Assembly: GCA_016218725.1 (NCBI GenBank)
Contig: JACRDB010000098.1
Span: forward strand, 7,259 to 71,258
Direction: 5' to 3'
DNA length: 64,000 nucleotides
Source: Deltaproteobacteria bacterium
Lineage (GTDB): Bacteria > Myxococcota_A > Polyangia > Polyangiales > Ga0077539
Within the stretch, counting starts at the first letter, position 1, and every line of letters begins with the position of its first letter. The position numbers and the translations under genes were made by a program. Positions 1 to 64,000 of the stretch are shown one piece after another. The notes under the pieces are model-generated. The model did no database searches, was not told the DNA's origin, and saw only the letters and a list, made by a program, of their open reading frames with translations.

Positions 1-1
1 G

Positions 2-817
2 CGCTGCTGCGCGCACCACCTGGACGTCCGCGCGAACCAGTGCTTCACGCCCGCCGAGCTGCGCGCGCTCAAGCGCGAGCTCCTCCTCGGGGGCCTGACG
101 GGCCGCGGCGCGCGCGGGGACCACACGGCCCCGAACCTCGCGCGCGACATGCGCAGCATGAACGTGGTCCGCTCCGCGGTGCTGGCCATTGACATGGCGA
201 TCCCGAACCGGCACCCGCAGGAGACCCTGCGCGCCGCGAGGGGCCGCCCGGAGGCCGTGGGCTACGGGAGCGTGCACCCCCGCGCGCTGCGCGCCCGGGA
301 GCGCTTCGAGGAGCAGCTCCACCTCGGCGCCGCGGGGATCAAGCTGCACCCGCCGAACCAGCTCTTCCGCCCGGACGCCGGCTACGCCATGCGGATCTAC
401 CGCTGGTGCGGCCAGGCGCGCGTCCCGCTGATCTGGCACAGCGGCCCGGCCGGGATCGAGCCGAAGATCGGGCAGTACTTCGCGCAGCTGCGCTTCTACG
501 AGCGCCCGCTGCGCGAGTGCCCGGAGACCACCTTCATCCTGGGCCACGCGGGTTCGCTCCAGCACCGCGAGGCCATCGCCCTGCAGCGGCGCTACCGGAA
601 CGCCTGGCTGGAGGTCTCCGGCCTGTCCCTCGGGCAGCTCCGGGAGGTGCTGGCGGAGGCGGACCCGGACCGCGTGGTCTTCGGCTCCGACTGGCCCTTC
701 TATCACCCGGTGCTCCCGCTCGCGAAGGTGCTGCTGCTCACCGCCGAGCGCCCGGACCTGCGGAGGAAGGTCCTGCACGACAACGCCGCGCGCCTCCTGG
801 ACTCCGCGGGGAAGTGA
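2..817 (+). CDS. Amidohydrolase family protein (Amidohydro_2-like), 5' partial
   Basis: Frame stays open to the window edge upstream of the listed ATG149. Motifs GIKLHP, WHSG, LGHAG, FGSDWP, HDNAARL. Confidence 0.85.
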   Translation, partial: RCCAHHLDVRANQCFTPAELRALKRELLLGGLTGRGARGDHTAPNLARDMRSMNVVRSAVLAIDMAIPNRHPQETLRAARGRPEAVGYGSVHPRALRARERFEEQLHLGAAGIKLHPPNQLFRPDAGYAMRIYRWCGQARVPLIWHSGPAGIEPKIGQYFAQLRFYERPLRECPETTFILGHAGSLQHREAIALQRRYRNAWLEVSGLSLGQLREVLAEADPDRVVFGSDWPFYHPVLPLAKVLLLTAERPDLRRKVLHDNAARLLDSAGK

Positions 818-853
818 CCGCGGGGGTTGCCCCGCGACCTTCGCAGGACCCCT

Positions 854-1990
854 TTACAGCCCCAAAACGCGCTCGACCAGCACCGGGTCCACCTCGCGGC
901 AGGGGCCCGCCAGCCCCGCGACGCTCTGGAACCAGCCCGCCTCCGGCGAGCCCTCCCGCGCCGTGGCGCAGCGGCGGTAGAGCGCCACCCCCTGGCTCGT
1001 CACGCTCAGGCGCCGCGCCGCGCGGTCCTCCAGGCACTGCTGCAGGCACGCCAGGGCGCCCGCGCTGTCCCCCGCGGGGAAGGTGCACCGCGAGCCCACG
1101 CTCTGCGTCGCCGGCGCGTAGCGCACCAGCACGTCCACCCGCCGGGCCTCGGCGCAGTCCCCGGGCGCCGCCCCCGAGGGCGACGGGCTGCACGCGCTCT
1201 GGGTGTGCCGGTCCAGCCAGCGGGTGCCCGCCCCCACGGAGGTCACCAGGAGCTCCGACGGCGCCGGCACCCCCGCGCAGGGGTCGCCCCCCGCCGAGGG
1301 TGCCCGCCCCGCCTGCGCCAGCGCCATCCCGCACCGCAGCTGCCGCGAGACGTTCCCCGCCCGACACCAGGACAGCTCCCGGTTGGCCGCCTCGCGCGTG
1401 GCGTCGTCCGCGTCGGCGCCGGGCGTCACCGGCACCCACGCGGGCGACGGATCAAAGGACAGGGCCCCCCGCACCTCCGGGCAGGTGTCAAAGCGCGCGA
1501 TCTGGACGTGGTCTACGTGCCCGATCACCGCCACCTCCAGCGTGCCCCCGCGCGCCGCCGTGGCCGTCAGCCCCCGGAGGATCGCCCCCGCGCACACCCA
1601 GCGGTTCACCCCGCGGCCCTGCCCGGGCAGCGCGTCGCAGGCCGCCGTGGCCTCCGCGCGGAAATCGTAGCGCCCAGGGTCGAAGAGCGCGTCGGACCGG
1701 CACGCGAAGCGCCAGTGCAGCGGATCGTCGTCCACCGGGACCAGGTCGCACACGGCCCCGAGCGCCAGCCGCACCCGGTCCAGCGCCGCCATCGCCTCGC
1801 GCACGGTCTCCTCCTGGAGCCCCTGGCGACACCGCCGCTCCAGCGCCCTCACGGCCTCGGCGCTCGCCCCCGCGTCCCCCACCGCCACCGCCGACGGCGC
1901 CAGGGGCTCCCCCTCCGGCGACACCCCCGCGGGCACCGTCGCCCGACACGCGAGCACCCACCCGACCGCCAGCGCGCCAGGGGCACGCAT
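854..1990 (-). CDS. Cys-rich exported protein/lipoprotein with a degenerate OmpA/MotB-like domain
   Basis: Start ATG1990 overlaps the upstream stop (TGATG). Signal-like N-terminus ending WVLAC. OmpA-like motifs SDALFDPG, IGHVD, NRELSWCRA, RRVDVLV. Confidence 0.65.
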   Translation of the reverse strand: MRAPGALAVGWVLACRATVPAGVSPEGEPLAPSAVAVGDAGASAEAVRALERRCRQGLQEETVREAMAALDRVRLALGAVCDLVPVDDDPLHWRFACRSDALFDPGRYDFRAEATAACDALPGQGRGVNRWVCAGAILRGLTATAARGGTLEVAVIGHVDHVQIARFDTCPEVRGALSFDPSPAWVPVTPGADADDATREAANRELSWCRAGNVSRQLRCGMALAQAGRAPSAGGDPCAGVPAPSELLVTSVGAGTRWLDRHTQSACSPSPSGAAPGDCAEARRVDVLVRYAPATQSVGSRCTFPAGDSAGALACLQQCLEDRAARRLSVTSQGVALYRRCATAREGSPEAGWFQSVAGLAGPCREVDPVLVERVLGL

Positions 1991-4323
1991 CAGCGCCCCC
2001 CGGCGAGGTCCACCAGCGTGGACAGGTCCAGCGCCAGGTACGGACTGAACCACGGTTCATCGTCCGCCGTGCCCGCCGTGAGGTGCAGCATCAGCCCCAC
2101 GGACACCAGCCTCGGGGCCACGGACAGCGGCCCCCAGCCAGCCCCCAGGGTGAACCCCACCCCCGCCCGCGTCACCTGCGCATGCTCAAAAGACACCGCG
2201 CTGGCCAGGGAGACCGTCGCGTCCAGCCCGAAGCCCCAGGGCAGCCGCGCGTGGGCGTAGCCCACCGGCAGGAGCGCCCCGAGGGAGGCCGGGGCCGTGA
2301 AGAACGCCGCGAGCTGCACGTCCCCCAGGAGCCCCACGTGGAGCCACCGCGCTGGCGCCAGGGCCCGGCTCTCGCGCACCCGGAAGCTCGCCCGGGCCAG
2401 GCACTCGTAGGGCTGCGTGTCGTCCCGGTAGAGCGCCAGGAACGCGTGGAAGGTCTGGTCCACCAGCAGCCCGTCGGGGTCCGGGGGCACCTCTGCCCGC
2501 ACCCCCGCCGCCGAGCCCCGAGGGCAGCGGTCTTCGCGGGACACCAGCACCACCAGCGCGCTCGACGGCGGCGCCGCGGGCGCGCCCCGCACGCCCCCCA
2601 CCACGGGCAGCGCGTCCGTGAGCACCGTGGTGGCGTCAGGCACGTTCCACACCGCCGCCGCCGTGGGCGACGCCGCGAAGCGGAAGGACAGCGCGCTCCT
2701 CCCCCGCACGAACGCGAACACGTCGTGCTCGTCGTGGTCCAGGGAGCGCCACGGCCGCAGCGGGTCCGTCGCCCCGCCCCCGAGCTGCAGCCCCACGGGC
2801 ACCCAGTGCCTCGCCGGGTCCAGCACCAGCGCGCGCAGGAGCGCCACCCCCTGAGGGCCCCGCGCCGCCTCGGCGCTCCCGGCCTGGCGGAGCTCCAGGG
2901 CCCCAGCCCTCCAGAGCGTGCGTGAGGTCTCGTCGTCCAGCGCACGACAGTCGTTGTCCAGGCAGAGGTAGAGCCCCTCGGAGGCCCCCTGCGGGGCGAT
3001 CCCATCCCCCACCATCGCCACCACCAGCGGCGCCGCGCCCTCCGGGTCCCCCGCGGCCGACGGGAGCGTGCGGCACTCCTCCCGCAGCGCCGTGGACGGC
3101 TCCGCCCCGCCCACCGAGAGCGCCCTCATCCGCCGCTGGAAGCACAAGCCCCTCGGGGCAGTCTCCTGCCCTGCCCGAGCCCCGGTGCCCGCCACGCTGG
3201 CCAACGCCACCGGCGCCGCCACCGCCGAGAGCCTCGCGCACCGCGCCCCCGGTGGCACAAAGGACGGCGCCTCCAGTGGTGTAGGTGTATATCGGTCTGT
3301 GACACACACCTCCAGACCTCGACGTACACTGTCCCACTCATCGAGGGTGGGAACGAGGGTGTTCGACGCTCGGCCGTAGCGCCCGGACAGCGCGCGAGAG
3401 ACCACGGCGTCGGGCACCTGGACGCCGTCGTCGTCGAGGCGCAGGGCGCCATGGACCCTCGGGGGGGCGTCCCCGGAGGGGACGTCTGCGAGCCACAGGG
3501 CCCCGGCGTCGGCGGCGGTGCGGAGCTCTGCGAGGGCGTCCTCGGGGAGCTCCCGGGGCGCGAAGCGGAAGGCCCCGGAGCGCGGCGTCCAGCGCGCGCG
3601 GAACCACGGGTGATTCGGGTCCGCGGGGGTGGCAAAGGCGCGGCGCAGGGCCGTGAGCGGGTCGCCACCGGTGATGCGCCCGACGAGCACCGCGGCCTCG
3701 GCGCCGTCGCGCCCGGCGTACACCGCGTAGGAGGCGCCCGCGTCGAGCACCTCCCGGGCGCGGTCCGTGGGGAGCGTGTGGGCCGTGGGCGCGCGGGACA
3801 GCCCCGGGGCCGCGGCGCCCTCGGGCAGGGGTTGGAAGCGAAGCACCGTGCGCCCGGCCCCGCAGGAGGGGGGCGGCGCGGCCCCGGCGGGGTGTACCCG
3901 GTCGACCACCGGGAGGCGCGTCTGGCTGTCTCCGTGGGCGTAGAACTCCGAGCGGTCGGCGACGAAGAGGTCCGTGCAGCTCTCGCGGAAGAGGGACTCC
4001 ACGGGCCCGGAGCCCCGGCGGGCAAAGAGCGAACGTGGGTTGGTGGCGCTGGGGGCGTGGACCCTCTCGGCCAGGACCAGGGCGAGGGAGGCGAAATCGG
4101 TCTCTGCCGGGGTGACCTGGGCCATCGCGTCGGGAGAGAGCCCGTAGACGCAGCCCGGCTGGGTGCGGAGCACCGTGGCCAGGGTGACCGGCAGGGTGGT
4201 GCCTCGGGCCGCCGCGGGGCTCGACGCCAGGGTCGAGGGCGAGGACACAAAGGCGAAGCAGTCCAGCGCGGCCGCGGGGCGGCCGACCAGGACCAGGACA
4301 GCGGCGACGGCTCCCGAGCGCAT
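1990..4323 (-). CDS. Large exported hypothetical protein with a possible C-terminal outer-membrane beta-strand region
   Basis: Start re-assigned to ATG4323 (MRSGAVAAVLVLVGRPAAA, signal-peptide-like). C-terminal alternating hydrophobic strands (GFGLDATVSL, GVGFTLGAGWG, FSPYLALDL). Coupled to the next gene. Confidence 0.7.
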   Translation of the reverse strand: MRSGAVAAVLVLVGRPAAALDCFAFVSSPSTLASSPAAARGTTLPVTLATVLRTQPGCVYGLSPDAMAQVTPAETDFASLALVLAERVHAPSATNPRSLFARRGSGPVESLFRESCTDLFVADRSEFYAHGDSQTRLPVVDRVHPAGAAPPPSCGAGRTVLRFQPLPEGAAAPGLSRAPTAHTLPTDRAREVLDAGASYAVYAGRDGAEAAVLVGRITGGDPLTALRRAFATPADPNHPWFRARWTPRSGAFRFAPRELPEDALAELRTAADAGALWLADVPSGDAPPRVHGALRLDDDGVQVPDAVVSRALSGRYGRASNTLVPTLDEWDSVRRGLEVCVTDRYTPTPLEAPSFVPPGARCARLSAVAAPVALASVAGTGARAGQETAPRGLCFQRRMRALSVGGAEPSTALREECRTLPSAAGDPEGAAPLVVAMVGDGIAPQGASEGLYLCLDNDCRALDDETSRTLWRAGALELRQAGSAEAARGPQGVALLRALVLDPARHWVPVGLQLGGGATDPLRPWRSLDHDEHDVFAFVRGRSALSFRFAASPTAAAVWNVPDATTVLTDALPVVGGVRGAPAAPPSSALVVLVSREDRCPRGSAAGVRAEVPPDPDGLLVDQTFHAFLALYRDDTQPYECLARASFRVRESRALAPARWLHVGLLGDVQLAAFFTAPASLGALLPVGYAHARLPWGFGLDATVSLASAVSFEHAQVTRAGVGFTLGAGWGPLSVAPRLVSVGLMLHLTAGTADDEPWFSPYLALDLSTLVDLAGGR

Positions 4324-4383
4324 GGGTGCGGTGAGGGTAGAACCCGTGGCGCCGGGGAGGCCACTTTCGGGTACACTCCCGAG

Positions 4384-5367
4384 GTGATGCTTCTTCGGTG
4401 GTGCTCCCTGGGCCTCCTGGCCCTCTACCTCGGGGCCTGCGGCGGGCCCACCCGGGGCGGCTTCAACCCCGCCGACGGGGGAGAGCCCTCGGACACCCGG
4501 GTGACCCCGGTTACGGACACGGCCCTCCCCGGGGACACCGGTCGGCGCTGCGCCCGCCAGGAGGACTGCGACGACGGGTTCCCCTGCACGGACGACGCAT
4601 GCGTGGTCGGGGGCGTGTGCGAGCACCTCCCGAACGACCGGCTGTGCAGGAACCCCGGCGAGCGGTGCTTCCCCACGCGGGGCTGCGCGTCGGGGGCCTC
4701 GTGCATGAGCGACATGGACTGCGACGACCGGGTGGAGTGCACCCGGGACCTGTGCGCCGCAGGCGGCGCGTGCCAGCACCTGCGCAACGACGGGCGCTGC
4801 ACCATGGGCCAGGTGTGCTCGGTGACCTCCGGGTGCGTGGCCATGGGTCGGTGTGCCATGGACGTGGACTGCGACGACCGGGCCTTCTGCAACGGCACCG
4901 AGCGCTGCGTGGGGGGCATGTGCCAGCCCGGGACCCCGCCGGACTGCTCGGACATGGAGCCCTGCACCGGGGACGTGTGCAATGAAATGGCCCGGCGCTG
5001 CGACCACCCGCGGCTGGAGATGTGCGGGGGCATGGTCATGGCGGGCACCTACACCCTGGACATGCCGCCGGCGTATACGTGCGGCGCGGGGAGCTTCGGC
5101 CCCGTCACCCGGGTGACCCTGGCGCTGACCGGGACCGTGGTGACCGTGACGGGCTTCCCGGTGCCGCTCACGGGCACGGCCATGGGGGCGATGTTCAGCG
5201 TGCGCGGCACCCAGTCCCAGGGGGGCTGCACCTGGCAGTACAACCTCCAGGGGTCCTTCACCCGCGCGGGGCGCTTCGACGGGACCTGGAACCTCGCCTT
5301 TGACCTCTGTGACGTGACCCGGATGTGCTTCACGCGCTCCGGGCTCCTGACCGGGAGCAGCATGTGA
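4384..5367 (+). CDS. Cys-rich repeat lipoprotein (CDDxxxCTxDxC repeats) with C-terminal beta domain
   Basis: GTG4384/ATG4387 start, lipobox LGAC, repeated DCDDxxxCTxDxC units. Confidence 0.8.
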   Translation: MMLLRWCSLGLLALYLGACGGPTRGGFNPADGGEPSDTRVTPVTDTALPGDTGRRCARQEDCDDGFPCTDDACVVGGVCEHLPNDRLCRNPGERCFPTRGCASGASCMSDMDCDDRVECTRDLCAAGGACQHLRNDGRCTMGQVCSVTSGCVAMGRCAMDVDCDDRAFCNGTERCVGGMCQPGTPPDCSDMEPCTGDVCNEMARRCDHPRLEMCGGMVMAGTYTLDMPPAYTCGAGSFGPVTRVTLALTGTVVTVTGFPVPLTGTAMGAMFSVRGTQSQGGCTWQYNLQGSFTRAGRFDGTWNLAFDLCDVTRMCFTRSGLLTGSSM

Positions 5368-6482
5368 ACCTCCGCGCGTGGTGGTGTCTGGTCCTGGCCC
5401 TGGGTTGCTCGGACAACACGGGGCGCTCCTTCAGCGACGCGGGCGGCGGCGACGCGGGCTGCGCCCGCAACGAGGACTGCGACGACCGGGTGCCCTGCAC
5501 CCGGGACCGGTGCCTCGTGGGCGGCGTGTGCGAGCACGACCCGGACAACACCATGTGCACCGCCCCGCAGGTGTGCTCCGCCGCCGGCTGCGGCAGCCCC
5601 GGCGCCCGGCGGTGCACCGCCACCGCCCAGTGCGACGACATGGTGCCCTGCACCCGGGACTCGTGCCTGGTGGACGGCACCTGCCGGAGCACCCCGCAGG
5701 ATGACCTGTGCCCCATGGGCCAGCGCTGCGACGCCGCCCGCGGGTGCGGCTCGGGCATGCCCACGCCCACCATGTGCCGCATGGCCTCGGACTGCATGGA
5801 CATGTTCGACTGCACCGAGGACGCCTGCGGCGTGGACGGGCGCTGCATCCACGTCCCGCAGAACAGCCGCTGCGGCGTCGGGCGCTCCTGCGCCGCGGGC
5901 ATGGGCTGCATCGCCACCACCGCGTGCTCCAGCAACCGCGACTGCGACGACGGGCGCCGCTGCAACGGCGCCGAGCGCTGCTCGGAGCTGGCCTGCGTGG
6001 CCGGCACCGCGGTCAACTGCGATGACATGGTCGCCTGCACCATGGACGCCTGCGCGGAGACCGGCGCGGAGATGTGCACGCACACGGTGATGGCGTCGTG
6101 CATGGGCATGGTGCGCAGCGGGATCTACAACGCCATGACGCCCGCGCGCTTCACCTGCTCGGCCCTGGGCATGGTGGCCGTGATGCTGGACATCTCGTAC
6201 TACCAGTTCAGCGTGAGCGCCACGGAGCTGGTGGTGACCCCGGGGCCCTCGGGCCCCACCATGCGCCAGTCCCCCGCCCCCACCGGCGCCGAGTTCGACG
6301 TGAACGGCACCGTCGCGGGCACCTGCAACGAGCTGTACCGCCTCCAGGGCCGCTTCACCGACGCCACGCACTTCACCGGGACCTTCTCCGTGCGCTTCGT
6401 GGACGGCTTCCCCGGCGGGTGCTCCCTCGCCCCGGACTGCGTCGCCAGGATGTTCCCCGTGGTGGGTACCGCCAGGATGTAG
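5364..6482 (+). CDS. Cys-rich repeat lipoprotein, paralogue of the upstream gene
   Basis: GTG5364 overlaps the upstream TGA. Lipobox ALGC, same repeats, similar C-terminal domain (YRLQGRFT vs YNLQGSFT). Confidence 0.8.
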   Translation: MNLRAWWCLVLALGCSDNTGRSFSDAGGGDAGCARNEDCDDRVPCTRDRCLVGGVCEHDPDNTMCTAPQVCSAAGCGSPGARRCTATAQCDDMVPCTRDSCLVDGTCRSTPQDDLCPMGQRCDAARGCGSGMPTPTMCRMASDCMDMFDCTEDACGVDGRCIHVPQNSRCGVGRSCAAGMGCIATTACSSNRDCDDGRRCNGAERCSELACVAGTAVNCDDMVACTMDACAETGAEMCTHTVMASCMGMVRSGIYNAMTPARFTCSALGMVAVMLDISYYQFSVSATELVVTPGPSGPTMRQSPAPTGAEFDVNGTVAGTCNELYRLQGRFTDATHFTGTFSVRFVDGFPGGCSLAPDCVARMFPVVGTARM

Positions 6483-6772
6483 CGCCGCCCTGGGACCTCG
6501 GCGAAACCCGCAACGACGGCGGGCCCTGTCCGAGCTCAGGACCCAGGTCCCGAACCCAGCACCCAGGCCCTGACCGCAACCCCTCCCAGAGTCTCCACGA
6601 GGAGGAAATCTCAGACAGAATCTCGAGCGGGGTGGTGGACCCATTTTCGCGAGCGCAACCGGGGCCATTCTGCTAAGCCGACACATCAGGAGACCGTCCG
6701 CCATTTCCGACTGGAAGGTGTCTGACAAGCGCAGTGCGCATCCCGTGGGACAGACCCGCGGTGGCTGTCAAA

Positions 6773-7735
6773 TTACGCGAGGCGCGGCATCGCGGCGATG
6801 CCCTCGACGACGCTCACCGCGGGCGTGTACCCGAGGCCGACGCGGGCCTTGTCGGTCTTCACGGTGACCGAGCGCGACATCATCGCGATGGCGAAGGCCG
6901 TCATCGGCGGCGCCTTGCGCACCCCGAAGAGCCGCCACGCGCCCTCCACCGCCACCGCGAGCGGGCGCGCGACGGCCCCCGGCATCGAGCGCTCGGGCAG
7001 CGTCACCCCCTGCGTCCCCGCCAGCGCCCCGAGGAACTCCCGCAGCGTCCGCGTCCCCTCGTCGGCGATGAAGTAGGCCTGACCCCCTTCGCCCGCGGTG
7101 AGCGCGAGTTCGACCGCGAGGGCGACGTTGTGCACGTGGGCGGTGGACGTGAGGTGGCGCCCGCCGTCGAGCCAGGCCCACGCCCCCTCGCGCGCCATGC
7201 GGAGGATCGCCGGGAGCACCGAGGTGTCGCGCGGCCCCCACACGAAGCGCGGCCGCAGCGAGATCGTGGTGAAGCCCTCGGCGTTGGCCGCGAGAACGCG
7301 CCGCTCGGCCTCGGCCTTCGTCTCGCTGTAGAGGTAGCGCTGCTGTTTCGGGTAGGGGGCGACCTCGTCGATGTCGACGAGGTCGTGGCCGTCGAAGAGG
7401 GCCGCCTCGGTGCCGATGTGGACGAAGCGGCGGACGCCCGCGCGCCGGGCGGCGTCGAGGGCGCGGGTGGTGCCCTCGACGTTGCCCTTCCTGAAGTCCT
7501 CGCGCGACCCCCACTCCTCGACGTAGGCGGCGCAGTGGATCACCGCGTCGACGCCCGCGAGGTGGGTCGCGTCGAGCGTGTCGAGGTCGCTGGTGACGGG
7601 CGTCGCGCCGAACCTCCGTACCGCCTCCGCCGAGCGCTCCGAGCGCGCCATCGCCAGCACCTCGTGGCGCGCCGCGAGGCGCTCGATGACGTGACCGCCG
7701 ACGAACCCTGACCCACCCGTGACGAACACCTTCAT
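6773..7735 (-). CDS. NAD-dependent epimerase/dehydratase (extended SDR, 3-beta-HSD-like)
   Basis: MKVFVTGGSGFVG Rossmann motif, YSETK (YxxxK), LRPRFVWGP. AGGAGG RBS before ATG7735. Confidence 0.9.
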   Translation of the reverse strand: MKVFVTGGSGFVGGHVIERLAARHEVLAMARSERSAEAVRRFGATPVTSDLDTLDATHLAGVDAVIHCAAYVEEWGSREDFRKGNVEGTTRALDAARRAGVRRFVHIGTEAALFDGHDLVDIDEVAPYPKQQRYLYSETKAEAERRVLAANAEGFTTISLRPRFVWGPRDTSVLPAILRMAREGAWAWLDGGRHLTSTAHVHNVALAVELALTAGEGGQAYFIADEGTRTLREFLGALAGTQGVTLPERSMPGAVARPLAVAVEGAWRLFGVRKAPPMTAFAIAMMSRSVTVKTDKARVGLGYTPAVSVVEGIAAMPRLA

Positions 7736-7815
7736 GGTCAACCTCCTGTCTCTCGACGGGTCCGAACATGCGCCCGCTCTATCCATGTGTCGAATCGATG
7801 GTATACATCCCGATC

Positions 7816-8730
7816 ATGGTCCCCGTCGATGATCTCCCGCTGCTGGCCGCCCTCGACGCGCTCCTCAGCGAGCGCCACGTCACGCGGGCCGCGCGGCGCC
7901 TCGGCATCACCCAGTCGTCGATGAGCCACCACCTCGCCCGCCTGCGGCTGCGCTTCGGCGACGCCCTCCTCGTGCGCGCGGGGCGCGCGATGGCGCTCAC
8001 CCCGCGCGCTGAAGCCATGGCCGGGCCGCTCCGCGAGGCGCTCGACGCGGTGCGGCGCGCGGTGGCCGACGCCGACCCCTTCGACCCCGCCACCACGTCG
8101 CGCACCTTCACGCTGGCGACGCCCGACCTCCTCGCCCCCGCGCTCCCCGACCTCCTCGCCGCGATGAACGCCGCCGCCCCCGGCGCGGGCCTCCGCGCGC
8201 TCGCGCAGCCCGTCGACGCGCCCGCGGCCCTCGCCTCGGGCGCGTGCGAGCTCCTCCTCGGCGCGGCCCCCGCGTCGGCGCCGGGCGTGGTGCTCAAGCG
8301 GCTCGGCGCCATCCACTGGTGCGTCCTCGCGCGGCGCGGCCACCCCGCGTTCGCGGGACGCCTCACCGTCGCCGCGTGGGAGCGCTACCCCCACGTGGTG
8401 GTGCGCTCGGGCAACGCGTCGCCCAACCGGGTTGCGCGGGCGCTGGAGGGCGCTGGCGTGAAGCGTAGGGTGGGGGTCGCGGTGCCGGGCTTCCTCGCGG
8501 CGCCGTGGGTGGTGGCGCGCACCGACATGCTGTTCACCGCGCCGCGCGAGCTCGTAGGCGAGGTGGTCCGCGCGCTCGACCTGGTGATGCTCGACCCACC
8601 GGTGGCGCTCCCGGCGATCCCCGTCGCGGCGATGTGGCACGAGCGCGTCGACGGCGACGCGGGGCACCGCTGGCTCCGCGGGGTGGTGGTGAAGGCGCTG
8701 AAGGCGAGGCTCGCAGTCGGTGAGGGGTGA
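7816..8730 (+). CDS. LysR-family transcriptional regulator, divergent from the SDR gene
   Basis: HTH signature LLSERHVTRAARRLGITQSSMSHHLARLR..FGDALLVR and C-terminal WHER...HRWLR. Start could be 7798 or 7816. Confidence 0.92.
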   Translation: MVPVDDLPLLAALDALLSERHVTRAARRLGITQSSMSHHLARLRLRFGDALLVRAGRAMALTPRAEAMAGPLREALDAVRRAVADADPFDPATTSRTFTLATPDLLAPALPDLLAAMNAAAPGAGLRALAQPVDAPAALASGACELLLGAAPASAPGVVLKRLGAIHWCVLARRGHPAFAGRLTVAAWERYPHVVVRSGNASPNRVARALEGAGVKRRVGVAVPGFLAAPWVVARTDMLFTAPRELVGEVVRALDLVMLDPPVALPAIPVAAMWHERVDGDAGHRWLRGVVVKALKARLAVGEG

Positions 8731-8780
8731 GTGCGCTCAACCCTCCGAACGGTGTCCGGTCGCACCCGCCGAGCGTGGTT

Positions 8781-8900
8781 TCAGCGCGCGTCGGGCGTGG
8801 CGAGCCACGCTTCGAGCGCTGGCGCGTCGAGGTCGACCACGACGTCCCCAACGGTGTCGGCCCGCGCGTCGAGACGGGCGCGGAGGGTGTCGCCCTCCGT
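8781..8900 (-). pseudogene. Remnant of the 3' end of a DUF4351/Rpn-like gene
   Basis: Translates LRARLDARADTVGDVVVDLDAPALEAWLATPDAR*, matching the C-terminus of 9377-10309 (LLARLDSLGPVRLGDVVLDLDAPALAVWLSDPAAT*). Confidence 0.7.
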
Positions 8901-8956
8901 CGCGGAGTTCGGCGTCGCATCGCTTACGCCATGCTTGCAGGTCGGCGAGCGCGCCC

Positions 8957-9247
8957 ATGACTTCGTTCGTTTCGGTGTGGTCTGGGCCCCGTGCTTCGCG
9001 TCGCCTCTTCTCCTTCGGCCCCCTTTGGCTACAGCGGCTATCACGCGATTGGGAGCGGCGCTACGTCATCGGCACCGATGCAGAGTCGCCCTGATACGTC
9101 GTAGACCTGGCCACCGGGCGCTGGCGCGCGATCCCTCCCCGCACGGGGTGGTCGCTCAACCGACCCAAGCTCGTCAACGGCTGCCCCAACCTCATCCGGA
9201 TCCGCCTGGACTCTTTGGGTCCCGAGCAACCTGCACAAGGACCCTGA
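8957..9247 (+). pseudogene. Possible degraded gene fragment with internal TGA
   Basis: Reads ...WERRYVIGTDAESP*YVVDLATGRWRAIP... across TGA9092, protein-like on both sides. Lower GC than the flanks. Confidence 0.3.
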
Positions 9248-9308
9248 CCGCCACGGGCGCGCCCCGGGCTACCTGGAGGTCCAGGGTTCGAAAGCCACGC
9301 CGCCCCGT

Positions 9309-9349
9309 ACGGCGCGACACTCCCTCCGTGGACCCCCTGGACCGCGCCA
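9309..9349 (+). repeat. 41-bp direct repeat, copy 1 (of 10455-10495)
   Basis: acggcgcgacactccctccgtggaccccctggaccgcgcca; 39/41 identical to copy 2. Confidence 0.9.
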
Positions 9350-9376
9350 TTGCAGGTACCAGGGGCGTGGCCTGGG

Positions 9377-10309
9377 TCATGTCGCCGCCGGGTCCGAGAG
9401 CCACACCGCGAGGGCCGGAGCGTCGAGGTCCAACACCACGTCGCCCAGACGCACGGGGCCAAGGGAGTCCAACCTCGCAAGGAGCGCCGAGCGCTCTCCA
9501 TCGGTGACAGCTCGACCGAGGCGGCGCTCGAACTGCCGCAACAACGGCGCGAGGCCCTCGGAGCGGCCCTCGGAGCGGCCCTCGGACCGCTCTTCGGTTC
9601 GGATCCTGCGCTCCCTTTCCTCGGTGATCCTGGCGGCTTCCTGGTACCTCATTGATTCCTCCTCGGGAGTATAGCCCCCGATGCCCATCCGTGGCAGGTC
9701 GTGCCGCAACAACGTCAAGAGTGGCGCCAACATCTCCCGCTCCCAGGCGTCGCTCGGGAGCGCACGGAGATCCTCGAAGGCCGCCCGCAGTACCCGCTCC
9801 GTCCCAAGGAGGCGCAACAACAGGGTGTCCCGCGCGCGTGGGAGCTCCCTGACCACCGCCAGCCGCGGCACCCGCGCGCCTGGGTTCGCAAGGCATCCTC
9901 GGGGCCACCCGGCGACAGGCTCCAAGGCCCACGCGCTCACCACGGCGTCTGGCATGCCGGCGCTCACGATCCACAAGACCGGGCGAGCGGGAGGCGCCTC
10001 TCGCGGTGCGGGCAGCGCCCGCCACACCGCACGTTGCCGCGCGTGGAGGGCGATCACTTTGAGCAGGCACTCGTCCACCTCTTCGGGCGAGGGCGGATCG
10101 TGAAACGCCTCGATAGACGCAGGCTCGATCGCCATGCGTCCCAGAAGCCCTCGGGAGGCCAGCTCCCCGACCCGCCCGGGAAGCGGCTCCACCAACGTGT
10201 CGATGGCGCGTGCATCGGCCACTACGCTCTCCTCTGCGCGCACCACGCAGGGGCCCGTGAGCGCCCCCTCCAACAACCCCCGGGCCATCACGTCATACGG
10301 CTTCTGCAC
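9377..10309 (-). CDS. Rpn/YhgA-like (PD-(D/E)XK-related) protein with C-terminal DUF4351-like domain
   Basis: N-terminus (V/M)QKPYDVMARGLL, core ELPRARDTLLLRLLG, EGRSEGRSEG repeat, tail LLRQFERRLG...DLDAPALAVWL. Confidence 0.7.
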   Translation of the reverse strand: MQKPYDVMARGLLEGALTGPCVVRAEESVVADARAIDTLVEPLPGRVGELASRGLLGRMAIEPASIEAFHDPPSPEEVDECLLKVIALHARQRAVWRALPAPREAPPARPVLWIVSAGMPDAVVSAWALEPVAGWPRGCLANPGARVPRLAVVRELPRARDTLLLRLLGTERVLRAAFEDLRALPSDAWEREMLAPLLTLLRHDLPRMGIGGYTPEEESMRYQEAARITEERERRIRTEERSEGRSEGRSEGLAPLLRQFERRLGRAVTDGERSALLARLDSLGPVRLGDVVLDLDAPALAVWLSDPAAT

Positions 10310-10454
10310 GCCTCCACACCTCCTCAGACTCCCGCCCTCCCACGGCAGCGCCACCCCTCGCAAGGCTCACGGTGACATTCCCTGACCGCCCCGGGCCTCG
10401 TCCCGTGCGAGCGATGCCCTCGTGGTCGACTCCGGCCCCACCCGCCGAGCAGCG

Positions 10455-10495
10455 ACGGCGCTACACTCCCCCCGTGGACCCCCTGGACCGCGCCA
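10455..10495 (+). repeat. 41-bp direct repeat, copy 2 (contains TACACT -10 box and the GTG start of the oxidoreductase)
   Basis: acggcgctacactccccccgtggaccccctggaccgcgcca. Confidence 0.9.
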
Positions 10496-11874
10496 CCCTC
10501 GCCCTGGAGCGCGCCCTCGGGCCCTCCGTGGTGGACACCGACCCCACCCGCTGCGAGCCCTTCGCCCGCGATGAGTCCGAGGCCGAAGGCGTCACTCCTA
10601 GGTGTGTCGTACACGCGCGTACATCAGACGACGTGTCGGTGATACTACGACACTGTGAGGAAAACCGCGTGCCGGTGTTTCCTCGGGCGGCGGGGACGGG
10701 GCGCTCGGGCGGGGCCACGGCGGTGGTGCCCGGGGTGGTGCTGGACCTGCGGGCTCTGTCGCAGGTGAAGGAGCTCGATCGGGAGAACCTGCTGGCCGTG
10801 GTCGAGCCCGGGGTGGTCACCGGGACCTTCCACGCACTGGTGGAGGCCGAGGGGCTGTTCTACCCGCCGGACCCGCAGTCCGCGGAGACCTGCACCCTGG
10901 GCGGCAACGCGGCGGAGAACGCCGGAGGCCCCCGGGCGTTCAAGTACGGCGTGACCCGGGAGTACGTCCTGGGCCTCGAGGCCGTGACCATGGGCGGCGA
11001 GCGCCTCCGCGCCGGGCGCCGCACCGCCAAGGGCGTCACCGGCTATGACGTGACGGGGCTCCTCGTGGGCTCCGAGGGCACCCTGGCGGTGTTCACCGAG
11101 CTCACCCTGAGGCTCGTCCCCCAGCCGCCGCTCGTGTGTACGCTCCAGGCGCTCTTCGCCACCGTGGACGACGCGGGCCGGGCCGTCACCGCCCTGGTGG
11201 GCCGGCGCCTCGTACCGCGGTGCCTGGAGCTCCTGGACACGCTCTGCTGCCAGCTCCTGCGCGAGGCGGAGCCCTCCCTCCTGCCGCCGGGGGACTGCTG
11301 CATGCTCCTCCTGGAGCTCGACGGGGAGCACCCCGAGGCCCTGGAGCGCGACGCCTCGCGCCTCGCGGACGCATGCCTCCACGCCGGGGCCCGGAGCGTC
11401 CACCTGGCCCGGGACGAGGCCGAGCGGGCGCGCCTCTGGGCCGTGCGCAAGCGCATGTCCCGGGCCCTGCGCGCGCGCGCGGCGAGCAAGCTCTCGGAGG
11501 ACGTGGTGGGGCCCCGCACCCGCGTGCCGGAGCTCCTCTCACGCGCCCGGGCGATCTCCGAGAGGCACCGGGTGGTGATGCCCGCGTATGGTCACGCGGG
11601 GGACGGCAACCTCCACGTGAACTTCCTCTGGGACGACCCCGCGGACAAGCCCCGGGTGGAGCGGGCCATTGAAGCGCTCTTCCGGGCCACGCTGGACCTC
11701 GGGGGCACGCTCTCGGGCGAGCACGGCATTGGTGTCCTCAAGGCCCCGTTCCTCCCGTGGGAGCAGTCCCCGGCGCTGATCGCCATGCAACAACGGCTGA
11801 AATCGGTCTTCGACCCGAGCGGGTGCCTGAACCCGGGGAAGATCTTCCCCAGGCCGGGACACCTCGGGTGTTGA
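10474..11874 (+). CDS. FAD-linked oxidase, GlcD/D-lactate dehydrogenase family
   Basis: PRAAGTGRSGGA, YPPDPQS, GGNAAENAGG, KYGVTREYVLGL, GSEGTL, GHAGDGNLH, SGEHGIG, LNPGK. Confidence 0.92.
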   Translation: MDPLDRATLALERALGPSVVDTDPTRCEPFARDESEAEGVTPRCVVHARTSDDVSVILRHCEENRVPVFPRAAGTGRSGGATAVVPGVVLDLRALSQVKELDRENLLAVVEPGVVTGTFHALVEAEGLFYPPDPQSAETCTLGGNAAENAGGPRAFKYGVTREYVLGLEAVTMGGERLRAGRRTAKGVTGYDVTGLLVGSEGTLAVFTELTLRLVPQPPLVCTLQALFATVDDAGRAVTALVGRRLVPRCLELLDTLCCQLLREAEPSLLPPGDCCMLLLELDGEHPEALERDASRLADACLHAGARSVHLARDEAERARLWAVRKRMSRALRARAASKLSEDVVGPRTRVPELLSRARAISERHRVVMPAYGHAGDGNLHVNFLWDDPADKPRVERAIEALFRATLDLGGTLSGEHGIGVLKAPFLPWEQSPALIAMQQRLKSVFDPSGCLNPGKIFPRPGHLGC

Positions 11875-11880
11875 AGACCC

Positions 11881-13464
11881 TTACTCCCAGCGCGGATAGC
11901 GCGGCGCGGGCGTGGGCGCAGGGGCCTGCACCGGGGCCGGAGCGGGGGGCGGGGGGGCCGCCTCGGGCACCCTGAGGCGCCGCGCCCGGCGCTGGGCGCT
12001 GGAGCCCCGGGAGCGCTCATACACCCGGCGCCCGTGGCCGCGGCGGCGCTCCGTGGGCGGCTCCTCCGGGGTCGCAAGCACAGGCGGGGGCGTCGGTTGC
12101 GCCTCGGGCACCGCGAGCGGCGCGGGGGTGGGCTCGGGGACGCCAGGGCCCGCGGTGTCCGCCGGGGCGCGCCCGGGCTCCCCCCGGGCGCGCTCCGGAG
12201 GCGGCGCGGCGGTGGGCTCCGGAGGCCTCACGAGCTGCCCCGCGGCGGCCGGGGCCTGGGCCAGCGCCTCCGCGGTGGAGCTCCCCCGAAGGGGCCGCGT
12301 CGGGCTCCTCGGGCGCTCCTCCGCGGTGCCGCCCGAGAGCGTGGTAAGGCCCGCGATGAGCCCCACCACCAGGGCCGCCACCAGGAACACCGCGGAGCTC
12401 CCTCGGCGCGGCGCGGGCGTCGGCGGCGCGGGCGTCGGCACCTCGGTGCTGGTGGGCGGCGTGGACGGCACGGTGATGCGCGCCGTGCCCTCGACGGCGC
12501 TGCCGAGGAGCTCAAGAAAGGCCTCCGCGGTCTGCGGCCGGTCCGCCGGGTCCTTGGCGAGGCACTGGGCCACCAGGGCCTCCAGCGCCGGGGGGAAGGC
12601 CTGCCCCGGCGCCGCCTCGCCCAGCGTGGGAGGCTTCACCTTGATGTGGTTGGCCATCACCACCACGGCGTCGTCCTCGGTGAAGGGCGGGCGGCCCGTG
12701 AGCATGTGGAAGAGCAGCACCCCCACGGCGTAAAGATCGCTCCTGCCGTCCAGCGTGCGCCCCTGGGCCTGCTCCGGAGACATGTACCGCGGCGTGCCGA
12801 AGACCGTCCCCTCCTGGGTGGTGAGCGGGTCCAGCCCCCGGGGCTCCGGGTCCCGGATCTTGGCGATGCCGAAGTCCACCACCTTCACCACCTCGGCCTC
12901 GTCCTCGCGGCCGTGGACCCTCGCCAGGAAGATGTTGTCGGGCTTCAGGTCCCGGTGGATGATCCCCCGCGCGTGGGCCTCGTCCAGCGAGCGCAGCACG
13001 CCCTTGGCGGTGCGCACGGAGAAGCCCACGTCCATCGCCCCCTGGCGCTTCAGGCGCACCGAGAGCATCTCGCCCTCCAGGAGCTCCATGGCCAGGTACA
13101 AGAGCCCGTCCCGGGTCTGGCCGAAATCAAAGATGGTCACCGTGTTCGGGTGCTTGAGCTGCGAGAGCGTGCGCGCCTCGCGCTGGAAGCGCGCCACGGT
13201 CTCCGGGTCCGTGCCCAGGTCCCGGCGCAGCACCTTGAGCGCCACCAGCCTCCCGATGGGCGCCTGCTCCGCGCGGTACACGGTCCCCATGCCCCCGGCG
13301 CCCACCCGGCCGATGAGGGTGTAGCGCTCCGCCAGCGTGGTGCCCAGGAGCGGGTCGTCCCCCGCGGCGTCGTACTCCGCCTGCTCGACCGGCCTGCGCC
13401 CGTCAATGGGGCAGTGCTTCGCGTCGTCAGGGTACGTCGTTCGACACCGGGGACAGATCAACAC
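11881..13464 (-). CDS. Membrane-anchored Hanks-type Ser/Thr protein kinase with N-terminal zinc ribbon
   Basis: GGAGG RBS then GTG13464. CPRC..CPIDG ribbon, GAGGMG, VALK, HRDLKPDN, DFG, GTPRYMSPEQ, one TM segment, Pro-rich tail. Confidence 0.93.
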   Translation of the reverse strand: MLICPRCRTTYPDDAKHCPIDGRRPVEQAEYDAAGDDPLLGTTLAERYTLIGRVGAGGMGTVYRAEQAPIGRLVALKVLRRDLGTDPETVARFQREARTLSQLKHPNTVTIFDFGQTRDGLLYLAMELLEGEMLSVRLKRQGAMDVGFSVRTAKGVLRSLDEAHARGIIHRDLKPDNIFLARVHGREDEAEVVKVVDFGIAKIRDPEPRGLDPLTTQEGTVFGTPRYMSPEQAQGRTLDGRSDLYAVGVLLFHMLTGRPPFTEDDAVVVMANHIKVKPPTLGEAAPGQAFPPALEALVAQCLAKDPADRPQTAEAFLELLGSAVEGTARITVPSTPPTSTEVPTPAPPTPAPRRGSSAVFLVAALVVGLIAGLTTLSGGTAEERPRSPTRPLRGSSTAEALAQAPAAAGQLVRPPEPTAAPPPERARGEPGRAPADTAGPGVPEPTPAPLAVPEAQPTPPPVLATPEEPPTERRRGHGRRVYERSRGSSAQRRARRLRVPEAAPPPPAPAPVQAPAPTPAPRYPRWE

Positions 13465-13545
13465 CGACGTCTGGTCCTCCGAACGGTAGACGCCGCCCTT
13501 CCTGCAAGCGCGGCCAACTCCCTCTGTGATACCATCCCTCGACCG

Positions 13546-15504
13546 ATGCGTGGGGCCCCCAGCGCAAGATTTCACGGCGCACTCGGTGCCCTGGTGCTCG
13601 CAATCAGTGCGACCTCCACGCCGCAGGCCACGCCCCTGCGCCAGCGGGCCGGCGCCGAGGCGTGGCTCGCCGCGCTCCGGGACGCGGACCCCCAGGTGCG
13701 CCGGAGCGCCGCCTGGAGGCTCGGGGCATACGGCCCTCCGGGTGTGGGGCTCGCCATCGCCGACCGCCTCCGGGACGCCGCGCTCCGCGAGCCCGACCCC
13801 TCGGCGGGCATGGCCATGGTGTGGGCCCTGGCCACCGGGCGCCACCCGGAGAGCTACACGCGCCTCCTGGACCTGGCCCGCCGCGCCCAGGGCGCCCAGG
13901 AGCACCCCGCCGTGCTGGGCGCCACCTTGCGGGCCCTCGGGGCCCTCACCACCGGCCAGGACGCCGCCCTCCAGGTGCTCCTCCAGGCCGCGCGCCACGA
14001 CAACGCCGACGCCCCCGGAGGCCCCGAGGCCGAGGCCGCCGTCCTGGCCCTGGCCTCGCTCCCCGACGACGCCCTGGACACCACCATCCGCGCCGCGCGC
14101 AACAACCACCTCCAGCTCGCGGGCACCTTCCAGGCCCTGGGGCTGCGCGCGGACCCCCGCCGGGCCTCGCTCCTCCTGGAGCACCTCCGGGCCCGCGCAC
14201 CCACCGCCGAGACCAGCGCCGTGGAGGCCCTCGGGGCCCTGCGCACCCTGGAGTCCGTAGAGCTCCTCGCCCAGCGCCTCCGGAGCGATCGGGACCCCAG
14301 AGCCCGCCGCGCTGCGGTGAGAGCCCTGGGCCGCCTCCCCGGCGCCGCGGACCCGCTCCTCCTCGCCCGCTGTCTGGAGGAACCCCCCCTGCGCCAGGAC
14401 GCCCTGAGGGCCCTCGGTGCCCTCGGTGCCCCCTCGTCGGTATCCTCCATTGTCCCCTGGCTCTCGGCACCCCTGGAAGCCGACCGCGTGGACGCCGCCC
14501 AGGCCCTCGGGGCCCTCGGCGCGCCCCAGGCCGCCCCTCCCCTCCTCGCTCGCCTCCCCCAGGAGCCCTCCCGCAGGGTCCGCGTGGCCCTCTGGAGAGC
14601 CGCCCTGCGCGCAGACCCCAGGGCCACCCTCCCGGCCCTCGCCCGGAACTCCAGCGCCCCGGAGGCCCGCTGGACCCTCGTCGAAGCCGGCCTCCAGGGA
14701 CATTCTGTCCCTTGTCTCCCTGGAGATGACACCGCCTCGCGCTGGACCCGGGCGTTCGCGGGACAGAATGTCCCGTTTGAAACTCCTTTGGGATCGAGCT
14801 CACAAACGCGCCTCTCGTTGGCGCTGGTGCAGCGCTCTGCGGGGGGTGGGCCCCACCTGGGGTGGTGGCACACCGAGGACCAGGAGGAGGTGCGGGCGGC
14901 CCTGGCCCTGGCCCTTGGAGACTCCACGGGAGAGGGACGGGACGCCCTCACTCGGGACGTGCTGGCCGAGGACGACCCCGGGGTGGCGCTGCTCCTTGGG
15001 GCCTCGGGGCTGGCGAGGCAGGGCCACGGGGCGGTGGTGCCGGCGCTCCGTCGGTGGCTGCGTTCGCCCAGGGCCCTGGTGCGCGCCACCGCAGCGGCGG
15101 GCCTGGGGTGGCTTGGGGATCGGGCCTCGGCGCTGGCGCTGGAGGTGGCCCTGGCGCAGGAGACGGACCCCCAGGCTCGGGGGGCCCTGGCCCTGGCCCT
15201 GGCGGCGGTGGAGGGTCCCGGGGCCCTCCCGGCGCTGGAGGTGGCCCGCAGGACCGCGTGGACGCGGGACCTGGACGCGATGGTGCGCCGCGCGCTGGAG
15301 CGCGCCCGTCGGGGTGGCGGCCCCTGGCGCTTCGAGGGCACCGGGCTGGTGAGGCTGGAGGCGGTGCCCCCCGGGAGCGTGTGGGCGGTGGGCTGTCCCG
15401 ACGGCTCCTGGCGCTTCGGGGTGGCCTCCGAGGACGGGGTGGCCCTCATCCCCGGGGCGCCCTCTGCCGATAGTCCCTTGCAGCGTGTGGACACGGATCG
15501 CTAG
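13546..15504 (+). CDS. Exported HEAT/PBS-lyase repeat protein
   Basis: ATG13546 with signal-like N-terminus. Repeated DxDPxVRxxAAxxLG / ALRALGALG helices. Confidence 0.8.
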   Translation: MRGAPSARFHGALGALVLAISATSTPQATPLRQRAGAEAWLAALRDADPQVRRSAAWRLGAYGPPGVGLAIADRLRDAALREPDPSAGMAMVWALATGRHPESYTRLLDLARRAQGAQEHPAVLGATLRALGALTTGQDAALQVLLQAARHDNADAPGGPEAEAAVLALASLPDDALDTTIRAARNNHLQLAGTFQALGLRADPRRASLLLEHLRARAPTAETSAVEALGALRTLESVELLAQRLRSDRDPRARRAAVRALGRLPGAADPLLLARCLEEPPLRQDALRALGALGAPSSVSSIVPWLSAPLEADRVDAAQALGALGAPQAAPPLLARLPQEPSRRVRVALWRAALRADPRATLPALARNSSAPEARWTLVEAGLQGHSVPCLPGDDTASRWTRAFAGQNVPFETPLGSSSQTRLSLALVQRSAGGGPHLGWWHTEDQEEVRAALALALGDSTGEGRDALTRDVLAEDDPGVALLLGASGLARQGHGAVVPALRRWLRSPRALVRATAAAGLGWLGDRASALALEVALAQETDPQARGALALALAAVEGPGALPALEVARRTAWTRDLDAMVRRALERARRGGGPWRFEGTGLVRLEAVPPGSVWAVGCPDGSWRFGVASEDGVALIPGAPSADSPLQRVDTDR

Positions 15505-16018
15505 CGCAGGGTGTCTTGGGCTCCTCCTCGGGTGCGGGACCGCCGCGGGCGGGGACCATGTCGGTGAAGACCCGCTGAGGGACCCCCGAGGACGCTGGAC
15601 CGTGTATTTTCCCACACCCCCCTGGGAGCGGGTGGAGGTGACCGCGACCCGGGGGGTGCTCCGGGTGCCGGCGCCCCAGGGGACCCTGGTGATGGGGGGG
15701 CTCCCGGGCGCGCGCATGGGCGTCGTGGTGGAGGAGCGCTCGGGCACCACCGCGAGGCAGTGGGTGGAGGCCCAGGTGGCGTCCTCCGTGGGGCGCGGGG
15801 CGGTACTTACGAGGCCCCCCGCGGAGCGGGCGGTCACGGGCGGCAGGGTGCTCTCGGCCACGCTGGACGAGGGCTCCGGGGGACACCTCCTGGCCGCCGC
15901 GGACCTGCCGGGGGGAGGGACCCTCACGCTGGAGTTCCGTGCGCTCCGAGCGGTCACCGATGACCCGGACCTGACGGCCCTGGTGGCCTCCGTAGAGCTC
16001 CGAAGGAGCGCACCGTGA
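15485..16018 (+). CDS. Hypothetical lipoprotein
   Basis: Lipobox LLGC. Overlaps the neighbours in an operon-like way. Confidence 0.65.
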   Translation: MWTRIASAGCLGLLLGCGTAAGGDHVGEDPLRDPRGRWTVYFPTPPWERVEVTATRGVLRVPAPQGTLVMGGLPGARMGVVVEERSGTTARQWVEAQVASSVGRGAVLTRPPAERAVTGGRVLSATLDEGSGGHLLAAADLPGGGTLTLEFRALRAVTDDPDLTALVASVELRRSAP

Positions 16019-16548
16019 GGGCGCCGGGGGCGCTCTCGCTGGTGGTGGCCCTGGCCCTGTGGTCCCCGCCGCTCGTCGCGCAACCGGTGCGCCGGGGGCC
16101 TGCGGTGCTGGTGGGTTATCGCGCGCTGTCCCTGCCCAGGGACGGCGTGACGGGGGGCCGGGCTCACGGGGTGGAGGTGCACTTCTCGCCAGGGGGGAGG
16201 GTCCTGCCGCGCTGGGTGCGCTGGACCGCGGGGACCGAGCTGGCCTTTCGGGACGACGGCGCCGGGCGCTGGGATTTGTTCGTGTGGGCCACGTCGTGCG
16301 CGGGGTGGCAGCACCCGTGGCGCCACGCGGTGGTGAGCGCGGTCCTGCGCGGAGGGCTCGGGATGACCTCGCTGGTGCGCTTCGACCAGCGCTTCGGGGA
16401 GCTGTCCTGGGAGGCCGGGGCGGAGCTCGGACTGGACCTCCGGGTGGGGCGCGTAGGCCTGGGCGGCGCCCTGGGGGCCTCCCGGGTGGGCGAGGGGCCG
16501 CGCTACCACGACACGCTCACCTTGCGCGCCAGGCTCCTGTGGTTCTGA
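16015..16548 (+). CDS. Hypothetical small outer-membrane beta-barrel protein
   Basis: Signal peptide (LVA-Q), amphipathic beta strands, C-terminal aromatic WF. GTGA overlap with the upstream gene. Confidence 0.65.
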   Translation: MRAPGALSLVVALALWSPPLVAQPVRRGPAVLVGYRALSLPRDGVTGGRAHGVEVHFSPGGRVLPRWVRWTAGTELAFRDDGAGRWDLFVWATSCAGWQHPWRHAVVSAVLRGGLGMTSLVRFDQRFGELSWEAGAELGLDLRVGRVGLGGALGASRVGEGPRYHDTLTLRARLLWF

Positions 16549-16555
16549 CGGGTTC

Positions 16556-16585
16556 TTGACGGAGCGGGGCCTCCGAGGGGATGCT
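16556..16585 (+). promoter_or_regulatory. Putative sigma70-type promoter for xseB
   Basis: TTGACG-N18-GATGCT upstream of AGGAG RBS and GTG16605. Confidence 0.4.
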
Positions 16586-16604
16586 CCCGGGTAGGAGCAG
16601 CACC

Positions 16605-16871
16605 GTGGCCGAGGTCCCCCAGGCGCCCTCTACAGGCGAGAACACATCACTGGAGGCGATTCTGTCGCGCCTTGGCGAGGTGGTGGAGGCGCTGGAGAAG
16701 GGAGACCTCACGCTGGAGGACTCGCTCAAGACCTTCGAGGAGGGCGTGAAGCTCACCCGTGAAGGGCAGCGCAGGCTGGACTCCGCGGAGGCCCGGATCG
16801 AGAGCCTCCTGGCGCCGGAGAGCCCCCAGGGGGAGCCCAGGCTCCAGGTGGTACCGCTGCCAAGGCCCTGA
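16605..16871 (+). CDS. xseB: Exodeoxyribonuclease VII small subunit
   Basis: LEAILSRLGEVVEALEKGDLTLEDSLKTFEEGVKLTREGQRRLDSAEARI, the typical XseB pattern. Confidence 0.92.
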   Translation: MAEVPQAPSTGENTSLEAILSRLGEVVEALEKGDLTLEDSLKTFEEGVKLTREGQRRLDSAEARIESLLAPESPQGEPRLQVVPLPRP

Positions 16872-17040
16872 GGGGAGGGCGCCGCTGCGGAGAAAATGCC
16901 GCGGGGGCCGTGCGTGCAACACCCTGGACGGGCTTTGCGCAACGGTGGTAGAACCGCGGCGCCTGCGCGCGCGGGACACTCCTCCGCGCCGGCGAGGCCG
17001 CACCAGACGCGCGGCCCGAGCAGTCGGAGGGTACAGCACC

Positions 17041-19512
17041 ATGCGGCAGTCCGGACGGTTGGCTTTGATCCTTGCAACGCAGCTCTGGGGCGTCCCGCTC
17101 GTCGTGTACGGGCAGACACAGCCTCGCGGGCGCAACCCCTCGCCCCCGACGTCGAACGCCGGCGCGGGCGCGGAGGACGAGGAGGACGACGCGGAGGAGG
17201 AAGACGACGCGGCCAGCGCGCCGCGCACCGGCGGCGGCGGGGCCTCGGGCTCGGGGGGCGCCGGCCGTTCCCGCGGGGGGAGCGACAACGAGGACCAGGA
17301 GGGTGAGGGCGAGGACGAGACGGGCAACGGGGAGACCCCCGAGGCGCCCGCGCCCGCCGCCGCGCCGGAGACCGACGACGCGCGCAGGACGCGGATGTTG
17401 TCGCGCTGGTCTTCGCTGGACGGGTCCATCGGGCTCCTGCACGTGACCACGGCGGAGACGGGCGCCGCGGGGAGCTTCCGCTTCGGGCTCCTGGGGGAGT
17501 ACTTTGGCGCGTCGGAGTTCCTGCGGCCCACGGGGCTCACGGGCTCCATGGTGACGGGGCCGGACAGCGCGCGGCACATCGGCAGCACGCTCACCTTGTC
17601 CTACTCGCCGCTGGATTTTCTGGAGCTCTACGCGAACATCCGGGCGTACGCCAACAGCAACTCCCGGGAGCGTCCCTCGCTCTTCCAGGTGCTGGGGGAC
17701 ACGATCCTGGGCGCCAAGGGCGCGTACACCATCACCCGGGGCTTCTCCCTGGGCGGGGACGCGGCGCTGTACCTCCTCAACCGCTCCGGGGAGATCGGCC
17801 TCCTCGGGGAGTCCACGAGCTTCCACCTCCGGGCGCTGGCCACGCTGGACCTGAAGGAGCTCACGGGCACCGTGCCCCTCCGGCTGCACCTGAACCTGCA
17901 GTACCTCTTTGACAACAGCGGCGCCATCGTGCGCGACGTGGAGGGCCGCCGGCAGATGAACCAGCCGGGCTGGACCCCTACGCTGTGCACCGACGCGGCC
18001 ACGGCCAACAACCCCATCTGCCACCTGGAGGTGTCCCGCATCGAGCGCCACGCCCTGGGGATCAACCGGGTAGACCGCTTCGGGATCAACCTCGGGGTGG
18101 ACGCGGACCTGCCGTACGTGCGGCCCTTCCTGGAGTGGAGCGTCGGGGTGCCGGTCAACCGGCAGTCGTACCAGTGCTTCGACCCCGGCGGCCGCCCCGG
18201 CCCCGGCGGCGCCACGGACGATGACCTCTGCCTCGCCAACACGGGCTTCTCGTCCATCCCGTCGCGGATCTCCATTGGTGCCAGGGTGCTGCCGCCGGTG
18301 CGGGGCCTCTCCGCGGTGCTGGCGTTTGACATCGCCACCAGCGGGAGCTCGAGCTTCGTGCGGGAGCTGTCCCCCTCGAACCCGTGGCTGTTCTACCTCG
18401 GGACGGCCTTCGCCTATGACACGCACCCGCAGGTGCAGCGGGTGGAGGTCCCCGGCCCCGAGCGCACGGTCACCCGCGACGTGGACCGCACGCCCCCGGG
18501 CGGGCACATCGCGGGCCGCGTCACCGACGCGGAGAGCCACAGCGGCGTCACCGGCGCCATCGTGACCTTCACCGGCCAGAACGACATGCCCCTCCTGGCC
18601 ACCGCGGCGGACGGGCGCTTCCGCTCCGGGCGCATCGCCCCCGGGGAGTACCGCCTCCACGTCACCGCCCCGGACTACAACCCGGGCGACTGCACGGTCA
18701 CCATCGCCGCCCCCGCGGCGCCCTCCACCCCGGAGGGCGCGAGTGACACGGCGCCCGCGCCCAGCGCCGCGGCCGCGGACGTCGAGGCCACGGTGTCCTG
18801 CGAGCTCCGGGCGCTGCCGCGTCGGGGGAACATCACCGGCCAGGTGAACGCCGCCGGGGGGGCCTCGCCGGGGCCCGTCTCGGGCGTCACCGTGGTGCTG
18901 GAGCCCGCCGCGGGCTTCCAGGCCCCCGCCGGGCAGAGCGCCCCCACCACGCAGAACACCACCACCGACGGCGAAGGCCGCTTCAGCTTCAATGACCTCC
19001 TGGCCGGTGGGTACTCCCTCCGGGTGGAGCACGGCGAGCGCACCATGGCCAGCACCCCGACGCCCACCAACGTCGAGCCCCGGCAGACGGCCACGCAGAA
19101 CCTCACCGTCACCGGGCGCCCGCGGGTGCCCTCCGCGCGCATCGTCGGCCAGGTGATCCAGATCTCCCGGCAGGTGCACTTCCAGACCAACTCCGCGCAG
19201 ATCCTCCCGGACTCCAACACCCTCCTGGAGGAGATCGCCGACGTGCTCAACCGAAACCCGCAGCTCACCGCGGTCGAGGTCCAGGGCCACACGGACAACC
19301 AGGGCGCCGCCGCCGCCAACATGACCCTCTCCCAGAACCGCGCCGAGGCCGTGCGCCAGGCGCTGGTCAACCTCGGCGTGGCCAGCGACCGGCTCACCGC
19401 TCGGGGCTATGGCCTCACCCGCCCCATCCGGCCGAACCTCACGGTCCTCGGCCGCACCGCCAACCGCAGGGTGGAGTTCCACATCACCGCCCGCGCCCCC
19501 CGCAACCCGTAG
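17041..19512 (+). CDS. OmpA-family outer-membrane protein: beta-barrel + two carboxypeptidase-regulatory-like domains + OmpA C domain
   Basis: Signal peptide, acidic linker, barrel strands, GHIAGRVTDA/GNITGQV domains, HFQTNSA, EVQGHTD, LSQNRAEAV, NRRVEF. Confidence 0.88.
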   Translation: MRQSGRLALILATQLWGVPLVVYGQTQPRGRNPSPPTSNAGAGAEDEEDDAEEEDDAASAPRTGGGGASGSGGAGRSRGGSDNEDQEGEGEDETGNGETPEAPAPAAAPETDDARRTRMLSRWSSLDGSIGLLHVTTAETGAAGSFRFGLLGEYFGASEFLRPTGLTGSMVTGPDSARHIGSTLTLSYSPLDFLELYANIRAYANSNSRERPSLFQVLGDTILGAKGAYTITRGFSLGGDAALYLLNRSGEIGLLGESTSFHLRALATLDLKELTGTVPLRLHLNLQYLFDNSGAIVRDVEGRRQMNQPGWTPTLCTDAATANNPICHLEVSRIERHALGINRVDRFGINLGVDADLPYVRPFLEWSVGVPVNRQSYQCFDPGGRPGPGGATDDDLCLANTGFSSIPSRISIGARVLPPVRGLSAVLAFDIATSGSSSFVRELSPSNPWLFYLGTAFAYDTHPQVQRVEVPGPERTVTRDVDRTPPGGHIAGRVTDAESHSGVTGAIVTFTGQNDMPLLATAADGRFRSGRIAPGEYRLHVTAPDYNPGDCTVTIAAPAAPSTPEGASDTAPAPSAAAADVEATVSCELRALPRRGNITGQVNAAGGASPGPVSGVTVVLEPAAGFQAPAGQSAPTTQNTTTDGEGRFSFNDLLAGGYSLRVEHGERTMASTPTPTNVEPRQTATQNLTVTGRPRVPSARIVGQVIQISRQVHFQTNSAQILPDSNTLLEEIADVLNRNPQLTAVEVQGHTDNQGAAAANMTLSQNRAEAVRQALVNLGVASDRLTARGYGLTRPIRPNLTVLGRTANRRVEFHITARAPRNP

Positions 19513-19521
19513 GCCCCCACC

Positions 19522-20556
19522 GTGAAGCGCGCCGCGGCAGTCACCCTCGCCGCGGCGCTCCAGGCCTGCGCCTCCACACCTCGGAGGACCGCGCCACACA
19601 GCACCCTACAGCCCCCTACCTCCACCGTGGAGGTGCTCCCTCCGCCCCCGGCGCCGCCTCCGCCCGCGCCGGAGCCGCCGCTCCCCGACGCGGTGGCCGC
19701 GGTGGGGGCCGCCGTGGGGGCGCTCCCGGAGGTCCACGGCGAGGCCCACGCGTGGCTCCCTTCAAGGCTCCTCGGGGTGCTGGCCGAGCGCTCCGGGGCG
19801 CTGCCGGTACCTTCCGCGCCCACGGAGGCGGGCGGGGTGACCCGCTGGGTGCTCCTGGGGGTGACCGGCACCGCGGTGAGCTCGCTCTCGGGGGCGTGTC
19901 CAGCCGTCACCGAGGCGCTCCCGCAGGTGGCGTGCGCCCTGGACGCGGTGGAGCTCCGGGGAGCCCGCCGCCCGAGGCTCGTACTGGCCTGGAGGGGCGC
20001 GGGGGTGCGGCCCTCGGCCACGGTGGCCCTGCCCCTGAGGGCCCTGGCCCGGGTGGGCCCGGGGGTTTGCCTGGTGAGCGCCCAGAGGGCTCTGCGCACG
20101 CTGGACCTGGTGCTCCGGGCGGACTCCACGGCGGCCCTGGGGAGGGCCCTGGCGATGCTCACGGCGGTGCCGGGGCTCTCGTCGGTGCTGGTGGCGCGCA
20201 CGGAGCCTCGCGGGGGGGGGCTGGAGGCGGTGCTCTCCTGGACGCTGGACCGCGCCGACCGGGACCGGGCCGAGCTCGAAGAAGACCCGTGGCCCGCGCG
20301 CTGCGACGGCGCGAGCGTCGTAGGCCAGGAGGCCGCGGCGGGGGCGCTGCCCGTGGTGGTCGGGCGCGTGGACGGCGCGCAGGCGCGCGGCGCGGTGGTG
20401 TCCCTGGCGCACCGGGAGTGGCTGGTGACCCTCGGGGACCGCGTGGGCACCTGGACCGTCGCGGGGCTCTCCGCCGCGGAGGTGACCGTGAGGGCCTCGC
20501 CGAGGGGCGTGCCCGAGGGGCGCCCGGTGCGCCTGCGGAGCGCGCGGCGACCTTGA
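19522..20556 (+). CDS. Hypothetical lipoprotein (C-terminal region PilP/GspC-like)
   Basis: Lipobox LQAC, Pro-rich linker, C-terminus WLVTLGDRVGTWTVAGLSAAEVTV. Confidence 0.6.
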   Translation: MKRAAAVTLAAALQACASTPRRTAPHSTLQPPTSTVEVLPPPPAPPPPAPEPPLPDAVAAVGAAVGALPEVHGEAHAWLPSRLLGVLAERSGALPVPSAPTEAGGVTRWVLLGVTGTAVSSLSGACPAVTEALPQVACALDAVELRGARRPRLVLAWRGAGVRPSATVALPLRALARVGPGVCLVSAQRALRTLDLVLRADSTAALGRALAMLTAVPGLSSVLVARTEPRGGGLEAVLSWTLDRADRDRAELEEDPWPARCDGASVVGQEAAAGALPVVVGRVDGAQARGAVVSLAHREWLVTLGDRVGTWTVAGLSAAEVTVRASPRGVPEGRPVRLRSARRP

Positions 20557-20589
20557 CCCCCTCGCGCGCGGCGCGTTACCACCGCGGGC

Positions 20590-21555
20590 GTGAAGGTGGT
20601 GCTCCTCGGCGCGGTCGCGTACCTCCTCCTGGTGGCGATCCTGGCGAGGAAGAAGCTCCCGGAGCTGCACCCCCGTCGCTTCTTCCTGGAGACCTGGCAG
20701 GCCGCCGAGCGCGAGGCCGCCCGCGCGCGGCTGGAGCGGCTCCAGCAGGGCCTGGGGTATGACTACCGCCCGCTGGTGGCGTACCTGCTCTGCGCGGTGG
20801 TGCTCACCTTCCAGGAGTACTTCGGCGACCGGACCACCTTCGCGATGCTGGCCAACCGGGGCTGGGTGCTGGAGTGGGGCGGCGGGCCCAACCGCCCGGC
20901 CACGCACCACCTGACGCTCCTCAAGCCCCTGGGGTGGCTGCACTCGGCGCGCTATGAAGAGCTCTACGCGCTGTACTACTGGTCGTTCACGCGCGCCTTC
21001 GGGTACCTGGTGGTGCCCGCCCTGGTGGTGATGCTCTTCTGGCGCCGGGACCGGGTGCTGGACTTCGGCTTGCGGGTGAAGGGCTTCCGCGACCACGCGT
21101 GGATCTACGCGCTGTTCTTCGGCATCGTGCTGATCGCCGTGGTGGCCGTGTCGCACACCTCGGAGTTCGCCAACTACTACCCGTTCTACCGCCAGGCCTC
21201 GCGCTCCTGGCGGGACTTCTTCGCCTGGGAGGCCGCGTACGCGGTGCAGTTCTTCACGCTGGAGTTCTTCTTCCGGGGCTTCCTGGTGTTCTCCGGCCGC
21301 GCGGCCATGGGCTCCGGCGTGGTCCTGGCCATGGTGGTGCCCTACTGCATGATTCACTTCGGCAAGCCCTGGGCCGAGGCCCTGGCGGCCATCCTGGCGG
21401 GCGTGGTGCTGGGCACCCTCGCGCTCAAGACCCGGAGCATCTGGTCGGGCTTCCTGATCCACGTCACCGTGGCCGTGAGCATGGACCTGGCGGCGCTCCT
21501 CCAGACGCAGGGCCTCCCCGGGGGCCTGAGGCTCCCGACCCGCTGGAATTTCTAG
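20590..21555 (+). CDS. CPBP (Abi/CAAX type II) intramembrane glutamic protease
   Basis: Multi-TM. LEFFFRG, YCMIHFGKP, SIWSGFLIHV motifs. Confidence 0.88.
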   Translation: MKVVLLGAVAYLLLVAILARKKLPELHPRRFFLETWQAAEREAARARLERLQQGLGYDYRPLVAYLLCAVVLTFQEYFGDRTTFAMLANRGWVLEWGGGPNRPATHHLTLLKPLGWLHSARYEELYALYYWSFTRAFGYLVVPALVVMLFWRRDRVLDFGLRVKGFRDHAWIYALFFGIVLIAVVAVSHTSEFANYYPFYRQASRSWRDFFAWEAAYAVQFFTLEFFFRGFLVFSGRAAMGSGVVLAMVVPYCMIHFGKPWAEALAAILAGVVLGTLALKTRSIWSGFLIHVTVAVSMDLAALLQTQGLPGGLRLPTRWNF

Positions 21556-21682
21556 CGGGCGTGAAGCCCCGGCACGGTCGTGGCACAGTGTGCGACACCC
21601 CACCCAAGGGAGCCCCCAAGGGGGCGCCTGGTATGCTCGCGCCTACCTCCAAAACCATGAGAGAGCGCCAGAGCTGCGGAGA

Positions 21683-22390
21683 TCATGGAATCGCGAGGCC
21701 GTACCTCGCGCCGAGGGAGCGCTCCAGCATGGCGAGCTCGGACGGAGGTAGGACGCGATCGTAGAGGAGCAACTCGGCGAGGCTTCCCGGAAGGGGATAG
21801 GACGGAGGGTAGAGGGAGCCGACCTGGTACTCCGTAGGCGTCGCTGGGAGCGGGTCGGTGTAGGTGGTGGTGGCCTTGGCAACGCCGTCCTGGCGGAGGG
21901 AGCGGCTGGCGGTGTCGTGGGTTCCCGCGAGGAGGTGGTACCCGCTGGTGTCGGAGAAGGCGTAGGTGACCTGGCTGGCGAGGGCGTTGGGGCTCCCGGT
22001 GAGCCGGAGCTTCATGGCGCTCGACTCCTGGAAGAGCGCCAGGCAGCGCGTCCCGCCCCCCGTCGTGGCCAGCTCAAGCACCCCGCCGCCGGAGGCCACC
22101 GAGGCGAACTTCACCACGGCGAGCACCGTGACCTCCGTGGAGACGCCGCCGACCGCGCCGGTCATGAGGTCGTTGACGCCATCGAACTGCACCACCGCGA
22201 GGCCCTGCACCGTCGCGGGCTGAAAGGTCGGGCGCTGGGTGGCCTCGGTCGCGTGGCCGTTGCAGCCCGAGAGGTCCGTCCAGCGCGCGACCGAGGCGCC
22301 CGCCGCGAGGCCGAGGGGGTCTGCGCTGAGCCAGAGACGGAGCCCCGGGCGAACGACGGAAACGACGGCGGAGGCGTGCAATACGGTCAT
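21683..22390 (-). CDS. LamG/concanavalin-like jelly-roll domain protein
   Basis: ATG22390 in ATGA overlap. LRLWLSAD...VARWTDLSG, VQFDGVND, GSLAELLLYDRVL...LGARYGL. Confidence 0.8.
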   Translation of the reverse strand: MTVLHASAVVSVVRPGLRLWLSADPLGLAAGASVARWTDLSGCNGHATEATQRPTFQPATVQGLAVVQFDGVNDLMTGAVGGVSTEVTVLAVVKFASVASGGGVLELATTGGGTRCLALFQESSAMKLRLTGSPNALASQVTYAFSDTSGYHLLAGTHDTASRSLRQDGVAKATTTYTDPLPATPTEYQVGSLYPPSYPLPGSLAELLLYDRVLPPSELAMLERSLGARYGLAIP

Positions 22391-24093
22391 GGTGGTCTCC
22401 TCTCGCGGTGCGTGGTGTCCCCGAGGGTGCGGACGCGCAGGGAGGTCGAGCCTGGTGGGTCCACGACGCCCTCGGGCGCCGCGTAGCGGTTGGCGACGCT
22501 GAACACCCGGAGCTCCCCGGGACCCACGAGGACCTGCCCCCCGCGGGGACCTCGCGCCGGGCTCGGCGGTCCCTCGGAGGGCAGGAAGCTGCACGCCCGC
22601 AGCACCAGGGTCTGCCTCGAAGTGGTCAACCACGCCACCGACGGCGGATCGGGCGTGGCCGCCTCGGCGCGGGAGGTGTTCCCATGCACCGAGGCGACGA
22701 GTTGGACGTCCATCCCTTCGAGGGAGAGGCCACCGACGCCGCGCAGGAGCTGCGGGCTGCGGGACTGGCAGGCCAGACCGAGGAGCGACGGGGGCGGCTC
22801 CGCAGCGGTCGTCGCGAGCAGCACGTCGGCACAAGGCGCCTCGACGCCGTCTTCCAGCGCCACGACGCCGCGGTTCTGGAAGGCGCAGCCACGCAGCTCC
22901 GTGCGACCCTGGAGGCACCGCACCAGCCCCGCGGCCACGCCGTTGAACGTACAGCCGCGGAGGGACACTCCCGCTCCCGGGAGCGCGCCGTGGACCAGCG
23001 AGGACACCTCCTCGTTCATGCCCTCGAAGGCGCAACCCTCGACGACCAGGGATGGCCGGGGCCCGGGCCCGAGGCGAGCGTCCAGGGTGGGGTCCGCGGT
23101 GAGGGCGAGGAGTGCACCGGTGGTGTTCCCAAGACCGCACTGCGCCATGCGAAACGAGGCCCTGGCGCCGTCGGGCCCGCCGCGAACGGACACCACGTGA
23201 GCGGCGATCCCGGCGCCGTCGAAGCCCACGTCCTCGAGGATCAGGGCGATGGAGGGCGCCACGTCGAGGAGGGCCTGACCGAAGGTCCCGGAGGCGCCGC
23301 GGAAGGTCTTCGGGAGGTCTCCGAGGGCCCGCCCTGGACGTCCCCGGACGCGGAGGGTGACGGTGGGAGGCGCCATGGTCCAACGGCTTCGGAGCGCCAC
23401 GGGCCACGCCAGGAGGTAGCTCCCTACGCACTCCACGGTGGTGGGCTCCCGCGCTGGATCGCGCAGCAGGGCCGCGCCCACCGCGGCGTCGAAGCACGCC
23501 TGCACGGCGTCGGCGTTGACCTCGGTGTCAGCTTCGCTGTCCGCTCCCCACCACTCCGGGAAGAGGGTGTCGGTGCTCTCTCCCACCTCGATGACGCCGA
23601 CGGCGTCTTCACGAAGAACGGGGTTCGCGCGGCGCTGGCGCTCCGTCGCCAAGGTGCCGAAGACGGGTCCCGGGCTCGCCAGGAGCGGTCCCTCAATGCG
23701 GAGCCGAGGCCGAGGAGCGGGGAGGAGATCCCGGAGGTTATCGAGCACCCCCGGGATCAGTCCTGGAACAGGCGCCCCGGGTGTGCTGTCCATGCTCGTC
23801 GGGATGGCGCCATCCACCACCAATAGCGCGCCAGGGGCGAAGCGCACGGCGACCATCCTCGGGATCACCATGGGCTCTGTGGCCATGCGCGCGTCGGGCC
23901 GCAGCACATAGACCCCAGGCTCGAAGTAGAGCGTCCCCCCGACAGTGCGAAGCGCGCCAGAGCCCATCAGGTCCAGTGCAAGGTCGCGCAAGAGTGAGGC
24001 CGGGAGCTCCCGAGGAGAGCCCGCGGGACCTGGACCTCGCCGCGCATCGAGCACCTCGCGGACATTGACGAACTCGTCGCCGAAGGTGCTCAT
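22387..24093 (-). CDS. Putative right-handed beta-helix protein (pectate-lyase-3/tailspike-like), paralogue B
   Basis: LYFEPGVY, FAPGALL, PEWWGA, DAVQACFDAA, repeated xxCxF strands. No signal peptide. Confidence 0.65.
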   Translation of the reverse strand: MSTFGDEFVNVREVLDARRGPGPAGSPRELPASLLRDLALDLMGSGALRTVGGTLYFEPGVYVLRPDARMATEPMVIPRMVAVRFAPGALLVVDGAIPTSMDSTPGAPVPGLIPGVLDNLRDLLPAPRPRLRIEGPLLASPGPVFGTLATERQRRANPVLREDAVGVIEVGESTDTLFPEWWGADSEADTEVNADAVQACFDAAVGAALLRDPAREPTTVECVGSYLLAWPVALRSRWTMAPPTVTLRVRGRPGRALGDLPKTFRGASGTFGQALLDVAPSIALILEDVGFDGAGIAAHVVSVRGGPDGARASFRMAQCGLGNTTGALLALTADPTLDARLGPGPRPSLVVEGCAFEGMNEEVSSLVHGALPGAGVSLRGCTFNGVAAGLVRCLQGRTELRGCAFQNRGVVALEDGVEAPCADVLLATTAAEPPPSLLGLACQSRSPQLLRGVGGLSLEGMDVQLVASVHGNTSRAEAATPDPPSVAWLTTSRQTLVLRACSFLPSEGPPSPARGPRGGQVLVGPGELRVFSVANRYAAPEGVVDPPGSTSLRVRTLGDTTHRERRPP

Positions 24094-24097
24094 CGGG

Positions 24098-25981
24098 TCA
24101 CCCGAACTCGACGAGGGAGAGCCCGGGGGCGAGCTCCTCGGCCCGCGCATTGCGAATGCCAAACAAGCGCCGCGGCCCCGCGGAGGTGCGGGTGCCGACG
24201 CTCACGACGCTGCCGATCGGGAGGTCCGGTCCCAGGAGCACCCGCGCGTCGGAGTCCAGGGTGCGCCCTCCGAGGCCCGCCCCGGCCTCCAGGAGACAGC
24301 CCTCCAGGAGGAGTTTGGCGTTGCGCCGGGCCGGGCCGTCCCACACGATCGCCGGGGGATACCGGGTCACCGTCGCCTCCTCGCCGGTCCCGCTGGCGAC
24401 CGGGGCGTGGTGGAGGTTGGTGAGCACGGTGTTGTAGTTGTTCCCGGTGCCGTCCTCATAGGTCGGCGTCAGCAGGAAGCGCCAGCTCTGGGACTCACAG
24501 TTCGTCGCCGTGAAGCCACCGGCGGCCTGGCGGGTCGGGAACGCAGCGCCAGGGAGGCGCTCGGGGATGAACCACTCCAGGAAAACGTCCGCGCCGTTGC
24601 CGAGCGGCTCGTCGTCGCTCTCGGGGAGGGCGCCATTGAACACACGCAGGGTGTGGAAGACGCAGGAAGTCAGCAGGAAGCTCCCACCGAAGGCGCGGAT
24701 CATGGCCCGCGCGGGGCCACCGAACGCACAGGAATCGAACTCCACGCCAAAGGACTGGTTCGCCCGAAAGACCACCCCATCCGCGAGGCGTGCGCGCTGC
24801 GAGGGTGACGCCCCCGCGCCAAAGGCGCTGCCGCCCGCGACGAAGTTGCACCCCTCGAAGCGCAGCCCGAAGAGGTCATGGCCGCCGCTCTCGGCCCCGA
24901 CGTCGCGGATATCGATCGCGGGCCGCTGGAGCGCGCCGGGCGTGAGGTCCGGGGGCGGAGGGCCCAACTGGACCAGGGCCCGCGTCGCGTGCCGGAAGGT
25001 GCAGCGCCGCAGCGCGTTCATCTGCGACGACCCGCCGCGGCTGTCCACCAGGAGGCAGCGCGAGGCCCGCGTATCCAGCTCGCCGGTCGGCGCCCCGGCG
25101 TCGAAGCTCGCATCCTGGATGGTGAAGCCGTAGCTGCCCCGGACGACCAGCATGGCCTCAGCGCCGGACGGGAAGGTGCTGCGGTTGTCCCAGAGGAAGG
25201 TCGCCTTGCCGCGTCCGCTGCTGCCCACGGGGGCTCCACCACGCAGGACGAAGCCCTCGGGGTTGCGCAGGCGGGGGTGCGACGGGTCCGTGTCCGGGTA
25301 CCGCGCCGAGGCCGGCGGACGCTCTCCGAGGTACAGCGGCGCGTTCAACAGATACGGTCCTTGGAGGACGATCGGGATCGTCGGGCGTTGGTGCGTGAAC
25401 ACTGCCTGTCGGAGCTCCGTCGCGCCGGGCGTCGCCGGGGGACCGAAGAAGCGGTGGTTGTGCGCCGCGTCGAAGCACGCCTGCAGCGCCGCAGTGTCCC
25501 GCGCCGCGTTCTGCACCACGCTCTCCGCCGCGCCCCACCACTCGGGGTACACGAAGGGAATCCGGCTACCCGTGATGAAGATGAAGCCAACCGCAGCGCC
25601 AGCAGTTGCTGCGGTGTCGAAGATGCGGCTCGGTCCGGACTCGATAGCACCCTCGATCTGAATAACGGCGGGACCAGATGAGTCGTTCGCAACTCGAAGG
25701 ACGGCTCCTGGAGAGAAAATCAGAGACACATTGGGCGGAACATACAGATCCGAAATGGCGACCACGGGAGGGGGTGATGGGCTCTCATCGGTACGACGGT
25801 TGACAACGTAGACGCCTGGCTCAAAATAGACAAATCCCCCACGACCTGAGAGGAAACGCACAATAGCCCGGAGCCTCGGCCCCGCCAGTCTCCCCACTGG
25901 CAGTGGCTCCAACTCGGGCCATGTCAGCCCCATAGGCGTGGGTTGGGCGATGTTTACAAACTCCTGGCCAAATGATCCCAT
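24098..25981 (-). CDS. Putative right-handed beta-helix protein (pectate-lyase-3/tailspike-like), paralogue A
   Basis: VYFEPGVY, FSPGAVL, PEWWGA, DTAALQACFDAA, repeated RCTF/GCNF/SCAF/SCVF. Colinear with 22387-24093. Confidence 0.7.
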   Translation of the reverse strand: MGSFGQEFVNIAQPTPMGLTWPELEPLPVGRLAGPRLRAIVRFLSGRGGFVYFEPGVYVVNRRTDESPSPPPVVAISDLYVPPNVSLIFSPGAVLRVANDSSGPAVIQIEGAIESGPSRIFDTAATAGAAVGFIFITGSRIPFVYPEWWGAAESVVQNAARDTAALQACFDAAHNHRFFGPPATPGATELRQAVFTHQRPTIPIVLQGPYLLNAPLYLGERPPASARYPDTDPSHPRLRNPEGFVLRGGAPVGSSGRGKATFLWDNRSTFPSGAEAMLVVRGSYGFTIQDASFDAGAPTGELDTRASRCLLVDSRGGSSQMNALRRCTFRHATRALVQLGPPPPDLTPGALQRPAIDIRDVGAESGGHDLFGLRFEGCNFVAGGSAFGAGASPSQRARLADGVVFRANQSFGVEFDSCAFGGPARAMIRAFGGSFLLTSCVFHTLRVFNGALPESDDEPLGNGADVFLEWFIPERLPGAAFPTRQAAGGFTATNCESQSWRFLLTPTYEDGTGNNYNTVLTNLHHAPVASGTGEEATVTRYPPAIVWDGPARRNAKLLLEGCLLEAGAGLGGRTLDSDARVLLGPDLPIGSVVSVGTRTSAGPRRLFGIRNARAEELAPGLSLVEFG

Positions 25982-27849
25982 GTGCGCGCTCCGACGATGA
26001 AAGGTGGCCGAAGCCGGCCTGGAAGAGTCCCAGGGTCCGTCAGGGCAAGGCCAGACCCGATTCGTCCAAGAGAGTCCATGCTGTCATTACGAAACACGAT
26101 ACTCTCTGTTATCGAGATCCCGGCAGCAGAACCTTGATAAACAATAACCATACCACCATACAGTGGAATTGACAGATCTAAACCCCCGCTCGGAAAACCG
26201 ACGACGAGATCATCGAAGCCATCCCCATTTGTGTCGCTTCCACCAGCAAGCGCCGTCCCGAAATCACAACACTCAGCGGGTGACCGATTCAACCTTGCCG
26301 ACCTCTCGGGCGCGACACCTGAACCAGAACCTGAAAAGATCACCACGGTTCCGCCATGCTCTCCTGGAAGGCGAGGGTGCGGGAGTTGGTTGGGCATCCC
26401 TAGCGCGAAATCTGCGAAACCGTCACCATCGAAGTCACCTGGGGAGGAGACCCGGTCACCGAACTGGTTGTCCGCTGGGAACATCGGAGACGGCAGGATG
26501 CTGATAACTTCTTGAAGTCCTTCCTCACGACTACCGAATCGAACTTCGGCCCCAGAGGAGGAACCACTTATGAGGTCTGCACTCCCGTCTCCGTTGACGT
26601 CTCCAATGCCGACTACGAACCCTCGAAACACTGGTCGGATCCTGCGATCTACCATCGGTCCAGATGGTCCGCCGCGCCAGAGTTGGAATTCACCATATGG
26701 GACGGCGATGTCAGCGTAGCCATCCTGATCGACGTCGCCAACGATAACCGGGCGAGGGCGAATGAAGGGTGGAGTAGGCGGGTCCACGATGCGAACAGTA
26801 GCTCCAATACCAACGGGCGCACCAAAAAGCAAAAACGACCCATTTTCGCTCAATGCGAGCGTGTCTGCGAAGCCATCACCATTGACGTCGCCGGTCGGAG
26901 AAGGCAGCGTGAATCGCTCCCGAAGGGTGGTCAGCCGCTCCAGGTGCGGACTGGAGTCAGGGTGCAAGCCTCGAATCAGGTAGACGAATGACTCTGCCTC
27001 AGGGGTCCGTCGGTAAGCTGCGCACAATGCATCTGGCGACCCATCTCCGTTTATGTCTCCTATCGTAACGAATGCTGTGGAGCCGAAATTATGGAATGGG
27101 CTCTCAATCATGCGAATATTGGTAGTCGCGGATACCCCTAGACCCCCGAGGATGACCGCGAGTTGATCAGGCCCCGGGACATTTGCTACGACGTCATCGT
27201 AGCCATCTCCGTTGAGATCATGGGAGGTCCCCCAGCTCGAATCCACCGGGGTGTCCCGTCGCCCAACGAAGAACTCCCAGGTGGCGCTGGTCCAGGTGAC
27301 GGCGCCGTCGCTCCCCAGGCCTCGCACGCGCCAGAAGACAACGCCCGGGGAGAAGCGCGCCTCGGACCTCCATGAGGTGCCTGCGACCTCCACGGCGCGG
27401 AGCATCCTGGAGCACGGGCGGTCGCGGCACAGCTCGACTCTCGCGCGTGAGACACCGTCGGGGAGCACCCACCGCAGCGTCGGCCGCTGCGAGGTCGTCC
27501 GCCCGCCGGACGCGGGTGTGAGGAGCCTTGGTGGTAGCCGACGGACCGACCCGTCGGTGGCGTCCGCCGAGGGCCGCGTGTCGGTGGCGGCGTCCACGCC
27601 GGTCTCCGTCCCGCCGTCCATGGCGGTACACACGCAGGACCCGTAGCGGAAGTCCTCGCCGCAGAGCTGGCTACCCGAGCGCCCGTCCGAGCAAGCACAC
27701 GAGACACTACGGCCCGGTGTACACCGCCCGGGGTCGCCGCTGTCGGCAGCGTCTTCGGGAGCGCCGTTGTCCGTGGGTGCTGTGCCGTTGCCGCTGGTGC
27801 AGCCCAGCGCGAGGGCCAGCCACGCCGTCAAGAGCCGCGCGCCCTTCAT
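25954..27849 (-). CDS. FG-GAP/VCBS repeat lipoprotein
   Basis: Lipobox ALGC, Cys-rich mini-domain, Ig-like PTLRW..FWRVRG module, seven D(I/V/L/F/T)(N/D)xDGxxD repeats. Confidence 0.88.
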   Translation of the reverse strand: MKGARLLTAWLALALGCTSGNGTAPTDNGAPEDAADSGDPGRCTPGRSVSCACSDGRSGSQLCGEDFRYGSCVCTAMDGGTETGVDAATDTRPSADATDGSVRRLPPRLLTPASGGRTTSQRPTLRWVLPDGVSRARVELCRDRPCSRMLRAVEVAGTSWRSEARFSPGVVFWRVRGLGSDGAVTWTSATWEFFVGRRDTPVDSSWGTSHDLNGDGYDDVVANVPGPDQLAVILGGLGVSATTNIRMIESPFHNFGSTAFVTIGDINGDGSPDALCAAYRRTPEAESFVYLIRGLHPDSSPHLERLTTLRERFTLPSPTGDVNGDGFADTLALSENGSFLLFGAPVGIGATVRIVDPPTPPFIRPRPVIVGDVDQDGYADIAVPYGEFQLWRGGPSGPMVDRRIRPVFRGFVVGIGDVNGDGSADLISGSSSGAEVRFGSREEGLQEVISILPSPMFPADNQFGDRVSSPGDFDGDGFADFALGMPNQLPHPRLPGEHGGTVVIFSGSGSGVAPERSARLNRSPAECCDFGTALAGGSDTNGDGFDDLVVGFPSGGLDLSIPLYGGMVIVYQGSAAGISITESIVFRNDSMDSLGRIGSGLALTDPGTLPGRLRPPFIVGARTWDHLARSL

Positions 27850-27886
27850 GGTGGCCAAGCGTAGCACGGCGCCGCGCCCGGCGCCG

Positions 27887-28294
27887 TCACGCCGAGCGGC
27901 GGCGCGCGATCCCGGTGAGGGTGAAGGTGAGGGTCGTGCTCACCTGCGCGGTGCTGACCGCCTTCCACCGGATGTACCGCAGGAGGGGCTTGTTGCCCGA
28001 GGATGCGAGCACCGCGTTCTTCACGCCGGTTCCCGAGATCGGGGCGAACTGCGTGGCCGGGGCGTTGGCCTCGTCCCAGGTCTCGTCCTCCACATCCTTC
28101 TGCATGCTGGTGATGAGGTACACGTTGCAGTTCTGCCCGCTGAAGCCGACGACGTTCAACTGGAGGTCGAGCTCCTCGTAGCCCGACACGTCCAGGGCCT
28201 GATCCAAGGGTTGCACCGCGGTGAAGGTCGCGGCGCCCGTGTTGGCGGTGGTCACCTTGATGGCGAACTCCGCGATCTTGATGAGGTCTCCCAT
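27887..28294 (-). CDS. Small hypothetical beta-sandwich-like protein
   Basis: GGAGG RBS, normal codon usage, clear paralogy with 28319-28711. Confidence 0.8.
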   Translation of the reverse strand: MGDLIKIAEFAIKVTTANTGAATFTAVQPLDQALDVSGYEELDLQLNVVGFSGQNCNVYLITSMQKDVEDETWDEANAPATQFAPISGTGVKNAVLASSGNKPLLRYIRWKAVSTAQVSTTLTFTLTGIARRRSA

Positions 28295-28318
28295 GGTTCG
28301 TCTGTCCTCCGCTGTCCC

Positions 28319-28711
28319 TCAGGCCCGCCCGAGGCCCGCCAGGACGAACTGCGCCGTGCGACCGCTCCCGCCCGTGAAGGCCCCCACCTTCCACCGGAGG
28401 TACCGCAGGAGCCCGTACCACGGACCGAGGGCGATCTTCTGCGGGTCGCCCCCCACCGAGGTCACCGCCGCGAAGCTGTAGAGCCTGATCCAGCCATCGT
28501 TGCTCTTCACCTACATCCCCGTCCAAAGCTCCACCGTCAGGCTCGGGATGGTACCCGTCAGGCTCACCACCTCCAGGAGCAGGTCGAGGTGGTTGTACCC
28601 CTGGATGTCCAGTGCCTGGTTCAGTGGCTGCCACAACACCCCGGACACCAACTGGCTCTCCTTTACCAGGATCGGACCCACCGGCAGTCGCAGCACCTCG
28701 GCCATCTCCAC
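28319..28711 (-). pseudogene. Paralogue of 27887-28294 interrupted by in-frame TAG (28511-28513): pseudogene or readthrough
   Basis: The two listed ORFs are contiguous and in frame. QPLNQALDIQGY..LDL and LLRYLRWK align with the paralogue, and TAG aligns with CAG. Confidence 0.8.
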
Positions 28712-28903
28712 GGGCTCCCTGAAGCACCACCCTGACCGTACAGCGACCGGTCGTCAAGGACAAGTTCTCCTTTTTTTTTGCGAACTTATGGAAATCAATG
28801 GGGATAATGTCGGTGGCGTCCCCGCGCCGTCCTCGAACGTCAGTCCGCCGCACCATGAGGGTCCACTACGCAACCTCGGTGGCCTCTGGCGCGATCACGG
28901 GGG

Positions 28904-30475
28904 ATGCGCGTCCCTCGTGGCTTCTCCGTGCCGCTCGTCCTGGGGGCCTGCCTCGGCGCCCCGGAGCTCCCTCCCCGCCCCGAGGCCCCGGGGTCGCCCT
29001 CGCTGCTCGTCCCCGGCGGAGACCCCGCGAGGATCGCTCGCTTCGCGCGTGTGGGCCTGCGTTTCCGGCGCCCTCTGGGCCCCCTCCCGGAGGACGCCGG
29101 GTGGCTCTTCGCGGGCTCTCCCTCGGCGCGCGGCGCCCGCGACCCCCTCCCGGCGCGCGCCACCCTCGACCCGCGGGACCCCGGCACCCTGTGGGTGCAG
29201 CCCTCCGCGGCGCTGCGCCCGGACCAGGAGGTCACCCTGGTGGTCCCGACGGCGCTGCGCGCGGCCGATGGCGCGCACCTCTCGCCCGAGGACGCTCGGT
29301 CGTGGGCCTTTGCGCTGCGGGTGGCGCCGGCTCGGGCGTGCGGCCCGGTGCTCGCCCTCGCGGCCCCGGAGGCGCCGCTGCCGACGCGCGTCGCGACGCT
29401 GTGGGTGCGCTTCGATCGCCCGGTGTTCTCCAGCGCCCCGGGGCGCGAGCTCTCCGTCGAGGACCCCAGCGGGCTCCCGCTCCGGACGCGCTCGGGCCTC
29501 GACTGCGAGGACCCCGAGGGGGGCTCCCGCTGCGGCTGGGTGCAGCTCCTCGCGGCCCCCGCCGAGGGTGTCTCCTGGCGGGTGACCGCCCCGAGGCTCC
29601 ACTCGCGCCGCGGGGTGCCCGCCGAGGAAGCCCCCCGGAGCTTCACCGTAGACCGCGCCCAGAGGCCGACCCTTCCAGCGTTTGCGACGCCCGTGGTGTG
29701 CGCCCCGGAGGAGCGCGCCGCGGGCGGGGCATGTGTGCTCTCCCAGGGCCGGTGGCTCGTGGTGCGCGCCGCCACGGACGTCCCTTCCGTGCTCCGCGGG
29801 GAGCTCACCGCGGGCGTGTCCGTGGGCGTGGCCCTGAGCGGCCCGTCGCGGGAGCACACGCTCCGGCTCCCGGTGCCCTCGCCCGGCGCCGTCCACGCCC
29901 TGCGGATGGTGGTGTATGGCTCCGACGGAGCGCGCAGCGCCGAGCGGGTGCTGTGGCCCCTCGAGACTACCCTGGCCCGGCCTCGGGTGCGCGTCTCCGA
30001 GGTTCTCTCCAGGCCCCTCGGAGAGAGCGCCCAGGAGTACGTGGAGCTCTTCAACGCCGAGGCGAGACCCGCCTGGGTGGGGGGCTACCTCCTGCGCACC
30101 GGGAGCGGCGCCTCGGAGCTCCCCCGCGAGGCCGTGATCCCCGCGAGGGGCCGCGCCCTGGTGGTAGGTCCCGCGTTCGATCCGAGGGGCTCGCCCCGGC
30201 GAGGGGACCCTCCCGTGGAGCCCGGCGCCGTGGTGTGGCGCCTCGGGGCCACCCTCGCCTCGCAGGGATTGCGAGACAGCGGCGCCGATTTGTGGCTCAC
30301 GGACCCACAGGGTGTGACGGTGTCGTTCTTCCCGGGGGGTGACCCTGCGCTCGCCCCGAGGGCTGGCGTGGGGCTTGTGCGGGCGGAGCCGGACCTGGAG
30401 GAGGGTGACCCCGCGGCGTGGGCCTACGACGAGGCCGGGGGCAGTACGCCGGGCGGGGCCGACAGGTTACGCTGA
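28904..30475 (+). CDS. Lipoprotein with Ig-like domains and a C-terminal lamin-tail domain
   Basis: Lipobox LGAC. VRVSEVLSRP...QEYVELFN...STPG lamin-tail signature. Confidence 0.8.
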   Translation: MRVPRGFSVPLVLGACLGAPELPPRPEAPGSPSLLVPGGDPARIARFARVGLRFRRPLGPLPEDAGWLFAGSPSARGARDPLPARATLDPRDPGTLWVQPSAALRPDQEVTLVVPTALRAADGAHLSPEDARSWAFALRVAPARACGPVLALAAPEAPLPTRVATLWVRFDRPVFSSAPGRELSVEDPSGLPLRTRSGLDCEDPEGGSRCGWVQLLAAPAEGVSWRVTAPRLHSRRGVPAEEAPRSFTVDRAQRPTLPAFATPVVCAPEERAAGGACVLSQGRWLVVRAATDVPSVLRGELTAGVSVGVALSGPSREHTLRLPVPSPGAVHALRMVVYGSDGARSAERVLWPLETTLARPRVRVSEVLSRPLGESAQEYVELFNAEARPAWVGGYLLRTGSGASELPREAVIPARGRALVVGPAFDPRGSPRRGDPPVEPGAVVWRLGATLASQGLRDSGADLWLTDPQGVTVSFFPGGDPALAPRAGVGLVRAEPDLEEGDPAAWAYDEAGGSTPGGADRLR

Positions 30476-30492
30476 GCGGTGCGCGCGCGGGT

Positions 30493-30753
30493 TCAGATGT
30501 TCTCCGCGGCCTTGAAGAGCTCGCTCACGAAGTTCTCCCGGATGCGCAGGAGCGAGATGGACGCTCCGCGGCGGCGGACAAAGCCCCTCACGCCGTCGGG
30601 CACGATGAGCTGGCCCTGCACCAGCTCGTCGGTGAAGCTCACCTCCTGGGAGGGGTTCGGCGCGGCCGAGGGCGCGCGTCCCACCTCCTGGGCGAAGGCG
30701 CTGGTGCTCATGCTGAGGAGGGCTACGAGGACGAGGCCGATGCGTCGGGTCAT
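30493..30753 (-). CDS. cglF: Adventurous gliding motility protein CglF/GltF-like
   Basis: ATG30753, signal peptide (AFA-Q), FTDELVQGQLIVPDG...SLLRIRENFVSELFKAAENI resembling the CglF pattern FxDDxIEGxLxxPDG...LIRIRExF. Confidence 0.75.
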   Translation of the reverse strand: MTRRIGLVLVALLSMSTSAFAQEVGRAPSAAPNPSQEVSFTDELVQGQLIVPDGVRGFVRRRGASISLLRIRENFVSELFKAAENI

Positions 30754-30850
30754 GGGGGTGATCCTTGCGGAGGGTGGTGGCTCTCTCCGACGGGGCACCC
30801 CGCGAGAAGTTCTCTCCGACGGCGTTTTGCGCTTCGGGTACCCTTGTGGG

Positions 30851-31684
30851 GTGATGGACGCATTCCCTGGCAGGGACCTTGGGAGGGTGGCGCTGGCGGT
30901 GCTGGTCCCGCTGGGGGCGCTGGCCCTGGTCGCGCCGTATGTGCCGCTCCCGCGGCCTCCGGCGCAGGGGGAGGTGTCGGCCCTCGCGGCGGCGCTGGCC
31001 TTCGGGATCACGGCGGGGGCGCTCCTCCTGGCGGCGTACCTGGTCCCCGCGGCGTGGCTGGGGCGCGCGCGCAACGGCGCGCTGGTGGTGGGCGCGGGGC
31101 TCGCGCTCGCGGCGCTGTCCAGGGTCGTGCCGCCGGCGGCGTCGGGGCTCCTCGGGTCCCTCGCGGTGGTGCTGGTGGCCTCGGTGCCGGGGGCCGCGGT
31201 GGGCGAGCGCATCGCGCACCCGGGGCACCTCCTGGCCGTGGCGCTCACGTCCACCGCGGTGGACCTCTGGAGCGTCTACGCGCCGCGGGGCGTGACCCAC
31301 GCCGTGGTGCAGCAGCCCGTGCTCCTGGAGCTCCTCACGCTCCGCGCGGCCATCCCCCCGGAGCGCGCCCCGTCGCCCATGATCGGTTTCGGGGACGTGG
31401 TCTTCGCGGTCTTGTACCTCTCGGTCTCGCGGCGCTTCGGGCTCGGGCTCCGGCGCACCACCGCGGCGCTTGGCGCGGGGCTCCTGGCGGCGGGCGTGGC
31501 GGCGATGACCCTCGGGCTCCCGGGGGGCGTGCCCGCGCTGCCGTTCCTGGGCTTCGCCGTGGTGCTCGCGCACCGGGAGGCCCGGAGCGTGCCGCCCGGG
31601 GACCGCAGGACCACGCTCCTGGCCGCGGCCCTGGTGGTGGCCGCGGTGGCGCGCGTCGCGTGGCTCTTCCGCCACGGGTGGTGA
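30851..31684 (+). CDS. Presenilin/signal-peptide-peptidase-like GxGD intramembrane aspartic protease
   Basis: Multi-TM. VDLWSV, IGFGDVVF, VPALPF in the A22-family order. Confidence 0.7.
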   Translation: MMDAFPGRDLGRVALAVLVPLGALALVAPYVPLPRPPAQGEVSALAAALAFGITAGALLLAAYLVPAAWLGRARNGALVVGAGLALAALSRVVPPAASGLLGSLAVVLVASVPGAAVGERIAHPGHLLAVALTSTAVDLWSVYAPRGVTHAVVQQPVLLELLTLRAAIPPERAPSPMIGFGDVVFAVLYLSVSRRFGLGLRRTTAALGAGLLAAGVAAMTLGLPGGVPALPFLGFAVVLAHREARSVPPGDRRTTLLAAALVVAAVARVAWLFRHGW

Positions 31685-31692
31685 GGCCCCCC

Positions 31693-33879
31693 TCAGCGGT
31701 CCCAGCGCAGGCCCAGGAGCACCTGGCCGAAGCCCCCGGGGAAGATCCCCTCGGGGGAGCGCGAGGCGATGTACACCCTCGGGCGACCCTGGTCGGTGAA
31801 GTACCCCTGGAGGTTCTTCACCGTGAGGCTCACGCCCAGGCCCGAGCGGCGGTGCGTGTAGCGCGCGGCGAGGTCGAGCGTATGGTACGCGGGGATCGGG
31901 CCGAAGAGCCCGTCGGCGCTGCCCACGGTGGAGTTCTCCCGGTCGGAGAAGTGCGCGCTGGCGAAGAACCACGTGGCCTGGGCGCTCCAGCCCGAGGGGT
32001 GCTCCACCCCCGCGGTGAGGGCCAGCGTGTGGGGCACCGCGTAGGGGACCATGCGCCCGTGGAACTCCCCGCCCCGGAAGCGCGCGTCCACCAGGGTGTA
32101 GCGCGCGCCCAGGAGCACGTTGGTGGGTGCGCGCAGGAGCCTCCCGAGCTCCACCTGGGCGCTGGCCTCGACGCCCGTGTGCAGGCTCCGCCCGCCGTTC
32201 TCGAACTCGCTCTCCTGGCCCGAGACGGTCACGATCTCGTTCTGGAAGTCCAGGAGGAAGGCCGTGGCCTCGGCCCGGAGCCAGGAGCCTTCGGTCCAGC
32301 GCGCGCCGGCCTCGTAGTTGAGCGAGCGCTCGGCGTCCAGGCCCCGGTCGCGCCCGGTGGCGGTGATCGCCGCGGCGATCCGGGGCGGGGCGTAGCCCAC
32401 GTGCATCCCGCCGAAGAGCGTCAGCCGCGGGGACGACCACGCCAGGCTCACCCCGGGGATCACGTCCACGCTGCGCCCGGAGCCCTCGCGGAACACATCC
32501 ACGCCCGCGTCCCGGCGGATGGTGCGGGTGAAGAAATAGCTCTCCAGCCGTACCCCCGGCGTGAGCTGCACGCGCTCGGACAGGTGCAGCCGGTCCTGGA
32601 GGTACGCCGCGAAGGCCGTGCCCCGCCGGACCTCGTCGCTGGCCAGGGCCCCGGCCCTCGCGGTGGCCCCGTCGCCCAGGAGCACCTGGAGCGCGGCGCT
32701 CTCGCCCAGGACGCGGGCCCCGAGGTCGAGCTCGTGGCGCAGGCCCGCCGTGCGCAGGCGCCCCCGGAGCCGGGGCTCCACGCCCCAGACCTCGTAGCCC
32801 CGGTCGTTGGAGAGGGATGCGTCCCGGAGGTAGATCGCCCCGCGGCGGGTGCCCTGGTCCCCGACGATGCGCTCGTAGAGGAGCCCCGGCACGGGCTCGC
32901 GGTCGTAGCGCTGGCGGTCCCAGTCGCGCTGCGTGGCGTACGCGTACACCAGCGTCTGGAGCTGCCAGGCCTCGCTCGGGCGCCACGTATGGATGAGCCC
33001 CACGCTGTAGCGCCGCACCCGAAAGAACTCGTACGGCACCGGGTTCTGCGTGGGGTCCCGCTGGAACATGGACTCCGTCAGCCCGAGGTACGTGGACAGG
33101 CTCCCTTCGTTGTAGAGCCCGAGGCGCAGGAGGAGCTCGCTCCTGGCGCTGGTGCGCAGGGACACCTTGCCGAAGAGGTCCGTGACCTCGAAGTTCATCC
33201 CCCGGAAGCCGTCTCCCTGGCGCCGCAGCGCGCTCACCAGGAAGCCTGCGCCCCCGATGCGGTTGCCCGCGGTCACCTGGCCCAGGAGCAGCCCCCGGTC
33301 GCCCACGGCGCCCCGCACGGTCCAGGTGGGCCCCGCGGGGATCGCCGGGGTCACATAATTGATCACCCCGCCGATGGTCTGAGGCCCGAAGAGAATCCCC
33401 CCGGAGCCCCGCACCACCTCCAGCCGCCCCATGCGGTCAATGGGCGGGTTGTAGTACATCTCCGGCTCGCTGTAGGGCGCCAGCGAGATCGGGATCCCGT
33501 CCTCCAGCAGCAACACCCGGCGGCTGCGCGTGGGGTCCAGGCCCCGCACGGAGATGTTCGGCCGCAGCCCCATGCCCTCTTCGTCCCGCGCGTACACCCC
33601 GGGCACCCGCCGGAGCGCCTCGTTGGCCGTCATGGGCTGCGTGCGCTGGAGCTCCCTCTCGGTCACCACCGTCGTCGCCCCGGGCACCCGCTCCAACGAG
33701 CGCGACGAGGACCCCACCACCCGCACCTCCGCCACGGGCTCCTCGCCCTCCCCGGGAGGCGCGGGCGTCGCCGCAGGGGCCCTTGGCGCCACAGGAGGCG
33801 TCGGCTGCCCCAACGATCGTGTAGGGAAAAGTCCTACCCCAAGGGAAGCTGTGAAAGCGATCCTGAGAATGATTCGCAT
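31693..33879 (-). CDS. TonB-dependent receptor, FecA-like
   Basis: Plug motifs LRRVPGV, RPNISVRGLDPTRS, LLLEDGIP...APY, EVVRG..LFGPQTIGGVINY, followed by a C-terminal barrel. Confidence 0.92.
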   Translation of the reverse strand: MRIILRIAFTASLGVGLFPTRSLGQPTPPVAPRAPAATPAPPGEGEEPVAEVRVVGSSSRSLERVPGATTVVTERELQRTQPMTANEALRRVPGVYARDEEGMGLRPNISVRGLDPTRSRRVLLLEDGIPISLAPYSEPEMYYNPPIDRMGRLEVVRGSGGILFGPQTIGGVINYVTPAIPAGPTWTVRGAVGDRGLLLGQVTAGNRIGGAGFLVSALRRQGDGFRGMNFEVTDLFGKVSLRTSARSELLLRLGLYNEGSLSTYLGLTESMFQRDPTQNPVPYEFFRVRRYSVGLIHTWRPSEAWQLQTLVYAYATQRDWDRQRYDREPVPGLLYERIVGDQGTRRGAIYLRDASLSNDRGYEVWGVEPRLRGRLRTAGLRHELDLGARVLGESAALQVLLGDGATARAGALASDEVRRGTAFAAYLQDRLHLSERVQLTPGVRLESYFFTRTIRRDAGVDVFREGSGRSVDVIPGVSLAWSSPRLTLFGGMHVGYAPPRIAAAITATGRDRGLDAERSLNYEAGARWTEGSWLRAEATAFLLDFQNEIVTVSGQESEFENGGRSLHTGVEASAQVELGRLLRAPTNVLLGARYTLVDARFRGGEFHGRMVPYAVPHTLALTAGVEHPSGWSAQATWFFASAHFSDRENSTVGSADGLFGPIPAYHTLDLAARYTHRRSGLGVSLTVKNLQGYFTDQGRPRVYIASRSPEGIFPGGFGQVLLGLRWDR

Positions 33880-33938
33880 GATCGCTCAGGGACATAGCGC
33901 CTGGGATGGGCAGAGGTCAACAGGTGGGGGGGTCCGAC

Positions 33939-33967
33939 TTGACAACGCCGGGGCCCGATGGGACACC
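33939..33967 (+). promoter_or_regulatory. Putative promoter of tRNA-Cys
   Basis: Perfect TTGACA-N17-GACACC, 13 nt before the tRNA. Confidence 0.55.
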
Positions 33968-33980
33968 AGCGATCCCTTCT

Positions 33981-34052
33981 GGTGCGGTAGCCAAGTGGCC
34001 AGGCAACGGTTTGCAAAACCGTGATACGTGGGTTCAAATCCCATCCGCACCT
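33981..34052 (+). tRNA. tRNA-Cys (GCA), CCA not encoded
   Basis: Acceptor GGTGCGG/CCGCACC with U discriminator, anticodon arm ACGGT-TTGCAAA-ACCGT, T-arm GTGGG-TTCAAAT-CCCAT. Confidence 0.96.
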
Positions 34053-34106
34053 CTGACCCCCTATCACCCCCTCCGTGAGTCCCTGACGCGCGCGCTCCAG
34101 GGGGGA

Positions 34107-37028
34107 GTGGTCCTGGGAGCCCTTGGCGGACTGGGCGGGGCCCTCGCGGACTACGCCAGCACGGTGTTGTGGCTGGTCCCGGGCCCCGATCGCGGGCGCC
34201 TGGCCTTCGCGCTCCTGGGCCTGGGCGCCGGCTGTGGAGCCGTCCTGGGCGCCCTGGGGAGCGCGCTCGACGCGCTCCTGGGGAGGCGTCTCCGAGACCC
34301 CTGGAGGGCCCTGGCGCTGGTGGCGCCGCCCCTCCTCCCGGTGGCTCACTGGCTCTTCCAGGGCGGCTTCATGCGGAGGCTCCCCGCCCAGGGCGCGCTC
34401 CAGGCGCTCACCTGGGCGCTCCTGGTGGGGGTGGCCACCGCCGCGGTGGTCCTGGCCAGGAGGGCGGCTCCGCGCGTCGATCGCGCCTCCGGGCGCGTCC
34501 GGGGGGCGGTGGCCCTCGCGCTGGGGGCCTTGGGGTGGAGCCTCCACGGGCTCGACCACCGGGTGCTCCCGAGGCTCTACGAGTACCTCCACGTGGGCCT
34601 CGGTGCGCTCACGGGCTTGAGCTTCGCCGCCGCCCTCGCGCTCGCCCTCCCTCGGTGGGCGCGAGGGCGCCGCGGGGCGCTGGCGCTGGCCGCGGTGAGC
34701 GCGCCGTGGGCGGTGGTGAGCTTTGGGGCGCTGGAGCGCTGGCCCAACGTGAGGGCCGAGCTCTTCGGGGTCCACGCGCCCTTTGTCCGCCACGTCGTGG
34801 TGGGCCTGGCGGCGCTGTCGGGCCCCGCGCGGGTGGACCCCGAGGCGCTCCGGAGGGCGCGCCTGGCGCGCGCGCCCTCTCCGCGGGACCCCTCGGGGCT
34901 GCCTTCGAGCCCCGACGCCCACGTCCTGCTGGTCACCGTGGACGCGCTCCGGGCGGACCGCGTCGGGCGGAGCGTGGCGGGGCGCTCGCTCACGCCCACC
35001 CTCGACGCGCTGGTGCGCCAGGGGGTGTGGTTCCAGCGGGCGTACGCCCAGGCGCCGCACTCCAGCTACTCGCTCACGTCCCTACACACCGGCGAGTACC
35101 TCCACGAGACGGTCCCCCTCGGGCAGCCCCAGCCGCTGGAGACCCTCGCCGAGGCCCTGCGCGCCCAGGGCTTCCACGCCGCGGCGTTCTACACCCACGG
35201 GGTGTTCTTCACCGAGGCCGAGAGGCTCCAGGCGTACCGCGCCCGGGACCTCGGGTTCCCTCGGGCGGACCACGTGGACCGCGACGCCGACGCCCTGACC
35301 CGCGCCGCCTGCGACGAGCTCGACGACGTGGTCCGCCGCGGCGAGCCTCGGACCTTCCTCTGGGTGCACTACTTCGACGCCCACGCCCCGTACCAGGGCG
35401 CCGGGGACGGCCCCGAGGCCCGCTATGACAGCGCCGTCGCGCGGGTGGACCGCGCCCTGGGGGCGCTCCTGGCCCACGCCCGCGGGGTGCTCTCCCGCCC
35501 TCTGGTGCTCGCCGTCACCGCGGACCACGGCGAGGAGTTCGGCGAGCACGGCGGCGTCTACCACGGCTCCGCCCTCTACGATGAGCAGGTGCGCGTCCCC
35601 CTGGTGCTGGTGGCCCCGGGGCTCGGGCCGGGGGTGGTCCCCGAGCCCGTGGAGCTCCTGGACCTGGCCCCGACGCTCGCGGCCCTCGCGGGCGCGCGGG
35701 CGCCTGCGGGCGCGCGCGGGCGGGACCTGCGCCCGAGGCTCTCGGCGCCCTCGGCGGAGACCCCGGTGTTCTCCGCGGTGAACACCCGACGGATGGTGGT
35801 CCTCGGGGGCTGGAAGTACCTCACCGACACTGCCTGGCCCGTGGAGGAGCTCTACGACCTCGGGCGCGACCCGGGCGAGCGCAGGAACCTCGCCGGGGCG
35901 GAGCCCTCGCGCCGCCAGGCCCTCCGCGCGGAGCTCGCCCTCTGGGTGGACACCCTGGCCCGCTCCCGGGGTGGCAACCCCGCCCTCGCCAGGGCGCGCC
36001 TCGGCGAGAGGGGCGCGCTCCCGGCCCTCGTCGCGCTCGCCCTGGACCCCTCTGGGGCCACCGAGGAGCGCGCGGAGGCCGTGGCTCTGGCGGCGTCCTT
36101 CGGGCCTTCATCGGACCTGTCCGCCCTCCGTCCGTTGTTGCTTGAACCGTCGGGAACGCTTGCAGAGGAAGCCGCCCTGGCGCTCGGTCAGGCCCGGGAC
36201 CGCGGGGCCCTCCCGCGCCTCCTGGACCTCGCCGTGGACGAGCGGCCCTCGGTCCGCCGCCGCGCGGCCCTCGCCCTGGCGGCGCTGGGTGACCCGAGGG
36301 CCCTCCCGGGGCTCTCCGAGGCCCTCCACGCGACGGACGAAGGCGAGGCCCTCGGGGCCCTCCGGGCGCTGGGGTCCCTCGGGGTCCCGGAGGCGCTGGA
36401 GCCCCTCCTCGGGGCGCTCCCGGACGACCACCTTCGGTACCGCGCCGCGCTGGTCCTGGGGGAACTGCGGGACCCGAGGGCCTATGGAACGCTCCTCGCC
36501 CTGGCCCGGAGCGATCCCACGGACGACGTGAGGGCCAACGCCGTGGCGGCCCTCGGGGCCCTCGGGGATCGCCGGGCGGTGCCCTTCCTCCTCGGGACGC
36601 TCTCGGTGTCCCGGGCCGAGCGCTACGCGGCCGAGGCCCTCGGGGCCCTCGGGGCGGTGGGCGCCGAGGTCGAGGGCTTCGACGCGCGCGCGCGCGGGTG
36701 TGAGGTGCACACGGACACCCTGGGCTGGCGCTACCTGGGCGCGCGCAGCTGCCGCTCCGAGGGGCCGTCGCTCGGCGTACCGGTGCGCCTCCACGGCGGG
36801 GGTCCGAGGCTCCTGGTGCTGCGTCTGCGCCGGGGTGAAGACGGCCCGGCGGTGCCGGTGTCCGTGCGTCTGGGAGACCGGGAGGTGGCCCGGGTGAGCG
36901 CGACCACCGCGTGGGAGGAGCCGCGGGTGCAGCTCCCGGAGGTGCCCGTGGGTGAGGCCCTCCTCACGCTGCGCGCGGAGGACCCTGCCTCTACGCTACG
37001 GCTGTGCCACGCGGTGTTTGTGCGGTGA
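34107..37028 (+). CDS. Membrane-anchored sulfatase/alkaline-phosphatase-superfamily hydrolase-transferase with C-terminal HEAT repeats
   Basis: N-terminal TMs, LVTVDALRAD, WVHYFDAHAPY, TADHGEEFGEHG, ELYDL..DPGE, then HEAT repeats. Start is approximate (the listed start overlaps the tRNA). Confidence 0.85.
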   Translation: MVLGALGGLGGALADYASTVLWLVPGPDRGRLAFALLGLGAGCGAVLGALGSALDALLGRRLRDPWRALALVAPPLLPVAHWLFQGGFMRRLPAQGALQALTWALLVGVATAAVVLARRAAPRVDRASGRVRGAVALALGALGWSLHGLDHRVLPRLYEYLHVGLGALTGLSFAAALALALPRWARGRRGALALAAVSAPWAVVSFGALERWPNVRAELFGVHAPFVRHVVVGLAALSGPARVDPEALRRARLARAPSPRDPSGLPSSPDAHVLLVTVDALRADRVGRSVAGRSLTPTLDALVRQGVWFQRAYAQAPHSSYSLTSLHTGEYLHETVPLGQPQPLETLAEALRAQGFHAAAFYTHGVFFTEAERLQAYRARDLGFPRADHVDRDADALTRAACDELDDVVRRGEPRTFLWVHYFDAHAPYQGAGDGPEARYDSAVARVDRALGALLAHARGVLSRPLVLAVTADHGEEFGEHGGVYHGSALYDEQVRVPLVLVAPGLGPGVVPEPVELLDLAPTLAALAGARAPAGARGRDLRPRLSAPSAETPVFSAVNTRRMVVLGGWKYLTDTAWPVEELYDLGRDPGERRNLAGAEPSRRQALRAELALWVDTLARSRGGNPALARARLGERGALPALVALALDPSGATEERAEAVALAASFGPSSDLSALRPLLLEPSGTLAEEAALALGQARDRGALPRLLDLAVDERPSVRRRAALALAALGDPRALPGLSEALHATDEGEALGALRALGSLGVPEALEPLLGALPDDHLRYRAALVLGELRDPRAYGTLLALARSDPTDDVRANAVAALGALGDRRAVPFLLGTLSVSRAERYAAEALGALGAVGAEVEGFDARARGCEVHTDTLGWRYLGARSCRSEGPSLGVPVRLHGGGPRLLVLRLRRGEDGPAVPVSVRLGDREVARVSATTAWEEPRVQLPEVPVGEALLTLRAEDPASTLRLCHAVFVR

Positions 37029-37031
37029 GCG

Positions 37032-37967
37032 CTACGGCGTGCCCCAGGCGGGCCGGTCGCCGTAGGTGCTCCAGCCCGCGGGGGGGCTGTAGGTGGTGAC
37101 CGTGGGCACCGCGGAGAAGAGCATCCCCAGGGCCGAGGCGAGCATCGGGTCGCCGAGGAAGGCCATGAGCCCGTCCTGGCTGGTCCAGGTGTCCACCGCG
37201 AGGAACTGCGCCGGGTCCGTGGTGGAGAGCCACACCGTGTGGGACACGTCCCCGCCCGCCAGCGCCGAGGCCATGGTGGCCATGACGGCGCCGTTGTGGA
37301 CCATCCGCGCGCTGTCCCCCGGGGACCGCAGCGTGCCGCGGACGAAGAGGTAGATCCGCGTGGCGTTGGTCGCCGGCTGGATGTACGACGTGTAGCCCGT
37401 GCCCTGGCGCCAGACGGTGACCGTGGGCGACGCCGCGAAGAGCCCCCCGAAGGCCGCCACGAACATCGGGTTGCTGACGGTCATGGTCAGGCCGTCCACG
37501 CTGTTCCAGACGTCCATGCCCAGGAACTGCGAGCGGTCCCGCTGGCTGAGGCCCACGTGGTGCGTGAGGTCCCCCGCGGCCATGGCGATGGTGCGGAAGC
37601 TCCCCACCACGTTGTTGTGGACCATCTGCGCGTAGGCGGGGTCAAAGGGAGGGGCCCCGCCGTCCATGGTCCCCGCGTCGGAGCTCCCGGCGTCGCCCGC
37701 GGTGGCGTCGGCGCCGCCGCCGTCACCGGGCGCCGAGGCCCGGAGCCTCCCCTGCACCGTAAGCAGGAAGAGCGGCACGCTGGCGTCCCCGCCGTCCGAC
37801 GGAGCGCCCGTGTCCGTGGGCGTCCCCGTGTCCGCGGCGGTGTCCGTGGGCGCGCCCGTGTCCGTGGACGCGTCCGGGGCGGGGTCACTCCCGCAGCCGA
37901 CGCCAAGGGAGAGGCAGCCCGCGACGAGCGCGCCGCACAGCAAGCGATGTGTGAATCCAGTGTTCAT
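37032..37967 (-). CDS. Lipoprotein with two tandem dimeric alpha/beta-barrel (ABM-like) repeats
   Basis: Lipobox GVGC, DxG linker, duplicated unit (MVHN...AGDxxH..xSxxDxxQFLxxDxWxSxDGL...PTVT). Confidence 0.7.
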   Translation of the reverse strand: MNTGFTHRLLCGALVAGCLSLGVGCGSDPAPDASTDTGAPTDTAADTGTPTDTGAPSDGGDASVPLFLLTVQGRLRASAPGDGGGADATAGDAGSSDAGTMDGGAPPFDPAYAQMVHNNVVGSFRTIAMAAGDLTHHVGLSQRDRSQFLGMDVWNSVDGLTMTVSNPMFVAAFGGLFAASPTVTVWRQGTGYTSYIQPATNATRIYLFVRGTLRSPGDSARMVHNGAVMATMASALAGGDVSHTVWLSTTDPAQFLAVDTWTSQDGLMAFLGDPMLASALGMLFSAVPTVTTYSPPAGWSTYGDRPAWGTP

Positions 37968-38060
37968 GGCGTCCGGTGGTACACCTTTCCCCACCCGGTC
38001 GCTACAACACCGCGCCGATTCCCTCCGCGCACAAAAAGCGCACGGGTGGCCGGATTTCCT

Positions 38061-38495
38061 CTAGCGCACGACGACGGGGCCGTGGTCGTCGCAGTGGGCG
38101 CCGTGGGGGTGGTGCAGGTGGCCGAAGACCAGGTAGTCCGTGTGGTCCCCGTGGGGCACCGCGTCGTGGCCGCAGCCCGCGCCGTGGGTGTGGTTGTCCT
38201 CGTGGGCGCCGCAGGCGTGGTCGGGGGTGCACGCCGCGGGGTTGCTCCCGCCCACCTCCAGGGAGTGGTCGTCCACGTGGCCGTCGTGCGGGTGGTGCAG
38301 GTGCCCGTCGTGGAGGTAGTCCGTGTGGTCCCCGTGCTGGATCGCCCGGTGGCCGCAGCCCGCGCCGTGGGCGTGATCGGCGTGCTCGTGGTGGGCGTGG
38401 TGGCCGTGGTCGTGGTCGCACCCCGGGCCGTGGGCGTGACCGTGGTCGTGGTCGTGGTCGTGACCGCACCCGGGACCGTGGACATGGCTGGACAT
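38061..38495 (-). CDS. Small His/Cys-rich metal-binding protein
   Basis: ATG38495. HGPGCGH repeats and a duplicated HGAGCGHxAxxHGDHTDYLxxGHLHHPH unit. Confidence 0.8.
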   Translation of the reverse strand: MSSHVHGPGCGHDHDHDHGHAHGPGCDHDHGHHAHHEHADHAHGAGCGHRAIQHGDHTDYLHDGHLHHPHDGHVDDHSLEVGGSNPAACTPDHACGAHEDNHTHGAGCGHDAVPHGDHTDYLVFGHLHHPHGAHCDDHGPVVVR

Positions 38496-38568
38496 TGCGA
38501 CAGGCTCCTTGGCGTGCCGGGGGCGGTGGTGCCCCCGACGGTGGACGGGCATGCTACCATTCCCGTCC

Positions 38569-38979
38569 ATGGCACAACCCGGAAAAGCCCCTCCCTGTGA
38601 CCACGATCACGACCACGACTGCCAGACCTGCGGGGCCCCGCCCCGGGCGGGCCTGGCCGCGTGCCCCTTCTGCAAGGCGGGCTACCCCGGCGCCGAGGCC
38701 GGCGCCCTGTGCCCCGGCTGCCGCTGCCTGAACGAGGCCGGTCGCACCGTCTGCGCCCAGTGCCAGGACTCCCTCACGCGCACCTGTGTGTTCTGCCAGG
38801 CCCTCGGGCGGCTGGACCAGGCCCAGTGCCCCCGGTGCCACGAGGTCTTCGAGGGCGCCGAGGACCGCAAGAGGCTGCGGGATGCCCAGCGCGCCCAGGT
38901 CCCGACCCACGGCACCCCCAGGGCGGACCCCTCCGGGGCCGGGGTCTTCAACGCCCTCAACGACATTCTCAAGCGCTGA
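38569..38979 (+). CDS. Double-zinc-ribbon protein (six CxxC)
   Basis: CQTC, CPFC, CPGC, CAQC, CVFC, CPRC, preceded by HDHDHD. Confidence 0.75.
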   Translation: MAQPGKAPPCDHDHDHDCQTCGAPPRAGLAACPFCKAGYPGAEAGALCPGCRCLNEAGRTVCAQCQDSLTRTCVFCQALGRLDQAQCPRCHEVFEGAEDRKRLRDAQRAQVPTHGTPRADPSGAGVFNALNDILKR

Positions 38980-39053
38980 GGGGGTGACCGTTCCTTCCGG
39001 GCCCCGATCGGCGTACTCTCCGGCGCCGACAGGCCGCACCCGAAGGAGGTCCC

Positions 39054-40253
39054 ATGTCATTCAGCAAGGCGTTCTTCAGCTTCATGAAGGGCGAGCGTTC
39101 CCAGGCGGAGCTCGACGCGTATCGCCAGGCGATGCGCCACATCGACGACCTGGAGGCCGCCATCCAGATGCAGGTGCTCAACCGCCCGCTGGAGCCCGGC
39201 CAGGGGCCCTGGTCCCGCCCGCACAACCACCAGCAGGCCATGGCCTTCACCTGGATCGCCCGGGGCCTGGCCACCATCGCCACCACGCTCCTGGACAGCG
39301 ACGCCCGCGAGGACCCGGGCACCGTGGGGTACCTCCCGCTGGTGACCTTCGGCCAGGTGAAGGAGCTGTACGTCCAGGTGCCGCAGTTCATCCAGCGCGC
39401 CTGGGAGGCCCTGGCCAACCCCAGGTACCGCGCGGACAAGCCCCTGCCCATGCCCCTCGGGCCGAGGGTGGAGGCCGAGGGCAAGTGCCCGCTGGTGCAC
39501 CTGAAGGGCATCCACGCGGCGGCCACGGCGCTGGACCACCTGGGCCAGGCGCGCGTCGCCCACTACCTCCAGGCCGTGCAGAGCTGCGGCGTGGCCCCCA
39601 CCGAGGAGGTCAAGCAGGACCTGGCCGCCCTGGCCCAGATCTGGGCCCGCGCCCAGTCCAAGGTGGCCTTCAGCAGCCAGCAGATCATCATCGTGTCGCA
39701 GGGCCGGGACGTCCCCCTGGAGACCCACGAGGAGGCCGAGAACCGCCTCTGGGACGCCCTCTCGGACCATTTCCTCGCCGGGCAGTTCATCGCCATGCCG
39801 GAGCTCCTGCGCTCCGCCGCCGTGGCCGGGATGAACGCCACCGGTCGACAGCTCAAGCACGAGGAGCGCTGGTGCCTCTCGGAGCCCCAGGCCGTCAAGG
39901 ACCTGAAGAACACCCAGTTCGGCGAGATGGAGATCAAGGAGTTCTGGACCCGCAAGGGCTGGCGCACCACCCCCATGGAGGAGCGCTACCTCGCCCAGTG
40001 CGCGGCCTTCATGCGCGACGGGTCCATCTCCATCGTGTCGCGCTGGTCCACGTGCCCCTTTGACCCCGTGTACCAGACCCTCCAGCCGGTCTCCATCCTG
40101 GACCGGGCCATGGACCGCGGCACCGAGTTCCACCTCCACATGGACGAGAACGAGGACGAGCTCCAGGTCGGCTCCCCGCGCTTCCGCCGCACCAAGAGCT
40201 ACGAGGAGGAGCACGAGGAGGGCCACGTCGGCGACCAGAGCGGCCACCACTGA
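39054..40253 (+). CDS. Hypothetical cytoplasmic protein with acidic/His C-terminus
   Basis: AGGAGG RBS, strong GC3 codon bias, ends EEEHEEGHVGDQSGHH, 22 nt before the ATPase. Confidence 0.85.
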   Translation: MSFSKAFFSFMKGERSQAELDAYRQAMRHIDDLEAAIQMQVLNRPLEPGQGPWSRPHNHQQAMAFTWIARGLATIATTLLDSDAREDPGTVGYLPLVTFGQVKELYVQVPQFIQRAWEALANPRYRADKPLPMPLGPRVEAEGKCPLVHLKGIHAAATALDHLGQARVAHYLQAVQSCGVAPTEEVKQDLAALAQIWARAQSKVAFSSQQIIIVSQGRDVPLETHEEAENRLWDALSDHFLAGQFIAMPELLRSAAVAGMNATGRQLKHEERWCLSEPQAVKDLKNTQFGEMEIKEFWTRKGWRTTPMEERYLAQCAAFMRDGSISIVSRWSTCPFDPVYQTLQPVSILDRAMDRGTEFHLHMDENEDELQVGSPRFRRTKSYEEEHEEGHVGDQSGHH

Positions 40254-40275
40254 CACCCACCCACAGGTACGTAAA

Positions 40276-42831
40276 ATGTCCGACCACGACCACGGCCACG
40301 CACACGACGAGGGCCACGCGCACGGTCCTGGGTGTGGCCACGACCACGGGCCCGAGCACCAGGGCCACGGCCACGGCCACGACCACGACCACCACGGCCA
40401 CGACCACGGCCACGATCACGGTCATGGCCACGCGGCGCCGGAGCGCAGGTCGGGGCAGCGCCCGGCGGAGGACGGCAGCCCCGCGCTCCAGGTGGACATG
40501 GCCGCGGTGCTCGAGGGCGAGACCGACGAGGTCGGGCGCTTCCAGGTGCTGGAGCGGCGCCTGGAGGGCCAGAAGGGCATCAAGGACATCCACCTCCGGA
40601 ACGACCGGGGCTACCTGGAGCTGTGCGTCCACTATGACCCCGAGGTGTCCAGCTTCGAGGCGCTGGTGGCGCACATCAAGGAGGTGGGCAAGGACGTCTC
40701 CAAGCGGTACCGGGTGCAGCGGTGGTTCGTGCGCGGGATGGACAGCGCCCAGTGCGCCTACCACATCGAGTTCGCGCTGAACCGCACCAAGGGGGTGCTG
40801 GAGGCCAACGTGGCCTACGCCGCCGAGCGCGTGGTGGTGGAGTTCGACGGCGAGGTCATCAAGCCCGCGGCGATCGTGCAGAAGATCGAGACCCTGGGCT
40901 TCGACGTCGAGGAGCCCGAGGCGGGGCATGCGTGCTGCGCCCACGCCCACGCCGGGGGCCTGGCGCCCAAGCTGGAGATCCCGCTGTCCATCGCCGCGGG
41001 GGCGCTGCTCTTCCTCGGGCTCTCGCTGGAGAAGCTCCTCCCGGGCTCGCAGGTGCCCGCGCTGGTCCCCACGGTGCTCTACGGCATGGCGGCCGCGCTG
41101 GCGGGCTTCTTCCCGGTGCGCGGGGCCCTCACCGCCCTGCGGCTCAAGCAGGTGGACATCGAGACGCTGATGGTGCTCGCGGCGGTGGGGTCGTGCTTCC
41201 TGAAGGCGTTCTTCGAGGCGGGGCTGCTGCTGTTCCTGTTCAGCCTCGGGCATGCCCTGGAGCACCGCGCGCTGGACCGCGCCCGCCGTGCCATCGACGC
41301 CCTGGGCAAGCTCCGCCCGGAGACCGCCCGGGTGCGCCGGGAGGGCGCCATCGTCGAGGTGCCCGTCCCCGAGGTCAAGCGCGGGGACATGATCGTGGTG
41401 CGCGCCGGGGACCGCGTGCCCCTGGACGGGGTGATCAAGGAGGGCCGCTCGTCGCTGGATCAGGCCACCGTCACGGGCGAGAGCGTGCCGGTGTCCAAGG
41501 GCCCCGGGGAGCAGGTCTTCGCGGGCACCATCAACACCGAGGCCGTCCTCGAGGTCGAGGTGACCAAGCTCTCCTCGGAGTCGGCCATCGCCAAGGTGAT
41601 CGACCTGGTGACCCAGGCCGAGGCGCAGAAGTCCAAGACGCAGCGCTTCACCAAGAAGCTGGAGCAGCGCTTCGTGCCGATCGTGATGGTGGCCTCGCCC
41701 GCGCTGGGCGTGGCGCTCTTCGCGCTGGGGCACACGCTCCAGGAGAGCTTCCTGCGCGCCATGAGCCTGCTCGTGGCGGCGTCGCCGTGCGCCCTGGCGA
41801 TCTCCACGCCCGCGGCGGTGCTCTCCGCGGTGGCCCGCGCCGCCCGCGGGGGCGTGCTGATGAAGGGCGGGCTCCACCTGGAGACCCTGGGGAACATCAA
41901 GAGCGTAGCCTTCGACAAGACCGGCACGCTCACCATGGGCAAGCCGAGGCTCGTCTCCGTGGCCCCCGCCGAGGGCGTGGACGAGGCCACGCTCCTGGGC
42001 ACCGCGGCGGCGGTGGAGGCGCTCTCGTCGCACCCGCTGGCGCAGGCGGTGGTCAAGGGCGCCCAGGAGAAGGGCGTGGCCTTCACCCCGGCCCCGGGCT
42101 GCGAGACCGTCCACGGCAAGGGCCTGCGCTCCATGGTGGACGGCAAGGCCGTGGCCATCGGGAGCCTGGACCTCTTCGCCGAGGCCAAGGTGCCCGACGG
42201 CGTGGTGAAGGACGTCGAGCGCCTCCAGGAGGCCGGGCAGACCACCATGGTGGTGCGCAGGGGGCGGGACTGGCTCGGGGTCCTGGGCGTGGCGGACACG
42301 CTGCGGCCGGAGTCCAAGGCCACGCTCCAGGCCCTGCGGGCCATGGGCGTCACGCGCACGGTGATGCTCTCCGGGGACAACGCCCGGGTGGCCCGCGCCA
42401 TCGCCAGGGAGGTCGGCATCGACGATCCGCGCGCGCCCCTGATGCCCGAGGGCAAGGTGAGCGCGCTCAAGGAGCTGGCCCGAGAGGGCGGCGTGGCCAT
42501 GGTGGGCGACGGGGTGAACGACGCCCCGGCGCTGGCCGCGGCCTCCGTGGGCATCGCCATGGGCGGCGCCGGCAGCGACGTGGCCCTGGAGACCGCGGAC
42601 GTGGTGCTCATGGGCGACGACCTGCGCAAGCTCCCCTTCGCCGTGGGCCTGGCCCGCCAGGCCACCGCCGTGGTGCGCCAGAACCTGGTGATCTCCCTCG
42701 GGGTGAGCGGGGTGTTGGTGATCGCCACGATCTTCGGCTGGGTGCGCATCGCCCACGCCGTGGTGCTCCACGAGGGCAGCACCATGGTGGTCGTGCTCAA
42801 CGGCCTGCGGCTGCTGCTGTACGCACTGTAG
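40276..42831 (+). CDS. Heavy-metal P1B-type ATPase (SPC/HEG[S]T, P1B-4-like; Zn/Co/Cd)
   Basis: His-rich N-terminus, HMA-like domain, TGES, SPC, DKTGTLT, HP, GDGVNDAP, HEGST. Confidence 0.95.
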   Translation: MSDHDHGHAHDEGHAHGPGCGHDHGPEHQGHGHGHDHDHHGHDHGHDHGHGHAAPERRSGQRPAEDGSPALQVDMAAVLEGETDEVGRFQVLERRLEGQKGIKDIHLRNDRGYLELCVHYDPEVSSFEALVAHIKEVGKDVSKRYRVQRWFVRGMDSAQCAYHIEFALNRTKGVLEANVAYAAERVVVEFDGEVIKPAAIVQKIETLGFDVEEPEAGHACCAHAHAGGLAPKLEIPLSIAAGALLFLGLSLEKLLPGSQVPALVPTVLYGMAAALAGFFPVRGALTALRLKQVDIETLMVLAAVGSCFLKAFFEAGLLLFLFSLGHALEHRALDRARRAIDALGKLRPETARVRREGAIVEVPVPEVKRGDMIVVRAGDRVPLDGVIKEGRSSLDQATVTGESVPVSKGPGEQVFAGTINTEAVLEVEVTKLSSESAIAKVIDLVTQAEAQKSKTQRFTKKLEQRFVPIVMVASPALGVALFALGHTLQESFLRAMSLLVAASPCALAISTPAAVLSAVARAARGGVLMKGGLHLETLGNIKSVAFDKTGTLTMGKPRLVSVAPAEGVDEATLLGTAAAVEALSSHPLAQAVVKGAQEKGVAFTPAPGCETVHGKGLRSMVDGKAVAIGSLDLFAEAKVPDGVVKDVERLQEAGQTTMVVRRGRDWLGVLGVADTLRPESKATLQALRAMGVTRTVMLSGDNARVARAIAREVGIDDPRAPLMPEGKVSALKELAREGGVAMVGDGVNDAPALAAASVGIAMGGAGSDVALETADVVLMGDDLRKLPFAVGLARQATAVVRQNLVISLGVSGVLVIATIFGWVRIAHAVVLHEGSTMVVVLNGLRLLLYAL

Positions 42832-42862
42832 GCGGGTTGGCTACACCGTAGGCGCGCCGCCC

Positions 42863-43972
42863 TTATTGGTTTTTGCGCTCGTTGCGCTTCTTGATGAGAC
42901 CGACGGCGGCCTGCACGAGGCCCGAGGGGAGCCCTCGGGTGGCGGCGAGCTTTTTCACGTCGTGCTCCCGGAGGTAGTTCAGGAGCTTGAGCGTCTCGGA
43001 CAGCGGGGTCTTGGGGTTGAAGCAGAGGTTCAGCTTGATCTCGTAGTGCCGCGAGAAGCGCCGGTCCGAGGCGATCTTGCGCAGCACCTCGTCGCCCACG
43101 GAGCGGCTGCAGGCGAATTTCACCACCTCGTCGTCGTTGAGCTTGGGCGAGTCCAACACGGCGCCGGACACCATGCGGTTCGGCGAGCGCACCAGCATCG
43201 CCCGCTGCGCCGCGTTGCCCACCATGGCCATCCGGATGCGCTCCGTCACGGTCATCTCCAGGATGGACTTCTGCACCTTCTCCGCGTTGCCAGAGGTGCG
43301 AAAATCCCCGTCCTCGTCGTCGCCGAACTCGTCCTCGGTGAGCACCGAGGCCTCCGCCATGCTGGCCGCGAAGAACTCGTCGCCGGGCAGGGGCTCGTCC
43401 CCCGCCTCCGGGATGAGCTGGAGCTTGAGCGCCGCGACGATGCCCTCGAAGCCCGGGATGTTCAGCTTGAGCCCGTGCCGGGCCGCGAGCTCCACCATGC
43501 GGTCCGTGGTGGACATCCGCGTGCGCTCGTTGAAGTACAAGACCTCGATGATCTTCGGGCACCGCAGGAGCCGCTGCTCGTTCACGGCGAGGAGCTCCGC
43601 GGTGGCCTCGTCGCAGTGGGCGGCCACCCGGACCGCGGTGTCGTCCGAGGCGTTGGCGTGCCGCAGGACCCTGGACACCACCTCCGGGCGGGCGGCGTAG
43701 CGCGTGGCCAGCGCGTCCAGCACGGCGCCGGGCAGCTCCAGGCTCCCGAGGGCGCCCTGGAGCACCACCTCCGGGAGCGCGCCCAGGGACTTCACCGCGG
43801 TGTCCCGCAGGGCCTGGTCGGCGTCGTACGAGAGGGCGTACAGGGCGCTCACCAGGGCCACCGGCGGCAGCGGCGCCAGGCCCCGGGCCAGGAGCATCTT
43901 CATGGGCGCGGGGCCCGACAGCACCTTCCGGGCGGCCTCCGGCAGGAGGCCCGGGTCACACGGGTGTTCCAT
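42863..43972 (-). CDS. Conserved-looking alpha-helical repeat hypothetical protein
   Basis: Good codon bias, helical repeats, ERIRMAMVGN..RAMLVR..NPKTP. Confidence 0.8.
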   Translation of the reverse strand: MEHPCDPGLLPEAARKVLSGPAPMKMLLARGLAPLPPVALVSALYALSYDADQALRDTAVKSLGALPEVVLQGALGSLELPGAVLDALATRYAARPEVVSRVLRHANASDDTAVRVAAHCDEATAELLAVNEQRLLRCPKIIEVLYFNERTRMSTTDRMVELAARHGLKLNIPGFEGIVAALKLQLIPEAGDEPLPGDEFFAASMAEASVLTEDEFGDDEDGDFRTSGNAEKVQKSILEMTVTERIRMAMVGNAAQRAMLVRSPNRMVSGAVLDSPKLNDDEVVKFACSRSVGDEVLRKIASDRRFSRHYEIKLNLCFNPKTPLSETLKLLNYLREHDVKKLAATRGLPSGLVQAAVGLIKKRNERKNQ

Positions 43973-43999
43973 CCCCGCCAGCGTACCCCCGCCCGGGCC

Positions 44000-45412
44000 C
44001 TAGCGCACCTGGTGGATGCGCACGGAGTTGGTGCGGCCCTTCACCGCGATGGGCGCGCCGAACACCACCACGATGCGGTCCCCGGGGGCCACCCAGCCGT
44101 TGCCCAGGAGCTGGGCCTGGACGGCCTCCACCATCTCGTCGGTCTCCCGCAGGGGCTGGAGCACCCGGGAGGTCACCCCCCAGTAGAGCCCGAGCCTGCG
44201 CCGGATGAGCTCGCTCGGGGAGAACGCCACCACCGGCACCGACGGGCGCTCCCGGGACAGGAGCCGCGCGGTGTCCCCGCCCTGGGTGAAGGCCGCGATG
44301 AGCCTCGCGCCGGTGTCCCGGGCGGCCATCACCGCCATCCGGGCCGTGGCCTCGGAGAACGGTATCGGCGGGGGCGACGGCGGCGGCCCCTTGGGGCTGT
44401 AGTACGGCGAGTGCTCCGCCGCGGCGATGATCCGGGCCATCATGCTCACCGCCAGCGTGGGGTGCTCCCCGGAGGCCGTCTCGCCCGAGAGCATCGTGGC
44501 GTCGGCGCCCTCGAAGATGGCCGTGGCCACGTCGCTGGCCTCGGCGCGGGTGGGGCGCGTGCTGGACACCATGGAGTGCAGCATCTCCGTGGCCACGATC
44601 ACGGGCCTGCGGTGCAGCCCCGCGGAGGCGAGCACCCGGCGCTGGAGCACGGGCACCTGCTCCGGCGGGAACTCCACCCCGAGGTCCCCGCGGGCGACCA
44701 TCACCGCGTCGGAGGCTTCTACGATGGCGTCCAGGTGCTCGATCGCCTGCGGGGTCTCGATCTTGGCCACCACCGGGAGCTGGCGCCCCCAGGCCTCGGA
44801 GATGTCCCGCACGAGCTTCACGTCCTCCGGGGCCCGCACGAAGGACACGGCGATGTAGTCCACCCCGTGGGTCAGGGCGAACATCAGGTCCTGCTTGTCC
44901 TTGTCCGTGAGGGCGTCAAGCTGGAGGTTCCCCGAGGGGAGGTGCACGCCGACGCCCGTCCGGAGGTCCCCGCCCTCCTCCACGGTGACCCGCACCACCG
45001 GGGGGTCAATGGCCGTCACCCGGAGGCGCATGCGCCCGTCGTCCAGGTGGATGGTGTCCCCCTCGCGCAGGTCCAGGGCGAGGGTGGGGTAGCGCACGGG
45101 GACCGTGGCGTCGTCGCTGGCGTCGCCCGCCACGAGCTGCAGGGCCTCGCCGGGGCAAACCTCCCGGGGGGCCGGCAGGCGCCCCACGCGGATCTTGGGG
45201 CCGCAGAGGTCCCCGAGGATGGCCACGGCCTTGCGGAGCCGCTCGCTGGCCTCCCGGACCATGGTGATGGCCCGGGCGTGGTCCTCGTGGGACCCGTGGG
45301 AGAAATTGAGCCTGGCCACGTCCATCCCCGCGGAGATCAGGGCCTGGATCTTCTCCGGGGTGGCGCAGGCGGGGCCGAGGGTGCAGACGATCTTGGCGCG
45401 GCGGGGACCCAT
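44000..45412 (-). CDS. pyk: Pyruvate kinase
   Basis: RRAKIVCTLGP, ARLNFSHG, GPKIR, AKIE, MVARGDLGVE, TRAEASDV, MLSGETA. Confidence 0.97.
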   Translation of the reverse strand: MGPRRAKIVCTLGPACATPEKIQALISAGMDVARLNFSHGSHEDHARAITMVREASERLRKAVAILGDLCGPKIRVGRLPAPREVCPGEALQLVAGDASDDATVPVRYPTLALDLREGDTIHLDDGRMRLRVTAIDPPVVRVTVEEGGDLRTGVGVHLPSGNLQLDALTDKDKQDLMFALTHGVDYIAVSFVRAPEDVKLVRDISEAWGRQLPVVAKIETPQAIEHLDAIVEASDAVMVARGDLGVEFPPEQVPVLQRRVLASAGLHRRPVIVATEMLHSMVSSTRPTRAEASDVATAIFEGADATMLSGETASGEHPTLAVSMMARIIAAAEHSPYYSPKGPPPSPPPIPFSEATARMAVMAARDTGARLIAAFTQGGDTARLLSRERPSVPVVAFSPSELIRRRLGLYWGVTSRVLQPLRETDEMVEAVQAQLLGNGWVAPGDRIVVVFGAPIAVKGRTNSVRIHQVR

Positions 45413-45509
45413 TGGGTGCCCGGAGGGTAGCACAGGGGCTATACTCCGACGGATCACCCCAAGGCGGGGGCCTGGAACGGTCCCCGACCCTGCCGGAGCT
45501 TCAGCCTTG

Positions 45510-47702
45510 ATGCACCCTCGCCGTGTCGCATGCCTCGCGCTGTTCGCGCTCTTGATCACCGCCGGGGCGTGCAGCGAGAGCCCGCCGGGCTTCGCCGACG
45601 CGGCCGCCAGGGACGACCTCGGGGACGACCTCGGGGACGCCCTGGAGGACGCGCGGAGGGACGGCGCCATGGACGGGGGCGACGCCCGCGGGAGGGTGTG
45701 CGACCGCAGCACCCAGTGCGACGACGGGGTGCCGTGCACGCAGGACTTCTGCGGGCCCGACGGGCGCTGCGTGAACCTCCCGAACTCCCGGGTGTGCGAC
45801 GACGAGGTCTTCTGCAACGGGGTGGAGAGCTGCGACGCGCGGCGGGGCTGCGTGCGGGGCGCGCCGGTGTCCTGCAATGACAACTACACCTGCACCATCG
45901 ACCGCTGCGACGAGCCCACCAAGCGCTGCGTGCACTCGCCCCGGGACTTCGACCGCGACGGCGACCCGGACATCCATTGCATGGCCATCGAGTGCGGGGA
46001 CGCGGGGGTCCCGGAGCCCGACGCCGGGGTGCCCACGGCCTGCTGGCGCGGGGGCGACTGCGACGACACGAACCCGCGGGTGAGCTCGCAGCTCCCGGAG
46101 CTCTGCGGGGACATGATTGACAACAACTGCAACGGCCTGGTGGACGCGCGGGAGCCGGGCGGGTGCATGCGCCCGCCGCACGACCGCTGCGAGGACGCGC
46201 TGGACGTCTCCCGCGGGGGGCGCTTCACGGTGCGCACGCTGGGCACCGCGGGGGACTACCCCTTCCGCTGCGCGGGCGGGTCCATGCTCATGCGGGACGT
46301 GGTGCTGCGGCTCCGGCTGGACAGCCCCCGGGACCTGAGCCTGACGGCCAACACCTCCGGCGCGGCGGTGTACCTGGCCTTCGAGACGGCGTGCGGCACG
46401 GCGATGCCCGCGGAGGTGCGGGAGTGCACCGTGGGCCTCCCGGCGGTGTACCGCGCGAGGAACCTCCCGGCGGGGACGTACTACATCCTCCTCGGGCTCT
46501 CCACGGGGCCCATGACCGCGGGGGACCTGGACGTCACCGTGGACCTCACGGCGGCCACGCCGCCGCCCACCAACGACACCTGCGCCACGCCCATCGTGAT
46601 CCCGCCCACGGGCGGGACCTTCATGGGTGACCTGATTGGCGTGGCGGACGACGTGCGCACGCGCTGCGGCGGGAGCAACCCGGACGTGGTGTACTCGCTC
46701 ACGCTGACGGAGCCGCGGGACGTGACCGTGAGGGCCTCCGGGGGCCGCTCGGACAGCGTGCAGGTGTCCCTGGTGGACCGCTGCGTGCTGAGCCCGATGA
46801 CCATCCGGTGCGACTCCGCGGTGCCCTCGCAGTTCATCGCGCACCAGCTCCCGGCGGGGACGTACTACGTCATCGTCGAGGGGCGCAACGTGCCGATGTT
46901 CACGCTGGACGTGACGGTGACGCCCGCGACGCCGCCGCCGCCCGGGGACACCTGCATGGACCCGCTGCCGCTCGCCTCGGGCGCCACGGTGATGGGCACG
47001 CTCATGGGCCGCGAGGGGGACGTGACGCTCTCGTGCTCGGGGAGCTCCGGGCGGGACGTGGTGTACCGCTTCACGCTCGCCGAGCGGTCCGACGTGAACC
47101 TCACGGCGCGCGGCGGGACCGGCGATTTCTTCTACCTCGGGGTGCAGACCGCGTGCGGGGACCGGACCACGGAGCGGGGCTGCCGCTTCGGGAGCCCCGC
47201 GCGGCTCACGGCGCGGGGGCTGGACCCCGGGACGTACTTCGCGGTGCTGCGCGGCACGGCCCCGAGGGACTACTCGCTCACGCTGGACGCGCGGCCGCCC
47301 CTGACGCCCATGGCGGTGATGGGCAACGACACCTGCGCCCTGGCCGCGGCGATCCCCTCGGGGGGTGGGCTCTACACCGGCACCACGGTGGGGCTCCGGA
47401 GCGACTTCATGTTCCCGTGCGCGCCGGGGGCCATGGCCGAGGACGCCGTGTTCCGCTACCACGCGGACGTGCGCCAGCGGGTGAGCTTCTCGCTGGAGGG
47501 CTCGGCCTTCGACACGGTGATGATGCTCACCCGCGCGGACGCCTGCCCCGGCATGGTGCTGGCCTGCAACGACGACGCCATCGGGCTCGCCTCGGCCTTC
47601 GAGCTGGTGGTGGACCCCGGGGACTACTACCTGTACGTGGGCGGCTTCTCCACCGCGGCCCGCGGGGCCTACACGCTCACGGTGCTGACCACGCCGCCGT
47701 GA
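45510..47702 (+). CDS. Cys-rich lipoprotein with putative metal-binding (DCDD..ELC.DxIDNNC) motif and four PPC-like domains
   Basis: Lipobox AGAC, CTxDxC repeats, repeated DTC...DVVY...GTYY modules. Confidence 0.85.
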   Translation: MHPRRVACLALFALLITAGACSESPPGFADAAARDDLGDDLGDALEDARRDGAMDGGDARGRVCDRSTQCDDGVPCTQDFCGPDGRCVNLPNSRVCDDEVFCNGVESCDARRGCVRGAPVSCNDNYTCTIDRCDEPTKRCVHSPRDFDRDGDPDIHCMAIECGDAGVPEPDAGVPTACWRGGDCDDTNPRVSSQLPELCGDMIDNNCNGLVDAREPGGCMRPPHDRCEDALDVSRGGRFTVRTLGTAGDYPFRCAGGSMLMRDVVLRLRLDSPRDLSLTANTSGAAVYLAFETACGTAMPAEVRECTVGLPAVYRARNLPAGTYYILLGLSTGPMTAGDLDVTVDLTAATPPPTNDTCATPIVIPPTGGTFMGDLIGVADDVRTRCGGSNPDVVYSLTLTEPRDVTVRASGGRSDSVQVSLVDRCVLSPMTIRCDSAVPSQFIAHQLPAGTYYVIVEGRNVPMFTLDVTVTPATPPPPGDTCMDPLPLASGATVMGTLMGREGDVTLSCSGSSGRDVVYRFTLAERSDVNLTARGGTGDFFYLGVQTACGDRTTERGCRFGSPARLTARGLDPGTYFAVLRGTAPRDYSLTLDARPPLTPMAVMGNDTCALAAAIPSGGGLYTGTTVGLRSDFMFPCAPGAMAEDAVFRYHADVRQRVSFSLEGSAFDTVMMLTRADACPGMVLACNDDAIGLASAFELVVDPGDYYLYVGGFSTAARGAYTLTVLTTPP

Positions 47703-48807
47703 GCCTGACCCGGGCCGCCGCCCACGCCACCAGCGCCGCGGCCACCACGGCGTTCTCCAGCGGCTCCCTCGCCGCGGCGAGGCGCCCGCCGTCCCCGAGC
47801 GCCAGGAGCGCGTACACGAGCACCGTCGCGGGCGTGAGCGGCGCCAGGAGGGCCACCGCCAGCGGCCCGTCGAGCGCGCGCCCCGCGGGGTCCGTCACGC
47901 GAAACGCCGCGCCTGCCGCGGGCTCCCAGCGCGCGCGGCCCAGCCAGTCGAGGCGCTCGCCCCACGCGCCCAGGGCGCTCGCCCAGCGCGTCTCGGGGTC
48001 CCAGCGCACGCCCCAGGCGCGGTCCCCGACGGGCCCGAAGGCGAAATACCCGAGGAGCATCAAGAAGCTGAAGAGCTGCGGGAAGAGCCACTCCTGCATC
48101 GCGCAGTGCAAGAGGGCCCCCGCGGCCAGGGCCGCCCCTCGCCACCGGGGTGACACCAGGAACAAGGGCAGCGTGGCCTCGCCCGCGGTGACGCCCACGT
48201 CCACCAGGCTCGCGACCCACGGCACGGACACCAGCGGCGCCAACAACCCGTTCCACCACCCGTGGTGCTGCGAGGGCTGGCGCACCGTGGCGGCCCAGCG
48301 GAGCACCTGGCCGGTGCCGCTCCACCACGGGTGCGTGAGCTTCACCAGCACGCTCCCCAGGTACACCACCTGCAACTGCGTGCGCACAAGCCACGGCAGG
48401 AGCGGGCCCTCGTCGGGCAGCGGCGCGCGGTCTTCCTTGAGGAGCCACCGGAGGCCCGCCCGGGGCCCCGGCGTGAATGCGCAGGCGCCCACCAGGAGCC
48501 ACAGGAGGTAGAGGTTGTTGTGCCAGGTCGCGGGCACCAGCGCGTAGAGCCCGGCGAGGGCGCCGAGCACCAGCGCCCCGCTCGCGCGCCGCGGGTGGTC
48601 ATGGAGCAGCCCCAGAGCGCCAACGGCCGCCAGCGCCACCAGGGCCCACGGGGCCCAGAGGTATGCCTCGCGCCCGTAGGACCACACGGCGAAGCACCGG
48701 GACCACTCGGGCAGGTCGCTCCACAGCCCGAGGAGGCACAGCCACGCGACGCCCGCGCGCAGCGCCGCGGGGAGCCGCGCGTCCACGGGGCGGTCCAGGG
48801 CGCTCAC
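47677..48807 (-). CDS. HTTM-domain membrane protein (gamma-carboxylase/SdpB-like)
   Basis: WHNNLYL, QLQVVYLGSVLVKL..WWSG, LLHCAM...FSFLM. C-terminal DCC1-like region lacking CxxC. Confidence 0.75.
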   Translation of the reverse strand: MSALDRPVDARLPAALRAGVAWLCLLGLWSDLPEWSRCFAVWSYGREAYLWAPWALVALAAVGALGLLHDHPRRASGALVLGALAGLYALVPATWHNNLYLLWLLVGACAFTPGPRAGLRWLLKEDRAPLPDEGPLLPWLVRTQLQVVYLGSVLVKLTHPWWSGTGQVLRWAATVRQPSQHHGWWNGLLAPLVSVPWVASLVDVGVTAGEATLPLFLVSPRWRGAALAAGALLHCAMQEWLFPQLFSFLMLLGYFAFGPVGDRAWGVRWDPETRWASALGAWGERLDWLGRARWEPAAGAAFRVTDPAGRALDGPLAVALLAPLTPATVLVYALLALGDGGRLAAAREPLENAVVAAALVAWAAARVRLTAAWSAP

Positions 48808-49271
48808 CGGGGGAGCCCCAGGGTGAGCACCCGGCGGAAGGGCGCGCCGTAGGGGGCCTCGCAGCGCAGGTCGCTGACCAGTACGCGCTCGCCCCGAGGG
48901 TCCACCGCGCGCTTGTGGCGGCGAAGGACCTCGTCCAGCGCGCGCGAGACCTCCTGGTCGTCTTCGGCGTAGGTGACCAGGGGCTGCGACGCGCGCACGA
49001 ACTCGTCCGCCGTGCGCGCCAGGAGGAGCGCCCTCACGGGGTGCCCCTCGGGCGGAAGCGGCAGGGGCACCTCCTGGCCATCACCTCGGGTCCAGGTGAC
49101 CCGGTGCGCGCAGCGGGCCGTGAGGGGCCCGGCGAACATGCTCCAGGAGAAGCGCGACGAGAACGGCGGCACCCGCGAGGGGCGCGCCCTCGCGAGCGGG
49201 ATCACCACCTGCGCCGCGAGATACAGCGCCGCTACCCACCGCGCCGGCGACCATGTCCGCTGCGGCTCCAC
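48804..49271 (-). CDS. Hypothetical membrane-anchored partner of the HTTM protein
   Basis: One N-terminal TM, RFSWSMFA motif, GTGA overlap with the HTTM gene. Start is approximate. Confidence 0.65.
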   Translation of the reverse strand: MEPQRTWSPARWVAALYLAAQVVIPLARARPSRVPPFSSRFSWSMFAGPLTARCAHRVTWTRGDGQEVPLPLPPEGHPVRALLLARTADEFVRASQPLVTYAEDDQEVSRALDEVLRRHKRAVDPRGERVLVSDLRCEAPYGAPFRRVLTLGLPR

Positions 49272-49327
49272 GAGCTCACCGCCGAGAGTGCTTGCGCTCA
49301 CGCTGGAGTTCCAGCACAAACGACGGG

Positions 49328-50689
49328 ATGGTGGCGTCGTCGCGTGAGGCTCCGGAGCGCTGGCCGGAGCCGTGGTGGAAGCTCCTCGGCCCGCGGTATG
49401 GGCACGTGCTCCACAGCCTCTGCTCGTATATGGGGAGCTTCCCCCCGGGGCTTCCGCGGTATTTCATCGAGCAGTTCACGGAGCCGGGAGACACCGTCCT
49501 GGACCCCTTCTCGGGCCGCGGGACCACCGCCCTGGAGGCGTGCCTCGCCGGTCGCGTCGGCCTCGGAGTGGACCTGAACCCGCTCGCCGCCCTCCTGACC
49601 GACGTCAAGACCGACCCCCCCTCCCGGGAAGCCTGCCTCCAACGCCTCGATGTCCTGGAACGAACCTACACCTACGCACCTGTAGGTGACCGCTGTCCGC
49701 CGGAGATATCGTTGCTCTTTGAAGAGCGTACGACGCTGCCGCAGCTCCTGCACCTGCGGGACAACCTGGACGCGACGGAGCGCACCGATCGGTTCCTGCT
49801 GGCGGCGCTGGCGGGGATCCTCCACGGGCACCACACCCGGGACGTGGAGAACTCGCGGTGTCTTTCCGTGAGCATGCCCAACACGTTCTCCATGGCGCCG
49901 GGGTACCTGGCGCGGTACATCGCCCGGGAGGGGCTCCGGAAGCACCCGTTTGATGCGTTTCACAAGCTCCGGGCCAGGGTGTGGTTCGAGCACGCCCAGG
50001 GGCTCCCGGCGCGGCGTGGCCGCGGGCTCCAGGGGGACGCTCGCAGGCTCGGGGCGGTGGTGCCTCCCGGGAGCGCGCGGCTGATCGTGACGTCGCCGCC
50101 GTACCTGAACGTGGTGAAATACGGCAAATACAACTGGATCCGGCTGTGGCTCCTGGGCGCGTCGGTGCAGGCGCTGGACGCCTCCCTCGACGTGCAGGAG
50201 ACCGACCGGGCGCTGGGCCTCTCGGACAAGCTCCCGCTGCGGGCGTGGAAGACCTTCCTGCGGGACACGCTCCGGGCGTGCGCCGAGGCCCTTACGGACG
50301 ACGGGGTGTGCGTCGTGGCCATCGGGGACGTGACCAACGCCGAGCACGGCGACCACGCCCTGGCCCTGGAGCTCTGGGAGGGCGTGCGCCACGCGGTGCC
50401 GCTCCAGCTCCGGGCGGTGATCACCGACGATGTGCACGCGGGCCGCAAGGTGAGCAAGATCTGGGGCGAGGCGCGCCGGGGCCGCGCCACGCGCACGGAC
50501 CGGGTGCTGGTCTTCCAGCGCGAGGGCGCCCCGTGGAGGGCCCCGAGGCACCCCTCGCCGGAGGCGCTGCTCGCCCGGCTCAAGGCCGACAACGGCGCGC
50601 CGCTCGGGGTGGACGGCGCGCGCAAGGCCCTCGCCCGGAGGCCCCGTCGGGCCATGTGCATCCCGACGGCGACCCCGGAGGTGGGCTGA
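49328..50689 (+). CDS. Site-specific DNA methyltransferase (amino-MTase, N4-C/N6-A), orphan
   Basis: HSLCSYMGSFPP, VLDPFSGRGTT (motif I), GVDLNP, VTSPPY (motif IV). Confidence 0.88.
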   Translation: MVASSREAPERWPEPWWKLLGPRYGHVLHSLCSYMGSFPPGLPRYFIEQFTEPGDTVLDPFSGRGTTALEACLAGRVGLGVDLNPLAALLTDVKTDPPSREACLQRLDVLERTYTYAPVGDRCPPEISLLFEERTTLPQLLHLRDNLDATERTDRFLLAALAGILHGHHTRDVENSRCLSVSMPNTFSMAPGYLARYIAREGLRKHPFDAFHKLRARVWFEHAQGLPARRGRGLQGDARRLGAVVPPGSARLIVTSPPYLNVVKYGKYNWIRLWLLGASVQALDASLDVQETDRALGLSDKLPLRAWKTFLRDTLRACAEALTDDGVCVVAIGDVTNAEHGDHALALELWEGVRHAVPLQLRAVITDDVHAGRKVSKIWGEARRGRATRTDRVLVFQREGAPWRAPRHPSPEALLARLKADNGAPLGVDGARKALARRPRRAMCIPTATPEVG

Positions 50690-50694
50690 GGACC

Positions 50695-51738
50695 CTACGG
50701 GAACGCCAGCACCCGGGCCTCGCCGTAGCGCCGCAGGAGCCGGTCGATGTAGGCCAGGGCGTACCTCCTGCGGCGCTCGTAGCGCGCCAGCTCCTGCTCG
50801 CGCAGGATGGGCTCTCCCTCCACCGCGAAGGGCGCCACCGCGCGCCGCAGGGCCGACCCGTCGGCCACCCGGAGGCGCGCCACCAGCGCCCGCGAGAAGC
50901 GCTGGGCGCGGCGCAGGAGGTGCGCCCCGGCGGCGGTGTTCTCCATGGGGCCGTCGCGCCAGCCCTCGTTGTTGTCCCGGAACACGATGCGGTGGTGCTC
51001 GTCCACGCGGACGTTGTCCGGGTGCCAGCGGTCGGTGTTGGCCTGGAGGTAGTCCAGCACCAGGAGCGAGGCGATGTCCCGCGCTGCGACGGCTTCTTCC
51101 GCCGTGAGCGCCGGCCCCGAGGCGCGGAGCCAGCGGCCCCAGGCGCGCTGTCCGTCCTGCGTCGCCAGGGGCGTGGGCGAGAGCACCGGCATCCAGAAGA
51201 GCACCGAGCCGTAGACCACCTCGGGGGTGTGCCAGGGCTCCAGGTGGTCCTCCGTGGACGGCCTGAGGAGGTCCACGGGGAGCGCCCTGGACGCCACCGG
51301 CGGCACGCGGTCGGAGACGCCCAGGAGCCTCGCCAGGGCCCAGCCCGCCACGTCGTTGCGCCAGAGCACCGGGCGGTCCGTGGTGGCCGGCTTGAAGGCC
51401 ACCAGGAGCCCGTCCCCGAGGTCGAGCTGGAACACCGGCCGCAGCCGCGAGAAGCGCCGTAGCCTCGCCCTCACCGGCCGCTCGGCCATGGCCCGCAGGA
51501 GCGCGTCCATGGGCCACCCGCGCCAGCGCTCCCCCCGGGCCTCCGCCGCGGGGTCCGCGGGTAGGGTGGGGCCGGACAGCGCCGGGGAGGGCGCCGCGGG
51601 AGGCGCAGGGGGCGCGCGTTGCGCGAGGCGTGTGGGCTCCGTACCCGGCGCCCGGTGCTCCGCGGCGTGGGCCGACGAGGCCCCGGAGCGGCACCCCGCG
51701 CACACAAGGCACAGCACCCACGGGAGGCTCCAGCGCAC
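50695..51738 (-). CDS. Secreted lipoprotein with atypical kinase fold (Four-jointed/Fam20/PI3-4K-like)
   Basis: Lipobox CAGC, VAFKP, ALARLLG..RVPPVASR, LLVLDYLQANTDRW, IVFRDNNEG. Confidence 0.7.
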   Translation of the reverse strand: MRWSLPWVLCLVCAGCRSGASSAHAAEHRAPGTEPTRLAQRAPPAPPAAPSPALSGPTLPADPAAEARGERWRGWPMDALLRAMAERPVRARLRRFSRLRPVFQLDLGDGLLVAFKPATTDRPVLWRNDVAGWALARLLGVSDRVPPVASRALPVDLLRPSTEDHLEPWHTPEVVYGSVLFWMPVLSPTPLATQDGQRAWGRWLRASGPALTAEEAVAARDIASLLVLDYLQANTDRWHPDNVRVDEHHRIVFRDNNEGWRDGPMENTAAGAHLLRRAQRFSRALVARLRVADGSALRRAVAPFAVEGEPILREQELARYERRRRYALAYIDRLLRRYGEARVLAFP

Positions 51739-51785
51739 GGGCGCAGGATGCCACGAAGGCCCTCCGCCGTGTTATCTCTTGCGTC

Positions 51786-53204
51786 GTGCAGCGCGCGCTC
51801 GTCGTGGTGGCCCTGGTCGCCTGCCGCGCGCCGGCCGCGGGCGACGCGGGGCGCGGGGATGCCCCGGGGGACCCGTGGGACGCCCCCCCGGAGGACGCGC
51901 CCCACGCCTCGGACCGCGCAGACGCCCCCCTCGACGCCCCTCCCGACGCGCGCTCAGACGTCCCCCTCGACACCCCCCTCGACACCCCCCTCGACGCCCC
52001 CCTCGACGCCCCCCTCGACGCTCCAGGTGACGCCCCCCTCGACGCTCCAGGAGACGCCCCGGACGCGCCCCCGGTGCCCTGCGAGCCCGCGTGCGTCCAC
52101 GGTCGGCGCTGCGCCTCCGGGCGCTGCGAGCCCGCGTGGACGCCCATGGCCACGGACGGGTCCCCCGCGCCGAGGAGCCAGCACGCGATGGCCAGCGCCG
52201 GGCGTGAGGTGCTTGTCTGGGGCGGCACGGACGTCCTCCGGGTCTTTGGCGACGGGGCGAGGTACCACCTGGACACCCGCCGGTGGCGCGCCATGACCTC
52301 GGAGAGCGCGCCTGCGCCGCGCTTTGCGATGGCCTGGGCCTGGACCGGGACGGAGCTCCTGGTCTGGGGCGGCCGAGACGGCGCGGGACAGCCCCTCGGG
52401 GACGGCGCCCGCTATGACCCCTCGCTCGATCGCTGGACCGCGATGACGTCGGAGGCAGCGCCCTCTCCACGCCACGGGCTGGCCTGGGCCTGGACCGGGA
52501 CCGAGCTCCTGGTGTGGGGCGGCACGGGCCCGAGGACCCTCCTCGGGGATGGAGCGCGCTACGACCCCTCCCTGGATCGCTGGAGGCCGATGTCCTCCGA
52601 GGGCGCCCCGGGGCCTCGTACGGGCGCGCAGTGCGCGTGGACCGGGAGGCTCTTCCTTGTCTGGAGCGGGAGCGGCCCGGGGGCGCTCCTCGGTGACGGC
52701 GGCGCCTACGACCCCGAGAGGGACCGCTGGACGGCCCTCCCCACGGAGGGCGCTCCCACGCCCAGGACGCGCGCCACCAGCGTCTTTACGGCGCGAGGGT
52801 GGTTCCTCTGGGGGGGCTTCGGGCCGAGCTCTTCGCAGCGCGGCGACGGGGCCCTCTACGACCCCGCGAGGGAGCGTTGGAGCGCCCTCTCCAGCGTCGG
52901 GGCGCTCGGCGCCCGGGCCGACGCCGTGGGGGTCTCCGCGGGCGGGAGGGTGCTCCTCTGGGGCGGCCTGGCGGTGCGCTCCGTGAGCCCCCCGGCCACC
53001 GAGCGCTTCGGGGACGGCGCCGCCTGGGACGCGCTCCGCGGGCGCTGGAGCCCGCTGGAGCCCCTCGGGGCGCCCAGCGCCCGCAACGAGCACGGGGCGG
53101 TCTGGACCGGCGAGGAGCTCGTCGTGTGGGGCGGGGCCGGGGCCCTGGCGCGCTCGGGCACCGGCGGGAGGCTCCAGCCCGAAGCGAGCGCTTCCACACC
53201 GTAG
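51786..53204 (+). CDS. Kelch-repeat lipoprotein
   Basis: Lipobox LVAC, six repeats of WTGxELLVWGG...GDGARYDPxxDRW. Confidence 0.88.
   Translation: MQRALVVVALVACRAPAAGDAGRGDAPGDPWDAPPEDAPHASDRADAPLDAPPDARSDVPLDTPLDTPLDAPLDAPLDAPGDAPLDAPGDAPDAPPVPCEPACVHGRRCASGRCEPAWTPMATDGSPAPRSQHAMASAGREVLVWGGTDVLRVFGDGARYHLDTRRWRAMTSESAPAPRFAMAWAWTGTELLVWGGRDGAGQPLGDGARYDPSLDRWTAMTSEAAPSPRHGLAWAWTGTELLVWGGTGPRTLLGDGARYDPSLDRWRPMSSEGAPGPRTGAQCAWTGRLFLVWSGSGPGALLGDGGAYDPERDRWTALPTEGAPTPRTRATSVFTARGWFLWGGFGPSSSQRGDGALYDPARERWSALSSVGALGARADAVGVSAGGRVLLWGGLAVRSVSPPATERFGDGAAWDALRGRWSPLEPLGAPSARNEHGAVWTGEELVVWGGAGALARSGTGGRLQPEASASTP
51921..52070 (+). repeat. Intragenic 12-bp tandem repeat (gacgcccccctc) encoding a D-A/T-P-L/G linker
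   Basis: About 12 imperfect units read directly from the sequence. Confidence 0.85.
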
Positions 53205-53230
53205 CGCTTTGGTCTACGTTCCGGCGGCCC

Positions 53231-53944
53231 GTGAGCAGCGTACTTCGGAACATCCTCGACAGCATCCGTCAGCGCCGGAGCCAGCGGCCGGTGGTGATCT
53301 TTGACCTGGACGGCACCCTCTACGACAACCGCCCTCGCACGCTGCGCATCCTCCACGCCTTCGCCGCCGCGCTGCCCGCGGAGCATGCCCGGGACGCCAG
53401 GACCATGCTCCGTGTGACCGCCGGGGACCTCGGGTACAAGCTCGAAGACACCCTCCGGCCGCGGGGCGTGTCCGAGGCGGTGCTGGAGCTGTGCCGCCGC
53501 GCGTGGGCCGCGCGCTTCTTCACCGACACCGCCTGCGCGGATGACGTCCCCCAGCGCGGCGCCGTGCCCTTCGTGCGGCAGTGCTACGACCTCGGGGCCA
53601 CGGTGGTGTACCTCACCGGCCGGGACACCCCCAACATGCTCGTGGGCACCGTGCGCGCCCTGCGAGATGACGGCTTCCCCATCGGCCTGCCGCGCGTGGA
53701 GCTGGTGCTCAAGCCCACCTTCGAGGAGCCCGACACGGCCTTCAAGATCCGTATGCTCGACGCCATGGACGAGCTCGGCGTGGTGGTGGGCACCTTCGAG
53801 AACGAACCCGGCAACGCCAACATGTTCCTCTCCCGTTGGCCCCTGGGGGTGCACGTTCTCCTGGAGACGCAGCACGCCCCGGGGGCCCCCGCGCTGGACC
53901 CCAGGGCCTTCGCCGTGGGGGACTTCACCCTGGACGGACACTGA
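53231..53944 (+). CDS. HAD-superfamily hydrolase/phosphatase
   Basis: VIFDLDGTL (DxD), YLTGR, FK, FENEPGN. Confidence 0.85.
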   Translation: MSSVLRNILDSIRQRRSQRPVVIFDLDGTLYDNRPRTLRILHAFAAALPAEHARDARTMLRVTAGDLGYKLEDTLRPRGVSEAVLELCRRAWAARFFTDTACADDVPQRGAVPFVRQCYDLGATVVYLTGRDTPNMLVGTVRALRDDGFPIGLPRVELVLKPTFEEPDTAFKIRMLDAMDELGVVVGTFENEPGNANMFLSRWPLGVHVLLETQHAPGAPALDPRAFAVGDFTLDGH

Positions 53945-53947
53945 CCG

Positions 53948-54712
53948 GTGGCCGCCTCCGCCGAGGGCGTGCGCATCGACGGCCTCCGCAAGACCTGGCC
54001 CGATGGCACCGTGACCCTCGACGGCCTCTCCCTGGAGGTCCCCAGCGGTGAGGTCGTGGCCATCCTCGGGCGCTCCGGCAGCGGCAAGAGCACGCTTTTG
54101 CGCTGCGCCTGCCGGCTGGTGGAGCCCACCGGCGGGCGCGTCTTCGTCGGCGGCACCGAGCTCACGGGCCTGCGCGGGCGCGCGCTCGCTCGCGCGCGGG
54201 CGCGCGTGGGCTTCGTGTTTCAGCAGTTCAACCTCGTGCGGTCCTACACCGCGCTCGACAACGTCCTGTGCGCCCGCGTCGCCCACGTCCCCTGGCTCCG
54301 CGGCACCCTCGGGCTCTGGGGCGAGGCCGACCGGGCGCTCGCCCGGCGCTGCCTCGACGAGGTCGGCCTCGGGGAAAAAGCCCTCAGCCCCGCCCGGGAG
54401 CTCTCCGGCGGGCAGCAGCAGCGCGTCGCCATCGCCAGGGCCTTCGCCCAGGAGCCCGGGGCCCTCTTCGCCGACGAGCCCACGGCCTCCCTCGACCCGC
54501 ACCTCGCCGAGACCGTCATGGACCTCCTGCGGTCCTATGGCCGCGCCCACCAGGTGCCCGTGCTCGTCAATGTCCACACCGTCGAGCACGCGCGGCGCTT
54601 CGCCGACCGCGTGCTCGGCCTCCAGCAAGGTCGCCTCGTCCACGACGGCCCCGCCAGCGCCCTCGCCGACCGCGCCCTGGAGACCATCTACGGCCCCAAG
54701 GAGGTCCGGTGA
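53948..54712 (+). CDS. phnC: Phosphonate/phosphite ABC transporter ATP-binding protein
   Basis: GRSGSGKST, FQQFNLV, LSGGQQQRVAIARA, ADEPTASLDP, NVH. Confidence 0.9.
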   Translation: MAASAEGVRIDGLRKTWPDGTVTLDGLSLEVPSGEVVAILGRSGSGKSTLLRCACRLVEPTGGRVFVGGTELTGLRGRALARARARVGFVFQQFNLVRSYTALDNVLCARVAHVPWLRGTLGLWGEADRALARRCLDEVGLGEKALSPARELSGGQQQRVAIARAFAQEPGALFADEPTASLDPHLAETVMDLLRSYGRAHQVPVLVNVHTVEHARRFADRVLGLQQGRLVHDGPASALADRALETIYGPKEVR

Positions 54713-56454
54713 AGCGCCTCCTCTGGGTGCTGTGTATGTCCCTGTGGGTGTGTGTCCCACGTGTCGTATACGCCCAGGAGACCGTGCCCGAGGCGGTGCT
54801 CCTGGGCTTCAACCCGGCGGAGAACGCCCAGACGCTCCAGCGCTCGGCGGACGCGCTGGCGGGGCTGCTCTCGGCGCGGATCCAGCTCCCGGTGAGGGCC
54901 GTGGTGACGCTGGACTACACCACCCTGGTGGAGGCGATGCGCAACGGGCACGTGCACTTCGCGTGGCTGACGCCCTCGCCGCTGGTGCTGGCCGAGCGCC
55001 TGGTCGGGGTGGAGGTGCTCCTCACGCAGGTGCGCCGCGGGAGCCCGACGTACTTCTCCGCCCTGGTGGTGCGGGAGGACTCGCGCTTCCACACGGTGGA
55101 GGACCTGCGGGGGCGGAGCATCGCCTGGGTGGACCCCACGAGCACCAGCGGCTTCGTGATCCCGCGCTACCTCCTCCTGGAGCGGGGCCTGGACCCGTCG
55201 CGGTTCTTCACCCGGCAGGTGTTCGCGGGCGGCCATGACACCGCGGTGATCGCCGTGCAGCGCGGCCAGGTGGACGCCGCGGCGGTGTGGGCCGACCCCC
55301 CGGACGAGCGCACCGGCGCCTGGACGCGGTACCTCCGCGCGCACCCCACGCCCAGGCTCCGCCCGATTCTGTACTCCCCGCCGGTGCCCAGCGACGCCAT
55401 CGCCGTGACGCGCGCCTTCCGCCGCGAGCACCCGCTCCTGGTGCGGAGCGTCTCAGCGGCGCTGGTGAGCATCGGTGAGAGCGAGGAGGGCCGAGGGGTG
55501 CTCCGGGAGCTCAACGCCACGGACGGCTTCGTGGCCGCCAACCCCGCCCAGTACGCCCTGGTGCGCCGGGCCTTCGAGGCCACCCGGGACGCCCGCGTGG
55601 GCACGCGCTCCGGGGCCTTCGAGCACCCGCGGGACGTGGCCTTCTTCGGCGCCCTGGTGGCCCTCCTGGCGGTCCTGGCCTGGCTCGGGCGCCGCACCTC
55701 GGGCCCGAGGCTCCGCGTGGCGTCCTGGGCGCTGTTCCTCCTGTGCCTCGGCTGGAGCGCCGCGGCGGCCACGATCCCCGCGGCGGAGTTCGCCCGCGGC
55801 TTCGGGCGCATCGTGGAGTTCCTCCGGGGGATGTTCCCGCCGGACCGGGGCGTGGCCGCGGAGGTCCTGGAGGCCACGGTGCTCACCATCCGCCTCGCCC
55901 TGGTGGGCACCGTCCTGGGCGTCCCCGCGGCGCTGGTGTTGGGCTTCCTGGCCGCGGAGAACGTCACCCCCTCCCGGGGCGTGCGCGCCGCGGCGCGCTT
56001 CGTCTGCAACCTGGACCGCTCCGTGGACCTCTTGATCGTGGGGCTCATCCTGGTGAGCGCCTACGGGCCCGGGGCCTTCCCCGGCGTCGGGGCCCTGGCG
56101 GTGCACACCGTGGGCTCCCTCGGCAAGCAGTTCTACGAGACCCTGGAGACCATGGACCCGGGCCCCGTCGAGGCCATGACCAGCGTGGGCGGCACGCGCC
56201 TCCAGGTGCTGCGCTGGGGCGTCTGGCCGCAGTTCGCGCCGCACTTCGTCTCGCAGGCGCTCTTCCGCTTCGAGCTCAACGTGCGCGGTGCGGTGGTGCT
56301 GGGCCTCGTGGGCGCCCAGGGCATCGGGTTCCTGCTCCAGACGTACATGCGCGGCGCGGAGTACGCCAAGGTCACCGTGGTGGTGGCCGCCATCGTCGCG
56401 CTGGTGATGGCCCTGGACGCCGTCTCGTCCAGGCTCCGCCGCCAGGTGCGGTAG
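54709..56454 (+). CDS. Fused PhnD substrate-binding + PhnE permease protein
   Basis: Signal peptide, DYTTLVEAM, DPTSTSG, GGHD (PhnD), continuing in frame into GSLGKQFYE, GPVEAM, RFELNVR...LGLVGAQGIG (PhnE). Confidence 0.88.
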   Translation: MKRLLWVLCMSLWVCVPRVVYAQETVPEAVLLGFNPAENAQTLQRSADALAGLLSARIQLPVRAVVTLDYTTLVEAMRNGHVHFAWLTPSPLVLAERLVGVEVLLTQVRRGSPTYFSALVVREDSRFHTVEDLRGRSIAWVDPTSTSGFVIPRYLLLERGLDPSRFFTRQVFAGGHDTAVIAVQRGQVDAAAVWADPPDERTGAWTRYLRAHPTPRLRPILYSPPVPSDAIAVTRAFRREHPLLVRSVSAALVSIGESEEGRGVLRELNATDGFVAANPAQYALVRRAFEATRDARVGTRSGAFEHPRDVAFFGALVALLAVLAWLGRRTSGPRLRVASWALFLLCLGWSAAAATIPAAEFARGFGRIVEFLRGMFPPDRGVAAEVLEATVLTIRLALVGTVLGVPAALVLGFLAAENVTPSRGVRAAARFVCNLDRSVDLLIVGLILVSAYGPGAFPGVGALAVHTVGSLGKQFYETLETMDPGPVEAMTSVGGTRLQVLRWGVWPQFAPHFVSQALFRFELNVRGAVVLGLVGAQGIGFLLQTYMRGAEYAKVTVVVAAIVALVMALDAVSSRLRRQVR

Positions 56455-56462
56455 CGCTCACT

Positions 56463-57335
56463 TCACATCCGGGCGCAGGCGCCGTAGCTGGGCGGCCGGT
56501 CCGTCAGGCCCTGGCACATCCGCCCCGCGGGGCAGGTGCTCATCGCCGCCATGGGGTTGCACGCCCGGCGGCAGAACCGGTTGGGCATGGCCATGTCGCA
56601 CATCCCCGGCGACTCTTGAATGCACAGGTACCCCGGCAGGCACGCGCCGCTGGCGCAGCAGGGCATACCGTCCCCCACGGGGTTCATGGACACCGCAAAG
56701 CACGCCAGGGACCCGTCCGCGGAGGTCACCGCGCAGTACGGCCGCTCCATCGGGCAGCCGTTGCCCATCAGCGCCAGCGGGTCGCAGGTGACCGCCTGCT
56801 GGCACACATGGATCATCGTGCCGGTGATGGTCACCGCCCGGTCGCACACGCTCCCGGCGGTGCCCCCCCGCGCTGTGTCCCGGCACGAGGCGTTGTCCCC
56901 CTCGCAGCACATCTTCACGCAGGTGCGCGCCGTGGAGCCCATCATCCCCAGGCACACGAAGCCCTCCCGGCAGTCCGTGTTGCCCATGCACGCCGCGCCG
57001 CTCTCCCGCGTGCCCGCCGCCGCGCACGCCGCCGTGCTCCCGCCGCCCATCATGGCCTGCAGGTAGCACGCCTGCCCCGCCATGGCGCAGCCGGTGTTCA
57101 CCACCGGGTTGCAGGGCCCCAGCATCGCCGCGCAGGCCCCCCCCGATGGCGGCGGCGCCGTGTCCGGCCGGGGCCCCGTGTCACCCGGTACGGCGGTGTC
57201 GGGCGCTGTGGTGTCCTGTACGGCGGTGTCCGCCGTGGCGGTGTCCACCGGTGGGGCCCCGGAGTCCGTCGGTGTGTTCATGCCACTGGAGCACCCGAGG
57301 AAAACGAGCGAGACCACCCAACCCATGCGGTTCAT
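56463..57335 (-). CDS. Cys/Met-rich lipoprotein
   Basis: AGGAGG RBS, lipobox FLGC, DT/DS linker, CNP/CDP-initiated disulfide-rich repeats. Confidence 0.8.
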   Translation of the reverse strand: MNRMGWVVSLVFLGCSSGMNTPTDSGAPPVDTATADTAVQDTTAPDTAVPGDTGPRPDTAPPPSGGACAAMLGPCNPVVNTGCAMAGQACYLQAMMGGGSTAACAAAGTRESGAACMGNTDCREGFVCLGMMGSTARTCVKMCCEGDNASCRDTARGGTAGSVCDRAVTITGTMIHVCQQAVTCDPLALMGNGCPMERPYCAVTSADGSLACFAVSMNPVGDGMPCCASGACLPGYLCIQESPGMCDMAMPNRFCRRACNPMAAMSTCPAGRMCQGLTDRPPSYGACARM

Positions 57336-57401
57336 GCAAGACCCTCCTGCGGAAGCAATACAGGAGCGTAGCACGGCCCGGCGAGGGATCGCCGGAAAGC
57401 G

Positions 57402-59156
<1,755 letters not shown>

Positions 59157-59353
59157 TCACCCGGGGAGGTGCCGGAAGATTTTCCAGGGATCGGGTGTGT
59201 GGTATGGATGCCGCAGCGGAAGGGATGCTCCGCGCGGTCCACGCCGCAACGGGATTTCACCTTAGGCCCCGGCGATTTGCTTGTCAACGAAGGGGGCCTC
59301 CAACACGCGGGTGCATTCCCAAAAACGCAAGCACTTCGGGTATCTTCGGGGGC

Positions 59354-60385
59354 ATGGCGACCGCGAACAACCGAACGCCGATGCCGGACCTCTCGCGGCG
59401 GTTCCTGAGCGCGTGTGTGCGGCACGCCCGGAGCCCGAACCACCCGGTGCTCTCGGACGCAGCGATCCTGCGGCACGTGACGCTCCTGGGGCTGATGGCG
59501 GGCCGCGGGGCGATCGCCGGCTACCGTGACCGCCCGGAGCGCCGGGCGGATGTCCTGCGCGAGGTGATGGGCTTCCAGGCGCGCAAGACCGCCATGAAGT
59601 TTCCGCCGCACATCGCCGGTGCGATGCTCCAGACCGCGTTGGACGAAGGCGACATCGAGGCCACGCAGATCCTGGACGCGGTGGGGGACGACCTGGCCGA
59701 CTGGGGCACGCACCTGTGGCACCTCCTGGAGGGCACCCGGTGGTACGAGCGGGACACGCCGGAGCACCGCGCGCTCCTGGCGCGGGTCCTGGGCGAGGTG
59801 CTCGCGCTGCGCCTCCTGGACGGCCCCGGCGGCCGGGACACGGCGTCCACGCTGGTGGAGATGGTGGGCCTGCGCTCGCTGGTGAGCGACGCGATCCCGC
59901 TGGAGCTCCGAGAGCGGATCGTGATGGCGTCGCTGAGCGCGGCCCGGGGCAACCAGCGCTGGAGCGAGGTGGAGCTCCTGGAGGTGCTCACCCTGGAGGA
60001 GCTGTGCCGCTGGGCCCCCATGGGCTCGCTGGTGAAGGTCCTGCACGCGGTGGCCCGGCGCTTCGGGTGGATGGAGGAGCCCCCCGCGGAGCGCGTGAGC
60101 GCCGCGCCGCCGGAGCCCCAGAAGCCCGTGGTGGACTCCGGCGAGCCCTACCAGGCCGTATCCAGCTCGCCGCCGCCGTCTACGCCGCTCGGGCAGGTGG
60201 AGCCCGAAATCGCCGTGTCCAGCGCCCCCAGCGCGATGCCCCCGCCGCCTCTGGACAGCGCCCAGGGGGCCGTCGCGCCGCGGCAGGTGTCGGGCTCCCC
60301 TCGCTCGGGGGTGAACGTCGCCCTGAACCGCCTCTCCAGCCCGCCGAGCTACCCGGGCCGCGGGGGCCCTCGCCGGAGCGAGTGA
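59354..60385 (+). CDS. Hypothetical protein with Pro/Ser-rich tail
   Basis: ATG59354 lies 7 nt after TATCTT. Helical core with host-like codon bias. Confidence 0.7.
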   Translation: MATANNRTPMPDLSRRFLSACVRHARSPNHPVLSDAAILRHVTLLGLMAGRGAIAGYRDRPERRADVLREVMGFQARKTAMKFPPHIAGAMLQTALDEGDIEATQILDAVGDDLADWGTHLWHLLEGTRWYERDTPEHRALLARVLGEVLALRLLDGPGGRDTASTLVEMVGLRSLVSDAIPLELRERIVMASLSAARGNQRWSEVELLEVLTLEELCRWAPMGSLVKVLHAVARRFGWMEEPPAERVSAAPPEPQKPVVDSGEPYQAVSSSPPPSTPLGQVEPEIAVSSAPSAMPPPPLDSAQGAVAPRQVSGSPRSGVNVALNRLSSPPSYPGRGGPRRSE

Positions 60386-60390
60386 CGGGG

Positions 60391-61401
60391 CTACACCCCG
60401 CGGAGCTCCACCCGGCACAGGGCCGAGGGGGTGTCTGGGTCGTCGCGGTCCAGCACCACCCAGGCCACGGCGGGGTCGTGGCGGTCGAGCACCAGGCCCT
60501 CGGGCTTGTCCGTCAGCGCCGCCCCGCCGCGGTCGAAGAGCAGCCCCTGGCGCGCGCGCCCGTCGGGGGTCTGCACCCCCAGGGCGGCGCCGATGCACGG
60601 CCCGTCGTGGTAGGTGTCCGGCGAGTCCTCCGCGGCGGCCAGGTAGAGCGCGGCGCCGTCCCTCCCCGCGCACCCGTCGGTGAAGGTCCAGGGCACCTCC
60701 CGGTCGTGGGTGGGCGAGCGGGCTCGCCCGAGGTCCCAGGCGAGCGCCCCCGCGAGGGCCCGCTGCACCGCCTCGGGCACCGGGGCGTCGGGCGCCGAGC
60801 GGCACCGCTCGAAGTACCCGAGGAGCGCCCCGAGGGGCAGGTCCACGGTGGCGCTCTGCGGTGAGAGCCCCCCCCGAGGCGCGCCGTTGCCTCGCTGGAA
60901 GAGCCGCAGGACCGCGCCACCGGGGCGTGGGAGCGCCGCGGCGCCCTCCACGTTGAGCTCGCTCCCGGCGAAGCCCTCGGTGGCCTCCAGGAGCGCGTAC
61001 AGCTCCCCACACTGCACGAGCTCGGGGGCGGTCCCGTCCCAGCGCACCACGGTCCGGCGCGCGGGGGTGCTCCCGCTCCCCAGGGCCCAGCACACCCCGT
61101 CCCACACGAAGAGGGCCTCGAGGTCCAGCTTGTGGTGCTTGTTCCCGAGGGCCTCGCCAAAGACCCGGGTCCCCTCCACCGGCGGCAGGGGCACCGGGTG
61201 CGCCAGGCCCGTCGAGGGGTCCACCAGGGCGAGGTAGTTCACGTCGTCCTGGGCGACCAGGAGGCGCCCTCGGAACCACCCCACGCCGCTTCCGGCGCGC
61301 ACGTGGGCGGGCTGCTCGGGGTGCTCCCGCGCCGCGTACACCATCGCCCTGCGGGCGGTCACCACGCCGCGCAGCCCCGGGTCCAGCTCGACGCGCTCCA
61401 T
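60391..61401 (-). CDS. Hypothetical protein, probable beta-propeller
   Basis: Motifs AQDD, KLDLEA, GSGST, NVEG, FQRGNG, FTDG, KPEGL suggest a conserved enzyme-like fold. Confidence 0.75.
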   Translation of the reverse strand: MERVELDPGLRGVVTARRAMVYAAREHPEQPAHVRAGSGVGWFRGRLLVAQDDVNYLALVDPSTGLAHPVPLPPVEGTRVFGEALGNKHHKLDLEALFVWDGVCWALGSGSTPARRTVVRWDGTAPELVQCGELYALLEATEGFAGSELNVEGAAALPRPGGAVLRLFQRGNGAPRGGLSPQSATVDLPLGALLGYFERCRSAPDAPVPEAVQRALAGALAWDLGRARSPTHDREVPWTFTDGCAGRDGAALYLAAAEDSPDTYHDGPCIGAALGVQTPDGRARQGLLFDRGGAALTDKPEGLVLDRHDPAVAWVVLDRDDPDTPSALCRVELRGV

Positions 61402-61471
61402 CGCCCCGGAGCTTAACCCCCTCAGGGCGCTTGCCCTTGACCGTTCGCGCCGGAAGGGTTCACCTCACGGC

Positions 61472-62725
61472 GTGGATGCCAGCACCCGAGCGGCGTGGGT
61501 CATCGTGGGGGGGGCCACCGTCACCGCGGTCGCATGCGGGGTCTGGCCCACCTTCCCGGACGACCGCCTGCACCCCCCTTCCCTGGACTCCGGCCTCGCG
61601 GACGGCAACGTCCCGGACACCGGCACCCTCACCGACTCCGGTGCCCGGCCCATGGACAATGGAGTTGACACCCTGGAGCTGGACCGCACGCTGGCGGAGC
61701 AGCCGTTGAAGGACACCTCCGGGGATGTGCTGCCGGAGGTGATGACGGACCCGTGCGCGCGCCCGCCGGTGGCGCCGGTGACGGCGGTGCGCCTGGCCGA
61801 GGGGGTGACGGACTCCCTGGACCTGGCGTTTGACGGCGCGGGCTCGCTGGCGGTGGGCTCTCGCGGCGCGGTGGACCTGGTGAGCCCCGCGGGGGGGCGC
61901 ACGTCGCTGTTGTCGTCGCTGGGCGGGGACGTGACGGTGCTGCGCTTCACGGCGTCGGGGGAGCTGCTCCTGGGGCTCCAGGCCCGGGATGACGCCGGGA
62001 CGCCCGTGTGGAGCCTGGTGCAGGCCCCGGCGGCGGGGGGGAGCGTGATGCCGAGGGTGTCGGGGTTGCGCTCCGTGGGGGGCCTGGCGCTGGACCCCAG
62101 CGGCGGGCTCTGGGTCGCGGACACGGAGGCGGGCACGGTGCTCCGGGTGCCTCCGGGGGCCACCACGCCCAGGGTGATGGTGCGGGACGTGGTGGCGCCC
62201 ACGCACCTCACGTTCAACCGGGACGCGTCGGCGCTGTTCATCGCCACGCGCTCGCGCACGGTGTACCGCGTGGCGGTCACGTACCCGACGCCGCCCGCGG
62301 ACGCGGGCGCGGGGGATGTCCCTGACGCGGAGCCTTCGGACCTGGGCCCCGCAGGAGACGCCGCTGTGGACGTTCCCTCGGACGGCGACCTGCCGCCCTG
62401 CCGGGGCCAGACCGAGGACGGGGTGACCACGGGCTGCGGCCTGCCCTCGGCCGGGGGCTTCGAGCCCATCACGGGTCTGGCGATGGACGTCTGTGGGTAC
62501 CTCTACGTGGCCACCGAGGGGATGGTCATCTGGCGCATCCCGCCCGCCGAGGGGCCCTTCCAGCGCTTTGTCACGGGCGTCCAGCCACGGGGGCTGGCCT
62601 TTGGCCAGGGGCCAGGCTTTGTGTCAACTGCGTTGTACACCCTGAGCGCGGAGACCGGCGCGGTGTTCACGGCGGACGTAGGGATCCCCGGGGTACCCCG
62701 GCCGGTGCCTGCGCGGGGGCCGTAG
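61472..62725 (+). CDS. SMP-30/NHL-like beta-propeller lipoprotein
   Basis: Lipobox AVAC, GLALDPSGGLWVAD, GLAMDVCGYLYVA, PRGLAFG. Confidence 0.75.
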   Translation: MDASTRAAWVIVGGATVTAVACGVWPTFPDDRLHPPSLDSGLADGNVPDTGTLTDSGARPMDNGVDTLELDRTLAEQPLKDTSGDVLPEVMTDPCARPPVAPVTAVRLAEGVTDSLDLAFDGAGSLAVGSRGAVDLVSPAGGRTSLLSSLGGDVTVLRFTASGELLLGLQARDDAGTPVWSLVQAPAAGGSVMPRVSGLRSVGGLALDPSGGLWVADTEAGTVLRVPPGATTPRVMVRDVVAPTHLTFNRDASALFIATRSRTVYRVAVTYPTPPADAGAGDVPDAEPSDLGPAGDAAVDVPSDGDLPPCRGQTEDGVTTGCGLPSAGGFEPITGLAMDVCGYLYVATEGMVIWRIPPAEGPFQRFVTGVQPRGLAFGQGPGFVSTALYTLSAETGAVFTADVGIPGVPRPVPARGP

Positions 62726-62736
62726 GTTCGCGTGTC

Positions 62737-62765
62737 TTGACACCCGAGGGGGTGGCACCTAGGGT
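62737..62765 (+). promoter_or_regulatory. Putative sigma70-type promoter of rho
   Basis: TTGACA-N17-TAGGGT, about 100 nt upstream of the start codon. Confidence 0.65.
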
Positions 62766-62861
62766 GCCGCCCGGTAGCGCCCGCCCATACCCGCCGTAGC
62801 TGTTCCACGACACGCCCACTCCCCTTTTGGACCGCCGCGCCGATGCGTGGCGAAGCGAGAA

Positions 62862-64000
<1,139 letters not shown>

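What the first reader, a model, noticed from the sequence alone, without database searches (positions are those of the whole stretch)
854..62725. Exported proteins are almost completely lysine-free while cytoplasmic proteins are not
Seen (manual counts from the translations). Exported proteins with 0 Lys: 854-1990, 1990-4323 (777 aa), 4384-5367, 5364-6482, 13546-15504 (652 aa), 15485, 16015, 28904-30475, 37032-37967 and the Kelch protein. Lys only at position 2 of the signal peptide: 19522 and the FG-GAP protein. 1 Lys: 45510-47702 (730 aa), the sulfatase (~970 aa), 56463, 61472 and CglF. 2 Lys: the OmpA protein (823 aa) and the TonB receptor (728 aa). That is about ten Lys in roughly 9,000 residues. 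In contrast PyrG has about 24/562 and 42863-43972 about 19/369, and Rho, the P1B ATPase and 39054 are also Lys-rich. High GC lowers Lys generally (established), but it does not explain the split by compartment, and the low-GC half of the FG-GAP gene also has no Lys. Inference: selection against surface or periplasmic primary amines, e.g. self-protection from the organism's own Lys-specific protease, lysine oxidase or amine-crosslinking weapon, or from an amine-reactive compound. I do not know of a description of this for such a lineage.
Basis: partly seen in the sequence, partly recalled or inferred. Interest (0 to 1): 0.9.

Follow-up and report, generated by a model that had tools for sequence, protein, structure and literature searches.

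The report
Lysine-free exported proteome in a myxobacterial family
In this uncultured myxobacterial family, nearly every protein part that leaves the cytoplasm has had its lysines replaced, mostly by arginine, while cytoplasmic proteins keep them; genome GC content does not explain this and it looks like selection.

Summary
In the window, 18 exported-type ORFs hold 8 Lys in 8,547 residues (0.09%), against 133 in 4,898 (2.7%) for 13 cytoplasmic-type ORFs. Genome-wide, 1,307 predicted exported proteins have 0.45% Lys and 44% have none. The 2,718 proteins without signal peptide or TM segment have 1.90%.

All 5 sampled genomes of the same family (GC 64-73%) show the split. None of 12 other genomes of the phylum (GC 62-74%) shows it as strongly. 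The effect is specific to Lys: Asn, Phe, Tyr, Ile and Met are not depleted. K+R stays constant.

Within the same genes, cleaved signal peptides keep Lys and mature parts do not. In a TonB receptor family, a clade of 28 sequences has Arg fixed at lysine columns that are 96-100% conserved in 52 outgroup sequences.

So this is directional selection against extracytoplasmic Lys. It is not GC drift, and it runs opposite to the published Lys-over-Arg preference of Sec substrates.

The cause is not established. The best candidate is exported copper lysyl oxidases: 7 paralogues here and 28 of 31 family genomes, against 1 of 8 sister-family genomes. Lysyl oxidase also occurs in relatives with normal Lys, so it is not sufficient.

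The parts
854..1990 (-). Exported hypothetical protein, 378 aa, 0 Lys, 39 Arg
   Evidence: no Pfam family
1990..4323 (-). Exported hypothetical protein, 777 aa, 0 Lys, 71 Arg
   Evidence: no Pfam family
4384..5367 (+). Predicted lipoprotein, 327 aa, 0 Lys
5364..6482 (+). Predicted lipoprotein, 372 aa, 0 Lys
13546..15504 (+). HEAT-repeat protein with signal-peptide-like N-terminus, 652 aa, 0 Lys, 74 Arg. My gene caller wrongly preferred the opposite-strand ORF 11881-14703.
   Evidence: Pfam HEAT_2 E=3e-34
15485..16018 (+). Small exported protein with lipobox-like N-terminus, 177 aa, 0 Lys
16015..16548 (+). Small exported protein, 177 aa, 0 Lys
17104..19512 (+). OmpA-family protein with CarboxypepD_reg domains; 2 Lys in 802 aa from this start (4 in the longest ORF, from 16759)
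   Evidence: Pfam OmpA E=1e-21
19522..20556 (+). Exported protein, 344 aa; its only Lys is residue 2
25954..27867 (-). FG-GAP repeat lipoprotein, 637 aa; its only Lys is residue 8, inside the signal peptide
   Evidence: Pfam FG-GAP E=2e-31
28904..30475 (+). Exported hypothetical protein, 523 aa, 0 Lys, 59 Arg
31693..33879 (-). TonB-dependent receptor, 728 aa, 2 Lys (238, 688). Only two Lys columns are kept across the Lys-poor clade (26 and 27 of 28 sequences), and most of its members, like this protein, have exactly 2 Lys; I did not map residues 238 and 688 onto those columns.
   Evidence: Pfam Plug and TonB_dep_Rec; homologue analysis
34107..37028 (+). Sulfatase with HEAT repeats, 973 aa, 1 Lys, 107 Arg
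37032..37967 (-). Predicted lipoprotein, 311 aa, 0 Lys
45510..47702 (+). Lipoprotein with MopE-type Cu-binding motif and PPC domain, 730 aa, 1 Lys
51786..53204 (+). Exported Kelch-repeat protein, 472 aa, 0 Lys
54709..56454 (+). Fusion of a periplasmic phosphonate-binding domain and a PhnE-type permease, 581 aa. Lys at 2 (signal peptide), 473 and 554 (permease part); none in the binding domain.
   Evidence: In 64 homologues K/(K+R) is 0.042 in the binding part and 0.136 in the permease part.
56463..57335 (-). Predicted lipoprotein, 290 aa, 1 Lys
61472..62725 (+). Exported or anchored protein, 417 aa, 1 Lys
57402..59090 (-). Contrast: CTP synthase PyrG, cytoplasmic, 24 Lys in 562 aa
   Evidence: PF06418 match at this place
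42863..43972 (-). Contrast: cytoplasmic-type protein, 19 Lys in 369 aa
   Evidence: not annotated here
62862..64000 (+).
40276..42831 (+).
39054..40253 (+). Contrast: cytoplasmic-type protein, 14 Lys in 399 aa

Best explanation
Shown: in this uncultured Myxococcota family (31 species-level genomes, all metagenome-assembled), long-standing directional selection has removed lysine from almost every polypeptide segment that crosses the inner membrane. This covers lipoproteins, outer-membrane barrels, secreted proteins and periplasmic housekeeping proteins. Lysine was replaced mainly by arginine, so positive charge is kept. The few lysines that remain are probably indispensable ones. Cytoplasmic proteins and the cleaved signal peptides of the same genes use lysine normally. 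Inferred: the envelope and secretome are kept free of epsilon-amino groups so that they are inert to a lysine-directed chemistry working outside the cytoplasm. The best current candidate is the family's own exported copper lysyl oxidases. These enzymes turn peptidyl-lysine and other primary amines into aldehydes plus H2O2. They could be used against foreign proteins, cationic peptides or amine antibiotics, or to cross-link material, without damaging the producer. I put the selection claim at about 0.85, a lysine-directed extracytoplasmic agent of any kind at about 0.4, and lysyl oxidase as that agent at about 0.2-0.25.
For: Selection rather than GC:
(1) Exported/cytoplasmic Lys ratio is 0.12-0.29 in 5 of 5 family genomes (GC 64.2-73%; bootstrap upper limits at most 0.52). 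It is 0.48-1.04 in 12 of 12 other genomes of the phylum (GC 62-74%). Mann-Whitney P=0.002, though kin are not independent.
(2) Lys is the only strongly shifted residue. The double ratio (exported/cytoplasmic in the family over the same outside it) is K 0.26-0.31, R 1.16-1.20, N 0.91-1.00, F 0.93-0.99. K+R in exported proteins is 9.5% against 9.1%.
(3) Within genes: in 460 G000 lipoproteins, K/(K+R) is 0.115 in the signal peptide (0.084 without residue 2) and 0.024 in the mature part. In non-family genomes it is 0.157 and 0.189.
(4) TonB receptor homologues taken from a public protein set, so independent of my gene caller: the 27 closest (at least 49% identity) have 0-5 Lys. 92 of the next 93 have 8-28; the exception, P0035, has 5 and groups with the Lys-poor clade. 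Ten columns hold K in at least half of 52 Lys-normal sequences. In the 28 Lys-poor sequences, Arg is fixed or nearly fixed in 5 of them, including columns with 100% and 96% K, and K is kept in 2.
(5) Periplasmic housekeeping is purged too: DegP-like proteins have 0, 1 and 1 K; TolB has 1; a BamA-like protein of 1,075 aa has 1; a TamB-like protein of 1,552 aa has 1.
(6) Ribosomal proteins, EF-Tu and GroEL have 8-20% Lys at GC3 0.95-0.99.
(7) The direction is opposite to the published Lys preference of Sec substrates in E. coli, S. meliloti and B. subtilis (PMC9110029, section 8 read).
Lysyl oxidase:
PF01186 gives 7 matches in G000 and 0 in 14 control genomes. It is in 28 of 31 family genomes, in 1 of 8 sister-family genomes of the order, and in 23 of 119 other genomes of the phylum sample. 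All 7 paralogues keep Lys at the cofactor position, 5 of 7 in the motif GHKQSFC, and 4 of 7 have no other Lys. 5 of 7 are predicted exported, and the other 2 have lipobox-like N-termini. Among non-family genomes, the share of Lys-free exported proteins is higher in 6 LOX-positive genomes (0.05-0.26) than in 6 LOX-negative ones (0.00-0.12); P=0.04, small samples. An archaeal LOX oxidises lysine-containing polypeptides, polymyxin and aminoglycosides (PMC6452851, abstract and passages).
Against: LOX is not sufficient. G116, G121, G100, G095, G020 and G133 carry LOX, yet their exported K/(K+R) is 0.15-0.28, close to their cytoplasmic values. No LOX domain was found in 3 of 31 family genomes: G141 (76% complete), G142 (91%) and G143 (92%). 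A protein search found only linker or Cys-rich tail matches there. Their Lys status could not be measured. There is no dose relation inside the family: G009 has 1 LOX and an exported Lys of 0.33%, while G000 has 7 and 0.45%. Of 150 LOX cluster representatives, many carry 5-13 Lys, so LOX does not generally force Lys out even of itself. A Skp/OmpH-like periplasmic protein keeps 11 Lys and a cytochrome c keeps 6. My crude topology tests on membrane proteins were weak. Inside against outside loops gave K/(K+R) 0.128 against 0.095. One set of 34 '2-TM sensor-like' proteins went the wrong way in pooled Lys (loop 1.29%, C-terminus 0.78%). That set contains Lon proteases and other false members, and 16 of 34 loops against 7 of 34 C-termini have zero Lys. 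Gene calls and signal peptides come from my own heuristics, and samples of other genomes hold only 14-50 exported proteins each.
Confidence: 0.4

Rival explanations
1. Another lysine-directed agent, not lysyl oxidase, drives the purge. It could be a strictly Lys-specific protease of the organism or its competitors, or an amine-reactive small molecule that the family makes or meets (aldehyde, quinone, acylating metabolite). It would be active in the periplasm and outside.
For: The same facts that show selection against the epsilon-amine, plus the fact that LOX is neither sufficient nor universal. The purge reaches periplasmic housekeeping proteins, as expected for an agent that passes through or acts in the periplasm.
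Against: No candidate was found. The M35 Lys-N family gave no match, but no positive control rang either. Tyrosinase was in 0 of 21 genomes and copper amine oxidase in 0 of 21. Transglutaminase core and YkuD L,D-transpeptidases are in 21 of 21, with no contrast between the family and its sisters. Lys-C-type S1 proteases, LodA and biosynthetic gene clusters were not examined. Cys and Met are not depleted in exported proteins (exported/cytoplasmic ratios 1.83 and 1.11 in G000), which argues against a general oxidant or a soft electrophile.
Confidence: 0.25
2. Adaptation to an alkaline exterior or an inverted pH gradient. This is the pattern published for Bacillus halodurans, where Sec substrates no longer prefer Lys and slightly prefer Arg. 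Lys loses its charge and its 'proton ratchet' benefit at high external pH.
For: It is the only published precedent I found for a reversed Lys/Arg preference in secreted proteins (PMC9110029, section 8). Lys-to-Arg exchange in alkaline-adapted secreted enzymes is known (recalled, not seen here).
Against: The Mrp antiporter subunit MnhG was found in 0 of 13 family genomes but in 3 of 8 sister-family genomes. Exported proteins of the family are less acidic than those of relatives (net charge per 100 residues -1.6 to -1.9 against -4.7), the opposite of alkaliphile and halophile secretomes. The effect is far stronger than the mild reversal described. The single strong DNA holder is labelled groundwater metagenome, but it may be the source sample, so this is weak.
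Confidence: 0.1
3. A neutral by-product: strong GC pressure, present or ancestral, acting on fast-evolving and weakly constrained exported proteins, while conserved cytoplasmic proteins retain functional Lys.
For: High GC lowers Lys in general (PMC13696103, passages). Lys falls with gene GC in both classes. Exported proteins usually evolve faster. A return from Arg (CGN) to Lys needs several steps, so a relic of an ancestral GC extreme could persist.
Against: Family members at GC 64-66% (GC3 0.77-0.82) have exported Lys of 0.33-0.61%. Non-family genomes at GC 70-74% have 1.3-2.9%. Asn, Phe, Tyr, Ile and Met are not co-depleted. GC3 is the same in exported and cytoplasmic genes (0.934 against 0.930). 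Signal peptides of the same genes keep Lys. Lys columns that are invariant in the outgroup are uniformly Arg in the clade, not degenerate. The remaining exported Lys are conserved at least as well as cytoplasmic ones within the family: 57-62% against 39-43% in 2 of the 4 family samples, but 17% and 0% in the other 2. All rest on only 2-21 sites.
Confidence: 0.03
4. Lysine economy: Lys is scarce for this lineage, so it is kept out of proteins that are lost to the cell.
For: Cost minimisation in extracellular proteins has been described (recalled, not seen here).
Against: lysA is present above the curated cut-off. Cell-retained lipoproteins and periplasmic proteins are purged most strongly. Arg, the replacement, needs more nitrogen. 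Abundant cytoplasmic proteins hold 8-20% Lys.
Confidence: 0.02
5. Artefact of gene calling in GC-rich DNA: wrong-frame ORFs are Lys-poor, Arg-rich and Ala/Leu-rich, and could pass as exported proteins.
For: My caller made at least one such error in the window (11881-14703 on the minus strand). The first version converged on wrong frames in 4 genomes and was then corrected.
Against: The same pipeline gives no split in 12 other GC-rich genomes. Lys-free proteins have Pfam domains. Public protein sets predicted by others show the same clade-wide pattern.
Confidence: 0.01

Closest known systems
Lys-over-Arg preference of Sec substrates and its reversal in the alkaliphile Bacillus halodurans (Allen et al. 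2022, PMC9110029; passages and section 8 read)
   Same: A compartment-specific shift in which basic residue exported proteins use, measured as the fraction of K in K+R, and attributed to conditions outside the cytoplasm or to transport.
   Different: The direction is opposite to E. coli, S. meliloti and B. subtilis. The effect is far more extreme than the mild reversal in B. halodurans (K/(K+R) 0.02-0.06 against 0.16-0.24 in the cytoplasm). It is a trait of a whole family of Myxococcota with no sign of alkaliphily. It means the cells bear a heavy load of arginine, which that paper found rate-limiting for Sec transport.
Lysine deserts: ubiquitin-evading toxin A chains, UPS components, and actinobacterial proteins linked to pupylation (PMC13696103 and PMC10665810; passages read)
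   Same: Long Lys-free stretches interpreted as avoidance of a lysine-directed modification. Ten window proteins meet the desert definition (at least 150 residues, or at least 50% of the length, without Lys).
   Different: Those cases concern cytosolic tagging systems and single proteins, or proteomes confounded by GC. Here the purge is topological (extracytoplasmic only), proteome-wide (over 1,300 proteins) and independent of GC. In find mode, neither paper gave any passage on secreted, extracellular or periplasmic proteins as a class: the one hit for 'secret' and the one for 'extracellular' in PMC10665810 concern macrophage products and vesicles, and PMC13696103 gave none.
GC-driven replacement of Lys by Arg across bacterial proteomes (cited in PMC13696103; original papers not read)
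   Same: Lys is low and Arg is high in a 73% GC genome. Cytoplasmic Lys is also somewhat low (1.9%).
   Different: It does not predict a compartment split, the specificity for Lys, or persistence at 64% GC.
Prokaryotic lysyl oxidases (Grau-Bove et al. 2015, PMC4448552; Pestov et al. 2019, PMC6452851; passages read)
   Same: The 7 paralogues match PF01186. They keep the cofactor Lys and the His-x-His-x-His stretch. They have Cys-rich tails like the Sorangium enzyme mentioned in PMC6452851.
   Different: The function of bacterial LOX is called enigmatic or cryptic in both papers. Neither mentions an expansion to 7 exported copies, near-universal presence in one family, or a link to a Lys-free secretome.
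Acidic, Lys-poor proteomes of halophiles, and acidic secretomes of salt- or alkali-exposed bacteria (cited in PMC13696103; otherwise recalled)
   Same: Lys is disfavoured in proteins exposed to the harsh medium.
   Different: There is no excess of Asp+Glu: exported 11.1% against cytoplasmic 12.2%. Exported proteins are less acidic than in relatives.

Membership tests
Lysine-desert proteins | A continuous Lys-free region of at least 150 residues, or at least 50% of the protein (definition as quoted in PMC13696103) | tested here: met
   10 window proteins of 177-777 aa have no Lys at all. 44% of 1,307 predicted exported proteins have none after residue 40.
Lysine-desert proteins | Link to a cytosolic lysine-tagging system (ubiquitin or Pup) | tested here: not met
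   The Lys-free proteins are the exported ones. Cytoplasmic proteins, which would be exposed to such tagging, keep Lys. Presence of a Pup system was not searched.
GC-driven Lys-to-Arg compositional shift | Lys depletion tracks genome or gene GC and is shared by genomes of equal GC | tested here: not met
   Family genomes at 64-66% GC show the split; non-family genomes at 70-74% do not.
GC-driven Lys-to-Arg compositional shift | Other residues with AT-rich codons (F, Y, M, I, N) fall together with Lys | tested here: not met
   Exported/cytoplasmic ratios: N 1.40, F 0.98, Y 1.06, M 1.11, I 0.86, K 0.24.
Alkaliphile-type reversed Lys/Arg usage in Sec substrates | Exported proteins prefer Arg over Lys relative to cytoplasmic proteins | tested here: met
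   K/(K+R) is 0.029-0.060 in exported proteins against 0.163-0.238 in cytoplasmic ones, in 5 of 5 family genomes.
Alkaliphile-type reversed Lys/Arg usage in Sec substrates | Alkaliphilic physiology (Mrp-type antiporter, acidic exported proteins, alkaline habitat) | tested here: not met
   MnhG was found in 0 of 13 family genomes. Exported proteins are less acidic than in relatives. Habitat pH was not testable.
Lysyl oxidase (PF01186) - the 7 G000 paralogues | LOX catalytic domain above Pfam's gathering score | tested here: met
   7 of 7 are above the cut-off, E from 6e-35 to 1e-9.
Lysyl oxidase (PF01186) - the 7 G000 paralogues | The lysine that forms the lysine tyrosylquinone cofactor, and the copper-binding histidines (positions recalled from the mammalian enzyme, not from a call) | tested here: met
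   K is in GHKQSFC in 5 of 7 and at the equivalent place in the other 2. A C-H-x-H-x-H stretch and a D-x-Y-x(4)-D-C-Q stretch are visible in the printed domains. That these are the cofactor residues is my recollection.
Lysyl oxidase (PF01186) - the 7 G000 paralogues | Amine oxidase activity on peptidyl-lysine | not testable with these tools
   Needs expression and assay.

The most novel reading that the evidence does not exclude
A compositional form of self/non-self discrimination. The family has stripped the epsilon-amino group from its whole envelope and secretome. It can therefore run a lysine- and amine-destroying chemistry (the expanded, exported lysyl oxidases, or another lysine-specific agent) in its periplasm and surroundings. 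That chemistry would inactivate or cross-link any foreign protein, cationic peptide or amine antibiotic while leaving the producer untouched. Immunity would then be encoded in the amino-acid alphabet of a compartment, not in a dedicated immunity protein.
Probability: 0.2. Interest if true: 0.95.

Novelty: new variant of a known kind. Interest (0 to 1): 0.85.

Why it matters
One of the twenty amino acids is nearly excluded from a whole cellular compartment, across a bacterial family and independently of GC. The six full-text searches I ran found no description of this.

It runs against the measured rule that Sec substrates favour Lys because Arg is slow to translocate. The selective force must therefore be strong, and it is a clean natural test case for that rule.

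It gives the so far 'enigmatic' bacterial lysyl oxidases a testable role.

If the self-protection reading holds, it is a new principle of immunity to one's own extracellular weapons.

It is also a source of enzymes that are naturally free of Lys. These would resist Lys-C and Lys-directed chemistry, which is useful for site-specific labelling.

There are practical consequences too. Lys-based methods (Lys-C digestion, NHS-ester surface labelling, TMT on Lys) will miss most of this secretome. K/(K+R) alone can predict localisation in this lineage.

Tried and rejected
Halophile signature: rejected. Exported Asp+Glu is 11.1% against 12.2% in cytoplasmic proteins.

Lys auxotrophy: rejected. lysA is present.

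Tat instead of Sec export: rejected. A Tat-like motif is in 4.7% of exported proteins in G000 (61 of 1,307) and 4.7% outside the family (17 of 361).

Other amine-directed families were searched. Tyrosinase was in 0 of 21 genomes, with no control ringing. Copper amine oxidase was in 0 of 21. YkuD was in 21 of 21 and transglutaminase core in 21 of 21, so neither contrasts. M35 gave 0 of 1, with no control ringing.

Lys-rich exported substrates for LOX: none seen among the 60 most Lys-rich proteins, which are ribosomal proteins, HU-like proteins, GroEL and EF-Tu. None was seen next to the 7 LOX genes either.

Topology tests on inner-membrane proteins with a home-made predictor were weak or contaminated. 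I do not rely on them.

The 20-kb loci around PyrG from named genomes were too small to score. By eye, a 'Sandaracinaceae bacterium' MAG locus (L150) has 4 exported proteins with 0, 2, 0 and 1 Lys, and a 'Myxococcaceae' MAG locus (L148, PyrG 80% identical) has 3, 3, 1 and 0.

Ortholog substitution counts against the partial genomes rest on few exported pairs (1-16 per genome). I use them only as a hint.

The first version of my gene caller converged on wrong frames in several genomes (Arg 13-14%). It was replaced, and those numbers are not used.

Clustering of the exported set gave one single-linkage cluster of 213 proteins. I did not annotate it.

Literature: searches found no paper on a Lys-free exported or periplasmic proteome. 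Supplementary files were not consulted and may hold per-organism Lys/Arg tables, for example for PMC9110029.

I made no binding or structure predictions.

Full report
WHAT THE WINDOW IS. The window is G000:C58:7259-71258, part of a 7.94-Mb draft genome of 171 contigs with 72.8% GC. The closest PyrG loci in named records are metagenome-assembled genomes titled 'uncultured Myxococcaceae bacterium' (80% identity), 'Polyangiaceae bacterium' and 'Sandaracinaceae bacterium' (69% each). Homologues of window proteins carry source names such as 'Polyangiales bacterium' and 'Polyangia bacterium'. So the organism is an uncultured member of the Myxococcota. Its family in the genome collection (f1) holds 31 species-level genomes in 10 genera, all with 40 or more contigs.

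CHECK OF THE OBSERVATION. Ten of ten 'zero-Lys' proteins of 177-777 aa have none. Two have Lys only inside the signal peptide. The others have 1-2. PyrG has 24 of 562 and ORF 42863-43972 has 19 of 369. Pooled, 18 exported-type ORFs hold 8 Lys and 798 Arg in 8,547 residues. Thirteen cytoplasmic-type ORFs hold 133 Lys and 447 Arg in 4,898 residues. The binomial probability is 2e-88. Pfam confirms the OmpA-family protein, the TonB-dependent receptor, the sulfatase with HEAT repeats, the Kelch and FG-GAP proteins, a MopE/PPC lipoprotein and a fusion of a phosphonate-binding domain with a permease.

GENOME-WIDE. No gene caller or SignalP was available, so I wrote a codon log-odds gene caller with a GC-frame filter. 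I added a heuristic classifier for signal peptide, lipobox and TM segments that treats K and R alike and scores Lys only after residue 40. Results for G000:
- exported: n=1,307, K 0.45%, R 9.08%, 44% with zero Lys
- no SP and no TM: n=2,718, K 1.90%, R 9.77%, 15% with zero Lys
- multi-TM: K 1.29%
- lipobox class: n=541, K 0.20%

The 'exported' proteins with the most Lys are mostly false positives: ribosomal proteins L10 and S17, Rossmann-fold enzymes and FtsH. The real exceptions are a Skp/OmpH-like protein with 11 Lys and a cytochrome c. True exported proteins with mis-called starts sit in the 'cytoplasmic' class, for example the window's TonB receptor and OmpA protein. The true contrast therefore exceeds the measured four-fold.

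NOT GC. I ran the same pipeline on 80-220-kb samples of 16 other genomes of the phylum.
- Family f1: G010 (GC 72.5%), G006 (71.5%), G008 (66.0%) and G009 (64.2%) have exported/cytoplasmic Lys ratios of 0.29, 0.12, 0.24 and 0.13. Their K/(K+R) is 0.029-0.060 in exported proteins against 0.174-0.238 in cytoplasmic ones.
- Twelve genomes of nine other families (GC 61.9-73.8%) have ratios of 0.48-1.04. Their exported K/(K+R) is 0.13-0.30, mostly close to their cytoplasmic values (exported/cytoplasmic 0.58-1.28).

So 5 of 5 family genomes show the strong split and 0 of 12 others do (Mann-Whitney P=0.002, though kin are not independent). A family member at 64% GC has 0.33% Lys in exported proteins, while an unrelated genome at 73.8% GC has 1.29%.

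Lys is also the only residue that behaves this way. In G000 the exported/cytoplasmic ratios are K 0.24, N 1.40, F 0.98, Y 1.06, M 1.11 and I 0.86. Relative to the same ratio outside the family, K is 0.26-0.31 and R is 1.16-1.20. E is 0.81-0.82 and W 0.77-0.82. C (1.16-1.39), M (1.16-1.38), H (0.82-0.92), Y (0.84-0.92) and I (0.85-0.93) shift modestly. The remaining eleven residues lie between 0.91 and 1.15. K+R in exported proteins is unchanged (9.5% against 9.1%). GC3 is the same in exported and cytoplasmic genes (0.934 and 0.930). Abundant cytoplasmic proteins carry 8-20% Lys at GC3 0.95-0.99.

WITHIN-GENE AND WITHIN-PROTEIN CONTROLS. In 460 G000 lipoproteins the cleaved signal peptide has K/(K+R) 0.115 (0.084 without residue 2) and the mature part 0.024. 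In 847 Sec-type proteins the values are 0.189 and 0.062. In the four other family samples, lipoproteins give 0.120 and 0.028. Outside the family they give 0.157 and 0.189, and Sec-type proteins 0.241 and 0.246. Expression level, gene age, local GC and horizontal transfer cannot explain a difference inside one gene.

In the fusion protein at 54709-56454 and 63 homologues, the periplasmic binding part has 74 K and 1,668 R (K/(K+R) 0.042; 27 of 64 have zero Lys). The permease part has 226 K and 1,436 R (0.136).

My crude topology predictions for other membrane proteins gave only a weak difference (0.095 outside, 0.128 inside). A '2-TM sensor-like' set of 34 proteins went the other way in pooled Lys because it contains Lon proteases and other false members. 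I report this but do not build on it.

A DISCRETE, FIXED EVOLUTIONARY CHANGE. The window's TonB-dependent receptor was searched against 5.8 billion public proteins. This is independent of my gene calls. The 27 closest homologues (49-100% identity) have 0-5 Lys, mostly exactly 2. From 48% identity downward, which includes Polyangium and Labilithrix proteins, 92 of the next 93 have 8-28 Lys. The exception, P0035, has 5 and groups with the Lys-poor clade.

I aligned the first 80 of the 120 listed. Ten columns have K in at least half of the 52 Lys-normal sequences. In the 28 Lys-poor sequences:
- five of these columns are Arg in 25-28 of 28, including columns where the outgroup has K in 100% and 96%
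- two columns, both 100% K in the outgroup, keep K in 26 and 27 of 28
- three are mixed

Weighted over all outgroup Lys cells, the clade has R 43%, K 12%, A 7% and S 6%.

Uniform, charge-conserving replacement at strongly constrained sites is what directional selection against Lys predicts. Relaxed constraint does not predict it.

Periplasmic housekeeping proteins are included. DegP-like proteins have 0, 1 and 1 Lys. TolB has 1. A BamA-like Omp85 protein of 1,075 aa has 1, and the TamB-like neighbour of 1,552 aa has 1. PBP1a-like proteins have 5-9.

COMPARISON WITH THE KNOWN RULE. Allen et al. 2022 (PMC9110029; passages and section 8 read) show that Arg is rate-limiting for Sec transport. They also show that Sec substrates of E. 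coli, S. meliloti and B. subtilis prefer Lys over Arg relative to cytosolic proteins. Only in the alkaliphile B. halodurans is this lost or slightly reversed. In my samples the non-family Myxococcota sit near parity. The family does the opposite of the rule to an extreme degree, with 9% Arg in exported proteins.

I found no sign of alkaliphily. The Mrp subunit MnhG is in 0 of 13 family genomes and in 3 of 8 sister-family genomes. The family's exported proteins are less acidic than those of relatives. Tat-like signals are not enriched (4.7% in G000 and 4.7% outside the family). The one strong DNA holder among public runs is labelled groundwater metagenome and may be the source sample.

LOOKING FOR THE CAUSE. 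lysA is present. An M35 Lys-N protease was not found, but there was no positive control.

Lysyl oxidase (PF01186) gave 7 matches in G000 and none in 14 control genomes. Its distribution:
- 12 of 12 other family genomes in the first sample
- 1 of 8 sister-family genomes of the order
- 28 of 31 genomes of the whole family
- 25 of 121 in a phylum-wide sample, of which 23 of 119 lie outside the family

The seven G000 paralogues are Cys-rich. Five of seven are predicted exported, and the other two have lipobox-like N-termini. All keep Lys at the position I recall as the cofactor lysine: GHKQSFC in 5 of 7. Four of seven have no other Lys. Published work calls bacterial LOX function enigmatic. It shows that one prokaryotic LOX oxidises lysine-containing polypeptides, polymyxin and aminoglycosides (PMC6452851 and PMC4448552; passages read).

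Against LOX as the cause:
- Six LOX-positive genomes outside the family have near-normal exported Lys.
- Three family genomes, two of them 91-92% complete, lack a detectable LOX domain even with a protein query.
- Copy number does not scale with the effect inside the family.
- Many of 150 LOX cluster representatives carry 5-13 Lys.

A weak hint in favour: outside the family, the share of Lys-free exported proteins is 0.05-0.26 in 6 LOX-positive genomes and 0.00-0.12 in 6 LOX-negative ones (P=0.04).

Other amine-directed families gave no contrast. Tyrosinase and copper amine oxidase were in 0 of 21 genomes, and YkuD and transglutaminase core were in 21 of 21.

VERDICT. It is shared by every sampled member of an uncultured Myxococcota family, is independent of GC and is specific to lysine. 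It is best read as long-term selection against epsilon-amino groups on anything that leaves the cytoplasm. The reason is open. Self-protection from a lysine-directed extracytoplasmic chemistry is the most economical reading. The family's exported lysyl oxidases are the only concrete candidate I found, and they are clearly not sufficient alone.

Six full-text searches found no description of such a proteome. Supplements were not available.

LIMITS. The gene caller and signal-peptide predictor are home-made. Samples of other genomes are small. All genomes are metagenome-assembled. Related genomes are not independent.

Noticed in passing
With the MopE-type Cu-motif lipoprotein at 45510-47702, this looks like a metal (copper?) handling neighbourhood. 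That could matter for copper-dependent lysyl oxidases.
   Followed up: no
window 54709-56454 (+): The periplasmic phosphonate-binding protein and a PhnE-type permease are fused in one ORF. All 64 full-length homologues found are at least 60% identical and come from Myxococcota-labelled or unnamed metagenome records, so the fusion looks clade-specific.
   Followed up: partly
window 27887-28711 (-): Three small adjacent ORFs (135, 63 and 66 aa) are unusually Lys-rich for this genome. Two share an N-terminal stretch (…QPLDQALDVSGYEELDL… and …QPLNQALDIQGYNHLDL…).
   Followed up: no
window 11881-14703 (-) against 13546-15504 (+): My gene caller chose a 940-aa minus-strand ORF (13 Lys, 89 Arg) that overlaps the plus-strand HEAT-repeat ORF. 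Pfam supports the plus-strand ORF (E=3e-34). This is an example of shadow ORFs in GC-rich DNA.
   Followed up: partly
G000 genome-wide: Exported proteins are very Cys-rich (2.83% against 1.54% in cytoplasmic proteins), more so than in relatives (1.79% against 1.13%). The LOX paralogues have 19-51 Cys each, apart from the weakest match on C66, which has 7.
   Followed up: no
G000 genome-wide: All-against-all BLAST of 2,213 exported or Lys-free proteins gives one single-linkage cluster of 213 proteins (median 668 aa, K 0.12%). It is probably held together by shared repeat domains and was not annotated.
   Followed up: no
G000 C109:30031-30477 and C34:2557-2976: A small exported protein of about 140-148 aa with no Lys and 19-20 Arg lies directly next to two of the seven LOX genes. 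It could be a partner or chaperone.
   Followed up: no
G000 C105:18084-24916: A TamA-like Omp85 protein (725 aa, 1 Lys) is followed by a 1,552-aa TamB-like protein with a single Lys and 155 Arg.
   Followed up: no
G013 C12:378589-379380: In this sister-family genome (70% complete), PyrG matches in four pieces in different frames. This suggests frameshift errors in that assembly, which may blur its intermediate Lys ratio of 0.61.
   Followed up: no
L150 (a record titled Sandaracinaceae bacterium MAG), 1607-17642: Four exported proteins next to PyrG have 0, 2, 0 and 1 Lys (353, 284, 257 and 686 aa) at 74% GC. This named MAG may belong to the Lys-poor lineage or be close to it.
   Followed up: partly
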